Source: Mobula hypostoma (taxonomy: Eukaryota). Taken from it: a stretch of DNA of 64,000 nucleotides. Shown here piece after piece: positions 1 to 64,000 of this stretch. The stretch's first letter is position 1. Each line of letters begins with the position of its first letter. The notes under the pieces were generated by a model, which made no database searches, was not told the origin of the DNA, and was given only the letters and a program-made list of their open reading frames with translations. The translations under genes and the position numbers were made by a program. The stretch is taken from positions 11,780,001 through 11,844,000 of the forward strand of contig NC_086109.1 of assembly GCF_963921235.1 (NCBI RefSeq), given 5' to 3'.

Positions 1-690
1 GGGGGGAGGGAAAGGTGTGCTTAGTGGTGGGATCCCGTTGGAGGTGGCGGAAGTTACGGAGAATAATATGTTGGACCCGGAGGCTGGTGGGGTGGTAGGT
101 GAGGACCAGGGGAACCCTATTCCTAGTGGGGTGGCGGGAGGATGGAGTGAGAGCAGATGTACGTGAAATGGGAGAGATGCGTTTAAGAGCAGAGTTGATA
201 GTGGAGGAAGGGAAGCCCCTTTCTTTAAAAAAGGAGGACATCTCCCTCATCCTAGAATGAAAAGCCTCATCCTGAGAGCAGATGCGCGGAGACGGAGGAA
301 TTGCGAGAAGGGGATGGCGTTTTTGCAAGAGACAGGGTGAGAAGAGGAATAGTCCAGATAGCTGTGAGAGTCAGTAGGCTTATAGTAGACATCAGTGGAT
401 AAGCTGTCTCCAGAGACAGAGACAGAAAGATCTAGAAAGGGGAGGGAGGTGTCGGAAATGGACCAGGTAAACTTGAGGGCAGGGTGAAAGTTGGAGGCAA
501 AGTTAATAAAGTCAACGAGCTCTGCATGCGTGCAGGAAGCAGCGCCAATGCAGTCGTCGATGTAGCGACGGAAAAGTGGGGGACAGATACCAGAATAGGC
601 ACGGAACATAGATTGTTCCACAAAGCCAACGAAAAGGCAGGCATAGCTAGGACCCATACGGGTGCCCATAGCTACACCTTTAGTTTGGAG
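1..690 (-). mobile_element. Penelope-like element, RT C-terminal fragment
   Basis: ORF 247-669 contains MGTRMGPSYACLFVG and RRYIDD, typical Penelope RT motifs; continues off the window edge. Confidence 0.85.
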
Positions 691-699
691 GAAGTGGGA

Positions 700-1667
700 G
701 GATTATGGAATAGATGGCTTTGTGGCTAAGTTTGCTGATGATACGAAGATAGGTGGAGGGGCCGGTAGTGCTGAGGAAACAGAGTCTGCAGAGAGACTTG
801 GATAGATTGGAAGAATGGGCAAAGAAGTGGCAAATGAAATACAATGTTGGAAAGTATATGGTTATGCACTTTGACAGAAGAAATAAACGGGCAGACTATT
901 ATTTAAATGGGGAGAGAATTCAAAGTTCTGAGATGCAACGGGACTTGGGAGTCCTCGTGCAGGATACCCTTAAGGTTAACCTCCAGGTTGAGTCGGTGGT
1001 GAAGAAGGCGAATGCAATGTTGGCATTCATTTCTAGAGGAATAGAGTATAGGAGCAGGGATGTGATGTTGAGGCTCTATAAGGAGCTGGTGAGACCTCAC
1101 TTGGAGTACTGTGGGCAGATTTGGTCTCCTTATTTAAGAAAGGATGTGCTGACGTTGGAAAGGGTACAGAGAAGATTCACTAGAATGCTTCTGGGAATGA
1201 GAGGGTTAACATATGAGGAACATTTGTCCGCTCTTGGACTGTATTCCTTGGACTTTAGAAGAATGAGGGGGGACCTCATAGAAACATTTCGAATGTTGAA
1301 AGGCATGGACAGAGTGGATGTGGCAAAGTTGTTTCCCATGATGGGGGAGTCTAGTACGAGAGGGCATGACTTGAGGATTGAAGGGCGCCCATTCAGAACA
1401 GAGATGTGAAGAAATTTTTTTAGCCAGAGGGTGGGGAATCTATGGAATTTGTTGCCACGGGCAGCAGTGGAGGCCAAGTCACTGGGTGTACTTAAGGCAG
1501 AGATTGACAGGTATCTGAGTAGCCAGGGCATCAAAGGTTATGGTGAGAAGACGGGGGAGTGGGACTAAATGGGAGAATGGATCAGCTCATGATAAAATGG
1601 CGGAGCAGACTCAATGGGCCGAATGGCCAACTTCTGCTCCTTTGTCTTATGGTCTTATGGTCTTATG
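700..1667 (+). mobile_element. 5'-truncated CR1 (HER1-like) LINE 3' end
   Basis: LQRDLDRLEEWAKKWQMKYNVGK...LVRPHLEYC...RMRGDLIE; 3' UTR ends in (GGTCTTAT)n. Confidence 0.9.
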
Positions 1668-3267
1668 TTCACATGGAGTGCTGAGTCCTGTTTTCACTGA
1701 TGACAATATATTCTTAGAAGTTTTATGTGACTGTTGTGTAGATTTTTAATATCTGTTATTCCTCTTCCTCCTTCTGTCCAAGGTCGTGTTAATCTAAGTG
1801 CATTAGCATGTACATAACGTTTTCTGAAATCTGTCATTTTTTTCTTCTTATTTTTCTTTGTAAATTTTCTAGGTCTGTTTCAGACCAAGATATCATGTCG
1901 AAAGGATACATTAATATAGATGTAGCAAAGGTGTTTATTGTCTTTGTTATGTTTTTATTGCTGAGCTCTACTTAAGGTGGTAAAACCTGAGATACAGGAA
2001 TAGCCAAGTACGCTCATTTCTCAATTGCTAGGAACTTTGGAGTATTCTAGTGCTGTTTAGTATTGTGGCTTTCTGAAGGTTTACATAGATACTATTATTA
2101 ATATTATTATTATTATTATTTCCTTTTTTGTGTTTCCAAAATTTGTTATCTTTTGCAGATTGGTTGTTTGACTGTCTCTGCCCTGTGTGGTTTTCATTGA
2201 TTCTATTGAATTTCTTTCTATTTTCTGTAACTGCTTGCAAGAAAATTAAGCTCAGGGTGGTATATGGAGTAATACTGTATTTGTACTTTGGTAATAAATT
2301 TACTTTGAACTTTGAAATGTTTAAAAAGTTGTTGCTGTTTTGCTCATAGCCTGTTCTGCATTTTATTCAGCAGCTTCAGTTTACCCTTTAAGTGTATGGG
2401 CTTTCATGGGGACTGAGAGACTTACTGGCAGGTCATAAATCCTTGCCTAAATTTTATAATCTCTAAATTAGTTTTCCTTATGTCATCTGTCGATCCTTGC
2501 AAATTGCTGTAAATACCTTCCCTCGGCCCGGAATTTCTCTAATTATGGGAGCAGTTTCACACACGGGGCAACTTAGATCTCTGGAAATTCCAAGTTTTGA
2601 CAACCCTCTCATCTCTTAAAAATATACACAGAATGTTCTGCTTTTCTTTGGTTCCTGCAAAAGTAGATAATTTCACAATTCTTCATATCATTTTGCAATT
2701 AATTTTTGTCCAGTCTCCAAACGGGCTTTATACTAGTACAATATGGCCCGTAACAGTCCACTTCGTGCACTAAAAAATAGAAAATGATTTTAAAAATAGA
2801 TAATCGATAAAGCTTTGTCATTTGCTGGGACATGCCCGTGCTTAAATCAGCTTTAATTATTTGAAAAGGAAATATAAATGCATCTATCTACAGTAGATGA
2901 TGCACAAAGCTGATGAAAATAAGGAAAACTTGGATCATCTTCAAAAAATCCCAAAGCGATTTGCAACCATGTCATATTGTAATGAAGAAAGTATGATGGC
3001 TGATTTGTGTACAAGTTGATACATACACCCAGAAATGTAGGGCACTAATTCTGATCCCCTTGTTTCCATGGTTGGATATGTCCAATTCTCTAGGAAACAA
3101 TATATACAGAAGGTGGAGAAATTGAATGATAGAGATCGCAAGATATTCCATCCATTTAAATTAGCTGCCAACATGCAAGCTCTTCTGATTGTCCCTAGTT
3201 ATACTAAAATCTAACTTGCATATTATCAAATACCAATATGATTTCAAGAAGAGTTGCAGTCACTTAC

Positions 3268-3307
3268 CTGACAGAGTGATCATGAAATAAAGAAACACAA
3301 AGTCCAT
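3268..3307 (-). CDS. Leader exon of the next (downstream) gene, MDFVFLYFMITLS-G; the rest lies left of the window
   Basis: ATGGACTTTGTGTTTCTTTATTTCATGATCACTCTGTCAG|GTAAGT. 40 nt, phase 1, hydrophobic; same strand and structure as the cluster leaders. Confidence 0.65.
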
Positions 3308-3344
3308 GCTTTACTGCTTTTGAATCCTGTGAAGCTTATGATAT

Positions 3345-3410
3345 TGTTCCTATTTTATATCTGCACAGCTCTACTGAGTTTCATTGGTTGCAGGAAGCAT
3401 ATTTATAGAA
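3345..3410 (-). promoter_or_regulatory. Candidate promoter of the downstream gene: TATA-like boxes and an Ets (GGAA) site
   Basis: TATAAATA on the minus strand at 3400-3407, TATAAAA at about 3353-3359, and CAGGAAG at 3391-3397, all within about 100 nt of the ATG. Motif match only. Confidence 0.35.
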
Positions 3411-3829
3411 ATAGGGTGGAACCTGTGACAAAATGAATTACTCTGATATTTATATTTTCATGATTCCAGCTCTCTGCTAATCTCAAGAATAGCCATTAAG
3501 GAATGGCTGAGTAAATATTGTTTTTAGTGACTGTATTTTGAGATCTTATGATAAATTATTTCTTAAAACTGGTGGAATGGAATACCAAATTGCTCTGTCT
3601 TTGATAGCTGGCTGGGTCATGTGTTAAACAGCAGATGCTCTGTTTAATTCAGAATAGACCGACGTAATTAAGGACCTGACCTTAAGGTGTGCGAAAGGAG
3701 GTAAGGTGGAAACTATTGACAGAAGATGCTAGAAATACTCAGCAGGTCAGGCAGCATCTGTGGAGAGAGAAGAAGGCAGGAAAGATGGATAGGACAAAAG
3801 GAATATCAATAATAGAGACCAGTTCAAGT

Positions 3830-5480
3830 GGGTTATGGGGCAATTGTAGGCTTATTCAGAAGGTTAAGGCACATGGGGTCCAAGGTGAGCTCGCTAATTG
3901 GATCTAAACTTAGTTTGGTGATAGAAGCAGAAGATAGGATGTTTTTCACATAGGAAGATGCTGACTAGTGAATACACAGGGATTGGTGCTGTTACCATTG
4001 ATCTTTGTAATGGTTACTAATGACCTGGATGTGAATAGAAGAGGTATTTCAAGATTCAAGAATCAAGATTCATTTATGATCAAAGAATGTATAAGTTATA
4101 CAACCTTGAGATTTGCTTGCTTTTATTATCAAAGAATGTATAAATTATACAACCTTTAGACTTGCTTGCTGACAGGTAGCACAAAGCAAGAAACCTGAAA
4201 GAGCCCAATTAAAAAAAAATGAAAATAGAAAAGTAAAAGACAAACACTCGATGTGCAAGAGAAAGAAAAAAGAAATTTTGATCATGCAAACAATTGAAGC
4301 GATCAACAACAGCATTCCAAACCAAAAATTAAGTTGTCATAATCTGAACCCCAGACAAGGCCCAAAGCCTTACTTATCAATTCAACATATTAGTGGACAT
4401 GGAGTACAACAGCTGGGGCAGTCTTCATAGCCTCAGCACCACTGAGATAGCTACCACAGAGAACAAGCGAAATAGGCTGTTGTCCCGACCAACACCCTTG
4501 TCTTTTCAGTCTATCTAGGCCGGCATTTAAATTGACTCAACAGCGGAACAGTGAAAGGCTCCAGCACCCTGAAGAAGGAGCGAAGATCACAGAGAGTGAG
4601 TGAAATTGGCTCTCACCTCTGATCTAGGCCAGTGTTTAAATGGCCTAAACAGCGAATTGTAAGCACGGCAACCAGCCCTTTTGACCCAATGAACCCATGC
4701 TGTCGATGTGACCAAGTAACTTACTAATCCATACGTCTTTGGAATATGAAATGAAGCTGGAGCACCCAGAGGGATCTTACACAGACATGGGAGGAGTGTA
4801 CAAACTCCCTATGCACAATGATAGGATTGGAACCCAAGTCACTGGCATTAGAGATGACACAAACATTACTGGCACTGTGATTAGTCAGGAAGGTTGTCTA
4901 AGGAAAGGTGGACGGAATTTAATCACATGAAGTGCAAAGCAACTCGCTTGACAAGTGAAGTCGAGATAGGACACATGCAATAAGTGGTTGGGCTCAAAGG
5001 AATGTCGATAAACAGACACATAGTGCTCAGCTTCATAACTCCCCCGATAGCAGCAACACAGATTGGCAGAGAGTTGAAGAAGGCCGGTAATGTGTCCACC
5101 TTCATTGTTTGTGACATAGAATGTAAGAATTGAGATGCTATGTTACAACTTTCCTTAACTATGGTTCAGTTATACTTTGAGCATTGGGGGCACTTTTCTT
5201 TGCCATGCCATAGGAACGTTGTGAGTATGCTGAAGAGAATGCAGAGGAGAATCACCAGAATGTTGCCTGGGCTGGAGGACTTCAGGCAGAGGAGAGATTG
5301 GATAGGCAAGACTTGTTTATTTTGGAGTGAAGGAGGCTGAGGGATGATATGATAGATACTGCATATGAATGGCACAGTTAAGGTAGATAGTTAAACTATT
5401 CTCTTGGTAGGAGTATGAAAAACAAGACAGCATAGCTTGAAGATGGGAGGAAGGTGTTTTAAAGGAGATCTGTAGGCTAT
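3830..5480 (+). mobile_element. Decayed CR1 fragments (about 3830-4040 and 5110-5480) interrupted by other repeats
   Basis: LIQKVKAHGVQGELANWI; MQRRITRMLPGLEDF. Confidence 0.6.
4079..4170. repeat. About 49-bp unit tandem duplication (2 copies)
   Basis: atcaaagaatgtataa(g/a)ttatacaacctt(g/t)aga(t/c)ttgcttgct occurs twice. Confidence 0.8.
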
Positions 5481-6644
5481 GTTTTACACAAAGTGATGCT
5501 GATATCTGGAATGTTCTGCCAAAAGAAGTGGAGAAGTTAGATACGAGAAGAAATTAGACAATCTCCACAATAGGAGAGGAATAGGAGGACATGGTCTAGT
5601 ATCGATAGGCATAAGGTTTGGCATAGGAGTGGTGGGCTTGAACTTTGAACATGTAGTGAAATGTGTCATTTATGTCAATGACCAGCACAGTCCAAGCAAA
5701 GTGTCACCACACTTCTGCCACTGACGTAGCATGCCCACAACTTACTAACCCTAATGGAATGTGGAAAGAAACCGTAGCACCACAGGAAACTCACGCAGTC
5801 ACGGGGAGAATAAACTTCTTTACAGGCAGCAGCCTTACAGGGAATCAAACCTGGACCGGTGATCGGTAGTGCAGTAAAGTGATTGTGCTATACCACTGTA
5901 CTGTGCTCTCCAATATTGATGAGATGTTATGGTCATCTAGTACTACTGCAATTAATTTGCTTGGCTTCCAAGTGCTCTATAAGGAAATGGAAGTTTCTTT
6001 TGCTATCAGTTCATTTTTAATCCAGTTTCAGTCACACTGGAGCCAAGCTTTCTGATGAACTCTAATAATCCACTACTTGTAACATTTCCTCTGACCTTAG
6101 GCTGATTGCGTGAATGGGGGAGAAGTCTTTTGTTAATTTATCTTTTGAAGAGTGGTTCTCTTAATAATCCTTGCATAAGTATCTCCCTGTGAACTCTCCT
6201 TAAATAACATGATGGGATATTTTACCATGTTAAAAATACACTGTAAGTAAGTTGTTGCTTTAACACCTCAGCTATAACTCAAATGGTATTTATAAATGGT
6301 AATTACAAAACTGTTTGTCTTGCTTATTCCTAAAAACCATTGAAGAGTGATCGTAGCCTTCATCATCATAGGAACTGGTCAAACTTCGGGGTAGGTATGG
6401 ACCTTGTTGTAATGTAGAACATGTGACACTGAACTAATGATCTCTCATTAATGTTATTGCAAAATTAATATCGCTCCTTGTCAGTCTAGTTTATAGTATA
6501 TTCAAAATGTTATAAGGTATGTTCCTCAAATCACAACATGGACTTTGCCCAAAAAGTTACACCGGAGAATATGATAACTCTACGAGAATTGTAGGGAGCC
6601 ACCATTACACAAGAACATTTTTGACCTATTAAAACCTTTGACTC

Positions 6645-7345
6645 CATCATAAGACCATGAGACCATTTGGCCCATCGAGCCTGCTCTGCCATTCCATCAT
6701 GGCTGATTTATTATCCCTCACAGCCCCCTTCTCCTGACTTCTCCCCTAACCCAATGGCCTTACTAATCAAGAACCTATCAACCTTCGCTTTAAATATACC
6801 CAATTACTTTGCCTCCACTGCCATCTGTAGCAATGAATTCGACAGGTTCACTACCCTCTGGCTAAAGAAATTCCTCCTCATTTCTGCTCCAAAAGGATGT
6901 CCTTGTATTCTGAGGTTGTGCCCTCTGGACCTAGAGTCCCCCACTACAGAAAACATTCTCTCAATATCCATTCTATCTACATATTTCAATATTTGATAAG
7001 TTTCTGTGAAATCATCCCTCATTCTTCTAAGCTCCAGCAAGTACAGGCTCAGAGCCATCAAACGTTCCTAATACATTAACTCTTTAAATCCTAGGATCAT
7101 TCTCTTGAACCTCTCCAATGTCAGCACATCCTCTCTTAGATAAATGGTCCAAAACTGCCCACAATGGTCCAAGTGTGGTCTGACCAATGACTTATAAGGC
7201 CTCAGCATTACATCCTTGCTTTTATATTCTACTCCTTCTGATATGAATGATAACATTGCATTTGCCTTCCTTACCACCAACTCAACTTGCAAGTTAACCT
7301 TTAGGGAATCCTGAACAAGGACTTCGAAGTTCTGCTACACCTCTG
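6645..7345 (-). mobile_element. CR1 LINE 3' fragment
   Basis: QVELVVRKANAMLSFI...LVRPHLDHC; RRMRDDFTETYQILK; ATGGTCT(T/C)-type tail near 6650. Confidence 0.85.
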
Positions 7346-7519
7346 AGTTTTGAATTTTCTTCCCATTACTACAATGCTGTACATCAGTCCTGCGGAGTGG
7401 AGCTGATGTTCAGAACTAATAAGAAGCTATTCATCCGACAGAGGCCACACCTCACTTGATCTCCAGTAGCTGAATTGCAGTCTATAGATGACACCTGCAT
7501 CTGTAATAACCTCAATAAT

Positions 7520-8785
7520 AAGCAAATGCTTTGAGAGGTTGGTCAATGACTACATCTGCAGCTTGCTACCACCCACACTGCACCCCCTACAATTCACCTA
7601 CCGTCACAACTGATCAACGGATGACGTACTAGCCATAGCTTAACACACCACCCTTATACATCTGGAGATGAAGGATGCTTATATGAAAATGCTGTTCTTG
7701 GACTATAGTTCAATATTCAACACCATAAATCCCTTCAGGCTTGACAAGAAGCTCAGAGACCTTGGCCTTCACCTTGCGCAGCTGGATCCTGGACTTCCTG
7801 TCAGGTTGTCGGCAGGTGGTAAGAGTGGGCTCCCTCACCTCTGCCCCTCTGACCCTCAACACAGGTGCCCCTCAGGGCTGTGTCCTAAGCCCCCTCCTTT
7901 ATTCTCTGTATACCCATGACTGTGTCGCCACCCACAACGCCAATTTGTTAATTAAATTTGCTGATGACACTACATCGATTGACATTATCTCAAATAATAA
8001 CGAGGCAGCCTATAGAGAAGAAGTCCTCACCCTGACACAGTGGTGTCAAGAAAACAACCTCTCCCTCAATGTCGCAAAAACAAAGGGGGTAGTTGTGGAT
8101 TACAGGAGGAATGGAGACAGGCTAACCCTATTAACATCAGTAGATCTTTGGTCAAGAGGGTGAACAGCTTTAAGTTCCTTGGCAAACACATGACCGAGGA
8201 TCTTGTGTGGCCTGTACATACCGGCTGTGTGGTGAAAAAGGCACAGCAGCGTCTCTTTCACCTCAGATGGTTGAAGAAGTTTGTTATGGGCTCCCAAATC
8301 CTAAGAACTTTCTACAGGGGCACAATTGAAAGCATCCTGATTGGCTACATCACTGCCTGGCATGGGAATTGTACTTCTTTCAATCGCAGGACTCTACAGA
8401 GAGTGATGTGGACAGCCCAGTGCATCTGTAGATGTGAACTTCCCACTATTCAGGACATTTACAAAGACAGGTGTGTAGAAAGGGCCTGAAGGATCATTGG
8501 GAACCCAAGTCACCAGAAACACAAACTTTTCCAGCTGCTACATCCAGGAAACAGTACTGCAGCGTAAAAGCCAGGACCAATGTGCTCCAGGACAGCTTCT
8601 TCTACCAGACTGATTAATTCAAGCTGATACAATTGTATTTCAATGCTACATTGACTGTCCTGTTATACATATTATTTATTACAAATTGCTATAAATTGCA
8701 CATTTCACATTTAGATGGAGACGTAACGTCAAGATATTTACTCCTCATGCATGTGAATGATGTAAGACATAAAGTCAAGTCAATT
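7520..8785 (+). mobile_element. Rex1/Babar-like LINE, frameshifted RT and 3' end
   Basis: MLFLDYSSIFNTI; TGAPQGCVLSPLLYSLYTHDC; KFADDT; KAQQRLFHLR. Confidence 0.85.
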
Positions 8786-9819
8786 CAATGCACTGGGACA
8801 TTGTGTTCCCATCCATCATTGCTGATGTCACTGAAACATGTGAGAGAATAGGCTTTACACACAACATTGACAATATAAAAGTCCTCTACCAACCTGCACA
8901 ACACTGCCCTCTGACAATAAAGGTTCTTGGCAAGATGATGGATAATTTGGACCACTTCTCGCCTCTTGACAAAACCAGCTGTCACGGATGAAAATCATCA
9001 TCGATGCACAAGCACAGATTTTGACTAATTAAGGAAAAGGGTGTTTGAAAATTATTACTGCAGACCTAAAACAAAGCATTTATATTTTTTCTATTTACTT
9101 AGAGCTATATCCATTGTATCCAGTATAAGGTGGCACTGGTGAAGCTCAGAGACTACTTGTTGGTGGCAAACAAAACCAAAAAAACAACTAAATACTTCAT
9201 TAATTACACTTAATAAATGATCACTAAGCAGTAGCCTGTAACTTCTTTATTGGAGTTAAGCCTTGGAACTTCCTTTACAATCTGGTATTTTTGCAGTGTG
9301 AACTGAAGGAGTGGGAGTCTTGGAGGAGTGGGTCAGTAGCAGTGTGGTGTGAATAGGCCGAATTGAGGCACCAGGGCCTGGGCATGAGAGCGGGGAATGA
9401 ACCAATGTTTGGCTGGAGTGGACATGGAGGCAATTTGATGAGGCAGAACCGAGGTGAGGCAGAGTTGAGGTAGATCCTGGGCCCGAGAGTGAGGAAAGAC
9501 CTGAGGTTTGATTGACTTCAGCACTAGCCTGAATTGGAAAGGCCAGGTGTGGGATGAGATGAGGCGGCAGGGCTCAGGCCCGAGAGCATATCAACGCGGC
9601 AAGGCCCAGGTCTGAGGACAAGGAATAACCCTAAGTTTTGATGATTTAAGCACTGGACACCATTAAAATAATAATCTTGAAATAATAACAATAAATCACT
9701 TAACTGATTCCAGGGTTATTTCTTGCATTGTCCATAACGAGTTTTCATTAAGATAAATTTTATTAAACATACATCTATTGCATTGGTTATCTAAGATTAC
9801 TTCAGTCTAAGATCCCCTC

Positions 9820-11291
9820 GTGTTTTAAGAAGGCAACGATAATCCCAGTGCTGAAGAAGAGCAAGGTGGCATGCCTGAATGACTATCGACCTGTAGCTCT
9901 GACATCAATTGCTATGAAGTGCTTTGAGAGATTGATTATGGCACACATCAACCACAGCCTACCGGTCAACATCGACACTTTGCAATTTGCCTACCAGAGC
10001 AACAGGTCAATGGCAGATGCCATCTCTCTGGCTCTACATTCCTCCTTAGAACACCTGGAGAATAAAGATGCATACGTAAGGATCCTTTTCATTGACTACA
10101 GCTCTGCCTTTAATACCATCATTCCAAATAAACTGATTCCTAAGCTCCAGAACCTGGGCCTTAGCACTCAGATCTGCAGCTGGATCTTCAACTTCCTCAC
10201 AGACAGGACCTAGGCTGTAAAAATAGGGGACAAGCTCTCCTCTACAATCACTCTGAGCACTGGTGCCCCACAAGGCTGTGTACTCAGCCCCCTGCTGTAC
10301 TCACTGTACACTCGTGATTGTATAGCCAAGTTTCCATCAAACTCAATATATAAGTTTGCTGATGACACAACAAATTGTAGGGCATATCTCGGGTAATGAT
10401 GAGTTTGAGTACAGAGAGGAAATTAAGAACCTGGTGGCATGGTGCGAAGACAATAACCTATCCCTCAATGTCAGCAAGATGAAGGAATTGGTTGTTGACT
10501 TCAGAAGGAGTAGCGGACTGCACAACCCAATTTACATTGGTGGTGCGCAAGTGGAACAGGTCAAAAGCTTTAAGTTCCTCGGGGTCAATATCACAAATGA
10601 CCTGACTTGGTCCAATCAAGCAGAGTTCACTGCCAAGAAGGCCCACCAGCGCCTTTACTTCCTGAGAAAACTAAAGAAATTTGGCCTGTCCCCTAAAACG
10701 CTCACTAATTTTTATAGATGCACCGTAGAAAGCATTCTTTTAGGGTGCATCACAACCTGGTATGGAAGTTGTCCTGTCCAAGACCGAAAGAAGCTACAGA
10801 AGATCATGAACACGGCACAGCACATCACGCAAACCAATCTTCTGTCCTTGGACTCACTTTACACCGCATGCTGTCGGAGCAGTGCTGCCAGGATAATCAA
10901 GGACACAACCCACCCAGCCAACACACTTTTCGTCCCTCTTCCCTCCGGGAGAAGGCTCAGGAGCTTGAAGACTCGTACGGCCAGATTTGGGAACAGCTTC
11001 CTTCCAACTATGATAAGACTGCTGAATGGCTCCTGACCCGGATCTGGGCCGTACCCTCCAAATATCCGGACCTGCCTCTCGGTCTTTTTTTGCACTACCT
11101 TACTTTCCATTTTTCTATTTTCTATTGATGATTTATAATTTAAATTTTTAATATTTACTAATTTTAACTATTTTAAATATTTTTAATATTTAATATTTGT
11201 AATCCAAGGAGTGGGAAGCACAGAATCAAATATCGCTGTGATTGATTGTACGTTCTAGTACCAATTGTTTGGCGATAATAAAGTATAAAGT
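9820..11291 (+). mobile_element. Rex1/Babar-like LINE, 5'-truncated, with (TAAAGTA)n tail
   Basis: [19 protein letters not shown]; [17 protein letters not shown]; KKAHQRLYFLRKL. Few disruptions. Confidence 0.9.
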
Positions 11292-12895
11292 ATCATTATG
11301 TCCTTAGGGAATAAAGTATTGCTACCCCAGGAAGAAAAGCTACCATTAAAGGTTGATGTGACTGGTGAGTTAAATTGTTCCATAATTTTACAGTTACCAC
11401 TTATTGGAAGTGGAAAATCAGCAGGTGAAAATAGGTCTGCATGACAGAACTTATCCCTTATGGACTTTTAGTAGATCATTCTGGTTGTTATGGTGATTGA
11501 GAGCAAATCCTCAACTCAATGGATCTGATGACATCAAATTATAAATATCCAGAAGATTAGACAGCATTGGTGGAGAATGAAATTTTGAGTTAAATGTTGA
11601 CTAAGTAAATGATTCTTAAGTCAATCATTACACAAAGTATGATTACACCCCACTCCCTGCCCTCTCCCTTCCCCTTTTCCTAAACATGATTTGCCTCTCC
11701 TGGCTCCTTCCCACTCTCAGTCCACAGTAGAGACCCATATCAGAATCAGGTTGATTATCACTAACACATGTCATGAAATTTGTTAACTTAGCAGCAGCAG
11801 TACAATGCAATACATAATAATATATAAAGAAAAAAATTAACCAAATAAATCAATTACATTAAGTATATATATATATATGTATACGGAATAGATTAAAGAT
11901 AGAGACAATGGGCCAAGTTCATTATTGAGCTGTGCCACTGTATTGCAGGCTGCAAAATATTTTGTTATTTACTGTATCAGGAGTGGCAAACCTTTTTTGA
12001 GAGCATGTCTCCAAATTAGTGATAATCTGAAAAATATTCTTGTGTTCCATGGTAATTTTGATTTGTATTGATTCATGAATTAGTATCAATTCAAAGATTC
12101 AAAGTATGACTGAATTAATTAATTAATGAAATTTTACTTTTTGGTCAGTACAAACATTACAAAAAGCATAATTTTCAATGATGATTTCATAGGACAAAAT
12201 TAAATGATAAAAATAATATCTTTAAAGAGTATACTGCTAGTGTCTTCCACGATGAAGACCGATGCAAAATACTTATTTTCTATCAATCTTCACTGCAGTA
12301 AGTAATGCTGACAATTATTGTCCATCCCTAACTAATTCTCTGCTGGACAGGAGTCAATGGCATTGGTTTGGAATCAAATATAAACCAAACTATATTTACA
12401 GATTTTCATTCCTGAGGAACACTTGTGATCTTCCTGTATTTGGCAAACTTTAGTGAAAATTTCAGGAACACTTAATTACTTGAATGTAAATTCCATGATT
12501 AAACTTATGTCTTGATCAATAACCCCCAAACTCTTTCTGTTCATTCATTAATTTAATCTTGGTCCCTACAGATTTTAAACAGGAGTCTTTCTCCTGATCC
12601 ATTGAATATTAGGAGAAAGAACTGAAAATAATTCTTTAGTTACAAGTTCCTGAACATTCACAGTCACCCCATTTTCCCACTGCCTTAACTGGGATAGAAT
12701 TCCTTCTCCTTGCCTACCAGTTATAAATTGGAGGACCACTTCGTTGAATACCTCCCTCCAACTGCCTAAAGTGAAATTCCCAAACATTCTAATTCCGATT
12801 CCCATTTCCGTTCCAACATGTCAGTCCATGGTCTACTCTTGTGCCATGATGAGGCCACCCTCAGGGTAGAGAAGTAACACTTTATGTTCTATGTG

Positions 12896-15032
12896 CAGGG
12901 GTGGCGCTAAGGTGGTGCTAGCTGGTGCTATAGCCCCAGCAGAAATTACAATAGCACCACTCTAGCACCACCAAGAAATTAACTGAAATTTCACATACAA
13001 ATTGCAGCTGCTTTGCTTTCTCTGTACAGTTTTGAACACAGCTTGTTTCTCCAGTTGATCTAGTGAAACAGCGCCCCCAATTACCATAGCACCCATGCAG
13101 TAATAAAGTTATAAACTCTGTCAGAACCACTCTACACTTCTGCTTATTTGTTTGTTGTCGATGTCTTGCCGTTGCTGTCCTCAGATCAGTTAAGCTGATC
13201 TAAGATCTCTTAAGGTGGTGATGTCACTCACGCGAGAGATTGATAGTATACATCCAGGTGCAGATCCATGGTCTCACAAGATTAACGGATGCCACACACA
13301 CACACACACATTGTGCTTTTACAAGCTAGCGTGGGCCTAGCACGAGCATTATTTTGGCCAGCGTGAAAAATGGTTCAATTTTTAGTGAGAGAACGACCTC
13401 ATCCAGAGGAATCAGTGGTGTCTCAGCCTGAGCCTGTCTTAATTGAAAGTGACATGCAGAAAGGAGTAAATGGGGATGAGGACGACAGCAGTTCATCGAA
13501 GGAGTGTGAGGGCAAAGTAGAGGAACAAGAAATGGAGCGGGATTCGGAAGAGAACGTGGATGAAACTGCTCTTAGTGCCAGTGGGAATGCTGTGAGTGAT
13601 GTTAGCCAGCAGCCTGAGGAAGGACCCCATCAGCCAGCATTGAAAAAGTACCCTTCGCAACAGTTCGGCAATCAGCAAAGGCGTTTTATTCGTGGCTGGT
13701 TTGACTGACTGGAATATTCGATCACGAAAGATACTACATTCCGCTTCGCGTGCAGGCATTTCCTGTGTGGAGGACATGGGTTCCATTCTGAGTCTACCTT
13801 CACTGTCACCGGTTACTGCAACTGGCGGAAAGCTACAACAGCTTTCAAAACCCACCATATAAGTGCAGCACATAAGTTTGCCATGGAGGCACGGGCCGAA
13901 TTCAAATTGAGAAAACAAGACGGTTCAAGATTGGGAAATATGTTTGACAAAGGACATTCAAAGATTGTCCAAGAAAATCGTGAGTATATGAGAGCAGTGG
14001 TTGAGTCTAGCAAGGACAGACAGTGAATGACACAGTGGAATTTCTAGCTCTAATGAGACTCTACCGTGATGTATTTATAGATTTATACAAACTAATCTGC
14101 ATATCACTGACGTTACCTGTGACATCTGCCTCATGCAAACGGAGTTTCTCTTGCCTCAGACGCCTCAAAAACTACCTGAGGAATAGCAGCAGTGATGCTC
14201 GGATCAGCAACTTGGCCCTGTTGGCCATAAACAGCCGGAGGACCAAAGCACTTGACATCCAGAAAATCATTGATGCTTTCGCCACCAATCACAACAACAG
14301 ACGGATTGTGCTTCTCTGAAAACATCAATGGTGAGTGCAGTTGTTTCTTTTTAATTTGGTCCAAGACTTGTGCTGATTATTATCATTATTTTGTGGTGGA
14401 TGCCCCATAGTCCTTATGTTTTCTGCAAATCCTAAAATATTACATTTACTGCTATTAAGCCTACTGGTTTTGCTTAGACTTCCAAGCGGTGATTCTGTTG
14501 ATTTTTGTTTTAAATTCAGTAGCCGAATTAATTGAGGTATTGCATGGTCAGAGTACGATTTGTCCAACTCCTGGTAAAGCCTTGCATCTGTTGTTTGCCT
14601 TATTTGACTTTAATAACGGTGTATCTTTTGGCATTGTATCTATGTAATGTGAATAGCAGTGGACATTGTGGGTTAGTGTTGTGTTTTTCAGTTGAAAAGC
14701 ACGCATTTGATGCTGATTGTGGGATTGGTGCCTGTGCATTGTGGGTCGGATGCTCTGTTTGTTTGTTTGTTTATGCTCTGTGTAGCCCGGGTTGTCTCCA
14801 ATGCTGCTGACACTGTCACAGTTCACTTCTATATTAGATATATCAATTGCTGTCGCTTGTGAATCAACAGGGGTATTTATAGTAGGCACATAATGCATGA
14901 AACTGACTTTTGAATGCCCCACGTCTGGCCTTGCGAATACATATTACCATATAGTACATCCCTCAACACCATCACTGAATAATTCAGCCCCACTGTAGCA
15001 CCAGCAAGAAAAAATCTCTGGTGCCGCCACTG
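12896..15032 (+). mobile_element. Internally deleted hAT DNA transposon (TTF-type Zn-finger/ZMYM1-like N-terminus plus hAT dimerisation domain)
   Basis: Perfect 8-bp TSD TCTATGTG (12888-12895 and 15033-15040). Imperfect TIRs CAGGGGTGGCGCT / GGTGCCGCCACTG. ORF pieces include LPVTSASCKRSFSCLRRLKNYLR; the catalytic middle is absent. Confidence 0.92.
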
Positions 15033-15490
15033 TCTATGTGGGTAGTCTCCAACCAGATGACAGGAATATTGATAAAAAAAGAATTCTGGTAAAAAATCCC
15101 CTTCCACTCCCCTCTTCTATTCCCCACTCTGGCCTCTTACCTCTTCTCACCAACCTATCACCTGTCCCATGTGCCCTTCCTCCTTCCCTTTCTCCTATGG
15201 TCCACTCTCCTCTCCTATCAGATCCCTTTCACTCCAGCCCTTTACCTTTCCCACCCACCTCATTTCACATATCACTTTCTCGCTACCTTCTTTCTCTCCC
15301 CCACCCCCCCACCTATTCAACCTTTTCATTCTGGTGTCTTCCTCCTTCCTTTCCAGTCCTGAAGAAGGGAATAAGCCTGAAATGCCGACTTTATTCATTT
15401 CCACAGGTGCTGCCTGACCTGCTGAGTTCCGCTAGCATTCTGTGTGTGTGTGGCTTTGGATTTCCAGAATCTGCAACTTTCTTGTGTTCA
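15033..15490 (+). mobile_element. Penelope GIY-YIG tail and pLTR remnant, right half; the left half is at about 12790-12895, split by the hAT
   Basis: The left flank encodes degenerate SVHGLL..DEATLR and the right flank continues GSLQPD..NID, followed by the pyrimidine-rich pLTR. Confidence 0.8.
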
Positions 15491-17199
15491 TGAGCTAGCT
15501 GTTGATTCACTATCACACATTTTACATTTTTGAATGATCTTTGTGGGTGTTGCATATGCCTAATAACTTGGATTAAGGTGACTCCAGTACTTCTTCAATA
15601 ACAATCTCTGCAGCACTACAGGTTCAGCAAGAGTGACAAAGGCTTATGAATGGAATTCCCACGATTACATGTAAAATTGTAAATATGCATGTAAGACAGA
15701 ACTTATCTGAGAAATTATAATTATATTCTCGATATTCTTTAGTTGTAAATATTATCGTACGTATTACAGATACACATTTGTAATGTCTGCATCAACAACA
15801 GGAAATAGATTTTGTCATAATACATCAGTTTTTTTGATGTGCAAACGCTCGAAGCGTAAATAAATTTAAAATTAGCACTCTGGAAATTTTTAAGAAATTG
15901 CATTTATTTGAAATGAAACTCTCTCTATTTACAGTTTGAAAAAGTGGCATCTTTAAAACAATAAGAAAAAAGTGACATGAACATACAGTAAAGTAAAAGG
16001 AAATTCCGCCTATCAGAATTGTAATAGCATTAATACTATAGATTGTATTGTTATTTACGCTTTTCATGGACATTTTCCCATTCCACTTTTATCACCGGAA
16101 ACTTCAGTTATATCTTTCTGTCTCCTATAATCTCATGGACATAGCTTATTTCATTTTTAAAACGGAATGACTTTTCACAGTTGAGCACCCTACTGCTACT
16201 GAACAACAAGGGGCTGGGCTCTGTGCAATATTCTTTCAAACACTTCATGGCTGAATTATTTTCAGTGGAAACAGGGATGATTCTGATGCATGGTAAGAGA
16301 ACTTTTGTTCCAAAAGAGAGCCTTTCATATTTACTTAACATGCTCTCTTCTCGCTGCTGCCAGAAAGGAAGTACAGGAGTCTCAGGACTCACACCGCCAG
16401 GTCCAGAAACATCAGGCTCTTCAACCAAAGGGAATATCTTCACTGGCCCCATCATTGAAATGCTTCTACAGCCAATGGACTCACTTTCAAGGACTTTTCA
16501 TCTCATGTTCTCGATATTTATTGTTTATCTATTTATTACAATTTCTTTCTTTTTGTATTTGCAATTTGTTGTCTTCTGCACTCTGGTTGAATGTCCAAGT
16601 TGGGCAGACTTTCACTGAGTCTGTTATGGTTATTATTCCGTAGATTTAAAGAATATGCCCACAGGAAAATGAATCACGAGATTGTATATGGTGACATAAA
16701 TGCACTTTGATAATAAATTTACTTTGGACTTTAGTGTGGCATTTAACTGCCAATTTTGAAAATTATCTATTGTTTTTTCTTCCTCAGTTTCAGCCATATA
16801 CTCCTCTCCATGCTCCTGATCCTCTCTCTGGTCAATTTTGTACCACAAATTTTGGAGTCTTTAATGTAAACATGAATAATTAGGATCCCAGTCTTTGTGA
16901 AAAGTGGTTTTCCAGTCTAAATAACCATTCTTCAGTTCTGGTCTATACCATTATGGAATTTTTTTAATCCATTTGCTATATTTCCACTTATTCAAGCCTT
17001 TAACATTTTGCTATTTAAGAAATAAATCAATGGATCATACCATTATGTACATTTTCTACTACCAATTTAACAAACTTTATTTGATTTTGAATTTTCCGTA
17101 CTCTATATTTTCATTTATATTTTTTGCCTTTAAATATTCTGCTTTCATTTTCTGTATATTTCTGTATATTTCCTATAACGCTGCCATGCAAAATTGCAT

Positions 17200-17455
17200 T
17201 ATTTATTTATTTTAATTATTTAGAGATACAGCACAGAACAGACCCCTCCTGCTCACCAAACCACACTGCCCAGGAACCTACCAATTTAATCCTAGGCAGA
17301 TCACTGGAGAATATTCAATGTCCAATTAACCTACTAACTGGTACGTCTTTGGAATGTGGGAGGACACACACACACACACAGAATGCCAGAATTGAACTCA
17401 AAATTCCAACACTCTAAACTTTAATAGCGTCACTCTAACTGCTACTGTGGCACCC
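17200..17455 (-). mobile_element. V-SINE (HE1-like), internally deleted; further copies at about 5680-5890, 36440-36680 and 62030-62210 (-), and 46600-46900 and 51000-51300 (+)
   Basis: Family core GGTGCTCCGGTTTCCTCCCACA..CCAAAG...GGTTAATT.GTCATTGTAAATTGTCC, seen best at 46730-46810. Confidence 0.75.
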
Positions 17456-18184
17456 CAAATTATTCCTCAAAGATCTTGATATACAATAGCTCCTGCTATG
17501 TATGTGGAGACAACACTAAACAGAAGCCTCGTTGACTGCTTATTCCTTTCCATAGATGTTGCCTGACCTGCTGAGTTCCTCCAGCATTTTGCATGTGTTA
17601 CTCTGGATTTCCATCATTTGCAGAATCTCTTGTGTTTAGGAGGTGAAGTACTGTGAGAATTGGAATCTCAATCTCTTGTCATTCACGTAAATTAATCAGA
17701 CTCAGAAACTCAATGTGAAATGGTTACAAACAAGAGAAGATCTGCAGATGCTGGAAATCCAAGCAGCACACACAAAATGCTGGAGGATCTCAGTAGGCCA
17801 GGTAGCTGTCGATGTTTCGGGCCGAGACCCTTCATCAGGAGTTCCTCCAGAATTTTGTGTGTGTTGCTGTGAAATGATTACACCTGGTATTGTAAAGAAG
17901 TGGGGTGGAATTGAAATGAACTAGTTAGGAAAGACAGATAAGAATGAAGTAATTACATGGATATAAGGATCTTGATGGTGGCATCCATTAGTCTCACAAG
18001 ACCATGGATTAGCGCCTGGAAAGTTCCAGGGTGCAGGCCTGGGCAATATAAGGGTCTTACTACAACAGTAAAGTACAGATAAAGCCATAACATGATATCA
18101 CATGCATGATTATTCTAAGAGGCAATGGTGACATACAGTTTCTTTTCAGAGTACTGAGAGTGGGATCATTCTTGGTGGATGGCT

Positions 18185-18376
18185 TCAAAATTTGATATCT
18201 GCATAGGTGACCTTGTCGTTGTTGTTTATGGAGTGCTCTGACATTGAGTCCTTTTGTAGCTGCACTGTTGCATACACAATTTCATTTTCACTTTTACTCT
18301 GTTGGACATCTGATCCTCTGTCTTGAAGTTGCATGACATTTGCATAAATAGTGCTCCCTTCCAGTGGTGGCACTTC
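18185..18376 (-). CDS. Terminal cytoplasmic exon with ITSM/ITIM motifs (TIYANV, IVYATV, VTYADI)
   Basis: tatatattag|GAA GTG CCA...AAA TTT TGA. 192 nt, phase 0. Three V/I/T-x-Y-x-x-V/I motifs. Confidence 0.9.
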   Translation of the reverse strand, partial: EVPPLEGSTIYANVMQLQDRGSDVQQSKSENEIVYATVQLQKDSMSEHSINNNDKVTYADIKF

Positions 18377-19639
18377 CTAATATATACAGTGTACAAAAGG
18401 TAATATTGACTTTTGATTAATGCAAATAGTAAACTCCACTGTACAAATAAGAGTCAGAATCACATTTGTTACCAACTTAAATAACATGAAGAAGTATGGT
18501 CTTATGCAGCAATATAATGCATTACTATAAAATACAAAAAAAAAGCGAAAAAAGTAATAATGAGTAGTATTCATGTGTTCAAGGACCATCCAGAAATCTG
18601 ATAGTAAAGGAGAAGTTATTTCAGAATCATTGAGTTTTGGATATTCAGCCTTCCAAATTAATCAACAAACAATTTAAAGCTCAAAAACAGCTTACTGGAC
18701 CCAACTAGCTTTGAGACCAGGATCAAGGACAGTTTCTATCACACTGTTACGAGGTACCATATTACTATCAGATGGACTCTTGCCCTCACAATCTATCTCA
18801 CTCTGGCCTTGCACCTTTTTGTCTGCCTGCTCTGTAACTAATATTTTATTTTGCATTCTATTATGTTCCTGTGTACTGCATCAATACACTGATGTGACAA
18901 AATTAACTGTGGCATGGCATGCAAAGTAGTTTTTTTAAATCTCTATTGTACCTTGGTGCATGCGACAATTGTAAACACATTTGCCAATTTATGTTGTTTA
19001 TTTGGAATGCAAATTAATCACCTACATTAATTTGTATTCTCAACTCCTCTGTGCTGATCTAGCTTTCCTTTTCAAATCTCATTGATGTTCCCTTTAACTG
19101 CTTCCTTTCATGACTAACTCCACAATATGATCACATCTGGAAATAGAAGTTAGGTATAATAGCAACTATTTTATATTTAATCTCCTGGCTTTACTCTTAC
19201 CTGTGAGTGGAAACACTACCATTCTGCTATAAAATTTCTCTGTCCACTTGATGGGACTGAGAACATATTTCATGATATTAAACCTGATTCAGATGCTGAA
19301 TCACTTTTGCAATGACTCCTGGCCCCTCAAACCTCTCTGTAAAAATCTAAAAATATCCTGAATGTTTGAAATCAATTGTGATTAAATAGTGATCTTAACT
19401 ATATATACTGGCTACACGCCATTCACGTGTGGTCATGCAACATCTTTGACTTACTCCAACTGCTTCAGATGCTTCACAAGGGAATAATGAAAGGAAAATC
19501 AAAGCAAAGACTCAGAGAGCTGAAAGGCTTTAATCTTTAGAGGCAAAATGTTTTCATTGACCACCTTAAATGGGAGAAGTGAAGGGGTCATCGAGTAAAA
19601 GCCAGAGCTTAGTGCTCGAGTAGTAGAAGCCATAACTTT

Positions 19640-20160
19640 CATGGTGCTCAGCACAAGAGAGTCTGGAGATGCTGGAAATCCAGGGCAACACACACAAAAT
19701 GCTGGAAGAACTCAGGTCAGGCAGCATCTATGGAGATGGATAAATAGTTGATGTTTCAGCTTGAGACCCTTCAGCAGGACCTGAAAGGAAGGAGGAAGAA
19801 GCCAAAACATGAAGATGTGGGGACAGGAAGCAGTACAAGCTAGAAGGTGATAGGTAAAGCCTGGTGGGTATGGGGGCAGGAGGGAGATGAAGTAAGAAGC
19901 TGAGAGGTGATAGGTGGAAAAGATAAAGGGCTGGAAAAGAAAGAATCTGATAGGAGAGGAGAGTGGACTATGGGAGAAAAGAAAGGAAGATGGGAACTGG
20001 GGAATATGCTAGGCAGACGAAGAAAAGAGAAAAGGTTGGGGTGGGGGGGGGGAGTCAGAACTGAAGAAAAGGGAAGGGAGAGAGAGAAAGGGAAAAATTA
20101 CCACAGGTTTTAGAAATTGATGTTCATGCCATCAGGTTGGAAGCTCTCCAGATGGAATGA
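19640..20160 (-). mobile_element. Penelope pLTR remnant
   Basis: ctggagatgctggaaatccagggcaacacacacaaaatgctgg terminal motif plus a purine-rich body; degenerate hammerhead. Confidence 0.75.
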
Positions 20161-20263
20161 GGTCTTATTCCAGTTCACAAGTGTAAAAGAGAACAAAATC
20201 ATTGTTACTCTGGATCAACCAACATTTTTAATTTTTTAAAATCTTATATGTGAGTACAGTTAA

Positions 20264-23200
20264 TTACAGGGAACGACTATGAACAAGAGCTAGGATAAGA
20301 GGCTCTGAGTGTCCAGTGTGTTGGTGTGGGAGAGCGTTTTCCAGCATTAAAGGTGTACAAATCCACCTAGCAAAGTTGAGGTGATATTCCATCCCAGTGG
20401 ATGAAGATGAGATTACTTCACCAAGCACAGATGATGTGGTCTTTTCAACCACTGATTCACAAGCCACAGCGATTCGCTCTGGAGAGCGTCATCATACTCC
20501 AGGTCAGACGAGAGATAACCCAGGTCAGGTTTCAGACCACAGTACCCAGGTAGATCCTTCGCATGATGGTGGAGGTGAGGAGGTAGAGAAGAAGAGGAAG
20601 GTCAAGTGGCCAGCAATGGCAGATGAGAAGGCTTGGCGTGTATTTGATGAGGATATCAGTATGATGTTGGAGAACACTCTCAGGGGAACATCAAAGAGAA
20701 AGCTGGAAGTGATGGGCGATATGATTTACGATGCTGGAAAGTACAGGTTTGGTTTGGTTGAGTTTAAGAAAGCAAAGCCTACACAGCAACCAATCAGGCG
20801 CCAGAAGGGGATTAGTAGGTTGAGGAGAGAGCTTAGATCGTTGAGACAGAGGTGGAAGGTAGCAAGTGAGGGTGACAAGCCAGGGCTTGCTGATCTCTGA
20901 GAGCATTTTCAAATAAAGTTAGCATTACTCCGTCCTGCAGAGTCAAAACGTAAAAAGACAAAGAGAGAGAAGGCAAGAAAGTCATTCTTTGAGGACCCTC
21001 ATGAGTTCACAAAGAAACTGTTGGAACAAAGTAAGAGCAGGCAGCTTAACATCCCTCATCAAGAACTTGAGGATCACCTGGCAGGCACTTACTCTAACGA
21101 ACAGCAGGAAGCTCCTTTGCTTGATATTTCAGGGCTTGTGAAGCCTACCAAGCCAGGAGTGAAGCTCGATCTGTCAGAACCCAAATTGGCAGAAGTCGAA
21201 TGGTTCATCAGAAAGGCAAGGTCAGGCTCAGTGCCAGGACCTAATGGAGTGCCATATAAGGTTTTCAAGAAGTGTGAAGAGCTGAGGAAATACTTGTGGA
21301 GATTGTTAAAGGTGGTATAGAGACAAGGTGTTGTTCCTTTGTCATGGAGTGAGGCTGAAGGAGTATACATCCCGAAGGAAGCGAATTCTTCTACATTGAA
21401 TCAGTTCTGACCAATTTCACTCCTGAATGTAGAGGGGAAGATTATGTTTGGCATTCTGGCAGAAAGCATCTCTTCATTTGTGATAGAGAATGGATTAGTA
21501 AATACATCTGTGCAGAAGGCAGGAATACTAGGCTTCTCAGGCTGCCTTGAACATTCTAGTATGATATGGCATACCATCCAGGCATCAAAAAGGTTGAGAA
21601 GAAATCTGGCTGTAGTTTGGCTTGATCTGGCAAATGCGTATGGTCTGTTCCCCATGTCTTGATTGAGTTTGCAATGGAATTCCTATGGGTTCCTGCTAAG
21701 CTGAGGAACTTCGTTATGCAGTACTACAACGATTTCCAGATGAGGTTTTCCACTCAGCAGCTTACAACTAGGTGGCAGAGCATGGATGTTGGAATCCCAA
21801 TGGGATGTGCGATTTCACCCATCCTTTTTGTATTAGCCATGGAGGTCATTGTGAGGGCTGCAGAATCAGTGGGACCAGGTGTCGCACTTGATGGCTGGGA
21901 GAAGTTACCACCAATACGAGCATTCATGGACGATCTCACCCTTTTGGGTCCCAGCACAGAGGCAGTGGAAAATGTACTATCTAGACTCGAGGAGCTAATG
22001 GATTGGGGAAGAATGAAGTTCAAGACCAAGAAGTCAAGGAGCCTTGTTCTTAGGAGAGGAAAGCTGGTTGACTTTCATTTCACCCTTTGTGGAGAGGAGA
22101 TTCCATCCATTCAGGACCAACCAGTTAAGAGCCTCGGGTGATGGTACACAGAGGAGATGAGAGACACCAAGAGGGTTCAAGAGACAGGAGAACAATTCAG
22201 CAGAGGTCTGATGTCTGTTGACAAGCGTGGCTTGCCTGGCAAGTTGAAGTTGTGGTGCTTGCAGTACAGACTGATGCCACGGATAATGTGGCCACTAACT
22301 GTCTATGAAGTGGCAATGTCCCATGTTGAGGCAATGGAACGGAAGATCAACAAGTATGTGAAGAAGTGGCTTGGAGTACCGAGCAGCCTCACCAATGTTG
22401 CAATCCACAGTAGCCAGACAAAGCTTACCATCCCAGTGCAATCCCTTGTCGAAGAGGTCAATGTTGCTACGGTAAGATCATTCTTGATACTTTGAGACTC
22501 GAAACACCCTGTCATCAAGAACACCCAGCCAGATGTGCAATCAGGCAGGAAGTGGTCAGCCCATGTAGCAGTTGATGAGGCAGAGTCTAAATTGAAGCAC
22601 AAGGAGACAGTTGGAGCTATCCAGCTAGGCCGTCAGGGACGAAGATGGACAACCCACAAGTGGTGGTCATATTCTACAGGTAAGGAGCGCTGTGAGCTTG
22701 TAACACAAGAAATACGAAAGGTAGAAGAGGAGAAGAGGTTAGCTAAAACAGCTGGTCTGGCCAAACAAGGGGCTTGGACCTGGTGGGAAAGTGTTGAACA
22801 ACGACATCTATCTTGGAATGCTCTGTGGCAGATGGAACCGCTCCGCATTTCTTTTCTATGCAGAGCAGCGTACGATCTGCTCCCAACACCTGCCAACCTC
22901 AGCACCTGGTATGAAGTTAAGACAGACAGGTGTGCTGCTTGTGGCGAGAAGAGAACACTTCAACATATTTTGAGTGCATGCAGAGTCAATCTTTCCAGCA
23001 GCATGTACACTTGGGGACATAACAACATTCTCAAAGTTGTAACAGAAGCAGTTGAGCAGAGAGTACTGCAGCACAACTTATCTCATGCCCCATGCTGCAC
23101 AGAACATCACATATCATTTGTGAAAGAAGGCTCCAAGTCAAGGGTGTACAGCGCAGGCTCACGATCAAGCATACTTCTTCAGGCAATGATTGGTGTGTCA

Positions 23201-23839
23201 AGGCCGACCTGGATGGAAAAGGCAGTTTCCCGGAGCAAATAGCTTTCACCACATTGCGTCCAGATATAATCCTATGGTCTGACACCAGTAGAGAAGTGGT
23301 TATTGGTGAACTCACAGTCCCCTGGGAAGACAACATCGATGAAGCCCATGAGCGCAAGTTAACCAAGTATGCAGAATTAAGATCAGAGTGCAGAGACAGA
23401 GGGTGGAAGGTCTCATGCTATCCATTTGAAGTAGGCTGCCGTGGGTTTATTGCGTTCACTTTCCAGAAGTGGCTGCGTGACCTTGGCTTCACTAGAAGAG
23501 AGATCAAGTCAACCAGCAGGGCTGTAGCTGAGGCAGCAGAGAAAGGATCAGCATGGGTGTGGACCAAGTATGTCCAGAGGGGCAGATAGTCAGACAGTGT
23601 ATACATATCTTGCAAACCCTTCAGTAGTTGCATAGACGCCTGAAGAGCAGACTATCTGTTGGATGGAAGTGACGGACAACTCTGATAGAGGCAGATGCCA
23701 AGTTTTTAAGCTCACCAGTGGGAGGTGGTGCTTTAGCACTGCTGGCCCACCACCTTGAGGGAGTCTTGATCATCAGCGGGCCGAAACTCCTGAAGACGGG
23801 TGGCAGATCAACTGATGATCCCACTGGTGATAGCACAGG
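20264..23839 (+). mobile_element. Near-full-length decayed HERO-type (NeSL/R2 group) non-LTR retrotransposon with RT and REL endonuclease
   Basis: N-terminal C2H2-like CWCGRAFSSIKGVQIHL; RT GIPMGCAISPILF and AFMDDL; CCHC knuckle CAACGEKRTLQHILSAC; REL RPDIILW...ELTVPWE...KLTKY...FEVGCRG. At least 7 ORF pieces. Candidate TSD ACAGTTAA (20256-20263 and 23840-23847). Confidence 0.88.
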
Positions 23840-24552
23840 ACAGTTAACATCTTAGTCCACGTGTACTTTTATTTTTAACTCTGAACATAGTTTTTGATGG
23901 TGACATCCACATCATATATTATGGCATTGTGTAGGGTGTCATTTTTACCATTAAACACCTAGATGTACTATGCCCAAAGTAATCTGGTTTTTAAATAATT
24001 TCACTTAAAGAAAACTGCTGGTGCTACGTTAGAAAATCTATGGCAGACCAGAGAATTCCAACATTTTGATAGGTGCAGTAACCCCTGAAAAAATAGAGAG
24101 GGAACAGACGAAGATTTTAATGTTAACTGACAAGACTGACCCAAATTATTCAGTGTAACAATAGATTCAATTAATTGGGACTCCAGCTGAAAATTAGTAA
24201 GGGAGTAATATGGAAAAAACCTGCTGTACATTAGGAAAATATCGCTAGAAAAGGCTACATTGATGTAAGAAATTACACATCTCTAACAGTAGAGTCAGGA
24301 CCACCATCACTTGGTACCCGTCAGTAAGGATATTAAATATTTGATTCACTCCAGAGATTATTCAAGTAAAATATCATGTTTGGATTTCAGGAAAAGTTGG
24401 ACAGGAACAAGGGGGAGAAAAAACCTAAAGGATATGCTGATAGGGTTTAACAAAGAAGAGTGGAAGACGATTTGTGTGTGGTTGTAATGTTAGAGTGGAT
24501 GATGCGTAATTCCACATAAATTCTCAAACATCCAGACAATTCACATCCTTAC

Positions 24553-24599
24553 CTGGGTTTCATTCTTGCCTTCACTGTGAAGTATGTTCCATCTGGATT
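24553..24599 (-). CDS. First cytoplasmic exon (Q)SRWNILHSEGKNETQ
   Basis: gtattttccag| ... ACCCAG|GTAAGG. 47 nt, phase 1 to 0, exactly the phase change needed between the TM and terminal exons. Confidence 0.8.
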
Positions 24600-25059
24600 C
24601 TGGAAAATACAGTGTTACTGTTGAAAGGGTCATATCAAACCCATGTTTAATCATCTGTGTGATACATGCAGAACATTATATTCATGAGAACTTCAGCAGA
24701 ATTACAGGACGATTCCATATGTAGAGCAAAAACCTGGTCTGGTTTCTGCTTAGAAACTCAGTAACCTTCACCTTCACTGTCTAATGGAGCAAATCATCAG
24801 AAAGCTGCTGCCCCATCCTCAAAGAGGAATTATTAGTTGGAATCATTACATTAGCCAATGAAATAAGACAACAGGAACACATATGACAATCAGAATGCAT
24901 TGCTACATCAAACAGTAACACCAAAACAAATTGAGAGGAAATGAAAAGAGAACAAATGGACAATAAAGATACACAAATTTGGAGAAGTAGTAACCCAACC
25001 CAAAGAGCAAGATAAGAACTACTTATCTAGAAAAACTGCAAAATAGCACGCCTCATCAT

Positions 25060-25625
25060 AAACACAAGAGATTCTGCAGATGCTGGAAACCTGCAGCAAC
25101 ACACACAAAATGCTGGAGGGACAAACAGTCAATGTTTCGGGCTGAGATCCTTCTTCGGGACTAGAAAAGAAGGGGAACAATGCCAGAATAAAATGGTGGG
25201 GGGGAGGGGAAGGAGGACTAGGTGAGCCAGGTGAGTGGGAAAGCTAAAGGGCTGGAGAAGGAATCTGATAGAGGACAGTGGACCATGGGAGAAAGGGAAG
25301 AAGGGAGGGGCACTAGGGGGATGTGATAAGCAGGTGAAGAGAAGAGACAAGAGGTCAGAGTGGGGAATAGAAGTTGGAAGGGGGAGAAAAAATACTGAAA
25401 GGAAAAAAAAATACAATGTTCATGCAATCAGGTTGTAGGCTACCAGGCTTCACCTGTCACCTTCTAGCTACCCTCCTTTCTCTCCCCCCACCCTCCAACT
25501 TTTTATTCTTTCACCTTCCCCCTTCCTTTCCTGAAGAAGGGTCTTCACTAGAAAGGTCAACTATTTATTCATTTCCCTACGTGCTGACTTATCTGCTGAG
25601 TTCCTCCAGCATTATGTGCCTGTAT
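25060..25625. mobile_element. Fold-back pair of Penelope pLTR remnants (minus 25060-25440, plus 25443-25625)
   Basis: The same terminal motif occurs in opposite orientations. Confidence 0.7.
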
Positions 25626-27189
25626 ATAAAATACCATTTATGGAACAGAGATTTTATTCAATGGCTTGGAGGATAGTTGTATAAAAGTTGTGCATAACCT
25701 ACACAGACTCAATATGTTATTGGTAGGAAAATTACCCCATGCCCTCCAGGGGCCAGAAACAGTGTTTTCTTTATTAGGCTCTGGGATTAAGTAGAAGCTG
25801 CCACTGTACAAGGGGATGCATGGTGGTGTAGTGGGTAGAACTTGTCGCTCTCACTTTCAGATGCCACCGCTGGCTAGAATTTGCAAAATGGAGATTTGCC
25901 TGTGCAAGTCTCTCCCTGCCAGTACACAGTCTCTCCAACAGCAAGACTCATGTAGTGCCTCCTCGCTGGCGACACACGGAAACTGAACTCCTCTCGGACT
26001 CGGGCTGAACTACAGAGGACAGGGAGGAGGTCTGGCCCCTGCACATGTAGCACAGAGGCCCACTAGTGTGTGGACGCGCCCTGGTGCTGGTGAACCAGAT
26101 CGCCAGCTTTGGGTAAATAGCCCCATTGCCTTGTGGGCAGCCTCAGGAGAAATGAAGGCTATGGGAGTAAACCCAGAGAGCAAATCTGGTGTCGAGCCCA
26201 TAAGGCAGCTGGACGTCATTGAATATCCTTCTGGCAGCTCCTGCACCCAAGCTGGTGCCAAACAAATTGCTTCATAAGCTTTCCTTCGGACTACACTGGT
26301 GAGGCCAAGAGGGGGATCTTGATGACTGGGCATCTCAGGATCTTCATACCTTCCACCCAGGCTTGTGATGATGATGATGATCACCCATTGTCCTTCTAGA
26401 AAGGCAAATGCCAACGACCACCACTGTTCAAGCTCACAGATTTATGGAAGGACATGTTCACTCTGTCCATACTAGCACAGCTCAAGCTTCACCAGCTCTG
26501 CAACTACAGGTGCTTTGAGGATCATGTCCAAGGTCTTTGCAATTTCAACTTCTCAGCAACCTAGGACACATACACCCGCTACTTTTTTTTTGTCAATTAC
26601 TCATTCTGTATCCACCAATCATTTTTGCCCTTTGCTAGTCTCTCTGTTCTGTATTCATTTTCTGATTTTAAGCACTGCTGTCAATCTCTTTGCAATTTTT
26701 TTCCTGTTCCAATACCTTGCAATTGAACCACTGGACTGAAGTCCTTCATCCTTAAATGTGATTCATAAATTCCTTCCATAACTCTCTCAAGCTTCCACAA
26801 TTAAGTACAATGCCCACAATATTCCAATTGCAGCCAGGCTTATATTGTATAAACAGAGACACAAGAAGCTGCAGATTCTGGAATCAGGAACAAAAAATAA
26901 TAATCCTGATCTGAAACAGTAAAAATTTTTGCACCTCCACCCCAACTCCCACAGATACGGTTTGTCCCACTGTGCTACTCATGCAGTTTGCCTTTTATTC
27001 CATGTTTTATAAAGTTTCTATCTAACTTCATTTCTGTTGAACTCTGTATCAATATACAGGTGACATCCTGTCAGGCCTTGAACCTAGGTCTCCAGCATGG
27101 TAGTCTTGAACTCTACCACTGTACACAAGGGACTGAATGAGAAATGAACCCAAGTGCAGAGATCATGCAGGAGGCCAAAGTGAATATTC

Positions 27190-28120
27190 AGGCAGGTACT
27201 TTGCTAGCCTCTGCATCCAGCACATAATTCTCCGTAACTTCTGCCATCTCCAACAGGATCCCACTACTGAGCACACCTTTCCCTCCACCCCCCTCACCAT
27301 TTTCTGATCACTCCCTACGTGACTCCCTTGTCCATTCATCCTTCCCTACGGATCTCTCTCCTGGTATGTATCCTTGCAAGCGGAACATGTGCTATGCCCG
27401 CCTCTACAACTCCTTTTTTACTACCATTCAGGGCCCCTAACAGTCCTTCCAGGTAGGGCAACACTACACCTGTAAGTCTGCTGGGGTCATTTATTGTATC
27501 ATGTGTTCTAGGAGTAGCCTCCTATATATCAGAGAGACCCGACATAGATTAGGGGATTGCTTTGATAAGCACTTACGCTCCATCCACCAGAGAAAGCAGG
27601 ATCTCCCTGTGGCCGCCCATTTTAATTCTATATTCCATTTCCTTCTGACATGTCAGTCCATGGCCTCCTCTATTACTGCAATGAGGCCACACTCAGGTTG
27701 GAGGAATAACATCTTGTATTCCATCTGGGCATCCTCAAACCTGATGGCATGAACATAGATTTCCCAAGCTTCAAGTAATTGCCTCCCCCTCTCCTTCACT
27801 GTTCCCTCTCTCACCTTATCTTACCTGTCCATCACCACTCTCTGCTGCTCCTCCCCCTTCTCTTTCTTCCATGGCCTTCTGTCCTCTCCTATCAGATTCC
27901 CCCTGCTCCAGCCCTTTACCTCTCACCAATCAACTTCCCAGCTTTTCCCTCCACTCCCCCAATCACCTACCACCTTGTACTGTTTCCTCCCCTCCCCCAC
28001 CTTCTTACTCTGACCTCATCTTTCTTTCCAGTCCTGATGAAGGGTCTTAGCCCAAAACATCATGTTTACTCTTTTCCATAGGTGCTGTCTGACCTACTGA
28101 GTTCCTCCAGCAATTTTGTG
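27190..28120 (+). mobile_element. Penelope-like element 3' part (GIY-YIG remnant plus pLTR)
   Basis: GVIYCIMCSR..LLYIRETRHRLGDCF..HLRSI...LPVAAHFNS. Confidence 0.85.
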
Positions 28121-28180
28121 CTTTGCAAAAAAACTCTCAAGCAAAATGGCATTGGATTACAAAACTAACACATTATCAAG

Positions 28181-29070
28181 TCACAAACACGAGGAAATCT
28201 GCAGATGCTGGAATTTCAAGCAACACACATAAAAGTTGCCAGTGACCACAGCAGGCCAGGCAGCATCTCTAGGAAGAGGTACAGTCGACGTTTCGGGCCG
28301 AGACCCTTCGTCAGGACTAACTGAAAGAAAAGCTAGTAAGAGATTTGAAAGTGGGAGGGGGAGGGGGAGATCCAAAATGATAGGAGAAGACAGGAGGGGA
28401 GGGATGGAGCCAAGAGCTGGACGGTTGATTGGCAAAAGGGATAATGAGAGGATCATGGGACAGGAGGCCTAGGGAGAAAGAAAAGGCCTCCTCCTCTACT
28501 GTAAAGAATCCACAGTATCCTCTACTGTAAAGACCCATTCTGATATGTCTATCCACAGCCTCCTCTACTGTAAAGATGAAGTCACACTCAGATTGGAGGA
28601 ACAACATCTTATATTCCATCTGGGTAGCCTCCAACCTAATGGCATGAACATTGACTTCTCAAACTTCCACTAATGCCCCACCTCCCTATTGTACCCCATC
28701 CGTTATCTATTTATTTATATACACACATTCTTTTTCTCTCTCTCCTTTTTCTCCCTCTGTCCCTCTCACTATACCCCTTGCCCATCCTCTGGGCTTCCCC
28801 CGTCCCCCTTTTCCTTCTCCCTAGACCTCCTGTCTCATGATCCTTTCATATCCCTTTTGCCAATCACCTGTACAGCTCTTGGCTCTATCCCTCCTCCTCC
28901 TGTCTTCTCCTATCATTTCGGATCTCCCCCTCTCCCTCCCACTTTCAAATCTCTTACTAGCTCTTCCTTCAGTTAGTCCTGACAAAGGTTCTCGGCCCAA
29001 AACATCAACTGTACCTCTTCTTAGAGATGCTGCCTGGCCTGCTGTGTTCACCAGCAACTTTTATGTGTGT
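28181..29070. mobile_element. Inverted pair of Penelope pLTRs (arms about 28218-28490 and 28805-29070) around a GIY-YIG tail
   Basis: The arms are reverse complements of each other at high identity by eye. Confidence 0.85.
28283..28318 (-). ncRNA. Minimal type-I hammerhead ribozyme motif (Penelope-associated, loopless stem III)
   Basis: AGTC-CTGACGA-A-GGGT(CTCG)GCCC-GAAA-C-GTC-GACT. Full core, stem I AGTC/GACT, stem II, palindromic ACGT stem III. Confidence 0.75.
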
Positions 29071-29790
29071 TACACTATCAAGTGTTGGCTTAAAGAGTGA
29101 GCAAAGAACAGTACAATTCACACAACTTAAATACTCAGAATAACTGAACACAGGTGTAGTGAATTACCACACAAGTAACACAAGGTGAGAACGTTTAGAA
29201 ACCAGAAGCCCACTGAGGGCTTCTAACGACCAACTGTGGGACCGACCCCAAAGTCCTGACACTTCTTCAATCAATTTCCCAATCTGGAGCAGCTTTCAAT
29301 GAACTTTGCCCTGTTTATGTGCACTTTATATTGTCTTTTAGCCTTTGTGTCATAATGTAAGACTTTATATTTTTTTTATCATTAAATTGGTCAAACAGCA
29401 AAGATATAAAGTAATGTATAAAAATAAGAGAAACATTTGTTAGTAATCTGCAGTGTGGACATGCAGAGATAACTGCAACATTTATGTGGTGACCTTGATA
29501 ACACTAAGATCAAATTTAGTTTGTGCCTTCTTTAGGCATGCCTCCTTTTTTTGCTGTCTTTTTGCACTACTCATTTAATTTCATTTTTACATTCATATTT
29601 CTTATTGTCATTTATGGTTTACTTTATAATTACTGCCTCAAAACAACAAATTTCACGACATATGCCAGTGACATTAAACCTGAGTCTGATTCTGAATCTG
29701 ATTACAATTCAGAAGTGGTTTCTGTTCTGTATGAAGCTGCGTTCTTCTTAGAAGTCAATTGTTGAGTAATGCATCAAGTAAATAATTGTA

Positions 29791-29924
29791 GCAACACACA
29801 TCAAAGTTGCTGGTGAACGCAGCAGGCCAGGCAGCATCTGTAGGAAGAGGTACAGTCGACGTTACCGCTTCCTAGAGGTGCTGCCTGGCCTGCTGCATTC
29901 ACCAGCAACTTTGATGTGTGTTGC
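29791..29924. repeat. About 57-bp-stem hairpin formed from two head-to-head Penelope pLTR termini
   Basis: 29791-29847 is the near-perfect reverse complement of 29868-29924. Confidence 0.9.
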
Positions 29925-31267
29925 TTGAACTTCCAGCATCTGCAGAATTCCTGTTGTTTGCAAGTAAATAGTTGTGCTATCTGTGGTGTGGTAAACACAA
30001 TTCCTTTGTCTATAAACTAGCTCAGCAATAGCTTACTTTTAAAAGCCATGGCACAGGATAAATGGAGATTAGTTTGTGGATTTTACAGCATGCCACCTGG
30101 CTTAGCTTCTAGATTCCAGTTCCAAAGAACTTTATGTTCAGATCACCAGATCAAACACATTTAATGTTCTCATCATAAACTAACTTCTTGAGAGTTGTGA
30201 AACAAGGAAATCCTTTGAACATTTTTAAAAAAATATAAATTCAAGTATTCTTAGCAAATTCATGATTGAATAAGCATAATCCCATTATACAACGTCTTTA
30301 ATAAATCTGATCAAGAATCGGATGAATACGCATTCGCCATTAAAGGTTACCCATTAAAACATTTCCTCCCATGTTATGATGGAGAGAATTGTCTTGGTTT
30401 TTAGCAGACCCTCTACTTATAAGCAGAACAGAATTAGATTTTATTGTGAGAAACAGTCCAGCAAAGATCTCTGCACTGTTCAAGTGCACATTAAACATTC
30501 CAATATTTGTTATTGCTGGAACACCAATCTGCTGCATGAACACAGTGAGCTGACGTTTTGGGCTGAGGCCCTATACCAGGGCTTCCCATTATCATCTGAC
30601 TTCCTCCGTAATTCTCTTAAAGTGGATATGACTTGCCATCTACTACCAGCACAATTGAATGGAGAATAAATGAGAAGTTCAGCTTGCTGTGTCAAATACA
30701 ACAGCTAATTCCCCAAAACCCAGTTCAGCAGGTGAATGGGCAAGTCTCATCTCATTCTTATTCCACCCAATCACTAGAGTGTCATATAGTTTTGCCGTGC
30801 CAGACCAATGTGGAGTTTGCCACTTGTAATATACAGAGGGGATAATAGCTGTCACCTTGTTGTAATCATAACTTCATTATTTTTTGCTGCTTTTTTTTTC
30901 ACCTGGATAAGAACATTTCAATTCTGGATCTTTGCTGGTAAGAACCAGTTACGGTTTACTGCTACTTCCACTTATCATGTCCCCATCAGCCTATCATCCT
31001 CCTCATCGTGATACACCTACTGCTTTTTTAGCTTCTGCTCCACCCATTCCTCCACCTTTTTTCCGCTGGCTCTCTCCCTTCTAGCTTTCAGTCCCGATGA
31101 AGTGTCTCGACCTGAAATTCTGACTGTCCATTTCCCCTCCATAGATGCTGCTAGATCCGCTGAGTTTCCTTCAGCATTTTGTGCTGCTATAATCTCTTAA
31201 TATTCTCCAGCCAATTATTATGCATACCATTGAATTAACCTCAGAAAATTATAGGTATTGTACTCAC

Positions 31268-31359
31268 GTCTGTATTTATTCTTTAAATAGAAAATCAGAC
31301 ATATGAAAAGCACCAGGAGGAGAACCACAGCAACAATGAGCACAATTTTGGAAAAGGGT
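31268..31359 (-). CDS. Transmembrane exon PFSKIVLIVAVVLLLVLFICLIFYLKNKYR
   Basis: ttttctcttctctgcatcatag| ... TACAGAC|GTGAGT. 92 nt, phase 2 to 1. About 21 uncharged hydrophobic residues followed by a basic stop-transfer (KNKYR). Confidence 0.92.
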
Positions 31360-31909
31360 CTATGATGCAGAGAAGAGAAAAGAGTTAGCCCTGGTTAAAA
31401 AAAACCCTTGCCAAAATGTTATACAAGTCTGTAAGAAAGAGGTATAGACATCTGGCACTTGCAAAACTCGTTTTGCAACTTTCGTTGGTTTTCAACACAG
31501 TAAATGAAGAGCTTATCATCGAGTTGTCTGTTATAATCGATATCTGTACCCTGGCTTGAACTCTGAGATGAATTTATTTGTTATATACGCTGGGAAAGCG
31601 CTGGATGCTTTCTCAAGTTTAGACGTTGTGTAGTGTGGGGAATGCAACAGCTAATATGCAGTATGCATAGCAAGTGACACATGAATGTGCAGAGAATGGA
31701 GAGATATGAACTTGGAGTAGGCAGAAAGGATTGGTTTAGTTAGACACTTACTTACTAGTTTAATTAGTTCATTCCAATATTGTGGGCAGAAGGGCCTGTT
31801 CGTGTGCTGGGCTGCTCTGTTCTATGCTCCAAGATCCCACAGACAACAGTGTGATCATGACCAGCAATAGTGATGCTGGTCACAGGATAAATGTTGCCTA
31901 GGTTACCAG

Positions 31910-32770
31910 GCAGGTAGCGAGGCGGAGATATATCTCTACCAAAGGAGGTGTAGGGTGCTCTTTCCCTCCACCTCCAGGAGGTGCTGGATGGTCATATGAG
32001 AATCTGGTGCATATCACAACTCCTGCGACTACTGACGCCGGGCAGACAATCTCTGAAGAGTATTGATAATGGCTGGGGTCACCCATTTTGTAAAGACACT
32101 GCCCAGAAGAAGGCAATGGCAAACCAGTTCTGCAGAAAAATTTGCCAAGGACAATCCTGGTCATGGAAAGACCATGATCTTGCACATCATACAACATAGC
32201 CCATAATGAGCAAACAAATGATGTTATCAGGGAGCGCTTCCATACTCCCTTGAGGATATTGAATGTATCTTACACTTCTGCCTGAACAACAGCACTTCGG
32301 ATTTCCTCAGTACTGCAGTGAGACCTGGCTGCAAATCATTAAAATGGCATCACAGGTAGATAGGATTGTAATGAGAGCTTTAGGCATATTCATCACCATC
32401 ATTATTATTATATGCGTGTTGTATGACGTAGGCAATCATGGTCTCATGACCACAATTAATCTTGGCAAATTTTCCCATGGAAGTGGTTTGCTATTGCCTT
32501 CTTCTGGGCAGTGTCTTTACAAGATAGGTGACCCCGGCCGTTACCAGAACTTTTCAAAAACTGTCTGCCTGGCGTCAGTGGTCGCATAACCAGAACTTGT
32601 GATGTGCACCAGCTGCTCATACGAACATCCACCAGCTGCTCCTATAGCTTCAGGTGACCCTGATCGAGGGGCTAAGCAGGTGCTATAGCTTGACCAAGGG
32701 TGACTTCAGGCTAGTGGAGGACAGGAGCACATTACACATCCTTTGGTAGACACATGTCTCCACCCTGCCA
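31910..32770. mobile_element. Two copies of an RTE-related SINE-like repeat in inverted orientation (31910-32200 +, 32410-32770 -)
   Basis: aaagacactgcccagaagaaggcaatggcaaacca and its reverse complement; the GAAGGCAATGGCAA.CCA motif recalls BovB/RTE 3' sequences. Confidence 0.65.
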
Positions 32771-32779
32771 CCTAATTAG

Positions 32780-33400
32780 GCACATTGGCCTTCATAAACC
32801 AAGGCACTGGGGTAGAGGAGTTGGAATGTTATGTTGAAGGTGTATAAGAAATGGTGAGGCCAAATTTGGAGTTTAGTGTGAAGTTCTGTTCAGCCAATTA
32901 CAGGATAGGTAACAATAGCTTGAAAGAGGGCAGAGAAAATTCACACAGAGTTGCTGGGATTTGAAGGCCTGACTTAAAGGGATATGTTGAATAGGGGAGG
33001 ACTTTATTCATTGAAGCACAGGAGAATGAGGGGCGATCTTATAGAGGCATACAAAATTATGAGGGTGTCAGATAGGGTGAATGATTGCAGGCTTATTTCC
33101 CTCAAGTTGGGTGAGACTAGAACCACTGGTTAAAGATTTAGGGTGAAAGGTGAAATACTTGGGGGGAATCTGAGGGGGAACTTGCTCACTCAGAGGGTGG
33201 TGCAAGTGCGAAGTAAGATGCCAGTGGAAGTGGTAGAAATGGGTTCAGTTGTTAAGAGAAGTTTGGATAGGTACATAAGATGAGAAAGGTATGGAGTTCT
33301 ATGTTCCAGGTGTAGGTAGAAGAGACTAATCAGAAACATAGGCCAGCATAGACCAGATATACTGAAGGGCCTGTTTACATGCTGTAGCGCTCTATGACTG
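32780..33400 (+). mobile_element. Decayed CR1 3' fragment; similar relics at about 35000-35500, 35740-36060, 37370-37700, 40990-41230 and 62480-62790
   Basis: Degenerate RRMRGDLIE.YKI and EMRRNFFSQR motifs. Confidence 0.65.
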
Positions 33401-33677
33401 CAAGAGTTTTGTGTATGATATTAATGGTAAGTTCATCAGCTCCTCATGGTCAGATTTATATAAAGGGGTGTCCATGTAGCAGTTAGAATGCATAGTTTTG
33501 GTTATTTTGTCATCTGGTCATTATCATAGTGTTGTTTCTGGGAACTTGCTGTACACATTTATCACGGTAAAGTAAATATACTCATCTGGTTGACATCCAG
33601 GGGCATTTATCAAATCAGCGATGTTAAGGGTGAACCCACACTGTCAAAAGGCTCTGTATCCAGTCAATAAACTTACC

Positions 33678-33703
33678 TGCTCTCTCTCTCTCTCTCTCTC
33701 TCT
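33678..33703. repeat. (CT)n microsatellite; also (TA)n at about 11863-11882 and (CA)n at about 13293-13310
   Basis: Direct reading. Confidence 0.9.
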
Positions 33704-34019
33704 CCCCAGTGGCTGCACTGTCCTAGTCTATGTTTGCAACAAACTATGCTTCTCTAGTTCAAGTTTATTGTCATTCAACCCTGTACATGTATACCACCAA
33801 ACAAAACAATGTTCCTTTGGACCAAGGTTCACACACAGTACATCTCACTCACACACAACATAATATAACCACAAATACATGAACAAATAATAAAATACAT
33901 TCCAGAAGATTGACTTTAGCACAAGGTGCATTGAAAACAAATGTTAAAAAGTAAACAGGGCAATGCTACTGGCACTTTACATGTCTCTTCTTTCTCTCTT
34001 CGGCTGGCAATCGATTTTA

Positions 34020-34259
34020 ATGTTGACTGAGGCCTGGGCAAGGTTGTATGGAAGACCGGCAATTGCCCATGCTGTAAGTCTCCCCTCTCCACGCCACTGA
34101 TGTTGTCCAAGGGAAGGACACAGCTTGGCACCAGTGTCGTCACAGAGCAATGTGTGTTTAGGTGCCTTGCTCAAGGACACAACACATTGCCTCAGCTGAG
34201 GCTCGAACTAGTGACCTTCAGATCACTAGACCGACGCCCTAACCACTTGGCCACGCGCC
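34020..34259 (-). mobile_element. tRNA-derived SINE (same family as 37051-37367)
   Basis: A box TGGCCAAGTGG, B-box-like AGTTCGAGCC, gtgtccttgagcaaggcac body. Confidence 0.8.
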
Positions 34260-37050
34260 AACGCACTTTACATGTAATGAGACCTGGGTGGTGGTAGGGA
34301 GTTCAGCATCTTACAGCCTAGGGGAAGAAGTTTTTTTCCAATCTGAACAGCCCTTGTCTCCTGTCTGATGGTAGCAGGTCAAAAAAGTTATGGGATGAAA
34401 GGGAGGGTTCCTTGACAACAATAAGGCCCTGATAAACATCTCCGATGGGTGGAAAAGTGACCCTGATAATCCTCTCAGCAGCTCTTACAATCCCTGGTTG
34501 TGTCTTGTGATCAGATGCCTTGCAATTCTCATATCAAATGGTGATGCAGCTAGTCAGGACACTCTCAAAAGTGTTAATGCAAAAATTGGTTAGAATGGGT
34601 GGGGTCTCACTCATCTCAGTCTCCTCAGGAAATAGAGATGCTGCTGTGCTTCCTTGAGTAAAGAGGTGGTGTTGAGGGACTAGGTGAGATTGACACACAA
34701 CTAGTGTGTCCCATCTCTGGCAGAATCTACGGGTCCAACATTCATTACACCAGAATTTCACTACCCAGAGAATGGAGAGAATGTGGAACTTACTGTCACA
34801 GGGAAGTGGTGGCAATGTATTTAAGGAATGTATGGATGTGTTTAAGGAAAAACTGGTCACGTATATGAGGGAGTAAGATGAGCACTTCTGAGGGGTTTAA
34901 AAGCACAGCATGAAAGGGTTAAACCAAGTGGTCTCTTTCTGCACTGTGCTCTTTCTGTTACTTAACTCTATGTAATGATATGACCTCTTGCTAAAAGTGT
35001 GGACTTATTACCAGTACTCTCTTCCTCGGAATGCATTGTAGGAAGAGATAGAATATAGCACATAGAACAGTATAATACTGGAACAGGCCCTTTCATTCTT
35101 GGAAGCTCCTCTGAACTCTCTCCAATGACATTACATTATTTCTTAAATAAGGGGCCAACACTGCTAACAATACTCCAAGTGCGGCCTCACAAATACCTTA
35201 TGAATCCTCAGCGTCACATCCTTGTTTTTAACATCCTCCTGAAATGAATATTGTACCAAATTAGTAATCAAATAGCCTTGGGCCTGCACTTGCTGGAATT
35301 TAGAAGAATTGGGGGTGGGAGGTGGAATCTCATTGAAACCTATCATATTTTGAAATGTTTTGATAATGTTGATGTGGAGAGGATGTTTCTGTTAGTGAAT
35401 AAGACTAGGATCAGAGGACACAGCCTCAAAATAGAAGGACGTCCATTCAGAACGGAGATGAGGAGGAATTTCTTTAGCCAGAGGTTGGTGAATGTGGTAT
35501 TCATCGTCACAGGTGACTATGGAGGCCAGGTCATTGACCTCCACTTACTCTACTTCAAAATGCCCCTCCATATTAGAATAGAATAGAACTTTTTTGTTAT
35601 TGCTCAAGACAACGAGATTGCTCAGCACTATTTCTCCTATCCTCCACATCTTTCTCTTTGGTCTTTACTGATGTAGGATACTCACCCTCCAAAATCCAAG
35701 AAACTTTGCCCCTCTTTATCCTTGATATTCCCTGAAAGTGGTGTTATAAATAGGCAGAGTGGTGAAGAAGGTTTTTGGCATATTGGTTTCTTTTTTTCAT
35801 ACATTGAGTTTGGAGATTGGGATATAATGTTGCACTTGCATAAGACATTGATGAGGCTACATTTGGAAAACTTGTGTTCAGTTTTAGTGACCCTGCAAAA
35901 GGAAAGATGCTATTACACTGGAAAGAGAGTAGAGGAGACTTACAAGAATGTTGCCAAGACTCAAGGAACTGAATTATGGAGAGAAATTGAACAGATTGGC
36001 ACTTTTCCAATGGAGCATAAGAGGGTGAGATGTGATTTTAGAGGTGTATAAAATCATGAATGGCAGAATGAGAATTAGAATCAAGATTATCATCACTGAT
36101 ATGCTGTTGTGCTTTGTAACTCCAGAACATTGAACTAATTAAAAGAAAAAGACGGGAGATTGAAATGTGATTCTAACTTTGTGTTTACATTAGGTGAGGC
36201 TCACACGTATCATGAGGTGGCGCGATGACGTAGGCAATTCATGTAATTTGCATACAACATAGTAAATTATATGAACAACAAAGAATGCTTAATCAAACAA
36301 TATAAAGTATATACAAGATTCCTCAAATATTACTGAAATATTAAATACACAACACGTCATGAAATGTGTTGTTTGTGGCAGCAGTACAGTGTAATACATA
36401 GTTTATTTAAATACTTTTATTTATTGAGATAAAGTACAGAAGGGTCCTTCCGGCAATTCGAGCCATGCCGTCCAGCAACTCCCAATTTAATCCTAGCCTA
36501 ATCATGGGACAATTTACAATGACCAATTAATCTACCAACTGATATGTCTTTGGACTGTGGGAGGACACCGAAGCACCCAAAGGAAACCCATGCAGTCATG
36601 GGGAGAATGTACAAAGTCCTTACAAGCTGTAGCGGGAATTGAACCCACATCTCCCGTGCTAACCACAATGCTGTCATGCCACCCTGAAAATGACTATAAT
36701 ACTCAGTAAATAAATAGTGCAAAAGGCAAATAATGAGGTAATATTCATGGTTCACTATCTTTTCTGCTCTCTCTTTTTGTACTAATTTCTCTTATATATA
36801 TATATATTTCTTATTGTAATTTATAGTTTTTATTATTATGTATTGCAATGTACTGCTGTTGCAAAATAACAAATTTCATGACATAAACCAATGATATTAA
36901 ATGTGTTTCTGATTCTTATTCTGGCTTCATGGGCAGTCCATAAATTTGATGGTAGAGTGGACGGAGATGTAATTAAAACATTGACTGTAGGTGATTAGAC
37001 TCCTCTAAATAGGGTCAGTAGCATTAATACAGTCTTTATCCCCAGGGTTG

Positions 37051-37367
37051 TGGGCACGTGGCCAAGTGGTTAAGGCGTTCGACTAGCGACCTGAAGGTCA
37101 TGAGTTCGAGCCCCAGCTGAGTCAGCGTGTTGTGTCCTTGAGCAAGGCACTCAACCACACATTGTTCTGCGGCGACACTGGTGCCAAGCTGTATGGGTCC
37201 TAATGCCCTTCCCCTGGACAATATCGGTGTCGTGGAGGGGGGAGACTTGCAGCATGGGCAACTGCCGGTCTTCCATACAACCTTGCCCAGGCCTGCACCC
37301 TGGAGAGTGAAGACTTTCCAGGCGCAGATCCATGGTCTCACAAGACTAACAGATGCCTTATTATTAG
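37051..37367 (+). mobile_element. Full-length tRNA-derived SINE with 11-bp TSD, inserted in a CR1 relic
   Basis: A box TGGCCAAGTGG, B box GAGTTCGAGCC, (TTA)n tail; TSD CCCCAGGGTTG at 37040-37050 and 37368-37378. Confidence 0.9.
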
Positions 37368-38622
37368 CCCCAGGGTTGGGGAATCATGAACTAGAGGGCA
37401 TAGGATTAAGCTGAGAAGGAAGAGATTTAACAGAAACCTAAGGAACAAGATTTTGATCCGGGGTGGTCAATATATGGAATCAGCTGCCAGAGGAGGTGGT
37501 TGTGACAGATACATTAACAACATTTTAAAGGTGCATGCGAGCTCCATTTCAACATTTAGGAGAAGTTAGGACAGGATTGTAGGGATATGTAGGGCTATGG
37601 TCCTGGGGCAGGTTGAAGGGAATAGGCAGTTTAAATGGGTTCAGCATGAACTAAATGGGCCAATGGGCCTAATTCTGTGCTGTACTTCTCTATGACACTA
37701 TGACTTGATAATAGCAAAGATTAAGAGGGACATGGGCTAAACATGCGACTAGCTTAAATCTCACGCTCACGCTGCCTAAGGAAAGCTACAAGCCTCTGTA
37801 AGGACAATACACACCCATGCAATCATCTGTTTGAACTTCTTCCATCTGGCAGACGTTATAAGATTTTCTATGCCCGGACTTCCAGACTAAAGAATAGCTT
37901 TTTACCTCAGAACTATAATTGCTGTAACCAATTGATCAAGCATTATCCATAAATTTGTTATATTGCTACTTTAATACTGGTTTAATGGCTGTCATGCATC
38001 TGAGTTGCGCTTTTGTACTGCTGGACATTGCTTGTACTGGCTGATTACTTGATTTTATTTATTGTTTATTTATTTTATTTGCTGTTTTATAGCATTGAGT
38101 ATGAGAGTTGCAAACTAATTTTCGCTGTATTGGTGCATGACAAATTGTACTGTGCAATGACAATAAAGATATTTCATTTCATTCATTCATTCATCTTGCC
38201 TGGCATAGATCAGATGGGCTGAAGGGCCCTTTTGACTCAATGACTTGATGGTTCCTGCAGTTGTGTTGACCCATGTTGAGACCTTCACCACCCTCAAAGT
38301 GTGTTGTTCACAATCGATATCAAGATCCTTGCCTTGACTGTGTAATTTGATAAGAGCTGTCCAATCAGTCCCACAACAAGCTAAAAGAGTGTTACTGCTT
38401 GGTAAACACAATTAATGTCACACCATGGGATGATTTTAGTGATAGAACGGTCATGGTGGAAACTACAGGGACTAGTCTTTGAGTGGTGATATTTGGAGCA
38501 ACTTGTTCTAATTTCACAATGAAAAATGTTACAAAGATAATACAAACCTAGTGCCATTTCATTTTGCTGAGCTGCCTTTCAAAATAATGTTATATGTTTA
38601 AAATACTGCAAAGTGTTTAAGG

Positions 38623-38703
38623 TAGGGGTTCCAAACCTGGGGTCCACAGACCCGTCTGTTAATGGTAGAGGTCCAAGGCATAAAAATGGTAGGGGGTTCC
38701 CTC
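38623..38703. mobile_element. Short degenerate hAT-type MITE
   Basis: taggggttccaaacctggggtccacagaccc resembles hAT-MITE termini; the right TIR is degraded. Confidence 0.4.
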
Positions 38704-38867
38704 TGGAACTCTAGCTTGAAGCTTGCATAAGAACATTGGCTGTTGTCTCACCCGCCAGTTAGTTTGATTAAAGTCAACCCCTTCATATGTAGTAGGTATT
38801 AGGAAACCAAATTCAATAAACCTATCAAACATCTTTCACGTCTAAAACAGTTTTGAGAACAGTATAC

Positions 38868-38940
38868 CTTTTTGCTTGATGGTTTTCCTCATTCTTGGAC
38901 TTCTCCACTGTATTTGTGGATTGTGTAGTTGTTTGTTCAG
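38868..38940 (-). CDS. Stalk exon (A)EQTTTQSTNTVEKSKNEENHQAK(R)
   Basis: tctctgtcttttacag| ... AAAAAG|GTATAC. 73 nt, phase 1 to 2, exactly bridging Vb (exit phase 1) and the TM exon (entry phase 2). Ser/Thr-rich. Confidence 0.85.
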
Positions 38941-41558
38941 CTGTAAAAGACAGAGAAGTATATTCAACTCTTACTGAGATTTGGGAGTTAAATTCAGCTT
39001 CAATTGCATTTCAATTGAAGATAGAGCAAAATTCTTGCCCTGAGTAAAGAGCCGATTGGTTTCACGGATGTAGAGATATTTCCTCAGAGCATAATAAACA
39101 TAATAAATATAAATGAAAAAGCAATTGTATAGAATACTATGTACAAGTTTCTTAGACTTAAACAGTATCCCATAAAAGATAAATGGCAGGGCATCTTTTT
39201 TGAACTACGCTCCTAAATTGTGGAACTCAATACCTAAAGCTATAAGGGATGCAGAATCAGTTGACACTTTAAAACATCAGCTCAAAACCTATTTTATTTA
39301 AACTTGCTTTTAAGTAACATCTTTTTTTTAAATTTTATGTTTGCACTTTATCCCATTGCAAAGCACTTTGAACAATGTCGTCTATATGAAAATGATCTAT
39401 AAATAAGTTATTATTATTAATATTATTATGTAACTGTTGAGTGTGGCCATATATAAATAAGATATTACCTGTACATAAGTGATGCTAGGTGCAGGAGTAT
39501 ATGAACATAAGATGACTCATAAGGCTGAAGGGCCTGTTTGAACCTTTGACTGCAAATGATTAAGTTTACTGATAATTTCTATTTCTTTACATTTACTGAT
39601 AATTTCCATTTCCTTCCTATTTCTCAGCACTGGTGATGCTGAAATGTCATTGGAGCTGTTAAGGGGCCTGGAATATTGAGAAGACAAATTGTATTTAATT
39701 CTATGCAAACACTGGGGAATTTCCAGCTTTGCAAGGGTTTCAACCGGAAAAGTCGACACTTTCTTTCCACCGACAGATGCTGCTCGATGGGCTGAGTTCA
39801 TCTGGCAGATATTTTGTTGCTCCAGATTCCAGTATCTGCAGTCTCCAGTCTCCATCATCAGCCTCCATCATCAAAGATTCTCACCAGCCCACACCATACA
39901 GTCTTCTCACTGCTGCCATCAGGTAGAAGGGACAAGAGCCTCAGGCCTGGCACCACCATGTTGAAGAGCAGTTATTACACCTCAACCATCAGGTTCTTGA
40001 ACAAAAGGGAATAGCTACACTCGTTTAAGGACGCTTTTATCTTGTCACTTCCTGCTCGTTATTTCTTGCTATTTATTTATATCTGCGGTTGCACAGTTTG
40101 CTTACAGTATACAGTTCCTGAGGTTTACAGTTTGCGGATCCTGTTAACAGTGACTGTGTTATAGATTTGCTAATTATGCCTGCAGAAAAAGACTCTCATG
40201 ATTGTATGTGGTGACATATATGTACTCTGATAATAAATTTTACTTTGAACTTTGATAATATTGACAAAGTTTTAAGTCCATTTTCCATGAGATTCCATGC
40301 CTGCTTTCAATGCATCCTAATTGAGAGAAGTTGGGCATTGGTAGTGTCTCAGACTGAATAAAAGATCTTAAGCAGAAAGCAGCAATGTAACTTCACACAA
40401 CAAAGCAATACTGCGGTTAGAAGAGGGTGTCAGAGGCCACACGTTTCAGAGAGTGACAACTATTCTCATGTCAAATATTTACCACAGTCTGAGGCAGGGG
40501 GATATCGCTGCTGCAACACAAACAGCAACCTAAAAGAACAGCCCAATATATTATTAACCAAGCAACAGTCTCTCTCATCACCACCGGCAGAAGACTACTC
40601 CCTGGACAAGTTATGCAGAAGCCGATGACCATCAGCCCCGAGGACAAGGTTAGCAGCCACCTGGAAGCAAAACTGTTGGATGTTGACATCTGTCACATGA
40701 ATAAGATCCCTGCTCTGTTGGTGACAATCATAAGGATCATTTCACTGGAATTTGCTCCAAGATTATTTGAAGCTGTGCAAAAGCATTAATGGTGATGATG
40801 CTTGAAGGACTGATGATGTAGATTCAGATTATTTTGTGTCTGACAGCTTTGAATCAAAGGATGGGATGTTTTCATACCACGTGTACTGAATGCGAAGGGT
40901 TCCCTGGACAGACTCACAGGACACTGGCTGCTGGTGACGAGTGGTGTCGGTATTGTGACCGCTTTTTTCCACATTACATACAGATGAATTATTTGACAGA
41001 GTTGATGGCTTTGTGACCAGGTTTGCGGGTGGTACAAAGATAGGTGGAGGGACAGATAAGTGTTGTAGCAGCATGGAGCCTGTAGCAGGACTCAGTCAGA
41101 TTGGGAGAACGGAGAAGAAAGTGTCAAATGGAATATTGTGAGAGAACTGTGTGCTCATGCACTTTGGTAGGAGGAATAAACATCTCTTCTGAATGGTGAG
41201 ATAATTCAAAATCAGAGGTGCAAGGGGACTTGGTATCTTTGAGGCAAATAGACGATGAGTAACACTTGTGTCTCACTGATCTGTTATTGTTGGATTATTA
41301 GTTTATGTCCAAATGTAAACCTCTGACAGGGTGACATTTCATACAGTTCAGAGACAGGAAAATGTGCTGAGCCTCCGGTGTCCTGTCAGAGGATCAGACG
41401 CTACACTGGATGAGAACAACAGGAATGGGGTTTCTTGACCCCAGCCCACTCCCCTCAGGATTCAGCATTTCAGGGTATCCTTGCAGTCCTGAACCCTCCC
41501 AGGAAAACATGGATCATACAGTTTAATGGGAGCATAAAGCTAACAGCTGGAAACCTAC

Positions 41559-41873
41559 CATTAGATACTTGTAGATATACGTTAAAAATCAAACTGGCAC
41601 CTGGTGTTGTAATTCCACAGCCGTACCATCCTGTATCTCCAGTGTCAAGATCCTCCATAGTAACAGTAAATATTCTCTGTTCCAGGTTATCTGTGATTGA
41701 CACTCGTCCACTCCGTCCGTACTGCCCATTTGTTTGCACTAAAGCTGGACATTGGTGAATCTGTCTACGGCACCAATACTTTGTGTCTGAGCGGTACCAT
41801 GTTTCATAGTGACAATCGATTGTGATCGTTCTTCCCACAACTCCTGTTACATATTTCTCTGCCCGCAATGCAC
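41559..41873 (-). CDS. IgV exon 'Vb' (CD300/CMRF35/pIgR-like V-set domain)
   Basis: tttcag|GTGCATTGCGG...TCTAATG|GTAGGT; 315 nt, phase 1-1. Shows B-strand Cys (IDC), KYWC, a second C-C' Cys (HQC) and DTGWYGC, the Cys pattern of the CD300/pIgR/TREM-type V domains. Confidence 0.93.
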
Positions 41874-41969
41874 CTGAAATGAGGGAGGTATTTTCAGATT
41901 TGATGGAAAGGAAGAATTTAATGCAAACAAATAACTTTAAATTACAAAATCAATCACTGAGAAACTTAC

Positions 41970-42277
41970 TATCAATAGATAAACATAAAATGTTGGATCG
42001 GGAGTTTTTTCTGTTATTCCACAGCTGTACCATCCTGTATCGCGAGAGTGAAGATTAACCATAGTAACAACAAATACTCCCCATTCTGAGTTATCTGTGA
42101 TTGACATTTGTCCATTCCGTCTGTGTTGCCCATTTGTTTCCACTAAAACTGAATATTGGTGAGTGCATCTATGGCACCAATACTTTGTGTGTGAATGGTA
42201 CATTTCCTCATAGTGGCAATCGATTGTGATCGCTCTTCCCACAACTCCTCTTACTTTTTTCTCTGCCCACAATGCAC
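41970..42277 (-). CDS. IgV exon 'Va' (CD300/pIgR-like); open frame but phase-0 donor, so possibly a pseudo-exon or a soluble-isoform exon
   Basis: Acceptor tttcag|GTGCATTGTGG; GALWAEKKVRGVVGRAITIDCHY...KYWC...DTGWYSCGIT...FYVYLLI; donor ATA|GTAAGT. 308 nt, not a multiple of 3. Confidence 0.75.
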
Positions 42278-42999
42278 CTGAAACTGAGGGAGAAATCATT
42301 GAAATTGCAGAAACAAATGTGGTTTATCAGTGTGACACAACAGAAGACACTGTATGGGTCACACCTGTAATGTGAACCAGTCGTGTCTCCTCTGGTTCCT
42401 TAAGGTCGTTATAACCAGGAGTAGGGGGCTGTGGGGATCAGGTCATATTACCGATTAAATGCTCCCAATGGTGTGTGTCTCAAATAGACTCTGACAACCC
42501 AGTACAGCTCCTGGCCTTCACGTACGGCTTAGCGACTACGCCCAGCCGAACTGTTTCTACTGACAGGAGAAGTGACAAGAGACAGGTTACTGACATCCTA
42601 AGCCGGTCGCTCTGGGCAGATGGTGCTCATCAGCCATGGTTAGCAGCTCATCTAGGAGAAGGAAAAATCCGGAGCTGGAATCCCTACAGCAGTCCAAAGT
42701 TGCTTTCAAGGCTGAGTATCAAGAACTCTGCTGCCACCGGTGCCAAACTGTATCAGTTTCTGTCGTTCATCTGGATTCATTAGGAGCGTGTAGAGAAGGA
42801 GCTTATTGAATGGGCAGGAGCTGGCTCTCCTTATCGTAGTGCCTTGTCTTGCATACTAGTTTGCATATCACATAACAGAGAGAGTAGAACTATGATTCAG
42901 AGACTGATGGCTATGTTTTAGTGCCCAACTGGAACCATTTACTCCACACTATTGAAGAATGTCAGATGATCAGACTGAAATATACAAAATCCTGCTGAG

Positions 43000-43420
43000 C
43001 CTTGCCAGGGTAATTGCAGAGATGATATTTGGATCACCTGGACAATACAAATACCTCGGTCAGGATGCTGTTGATTGACTACAGCTCCGTGTTTAACACA
43101 CTCATTTCTACAGTTCTGATTGAAAAGCTCCAGAATGTTGGACTCTGTACCTCCCTCTGCAAATGTATCCTCAACTTCTGAACTGGAAGACCACAATCTG
43201 TGCGGATTGGAAATAACATCTCCACCTCGCTGCCAATCAACACTGACGCACCTCAGGGATATGTGCTTAGACCACTGATCTACTGTCTCTACACCCAGAA
43301 CTGTGTGGCTAGGCAGTGTACAAGTGCCATCTATAAATTTGCTGATCAGAAGACTATTGTTGGCAGTATTTCAGATGGTGATGAGAGGGCATACAAGAGG
43401 GAGGTATATCAGCTCATTGA
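43000..43420 (+). mobile_element. Rex1/Babar RT fragment; other relics at about 34380-34700 and 40740-41000 (-), and 58330-58680, 60260-60950 and 62860-63110 (+)
   Basis: STSLPINTDAPQGYVLRPLIYCLYT..CVA...IYKFAD. Confidence 0.75.
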
Positions 43421-43689
43421 GCTCTGCCATCTGATTTCCGAATGGACATTGAACCCAAGAACACTACCACACTACTTTTTGCTTCTATTTTTGCACTCCT
43501 TATTTAATTTAACTTCATATATATTTACTATAATTCACCTTTTTTTAAATCTTTTACTACGTATTGCATTGAACTGCTGCTGCAAAGACAACAAATTTCA
43601 TGACATATGTAGGCGATATTAAACTTAGAGGGATGATAGCAGGTGTATCATATTCTGTTTGAGGAGCAAGCAGTATGATCACTCTATTC

Positions 43690-44430
43690 CAGCAGGTCGT
43701 TCTCCTAATTGGTTGTCTACTGGTCCTCAGGTGGCTGCAAAGGCTGATCCGGGATCCACATATCTTAGTGCAGTGTAGACATAAGAAAGTGGTTCCTGTG
43801 GTTACTGGTTGGTTTCTCTGACTGTCCATTCTCTCCTTTTGCAGCTGCAGCTTGTTCTCTGCAGCACACTGGAGATTGCTCTCATGTAGCACATCTCCCT
43901 CTTGAACAGATTTCTTACTGGTACCTCTATTGAGTACAATGTCTTCCCAGCTTTCAGAAGTAATGTTGAATTTCTTCAGTCTGATGTTGATATTGAAAAC
44001 GTTCTTTGTCCACCAAGAGTAGCTTGTTGATCTTCCATCAACTGGAATAAAGGATTTATTTGGGGGAGTCATGATTTCGGCATTCAAATGAGATGCCAGA
44101 TCCATCAGATTTGGCGTTGCTCTATCATGGTGGGAATGTGGCTCATTTTGTCCTCCTCCATTACATTGGTGTTCGTACTTTTGTTTCTAATCCTCAAAAT
44201 CTTTTGCAAGGTTCTTTGGAGGTGTTGTACCAGGACCTTTCAGGTGATCCATAATTCACTCCATGCTGTAATCTGGTAATGATCTGAGCTGGCAATGTTT
44301 GAACCCGAGAGTGGAGAATGGACAGACTCTGATGTGGAGATGGCAACCAGAGTTTATTCATAAGAATTCCAAGAGGGCATTGGTGGCTCGTCCAAGCAAC
44401 ACCGTGAGATGTAACGTTCTCAAATCTAGG
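43690..44430 (-). mobile_element. RTE (BovB-like) LINE 3' fragment
   Basis: SESWEDIVLNR...FLCLHCTKICGSRISLCSHLR, a C-terminal C2H2-like motif. Confidence 0.7.
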
Positions 44431-45879
44431 TCCCTGTGATTACTGCTAATTGGCCGTGCACTTAAATAATCAAAGAAACATGGAATTCCTGAGCCTATCA
44501 AGATAAACTTAACAAGCTTAAAGAGGAGGCACCATGAAACTGCATTACAAAGAGCAAGTTGCTCAAGTAAAACACAAGGAACTCTAAACAAATAACAAAT
44601 TACCCAATTCAGGTCCTCTAAAACCATCAGTACCCAATGCTTTTTGGCTCCCCGAACAGGCCCGTAGAGCTCTTTACAAATGTAGGAAGGACAACTATTC
44701 TATAGAGGAAACGTTTTGTAGGTTATGGTCTTCAAGAACTCGTTTCCTTAGTTTTGCATAGGGTCCATATGCATTACTCAGGCGATATGTTATAATCCAG
44801 TTTCGGTTAACTCAAACCATTGTGTTCCTTTGTCACTCATTCGGGTCAACCCAAGTTTCTCTTCCATTCTTTATGTTTCTGCACTCGACCCTCCCTATCT
44901 GGATTCAAATTCTTCACTGAAAACATCCCTTTGCATCCTCACTTGCTCCTTCCCCCCACAGAGTTCTTCACATAGTTTGTGTTTTGCTCGGGTTCCAGCA
45001 TTCACAATTTCTTGTACCTCGAAATCAGAGGCAGGAGCAGCCACTGGGAAATCAAACAAGAAACGTGAGAAGCACATGGATGAAAGGAAAATGGAGGGCT
45101 ATGTGGGAGGGAAGTGTTAGATCGATCTCGTGGTAGGTTGAAAGCTCAGCGCAACATTGTAGGCCAAAGGGCCTGAACGGTCCGGTGCTAATCTATAATC
45201 TATATGTTCCCTCAGAGGAAAGGGGAGATTTTGGAATTGTCTAACCAATAGTACTTTCCGCATTCCTACTGACTTCCAGCCCCACCACCGGAGACTCGAT
45301 CATACACTTGTCATCCCATCATCTGTGGCCCATTAACCCCACAATCTGAATAGTTTCGGACGTGGTAGGGGTGTGAAGCACATGGAGGAAAACCAAGTTA
45401 TCACAGGGAGCCTGGAGAAACTCAAGGACCGAAATGGACGGTGTGAGCTGTGAGACAGCAGCTCAGCTGGTGGTGCCTTGCGCCTGCCTCTCATTGACTG
45501 GTGAAGAAGGCACAAGTGCTCTCTGCAGAAACAAATCCATTTTAAAATGAAATTCCTATTGCGCCTATGAGGAATATCCCCACTACAGTGAAGCAAATAA
45601 TTGTTTAGTACTTGTTCTTTAAGGAACATATGGGTCGTCACAACATCAAGAGCCGAAGGACTTGTTCTGTGCTGTAGTATTCTAGTGTCTAGTGTCTAGT
45701 ATTCCAGCAAGGGAGTTAGGAACAAAAATATTAATGCAGCTTGTTATCACATCTACAGAATATGCTCCAATACTTCATGTTTAAAGACTTGCTTGTTATT
45801 GCTATTGTGTTAGGTGTGTCTGTGTTCTATGTCCATGTACTTCTTGCGTTCACTTTCCCTCTAGATAGCTGAACAGAAA

Positions 45880-45995
45880 TTCTGGGCTGATCTTCCAGTG
45901 CAGTACTGAGGGAGTGTGGCAGTGTTGAAGGTGCTGCCCTTCATTCAACCCAGATCCTAACAGGCTGCTCAAATGCACATAAACGTCCCATGGTA
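45880..45995 (+). mobile_element. DeuSINE (SacSINE1/AmnSINE1-like) remnant; identical copy at about 50275-50390
   Basis: ccagtgcagtactgagggagtg...aggtgc matches the Deu-domain core as recalled; not searched. Confidence 0.5.
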
Positions 45996-47029
45996 CATGT
46001 TATCTTTCCATCACTGCATTAATGTTTGTTTAATCGTGCTGTGGAAATGGTGCCCTACACGTCCCCATATTGGAGCAGTAGGTGGAGCTTCAATTAATTA
46101 GTTAGCTACAAGATATCACCACATATGATGCAATTACAAATCATCCCTTCTCACCGAAAAACTTGAAGTTGACATTCTTCTCCAGTTCACCTCATCACCA
46201 TGGTAACGACCAAAGGAAATGCAGCTCGTGGGCTCTGTGGCTTGTAACCTTTCTGGCGGCAGCATTTGCGGAGGGAAGGTGAACACGGTTTATGCCGACA
46301 ATGGGCAAGGAGAGTGGGAGGAGTCAGCTGATGCGCCAAGGATTTCGAAAGTTGAGGATGGATAATTGAGTAGGACATCAAAGGAAGATACTGCCAGGGC
46401 CACATGGAGGTCTGTATTTGGATTGTGGTTTGAGTGGAGTGAGTTTGGCAGATTACTGTTCCTTGTTTCACAGCAGATACTACATTAATGGAAGAAGGAT
46501 GCAGAACCAACAGATTTCTCCATTCCTGTAAAGAATAAATAGATCCAAAATACTCCTGGGAATGAGAATGGGATTTTAGATTCAAGTAACTATATCAAGA
46601 GTCTTGGAGCACTGTGGTATCGTAGCGGTTAGTACGACTGTATTACAGTCTGGAGCGTTGGAGTTTGGAGTAGAATTCCAGTGCTGTCTGTAGGGGTCTG
46701 TATGTTTGCCCTGTGATTGTATGTGTTTTCTCCAGGTGCTCCGGTTTCCTCCCACAAGCCAAAAGAATCGACCAGTAATTAGGTTAATTCGTCATTGTAA
46801 ATTGTCCTGTACCAAGCTAGGGTTAAATTGGGGGTTGCTGGGTGGCACTATCTGTTTGATTGGAAAGGCCTGTTCTGTGGTCTACCTTGAAATAAATAAA
46901 ATAAGGAATGTACAAGTTCATATCGCAATATCTCATTAAATTCCTGAATCCAGAGTCTTTTAAATACATTAAAAGGGGAAATCTACTATTTTTGTTTGGT
47001 TTGGCCTGGTCCATATGTGACTCCAGCCC

Positions 47030-47288
47030 TGTTATGTTTTGTAACTCCAAATCATAAAATTAATTTGAAGAATAATACAAAACCCTAAGAAATGTGAGTG
47101 TTAGTTTGTTCTTTATTTTAAGTGAGAGACACACGTAACATGCGGGAACGCCATGGTGCATGTAATTCACTTATTTTTACATATAACCCCTAATAGATTA
47201 TTTAAACAAACAAGAATGCTTAATCAAAAAGTATATTTACAATATTACTACTATACTACTGTACTACTGAAATATTAAATACATAACA
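47030..47288. mobile_element. About 260-bp solo-LTR-like element with TG...CA ends and 5-bp TSD AGCCC; duplicate at 51372-51598, family members at about 36108-36356 and 61300-61545
   Basis: agccc|TGTTATG...CATAACA|agccc. Confidence 0.7.
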
Positions 47289-47958
47289 AGCCCCACCACT
47301 AAGGTTGTCTCTGAATCACCCCTCTGAAATGGCCCAGGCAGACACACATGGCAATAAATTCCACATTGACCCCTAAACCTCGCTGGTGAATGAACTGAAA
47401 ATTTCAAGGTATTTATTTTCAACGAGATGGCTGGTTTAATAAGGGTTCCGGTGAAGTAAACATATGTAGGTCAATAGAGGTAAGAATGTGAAGAAAATGT
47501 AAATAAAATGTTGGCTGTCCTCTGCCCAGGGGGGTAGTAATATCATTGACAAAGTCTCAAAAAGCATTTCATCAGTTGCACTTTAAATAAAGAGAGTTGA
47601 AATTTAGAATGTGTGAAATTGTTGTTATGATCACGTTCCAAGAATATTGGACTGTTTTAAAAATATTTTTTGTTGTACATACAGAATACTAATGTTGCAT
47701 TGTGACATTATTAAATAATGCATGATATTAAATGCCCTTCAGATTCATTCTTAGCTGAGTGCCAGATTTACTGCTGCGGCTTTGTGTGTAGAAAGAAAAG
47801 AAATCGCAAGACCATTCCCCAGCATTTATCAATGACTTCTGCTGAGTATTTTCTGCCTTTACAATTTACACATATTCACCCATCTCTGCTGTGCAAATGG
47901 TGCACGAGACAGAAGCTAATACTGATCATCAGCATGTCTAGCTCGGGTGGTCACTCAC

Positions 47959-47995
47959 CAGGCAGCGAACAGATGAGAAGAATCGGAACCCACAT
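47959..47995 (-). CDS. Leader (signal peptide) exon, proximal copy, of a CD300/CMRF35/pIgR-like receptor: MWVPILLICSLP-G
   Basis: Reverse strand ATGTGGGTTCCGATTCTTCTCATCTGTTCGCTGCCTG|GTGAGT. 37 nt with a phase-1 donor, which joins the V exon acceptor (G|GT GCA = Gly-Ala). Hydrophobic peptide resembling CD300-type leaders. Confidence 0.9.
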
Positions 47996-48345
47996 TGTGT
48001 TGTTCGCACAGATCAAACCATCAGTTTTTCTGCCACTCAACTTCTGGTCCTTAGTGTAAAATAACTTTTCAATAGAAATGTTATGGTGAAAATAAATGAG
48101 GAAGAAGGCAGTCGGAAGCCCAATTGTGAAAGCACAGTGAAGCAACTGAGGAAATATGTTTACTAAGAAATTGATATTTTCTCTGTAGAATTATGGTATA
48201 AATTTATTTTCAATGAATGGTGAGCATGATGGAGAGATTTAAAAAATTGTATAGCAACTGAACTGAGAGGAATAAAATAAATTGTGAGGTGATGATAAAA
48301 AAATATACAGTTTACAGATTGAGGGGAATTTCCCCTCTCTATGCA
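47996..48345 (-). promoter_or_regulatory. Proximal promoter of leader copy A (Ets/PU.1-like GAGGAAG and CGGAAG; GATA-containing 26-mer)
   Basis: aaatgaggaagaaggcagtcggaagcc is conserved in both duplicate copies; TGATAA lies in the invariant block 48275-48300. Function is inferred. Confidence 0.45.
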
Positions 48346-48530
48346 ATCACTCCTCCAAGAGGACACAACTTTGCCGCAGGGTTTGGAGGCTGGCAAACCT
48401 CAATGACCCGGAGAGCTATGATAGCTGAAGTCAGTGAGTTATGCTTTGGCTCTTGGTAGGGTCACACACGACAAATAGGTCAAAGGTTCGAGGCCAGACT
48501 AAGTGTGGTCCACAGGTCCTTCATGTTCAA

Positions 48531-49210
48531 TAGACAATAGACAATAGGTGCAGAAGTAGACCATTCAGCCCTTTGAGCCTGCACCACCATTCTGAGATCA
48601 TGGCTGATCATCTACTATCAATACCCGGTTCCTGCCTTGTCCCCATAACCCTTGATTCCCCTATCCATAAGATACCTATCTAGCTCCTTCTTGAAAGCAT
48701 CCAGAGAATTGGCCTCCACTGCCTTCTGAGGCAGCGTGTTCCACACCTCCTCAACTCTCTGGGAGAAGAAGTTCCTCCTCAACTCTGTCCTAAATGACCT
48801 ACCCCTTATTCTTAATCCATGCCCTCTGGTACTGGACTCTCCCAGCATCTGGAACATACTTCCTGCCTCTATCTTGTCCAATCCCTTAATAATCTTATAT
48901 GTCTCAATCAGATCCCCCTTCAATCTCCTTAATTCCAGCGTGTACAAGCCCAGTCTCTCTAACCTCTCTGCGTAAGACAGTCCGGACATCCCAGGAATTA
49001 ACCTAGTGAACCTACGCTGCACCTCCTCCACAGCCAGGATGTCCTTCCTTAACCCTGGAGACCAAAATTGCACACAATACTCCAGGTGTGGTCTCACCAG
49101 GGCCCTATACAAATGCAAAAGGATTTCCTTGCTCTTGTATTCAATTCCCTTTGTAATAAAGGCCAACATTCCATTAGCCTTCTTCACTGCCTGCTGCACT
49201 TTCTCATTCA
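48531..49210 (-). mobile_element. Young 5'-truncated CR1 with 13-bp TSD and (CTATTGT)n tail
   Basis: About 200 uninterrupted RT C-terminal codons; TSD CCTTCA(T/C)GTTCAA at 48518-48530 and 49211-49223. Confidence 0.92.
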
Positions 49211-52125
49211 CCTTCACGTTCAAGGGTACACCTCAGGGCTAACATTCCTGAATGGTAAATCGAAACTGTTACAGAAACAGCAATAAAGAAGCCTTCTATA
49301 TCCATGTGTGACAGTATTCCTGAATCTGCACCTGGGACTTGCACAACTGACAGCAGTGAAAACCAAGTTACTGAACTGATGAAGACACTGCCAGATGGAA
49401 GACCTTCATTGCCGCCCTAAACGCCAGTGGCATAATGGGCAGTAACACAGAGATGATCTTGGCTCAGACCCTCATTGAATGGTGAGAGTGGTGAAAAGAA
49501 TAAAAAAAAACTTTGTATAGCAACAAGTGAGAAGGTTAAAATAAATTGTGAGGTGATGATAAAAAAAACTGTGTTAAGATTGAGAGGGGATGATGAAGTT
49601 TCATCTGTATTTTTCTGATGGAAGCTGAAAATTAATACGTTAGTAGAATAGTACTTTCCACATACCTACCTACTCCCGGCCCCACCACCAGAGACTCGAT
49701 CATACACTTGTCATTCCATCATCTGTGGCCCATTAACCCACCAATCTGAATAGTTTCGGTCGTGGTGGTGTGAAGCAGATGGAGGAAAACCAAGCTGTCA
49801 CAGGGAGCCTGGAGAAACTCAAGGATTGAAATGGTCCGTGTGAGCTGTGAGACAGCAGCTCAGCTGGTGGTGCCTTGTGCCTGCCTCTCATTGACTGGTG
49901 AAGAAGGCACAAGTGCTCTCTGCAGAAACAAATCCACTTTGTAATGAAATTCCTATTGCGCCTATGAGAAATATCCCCACTACAGTGAAGCAAACAATTG
50001 TTTAGTACTTTTTTAAAGGAATATATGGGTTGGCACAACATCGAGGGCCGAAGGGCTTGTACTGTGCTGTAGTATTCTAGTGTCTAGTGTCTAGTATTCC
50101 AGCAAGGGAGTTAGGAACAAAAATATTAATGCAGCTTGTTATCATGTCCACAGAATATGCTCCAATACTTCATGTTTAAAGACTTGCTTGTTATTGCTAT
50201 TGTGTTAGGTGTGTCTGTGTTCTATGTCCATGTACTTCTTGCGTTCACTTTCCCTCTAGATAGCTGAACAGAAATTCTGGGCTGATCTTCCAGTGCAGTA
50301 CTGAGGGAGTGTGGCAGTGTTGAAGGTGCTGCCCTTCATTCAACCCAGATCCTAACAGGCTGCTCAAATGCACATAAACGTCCCATGGTACATGTTATCT
50401 TTCCATCACTGCATTAATGTTTGTTTAATCGTGCTGTGGAAATGGTGCCCTACACGTCCCCATATTGGAGCAGTAGGTGGAGCTTCAATTAATTAGTTAG
50501 CTACAAGATATCACCACATATGATGCAATTACAAATCATCCCTTCTCACCGAAAAACTTGAAGTTGACATTCTTCTCCAGTTCACCTCATCACCATGGTA
50601 ACGACCAAAGGAAATGCAGCTCATGGGCTCTGTGGCTTGTAACCTTTCCGGCAGCAGTATTTGCGGAGGGAAGATGAACACGGTTTATGCAGCCACGGGC
50701 AAGGAGAGTGGGAGGAGTCAGCTGATGCACGGAGGACTTTGGAAGTTGAGGATGGATAACTGAAAAGGATATCAAAGTACGATACTGCCAGGGCCACATG
50801 GAGGTCTGTATTAGGATTATAGTTTGAGTGGAGTGAGTTTGGCAGATGACTGTTCCTTGTTTCACAGCAGACACTATATTAATGGAAGAAGGATGCAGAA
50901 CCAACAGATTTCCCATTCCTGTAAAGAATAAATCCATCCGAAATACTCCTGGGAATGAGAATGGGATTTTAGATTCAAGTAATTATATCAAGAGTCTTGG
51001 AGCACTGCAGTATTGTAGCGATTAGTACGACTGTAATACAGACTGGGGTGTTGGAGTTTGGAGTACAATTCCAGTGCTGTCTGTAGGGGTCTGTATGTAT
51101 GCCCTGTGATTGTATGTGTTTTCTCCAGGTGCACCAGTTTCCTCCCACAGGCCAAAAGAATCGACAAATAATTAGGTTAATTAGTCATTGTAAATTGTCC
51201 TGTATCAGGCTAGGGTTAAATTAGGGGTTGCTGGGCAGCACGGTTTGTTTGATTGGAAAGGCCTGTTCTGTGCTCTACCTCTAAATAAATTAATAAATAA
51301 ATACAAGGAATATAAAATAGTCGTATTTCATTAAATTACTCAATGCCAGAGCCTTTTGAATACTCCAGCCCTGTTATGCTTTGTAACTCCAAATCATAAA
51401 TTTAATTTGAGGAAAAAGACAGAAGTTCAAGAGGTGCTAGTTTGTTTTTTACTTTAAGCGAGGTGTGCACATATCACGTGATAGCGTCATGATATCTGAA
51501 ATTCACTTATTTTTACATGTAATACGTATTAGATTATTTAAACAAACAAGAATTCTTAATCAAATTATATATTTAAAATATTACTCGAATACACAACAAG
51601 CCCCGCCGCTAAGTTTGTTTCTGAACCGCCCTCTGATATAGCCCAGGCAGACACACACGGCTCAGAGCGATAAATTCCACCCTGGCCCCTGAATCTCACC
51701 AGAGAATGAATTTAAAAATTCAAAGGATTTTTGGCAGGTTTAATATGGGTGTGGGTAAAATATGCCTATGTGACTGGCAAGAGGCAAGAATGAGAAGCAA
51801 ATGCAAATATTTTTCTTTTACACACAGAACACGTACATTGCATTGTGATGTTATTAAGATATTGCATGGCATTAAGTATCCCTTCAGTTTCATTCATAAT
51901 TGAGTGCCTTTGTACTGGTGTGGATTTGTGTGCTACGCTCCCATGGAAAGAAGGAAATTGCAAGTCCATTCCCCAGCACTTATCAATAATTTTTGCTGAG
52001 TATTTTCTACCTTTACAATTTACACATTTTCCACCTTTACAATTTACACATTTTGCTGTGGAAATAGAGCATGAGATCTAAACTAACACTCTTTATCAGC
52101 ACGTCTATCTCTGGTGGTCACTCAC

Positions 52126-52162
52126 CAGGCAAGGAACAGATGAGAAGAATCGGAACCCACAT
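52126..52162 (-). CDS. Leader exon, distal duplicate, encoding the same peptide MWVPILLICSLP-G
   Basis: ATGTGGGTTCCGATTCTTCTCATCTGTTCCTTGCCTG|GTGAGT. Intact ATG and donor; differs from the proximal copy only by synonymous changes. Confidence 0.8.
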
Positions 52163-52388
52163 TGTGTTGGTTGCACAGGTCAGACCAGCAACTTGACCGT
52201 TCCTCAAGGTTTAGTTCTTAGTGTAAAATAACTTTTGAATAGAAATGTTATGGTGTAACTAAATGAGGAAGAAGGCAGTCGGAAGCCCAGTTGTGAAAGC
52301 ACAGTGAAGCAACAGATGCTTACTAAGAAATTAAAATTTTCTCAGTGCATTTATGGAATAAATTTATTTTCATTGAATGGAGAGCATG

Positions 52389-53027
52389 CCAACTGCCAAT
52401 TGTACATTGTTAACCAAGAGATCGAACAAAAGACCAGCTTTAATTACCTCGGTAGCTTTATATTACAAGATGCTAGAAGTAAAGTAGAAATAAAAAGAAG
52501 AATTGCCATTGCCAAAACCAACTTCCAAAAAATGAAACCCATTTTTACCAACAGACACATTTCTATGACAACAAGGCTTAGGCTACTAAAATGTTACGTC
52601 TGGTCAATCTTGCTGTATGCTTCCGAAACATGGACTATGACACCAGAACTCCAAAGAAACTTAGAAGCAACAGAAATGTGGTTTCTTAGAAGAATATTGA
52701 AAATATCATATAGAGATAGGGTAACTAATGAGACAGTACTCCGATGTACCCATATAAAAAGATCTTTAATGAGAACATCAAATGAGAGGAAACTTAAATT
52801 CCTGGGCCATGTCATCAGAAAGGGAGAAATAGAATGCCTTACATTACAAGGCCGCATGCCTGGGAAACGCAGTGGAGGAAGGCAAAGAAGAAAATATATG
52901 GACACTGTGAAAGAACTAACAGATCTAAGTGTGCGAGATATCATTGACGCTGCGAGGGATCGTTCGATGTGGAGAGCCATGATCGCCCAAGCGTGTAACG
53001 TGCAAGGCACATGAAGAGAGAGAGAGA
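52389..53027 (+). mobile_element. 5'-truncated RTE-clade LINE inserted in the promoter of the distal leader
   Basis: FNYLGSFI...EIKRRIAIAK...RLLKCYVWSILLYASETW; (GA)n tail; absent from duplicate A; TSD-like GAG(C/T)ATG. Confidence 0.9.
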
Positions 53028-54649
53028 TGAGTATGGTGGAAAGATTAAAAAAAAATCTGTATAGTAACTAAAGTGAAAGGATTGAAATAAATTGTGAGGT
53101 GATGATAAAACAGATAGTGTCAGGACTGAGGGGGCATTCCCCTCTCTTTGCGCCTACAGCAGCCTGAGGCAATGAGAATGTCAATTTGCAACAGGAGAAG
53201 CAGTTAATGCAGAGCCTGTTCAGAGTTTTAAAAGGTTCCCCTTCTCCTTACCAGTTCCCACGATGATCATTACTGTCTGCTATAAAGAAGACTAAACTCT
53301 TTCAATTTGTACTACACCAATCGTTTTTTTATTGTCTGTTGTCCGCAGCAGACTCATGTGGTGATTGGATGTGTGTCATCACCCTGAGCATAACCTAAAA
53401 TTATCTCAATTCAAAGGTAAAACTTAAGAGGTAAAGATTTCGGATGATGACTTTTCATCTCAACTTTTCTGATGGAAGCTGATTGTCTTGAAAGGTTAAA
53501 TGTTCCTTCCTTCAAAATTTACCAACAGTGGATTGCAGCAGGGACAGCCAGGTGTCCGCATGCCGGTTGCTCTCTACAAATCAGTTATCATGTCCACAAA
53601 ACTAAACAACTGAGGCATTCATCGACAACATCAGCGAAACAAAAGTGCACTTTAATTGATTAAATTTCTAATTAGTAACATTGAAAAAATTGCATTACAC
53701 TCTAGGATTAATGTTCAATGCAGTAACCAGTGCCTGAGATGGATTCTCACATGTTGGATAAAGATCTTTCTCATGAATCAGTTATAGGAATCTCAGTGAC
53801 AATACTCTCCACTAGTTTTGGCTCCTATGTCCACTCCGCAGTCCCAATTAAAGGGGCATAATTCTTCAATGCCTCTCAGTTCAGAGTTTCAAAGTTTCAA
53901 GTTTCAAAATACATTAATTATCAAGTATGCATTATACTGAAAGAATGTTTTTTTTTCATTCAGTGGTAAGTACGTTTGAAAGCATTCGTGGAAGCCATGT
54001 GGCAGCATTTAGTACTTCACTTAACTCCACAAACCTATCTTAGTTTTTTTTGTGAACCATTTGATTGAGATACTGTACTCCAGCAGAGCAAAGAGCAGCC
54101 AATGCCCCACACTCCATATCAGATAACTGAGTAAAAAAGTGGAAGAGACTTCAGTGGGAGGAAATGAGACAGCTTTGTGTTTGAAACATTTACTTCTTCA
54201 TTCCTCTGTTTTCTTAGTGGGGTGGCACAAGGTAAAGCAGCAGAGCCAAAGGAGTTCGTCAGGCAGGGTGAATTAGTGTTGGACTGAGGGGAGGAGGGCA
54301 ACTGGTACACTTTCGAGAAAGAGGAAATTAATTCAACAATACGGAAAAAATAAGACTCAGTCACGGCACAAGAGGTAACAAGGGAGAATTTGCAAAATTG
54401 GATCAATCCACCAGGGCATGTGTGAAGTGCAAAGGTAGAAGAATAATAAGTCACATTTGTGAAAATGTTCCATTGCATTTTAAAGCAAGAATGGAGTAGG
54501 AAATAAGTAAATGGAAAGCCAAATTTTGGCTGTGCGTAGCTATTTGGAATACAACATGAGCAAGGAGCATAGAGAACTAAGAGGAAAGATGAACCATAAG
54601 TGTGTATAGTATCAGGAAACCATGAACAGACTGGGTCTCCTTTCTCCTG

Positions 54650-57600
54650 AGTGGTGGCCACAAATGAGAATTCTATATAATGAAATGATTTGACAGAGTG
54701 GATATAAGAATAGAAGGAGACTACTCAGTCCCTCAAAATTGCCTTCTATAGAGCATGATCAGGGTTATCCTTGCGGGAAGGTTTGCTAGTGCTGCTCCGG
54801 GGTGTTTAAACTAGATTTGCAGGGGGAGGGAAACCAGAGAGTTAGAGCAGATAGTGAGGTGGAGGAGGATACTTTACACTCAGTTTACACCGCAGGCTGT
54901 CAGAGCAGTGCTGCCAGGATAATCAAGGACACGACCCACCCAGCCAACACACTTTTCATCCCTCCTCCCTCCGGGAAAAGGCTCAGGAGCTTGAAGACTC
55001 ATACGGCCAGATTTGGGAACAGCTTCTTTCCAACTGTGATAAGACTGCTGAACAGATCCTGACCCGGATCTGGGCTGTACCCTCCAAATATCTGGACCTG
55101 CATCTCGGTTTTTTTGCACTACCTTTCTTTCCATTTTTCTATTTTCTATTTATGATTTATAATTTAAATTTTTAGTATTTACTATCGATTTGTAATCCAA
55201 GAAGTGGGAAGCGCAGAATCAAATATCGCTGTGATGATTGTACGTTCTAGTATCAATTGTTTGGCGACTATAAAGTATAAAGTATAAAGGTCATGCGAGA
55301 ACTGCAAGTATAGTGCATGGAGTAAAGCCAGATCTAACATTAAAAGAGGCTTTGAGGAAAGAGAAGCAGAATAAACGGTGTAAAGACAGTAAGGTAGAAG
55401 GACTAAAGTGCGTGCACTTCAATGCAAGAAGCATCAGGAAAAAAGGTGATGAACTGAGAACTTTGATACATACATGGAATTATGATGCAGTGGCCATTAC
55501 AGAGACTTGGCTGGCACCAAGGCAGGAATGGATTCCCAATATTCCTGGATTTCAGTGCTTTAAATGGGATAGAGAGGGGGGAAAGGGGAGGAGGGGTGGC
55601 ATTACAGGTCAGGGATACAATTACAGCTACAGAAAGGATGGGTAATGTAGCAGGATCATCTTTTGAATCAGTATGGGTGGAAGTCAGGAACAGGAAGGGA
55701 GCAGTTACTCTATTGGAAGTATTCTATAGGCCCCCTGGTAGCAGCAGAGATACAGAGGAGCAGACTGGGAGGCAGATTTTGGAAAGGTGCAAAAATAACA
55801 GGATTGTTATCATGGTGACTTTAACTTCCCTAATATTGATTGGCACCTGATTTGTTCCAATGGATTAGATGGGGCAGAGTTTGTTAAGTGTGCCCAGGAC
55901 GGATTCCTGTCACAGTATGTTGACAGGCTGACTAGGGGGAATGCCATACTAGATCTAGTACTAGGTAATGAACCAGGTCAGGTCACAGATCTCTCAGTGG
56001 GTGAGCATCTGGGGGACAGTGACCACCGCTCCCTGGCCTTTAGCATTATCATGGAAAAGGATAGAATCAGAAATGGCAGGAAAATTTTTAATTGGGGAAG
56101 GGCAAATTATGAGGCTATAAGGCTAGAACTTGCGGGTGTGAATTGGGATGATGTTTTTGCAGGGAAAGGTACTATGGACATGTGGTCGATGTTTAAGGAT
56201 CTCTTGCAGGATGTTAGGGATAAATTTGTCCTGATGAGGAAGATAAAGAATGGTAGGGTGAAGGAACCATGGGTGACAAGTGAGGTGGAAAATCTAGTCA
56301 GGTGGAAGAAGGCAGCATACATGAGGTTTAGGAAGCAAGGATCAGAGGGGTCTATTGGGGAATATAGGGAAGCAAGAAAGGAGCTTAAGAAGGGGCTGAG
56401 AAGAGCAAGAAGGAGCATGAGAAGGCCTTGGCGAGAAGGGTAAAGGAAAACCCCAAGGCATTCTTCAATTATGTGAAGAACAAAAGGATGACAGGAGTGA
56501 AGGTAGGACTGATTGGAGATAAAAGTGGGAAGATGTTCCTGGAGGCTGTGGAAGTGAGCAAGGTCCTCAATGAATACTTCTCTTCAGTATTCACCAATGA
56601 GAGTGAACTTGATGACGGTGAGGACAGTATGATTGAGGTTGATGTTCTGGAGCATGTTGATATTAAGGGAGAGGAGGTGTTGGAGTTGTTAAAATACATT
56701 AGGACGGATGAGTTGCCGGGGCCTGATGGAATATTCCCCAGCCTACTCCACGAGACAAGGGAAGATTGTTGAGCCTCTGGCTAGGATCTTTGTGTCCTCG
56801 TTGTCCACGGGAATGGTGCTGGAGGACTGGAGGGAAGCGAATGTTGTCCCCTTGTTCGGAAAAGGTAGTAGGGATAGTCCAGGTAATTCTAGACCGGTGA
56901 GCCTCACGTCTGTGGTGGGAAAGCTGTTGGAAAAGATTCTTAGAGATAGGATCTATAGGCATTTAGAGAATCATGGTCTGATCAGGGACGGTCAGCATGG
57001 ATTTGTGAAGGGTAGATCGTGTTTAACAAGCCTGATAGAGTTCTTTGAGAAGGTGACCAGGCATATAGAAGAGGGTAGTGCAGTGGATGTGATCTTAGTA
57101 AGGCACTTGACAGGTTCCACATGGTAGGCTTATTCAGAAAGTCAGAAGGCATGGGAACCAGGGAAGTTTAGCCAGGTGGATTCAGAATTGGCTTGCCTGC
57201 AGAAAGCAGAGGGTCATGGTGAAGGGAGTACGTTCGGATTGGAGGGTTGTGACTAGTGGTGTCCCACAAGGATCTGTTCTGGAACCTTTACTTTTTGTGA
57301 TTTTTATTAACGACCTGGATGTGGGGGTAGAAGGGGTGTTAGCAAGTTTGCAGACAACACAAAGGTTGGTGATTGTCGAAGATTGCAGAGAGACATTGAT
57401 AGGATGCAGAAGTGGGCTGAGAAGTGGCAGATGGAATTCAACCCCAAAAAGTGTGAGGTGGTACACTTTGGAAGGACAAACTCCAAGGCAGAGTACAAAG
57501 TAAATGGCAGGATACTTGGTAGTGTGGAGGAGCAGAGAGATCTGGGGGTACATGTCCACAGATCCCTGAAAGTTGCCTCACAGGTGGATAGGGTAGTTAT

Positions 57601-58213
57601 GAAAGTTTATGGGGTGTTAGCTTTCATAAGTCAAGGGATAGAGTTGAAGGGTCGCGAGGTAATGATGCAGCTCTATAAAACTCTGGTTAGGCTACACTTG
57701 GAGTACTGTGTCCAGTTGTAGTCGCCTCACTATAGGAAGGATGTGGAAGCATTGGAAAGGGTACAGAGGAGATGTACCAGGATGCTGCCTGGTTTAGAGA
57801 GTATGCATTATAATCAGAGATTAAGGGAGCTAGGGCTTTACTCTTTGGAGAGAAGGAGGATGAGAGGAGACATGATAGAGTTATACAAGATATTAAGAGG
57901 AATAGATAGAGTGGATAGCCAGTGCCTCTTCCCCAGGGCACCACTGCTCAATACAAGAGGACGTGGCTTTAAGGTAAAGGGTGGGAAGTTCAAGGGGATA
58001 TTAGAGGAAGGTTTTTTACTGAGAGAGTGGTTGGTGCATGGAATGCACTGCCTGAGTCAGTGGTGGAGGCAGATACACTAGTGATATTTGAGAGGCGACT
58101 TCATAGATATACGGAGGAATTTAAGGTGGGGGTTATATGGGAGGCAGGGTTTAAGGGTTAGCACAACATTGTGGGCACTGTGCTGTACTATTCTATGTTC
58201 TATGTTCTATGTT
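54650..58213 (+). mobile_element. CR1 LINE with most of ORF2 (APE endonuclease plus RT), frameshifted; (TTCTATG)n tail
   Basis: LKCVHFNARSIR; VAITETWL; GDSDHRSL; RPVSLTSVVGKLLE; SGVPQGSVL; LQRDID-like; RRMRGDMIE. Confidence 0.92.
54871..55289 (+). mobile_element. Short 3' copy of the 9820-11291 Rex1/Babar family nested in the CR1
   Basis: Near-identical 3' ORF end and UTR to 10850-11291; (TAAAGTA)n tail. Confidence 0.9.
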
Positions 58214-59774
58214 CAAACCTTGTCCCTGCTGCATCCCCATAGTAATCAATTCCTTGAGATTAGCTACTTTCTCCTTACATACAGACATAACTCCTTACAT
58301 AACCTCCATGAACTCACATTCCTAGTTAAACTCCACTTGCCAACTTTCCACCCATATGCAAATTTCTATAGATGTACAGTGGAGAGCATTCTGACTGGTT
58401 GCATCACCACCTGGTACGGAGGGGCCACTACACAGGATTGGAAAAACTTGCCAAAGATTGCAAACCTAGCCAGGTCCATCACGGGCTCTGGCCTCCCCAA
58501 CATTGAGAACATCTTTAAAAGGTAATGCCTCAAAAAGGCAACATCTCTTGTTGAGGACCGTCACCATCCAGGATATGCCCACTTCTCATTGCTACCATCA
58601 GGGAGGAGGTACAAGAGCCCCACGACACACACTCAACATTTTAGGAACAGATTTTTCCCCTTAACTATTGGGTTTCTGACTGGATAACAAACTACCTCAC
58701 TATTTTCTTTTATCACTGATTTGATTTATTTTAATATACTCCTTTTTGTAATTTATAGTTTTTAATTACATATTGCACTATACTACAGCTGCAAAACAAC
58801 AAATTTCACAACTTAAAATATTAAATCTGATTTTTTTACTTACATAACCCATTAGATCTAATTAAAGGCTTCTAATATCCTCATTCCAACAGGCCCTCCT
58901 GCTTATCTTCATGACATCTGAACCTTGGAACTTTAAATTCTGACCTCTCCTTCCTTAATTGAGGACTAAGATCCGACCTTCGGAACACACCACTTGTTAC
59001 ATCCTGATAACCTGAAAAAAGACCTCTTTATTCCAGCTCTCTGTCGTCTATGCAATAAACATTTTCATTCCCTCAAGCAGAATAAATATATATGTAGCCT
59101 GGGGAAAAGAACACTCTCAGGACAACAAATACTTTTTTCGGGTTTTAATTCCTTTATCTGTTTTAGATGTTTGAGTGCCAGAAGAGGGTCGCAAAACAAA
59201 ACGAATGAATTTACAACCAGTTCTTGCCGTTACAATCACAGTTTAACTTTCGATCCACACCCTTGTGAATGGACAGAATTCCGTATGCAGTATAAAAAAT
59301 ACCGGAACTAATATGGTACTAATACTGTAGTGGCAATCCTACTTGGATGGTGAGGAACTTTATATAAGCCACGCTACCCAGCGTTGATTTCTTCAGTCGT
59401 GGAAATTTTTCCTCACCGTGCCCAGTCTCAGGAGGAACTCAATTCCAATGCCCCAACAGCGCCTTCAGCAGAAAACAAAATGGTCTCCCCATTATCCTGC
59501 AAGTGCGTAATGATATCACCATCTCCCTTAAAGGCACAGACAACTATTCTAGCATTACCCGGATGGATGCCTAAGTACACTTTTAACCCGGTTACGTATA
59601 TCTTGTCCACCATCCATTTAAATAGCACCTTTGTAATGCCTTCTGAAAATCCAAATACTCTACATCAACGTGTTCTCTCTATTGACTGCTTGCTACATTC
59701 TTAAAGCATATTAGCAAATTTGTCAAGCATTTCATGAAACCGGATTGACAAGAACAGTAATGAGAAAGATATAC

Positions 59775-59844
59775 CTTGTAATATGCCGGTTTTCAAAGTG
59801 ATTACATCTCGTTTCTGAAGTTATAGATTGCACGGTTGTTGCAT
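59775..59844 (-). pseudogene. Paralogous stalk exon (D)ATTVQSITSETRCNHFENRHIT(R) of an upstream gene or relic
   Basis: tttcttttttgatctaacag| ... ACAAG|GTATAT. 70 nt, phase 1 to 2 like 38868-38940. Flanking intron blocks are alignable to 38845-38867, 38960-39085 and 41270-41360. Confidence 0.7.
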
Positions 59845-62800
59845 CTGTTAGATCAAAAAAGAAACATAATAATATTCAGGTTCTTTTGAGAAAAAGGAAG
59901 TTGAGTTCCACGTTATTTTCACTTGCAATCAGGCAAGAAAGCATGATTGTGAGATGAAACCTTTGGCCTCAGGTAAAGAGCCATTGGGTTCATGAAGTGG
60001 TGATGTTTCATCAGTGTAACTGGCTGCCTGCTCTAGGAGGACAGAACATAGTGTGTTTTATGGTTTTTGAGTTATTTGGACCATGAGCAACACTGAACAG
60101 TTACTGTTGGTTATTTGTTTAAGTCTGAATGCATACCTCTGACACAGTGATATTTCATACAGTTCAGAGGCAGGAAATGCCATTTGGTCACATACAGTAT
60201 ATGGACAATATAATTCATCATATCAGCCATTTTCCATTTTAATTAAAATTAAATCTGTCCTGGTACCATCACAAAGAAGGCACTACAGTGCCTCTACTTT
60301 CTTAGAAATTTGTGTAGAATCAGCATGTCACCAAAAACATTGACAAACTTCTATAGGTACACAGTGGAAAGTATCCTTAATCATTGCATCTTGGCCTGGT
60401 AATGAAACACTAGTGCCTTTGAGCAGAAAAGTTTGCAGAAAGTGGTGAATGCAGCCCAGTCCATCTCAGGCAAAGCTTTCCCCACCATTGAGCACAGTTA
60501 CATGGGGGCGCTGCCACAAGAAAGCACTATCCACATCAAGGACCCCCACCATTCAGGCCACGATCTTTTCTCACTACTGCAAATGGACAGGAGGTACAGA
60601 AGCCTTAAGTTCCATGCCACCAAGTTCAAGAACAAGTTATTACCCTACAGCGACCAGGCTCCAGAATTAGACTGGATAACTACACTCACCACAACTCTGA
60701 ACTGATTTTCCAACCTACAGACTCAGTTTCAATGACTCTTTACAACTGATGTTCTCAGTTTTATTTATTTATTTGCAAAGTTTGTCTTCTTTTGCACATT
60801 GGTTATTTGTCTTTGTTTATATATGTTTTTCATAAATTCTATTGTATTTCTTTATTTTCCCATAAAAGTCTGCAAGAAAATAAATATCTGGGCAGTATAT
60901 CGCAATGTACGTACTCTGATAAATTTTATTTTTGAGTTTGACTTTGAAATGGGATCACCATCAGAACTGGTCAAAGACATATTGGTATTCTTTGTTTAGG
61001 ATAATGAAGGCTGGTCCTAGTAAGACATAAAATCCTACTGGACAATCAGAAATTCATTTAGGTAAGTATAATTACTGTGCTTACTCCAGCAAGTCAGAAG
61101 TGTTGTACTGTGTGACGAAAGACTCAAAGTCTTTGCCTCATCTTCAGTTCAGTAGCCAAGGTTACAATGGAATGCTCTTCATTTGTATTCATGAAAGTGA
61201 TGGAGATTGATACACTCCAGAAGGAAGAAATTCTCTCAACCGTCAGCCCATCTAGCATCCTGAATATTCACACCACCCGCAAACGTTTGACTGTATTTGT
61301 TGTGCATTTAATATTTCAGTAATCTTGTATTTATTGGTTGATGAAGCGTTCTTGTTCTTCAGATAATTCATTACGGGTGACATGCACGAGTATGTGAATT
61401 GCTTGCGTCATCACGTTACCAGGAGATATGTGTGCGCCTCGCTTAAAGGTAAACTCGAAGTTACACCTGCAGTATTGGACATCCATGTCTTTCTTTGAAT
61501 TCGTTTCATGTTTTTAAGTTGCAAAATAAAACAATAATCAAAGATAAGAACAGTAGGCATATGAAAAGAAGAAAATAGTGACGTTGTTTAAAGTGGGATA
61601 GAAGCACATAAGAAAAATAGGAACGGGGTAGGGAATTTGGTTCTTTAAGCCTGCTTCATCATTCAATAGGATCGTGGCCAATCCTTCAAGTTCAGTCCCC
61701 GGTTTCTGCTTTCTCCCCATGCACCTTACTCTATTAATCCCTGGATCTACAGTATATCTCGTTTACTGGGGATGTTTAAAGATCGTCTTCCTCTTGTAGA
61801 TTGGTAAATTAATTTATCAAAAGTTGTCTTGTATATTGTTCATACAGATCAATTTGTTACAACTGTGCACTGAGGTCATGCAAGAGAAGTCAGAATGAAG
61901 TGTTAGAGTTACAGAGAAAGGGCACTGTAGGTAGACAATTCTAGTCTATCTAGCTATTTATTTATTTAGCAATTCAGCGTGGAGTATGCCCTTCTAGCCC
62001 TTTGAGCAAAGCTGCCCCTGACAAACCCAATAACCTGAATCATGGGAAAATTTACAATCAGAAACTAACCTGCCCGGTGTGTCTTTGGACAGTGGGAGGA
62101 AAACAGGGCACCCGGGGAAAACCCATGCATTCTACGGGGAGGACATACAGATGGCGCCGGAATTGAACTGTGAACTCGGGAACACTCTGAGCTGTAATAG
62201 CGTCGTGTTAAGCACCGAGGTCATAATGAAGTAGATTGTGAGGCCAAAGGGGAGAAGAGAGAATGTTAGGGTGACCAGAATCTTTAATTATGCTGGTTAC
62301 TTGGCAGCTGCCTGAACTGCTGTGTGTGCCGTTATCCCAGAACACAACAGAACTCCAGATCAGGACAGCAGCGAAGACACCGAGGATGTGTCAGTGTGAA
62401 AGTTAGCAATACAATCTCTCTCTCTCAGCAACAGGAAGCCTTTCTCCTGTGGTATCCAGTGGTATGACTGTGGGACAGGAACAAGTTGCAGACAGTCCTG
62501 GAAAACTTCAGCACCATACCAGGAAGCTGCCCGGATGTGGGGGTCTGAGATACAAGGAGAGGCTGTGCAGAATAAGACTTTATTCCATAGTTTGTAGGAA
62601 ATTAAGGTACACCTGATAGAGGTGTTTAGTATCATGAACTGCATCATTAGGGTTAAAGCACATAGCCCTCTTTCCAGGGAGTAAGTGCTAAAAGCAAGAG
62701 GACATGGGTTGCAATCAGAAGTGAGAGATTTAAAAGTGAAGTCTGAGACAGATTCTACACACAGAGGGTGGTGTGTATCTGGAATGGGATGCCAGAAATA

Positions 62801-64000
62801 GTGTTTGAGGCAGGCACATCAGCAACCAGATAAGTACATGTACCATGGAGAGCTTTCTAACTAGTTGCATCACAGAGGGGCCACTGCACAGGACTAGAAG
62901 AAGCTGCAGAAAGTTGCAGACTCAGTCAGCCGGCTCCACCTTGGGGCACTAGCCTCCCCTGCATCGAGAAATCTTCAGAAAGGTGGCATCCATCATTAAG
63001 GACCCCCATGACCCAGGACATAACCTCTTCTCAGCGAGGAGGATGTACAGGAGACTGAAGACACACACTCCATGTTTTAGGAGCTGCTTCTTCCCCACCT
63101 CCATCAGATTTCTGAATGTATGATAAACCCATGTATACAACCTCACTATTATTTTTTATTTCCTTTTTCCTGTCTTTATGCACCCCTTATAGTCTACAAT
63201 GGTCAAATAAATTTACATGGTTCGCAGTAATGAATAAAAAAATAACAGTTCCTTACTACAAGAGTAATCTAATTTGTCCAGCACATGAATTGAATCCTAA
63301 AAAGAGAGTAATAAAATGTTTCTTCAACTGTATTTTAAAGAACAACAATTGTGAACCAGAGGGAAAATATATTTAAGAGATTAATTCCACTCTTTCCTTA
63401 GGAGTATTTTGGACAGCATTAGATATACTACTTTTTACAAAGCAAAATGATGTCCTTTGCAATTTGTCTTCATCATTTATCCAGATGTTTAATTAAAAAC
63501 TGTTCTAATTTTGATTTACAATTAGTAATGGGGTTTCAACCATATTGGTAAAAGGCATGCATTGTACCAAAAATTTGAAGTATATTGTTATCAAAGTATG
63601 TATTCAGAATACGACTCTGAGATTTGTCCTCCCAGAGGCAGCCACAAAACAAAGGAACGCCATGGAACACGTTCAAGAAAACATCAAACACCCAATGCGC
63701 AAAAAAATAGAACAAATCATGCAAATGGCAAAAAGCAAGCAAACAACATATAGAATATCAAACATCAAACCATTAGTATTCAGTTTAGTTCAGGGCCCCA
63801 GTCTGCATCGATTGCACCGACCGAACCTCTCAAAAACAGCAAAAATAAAAGTAACCAAAAACCACGAACACATGCAACATAAACCTCAAAGTCCCCCAAA
63901 AGGAGTCCACAGCCTTGGCGATTAATGCTGGCAATGTGCATCCCAAACCCCCGCACTAACGGTACAGGTAGAGTGCAATTTCAAGATCAGTCCTCATCTG

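Follow-up and report, generated by a model that had tools for sequence, protein, structure and literature searches.

A predicted MDIR/CD300-like inhibitory receptor gene with a disabled upstream V exon in Mobula hypostoma

Relation to MDIR, CD300 and pIgR receptors

The MDIR family is known from the clearnose skate (Cannon et al. 2006, as cited in PMC3031540), and the description of it used here draws on that article and on the sequence of MDIR2. It includes inhibitory and charged-transmembrane (TM) forms, and its ectodomains are made of repeated exon modules. Among better-known receptors, CD300a (IRp60) and CD300f (CLM-1/IREM-1) combine a single V-type Ig domain containing two disulfides with an uncharged TM segment and an ITIM-bearing tail, and both lie in paired inhibitory/activating gene clusters. 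pIgR, in turn, has two or more V domains in series and a transcytosis tail.

We examined a 64,000-nucleotide stretch of Mobula hypostoma DNA (the window), in which a minus-strand locus resembles this family; a 251-aa protein is predicted from it. The gene agrees with MDIR2 in leader type and in the order of its parts (V, C2, stalk, uncharged TM, short cytoplasmic exon and multi-tyrosine tail), and in both tails the series of tyrosine motifs closes with one of the ...TYA..KF type. Over 119 aa, the leader together with the in-phase V domain, Va, shares 64.7% identity with MDIR2 of the clearnose skate (P0173; E 2.5e-51), and residues 121-251 of the product align with MDIR2 residues 230-384 (E 2e-20). 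Given this colinearity and the 65% identity over leader plus V, the locus is, judged by its sequence, an addition to the MDIR/CD300-like family already known. The initial annotation had proposed a lineage-specific receptor diversifying by exon-level rather than whole-gene duplication. In that sense the family is not lineage-specific, being the one described in a skate, and whole-gene duplication also contributes to its expansion. Unlike MDIR2, the ray gene has a dead C2 exon, which leaves its product a single Ig domain; one of its V modules is disabled, its leader is duplicated, and its tail ends ahead of the last TIYASV-type motif.

In Pfam, Va scores against the V-set family at 1e-13, and among PDB sequences it matches CD300a (5e-19), CD300f (4e-17) and pIgR (3.5e-46), the last having the strongest summed score because each pIgR domain matches. 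Its structure was predicted with a pLDDT of 92, the best folds being CD300lf (TM 0.91) and CD300a; as solved structures, CD300a and CD300f are the best matches of Va, with TM scores of 0.86-0.92 and 37-40% identity (CD300a 40%). The likeness to CD300a and CD300f extends to the single V-type domain with two disulfides, the uncharged TM and the ITIM-bearing tail. The WLRD-type stretch of the F-G loop is a motif of lipid-binding CD300 members. In contrast to CD300a and CD300f, the ray gene lacks this stretch, the F-G loop reading GITTPGASLIFNV in Va and GITEKTPDPTFYV in the upstream V exon, Vb, and its exon layout and tail motifs are of the ray/skate type. The V subtype is shared with pIgR and the teleost pIgR-like proteins, yet in the ray product a single V domain is in frame and the tail is an ITIM tail, and its CDR1 reads YRSDTKYWC where pIgR D1 has NRHTRKYWC. 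The initial annotation was thus right that the pIgR D1 motif RH.RKYWC and WLRD are both absent.

Also close are two ray proteins, a Mobula birostris 'pIgR-like' protein (P0159) and a Hypanus sabinus 'CMRF35-like molecule 5' (P0008; GCA_030144855.1). Va is closest to domain 2 of P0008 (74%), and the stalk is 77% identical to the P0008 stalk, read-through end included. Both proteins carry their two V exons in series, whereas in our gene the upstream one does not keep the phase, and a TM and ITIM tail follow. A database of 5.8 billion sequences held no protein more than 74% identical over the full V domain, protein searches found no public coding annotation for the gene in the 87-460 aa range, and none of 180 fetched proteins proved to be encoded by the window when searched against it with tblastn. 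Of the words sampled from the V region, three small RNA runs contained a fraction of 0.00-0.01, at most about 1%.

A six-exon gene model and its predicted product

Splice-joined translation of six minus-strand exons with AG/GT boundaries gives 756 nt, that is 251 aa and a stop, so the six phase-compatible exons and exact length in the initial annotation were borne out, with canonical splice sites throughout. The model begins with the proximal leader exon L1 (47995-47959), followed by the 315-nt Va exon (41873-41559), which encodes a CD300-type V-set domain with both disulfides. Next come a Thr/Ser-rich stalk exon (38940-38868, phase 1 to 2), an exon for an uncharged TM followed by KNKYR (31359-31268, phase 2 to 1), a short cytoplasmic exon encoding QSRWNILHSEGKNETQ (24599-24553, phase 1 to 0), and a tail exon (18376-18185) encoding TIYANV, which is ITSM-like, and the ITIMs IVYATV and VTYADI before a TGA stop. 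From L1 to tail the phases run 1, 1-1, 1-2, 2-1, 1-0 and 0. The introns are large and rich in transposon sequence. The stalk-to-TM gap is 7.5 kb, and the join across it is supported by order, strand, phase and colinearity only. From stalk to tail the product is colinear with five other inhibitory relatives (E 2e-29 to 6e-19). All three tyrosine motifs of the tail are intact; the relatives' tails run on to a fourth tyrosine motif, before which the tail here ends. The 251-aa type I membrane protein is the sole predicted in-frame product of the locus, and the earlier description of an inhibitory receptor that looks complete and is CD300/pIgR-like in kind is supported.

We consider it moderately probable that the locus is a single MDIR (CD300/CMRF35-like) gene on the minus strand encoding a 251-aa inhibitory receptor, and that its apparent '2 x 2 front end' of two leaders and two V exons is a by-product of birth-and-death evolution. 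The protein would consist of a short signal peptide, one V domain (Va), a stalk, an uncharged TM helix, two ITIMs and one ITSM-like motif. By homology to CD300a, CD300f and skate MDIR2, the V domain would bind a ligand, and the tail tyrosines, once phosphorylated, would recruit SH2 phosphatases; such recruitment could damp activating relatives of the same cluster. An activating-type TM exon also lies in the window at 54128-54039. Within the window we found no conserved flanking genes and no Rfam match at the gathering threshold, and a tandem repeat search gave no relevant result.

The upstream V exon, the C2 relic and the duplicated leaders

Vb (42283-41970, minus strand) lies upstream of Va across an intron of only 96 nt (41969-41874), and the window contains no V exon beyond these two. 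The two tandem V exons had been put at about 60% identity in protein, and our count is 61/102 aa (59.8%), with 78% identity in nucleotides. At 314 nt, Vb is 7 nt short of Va, the deficit falling before the donor, and its donor ATA|gtaagt is in phase 0. Vb consequently shifts the frame in every splice combination, with no in-frame join to Va or the stalk, and when Vb is spliced to Va the Va exon reaches a stop after nine codons. A search for an in-phase Vb donor yielded only A|gtttct, a poor site 4 nt beyond the strong one. Additionally, Vb carries changes at columns that are invariant in the V domains of 53 relatives, C43Y at the second-disulfide Cys and R58Q. Va retains 40 of 41 conserved columns, including all four Cys columns for the canonical and the extra C-C' disulfide, while Vb has lost four.

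In a maximum-likelihood (ML) tree, Vb shares a clade (support 98/95) with domain 1 of P0159 and domain 1 of P0008, both two-V proteins, and Va has a long terminal branch. Neither of two ML trees places Va and Vb as sisters; sisterhood of the two was not rejected by AU tests (p = 0.355 and 0.428). A phylogeny of Vb had been suggested as a check in the initial annotation; the tree spoke against an alternative V, Vb joining domains that are read first in a series. V-V arrangements in series occur in at least six relatives. Exon-level V duplication in the MDIR/CD300-like family is real, as had been claimed, and the duplicated exons are read serially as added domains, not chosen among. We read Vb as what was once the first domain of a two-V ectodomain, since disabled by the 7-nt loss and the loss of invariant residues. 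Another suggested check, pairwise dN/dS between Va and Vb, gave 1.07-1.28, a range that we count for this reading.

Downstream of the V exons, a C2-type Ig exon survives as a relic (41059-40700, minus strand) that is homologous to MDIR2 residues 144-210 and is interrupted by an inserted stretch, a frameshift and a pair of in-frame stops. This module would be a sign of ancestry, not of present use, since the predicted product carries a V domain only. The dead C2-type exon and the shortened tail show further decay at the locus. The out-of-phase 314-nt length of Vb, the C2 relic and the early tail stop do not appear in the initial annotation.

Both leader exons reported earlier are present. L2, the distal one (52162-52126, minus strand), runs from its ATG to a phase-1 donor G|gtgagt and encodes MWVPILLICSLP, the same 12-residue peptide as L1; the two differ at 2 nt, both synonymous. 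The region 5' of L2 (52163-52388, minus strand), common to the L1 copy, is a putative core promoter and 5' UTR, with a TTCCTC box at -108 in both copies. Over the 50 nt preceding the ATG, the 5' UTRs of L1 and L2 are about 60% identical, different enough to distinguish transcripts from the two putative promoters. All this belongs to a minus-strand tandem duplication of about 3 kb spanning promoter, leader and the start of intron 1, with a distal copy at 49647-52388 and a proximal copy at 45247-48228. The copies are 75-85% identical near the leader and 100% identical over 45836-46135. The two leaders thus appear to be products of local tandem duplication and would offer at most two start sites for one protein. 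Taken with the disabling of Vb, the death of the C2-type exon and the shortening of the tail, this duplication is what family birth-and-death would be expected to leave.

Alternative readings of the locus and its meaning

In the initial annotation, one constant stalk-TM-tail is combined with either of two promoters and either of two V exons, yielding a diversifying innate receptor. Two leaders and two V exons do exist, and the V differences lean slightly towards the CDR-like loops (p = 0.04). The claimed concentration of differences in loops, however, survived only in part: with loops and strands taken from the pLDDT-92 model of Va, mismatches fell at 23/45 loop and 18/57 strand positions (Fisher p = 0.067), a weak enrichment, and the three segments singled out earlier do hold 16 of the 41 mismatches. 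Against any choice between modules stand the identical leader peptides, the loss from Vb of the invariant Cys and Arg, the serial reading of tandem V exons in relatives whose first domains Vb joins, and, above all, a Vb that is out of frame with stalk and TM and meets stops in all splice combinations. Phase has already largely refuted the combinatorial model on the predicted transcripts, and we regard it as very improbable. The extra V exon is, on this evidence, apparently a broken leftover and not a source of receptor variety.

A more serious rival is that the entire locus is decaying as a pseudogene, or that the gene is mainly unproductive. Vb would then be spliced in by default, the premature stop that follows in Va would expose the mRNA to nonsense-mediated decay, and the open 251-aa path would be a survivor of recent decay instead of a product under selection. 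Vb has strong splice signals, with a consensus gtaagt donor and a good acceptor, and given these and the 96-nt distance it may indeed be included by default, in which case the mRNA would be unproductive. Three separate lesions (Vb, the C2 relic and the shortened tail), a Va-Vb dN/dS of about 1.1-1.3 and big, transposon-filled introns point the same way, and since the searches found no matching annotated protein for the locus, a wholly dead gene has to be taken seriously. On the other side, six exons across 30 kb are all open, in phase and bounded by canonical splice sites; Va keeps both disulfides and nearly every conserved column against the four lost in Vb; no tyrosine motif is damaged; and the leader exons differ only synonymously inside a region that is 75-85% identical. 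Weighing both sides, we find this reading doubtful, though clearly more probable than any of the other rivals.

Two further proposals give Vb a present role. In one, Vb is retained for a short secreted single-V decoy or regulator, made either through frameshifted splicing or by reading on past the donor as far as the TAA at 41937, with a second soluble form arising at the stalk donor. The Vb frame is open from its acceptor to this stop, 10 codons beyond the donor, and the 96-nt intron contains an ATTAAA; yet polyadenylation within so short an intron flanked by strong splice sites is unlikely, and a Vb deprived of the invariant second-disulfide Cys and Arg may fold poorly. We therefore think this improbable. 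Equally little weight goes to Vb as a regulated poison or decoy exon. How much inhibitory receptor is made would then depend on whether Vb is included (frameshift or short secreted V) or skipped (membrane ITIM receptor), and the two diverged leader/promoter modules would lend this switch tissue- or stimulus-specific control.

On the preferred reading, a single-V inhibitory receptor left by birth-and-death, the locus adds one more annotated example to the ray MDIR/CD300-like receptor clusters and opens no new mechanism. It illustrates how the family changes: tandem V duplication normally adds domains to the ectodomain, and individual exons, here a V, a C2 and the end of the tail, can be lost to decay without closing the inhibitory receptor frame that the others make up. 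In practice the locus matters for annotation: a gene predictor will probably take in the broken V and so report a pseudogene, or fuse the gene with its neighbours.

The stalk donor itself may be read through (38867-38825, minus strand), which would give RYTVLKTVLDVKDV and then a stop. Both the peptide and the stop position match the C-terminus of P0008, the annotated Hypanus protein, and this read-through may yield a soluble isoform.

Exons and family of the receptor gene

With the relatives as guides and by direct reading of splice sites, we placed the exons of the gene on the minus strand, all with AG/GT borders: the proximal and distal leaders L1 (47995-47959) and L2 (52162-52126), the upstream V exon Vb (42283-41970, 314 nt), the in-phase V exon Va (41873-41559, 315 nt), the stalk exon (38940-38868), the TM exon (31359-31268), the short cytoplasmic exon cyt1 (24599-24553) and the tail exon (18376-18185). 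The two V-set ORFs lie at 41.5-42.3 kb on this strand, Pfam assigns both V exons to V-set (1e-13 and 7.5e-10), and tblastn found no third V exon in the 64-kb window. Joining L1, Va, stalk, TM, cyt1 and tail gives 756 nt and a product of 251 aa, in exact agreement with the initial annotation, whose sequence observation was confirmed. KNKYR follows the uncharged TM, and the tail carries TIYANV, IVYATV and VTYADI.

From stalk to stop, the 134 residues are colinear with the C-terminal ends of five relatives of the inhibitory type (30-42% identity, E 2e-29 to 6e-19) and align with MDIR2, a modular domain immune-type receptor of clearnose skate, at E 2e-20. This colinearity is far beyond chance, and we infer from exon order, strand and phase that the 3' exons would be joined over introns of 7.5, 6.7 and 6.2 kb. 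MDIR2 was recovered by protein search; its leader and V domain are 64.7% identical to those of the ray gene and the remainder is colinear. Since protein searches and tblastn returned no database protein encoded by the window, we found no public coding annotation of the gene.

Against PDB sequences, Va matched pIgR (3.5e-46, all domains), CD300a (5e-19) and CD300f (4e-17). An AlphaFold model of Va, with 42 family domains as input, reached a pLDDT of 92, and its closest solved folds are CD300lf/CLM-1 (TM 0.90-0.92, 37-38% identity) and CD300a (40% identity), followed by pIgR D1, TREM2 and NKp44. The pIgR D1 motif was correctly noted as absent, NRHTRKYWC being paired with YRSDTKYWC of Va, and no mammalian CD300 WLRD motif is present. 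The receptor identity proposed initially was right.

Divergence and history of the V exons

Va and Vb are identical at 61/102 aa, close to the roughly 60% estimated by hand, and at 78% of nucleotides, with dS ~0.25 and dN/dS of 1.07-1.28. The earlier impression that their differences concentrate in loops held only as a weak lean (Fisher p=0.067 for all loops, p=0.04 for CDR-like loops). Their alignment is gap-free over 102 codons, after which the conserved donor comes 7 nt earlier in Vb; that exon measures 314 nt when counted from its own upstream acceptor and 308 nt when counted from the one equivalent to that of Va. Because of this early donor, the frame of L-Vb-stalk ends at a stop within the TM exon, and that of L-Vb-Va nine codons into the Va exon. 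Vb also departs from two columns invariant across 53 relatives' V domains: Tyr replaces the Cys that takes part in the second (CD300-type) disulfide, and Gln replaces the Arg of the G-R-x-S-I-T-D stretch. Va departs from just one of 41 conserved columns.

At least six relatives carry two V domains directly in series within one protein. An ML tree of 82 domains places Vb in one clade (98/95) with the first V domain of each of two such proteins, P0159 of Mobula birostris ('pIgR-like') and P0008 of Hypanus sabinus ('CMRF35-like molecule 5'). The greatest similarity of Va (74%) is to the second domain of P0008, and the stalk of the ray gene is 77% identical to the P0008 stalk. In addition, read-through of the stalk donor (38825-38867, minus) gives RYTVLKTVLDVKDV and then a stop, matching the annotated P0008 C-terminus RYTVPKTVLHVRDI including the stop position; this may represent a conserved soluble isoform. 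Taken together, the clade, the second-domain similarity and the shared stalk and read-through point to an ancestral V-V arrangement, the first domain of which was disabled at the present locus. One caution is that a sister-copy relationship of Va and Vb was not rejected in AU tests (p=0.355 and 0.428).

We consider it most likely, with moderate confidence, that the locus is a member of the MDIR/CD300-like family predicted to encode an ITIM receptor with a single V domain, in which the first V exon and a C2 exon are dead and the leader is duplicated. The chief alternative, which we regard as less likely but serious, is that the entire locus is a pseudogene or that its splicing is mostly unproductive, because Vb has strong splice signals and lies just 96 nt upstream of Va.

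Leader duplication and further decay

The predicted single-V gene has a tandem duplication of ~3 kb at its 5' end (45247-48228 and 49647-52388); in each unit the leader is preceded by ~230-270 bp and followed by 2.7 kb of intron 1. The copies are 75-85% identical near the leaders and 75-97% overall, outside a stretch of ~300-400 bp that is 100% identical (45836-46135 and its copy ~4.4 kb upstream). This unevenness suggests later, perhaps recent, gene conversion, or else an artefact of the assembly. L1 and L2 may both be usable first exons, since they differ at two bases, both synonymous, and each copy retains a block ~100 bp upstream that includes a TTCCTC box (-108). As the two give the same peptide, they add no protein diversity. 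The initial annotation had proposed that a front end of two leaders and two V exons diversifies the receptor through alternative promoter or V use; with Vb frameshifting to stops and the leader peptides the same, this mechanism is not supported.

The L1 frame is open for ~59 codons 5' of the ATG (47996-48172, minus) and there is similar to N-terminal extensions, or to internal segments, of the predicted relatives P0004, P0010, P0061 and P0094, which suggests a conserved 5' UTR that prediction software at times renders as protein or uses to fuse adjacent genes.

Between Va and the stalk, we found a relic of a C2-type Ig exon (41059-40700, minus), absent from the initial annotation; its match in many relatives, MDIR2 among them, is their second Ig domain. 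The relic's lesions are a 1-nt frameshift, two in-frame stops, one lost Cys and an inserted stretch. The tail TGA stands where relatives run on to a fourth tyrosine motif of the TIYASV type, a degenerate trace of which lies past the TGA in another frame.

Other elements in the window

An isolated TM exon with splice flanks, of the family's activating type (SYLIWSVGHWLLFALLEYSISIKWF; 54039-54128, minus), lies 1.9 kb upstream of L2. Compared with relatives it is shorter by one residue, with His in place of their TM Arg and Glu in place of their Gly, and no V or stalk exon to go with it was found at 54-64 kb. Part of the cyt1-tail intron is occupied by a LINE-type retrotransposon remnant with RVT_1 and zf-RVT ORFs (20397-23589, plus), antisense to the gene, and the TM-cyt1 intron holds an inverted repeat with arms 91% identical (28222-28486 and 28807-29071). 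Rfam gave no match at the gathering threshold anywhere in the window. A 93% identical direct repeat (10852-11160 and 54878-55184) presumably represents copies of a dispersed element.
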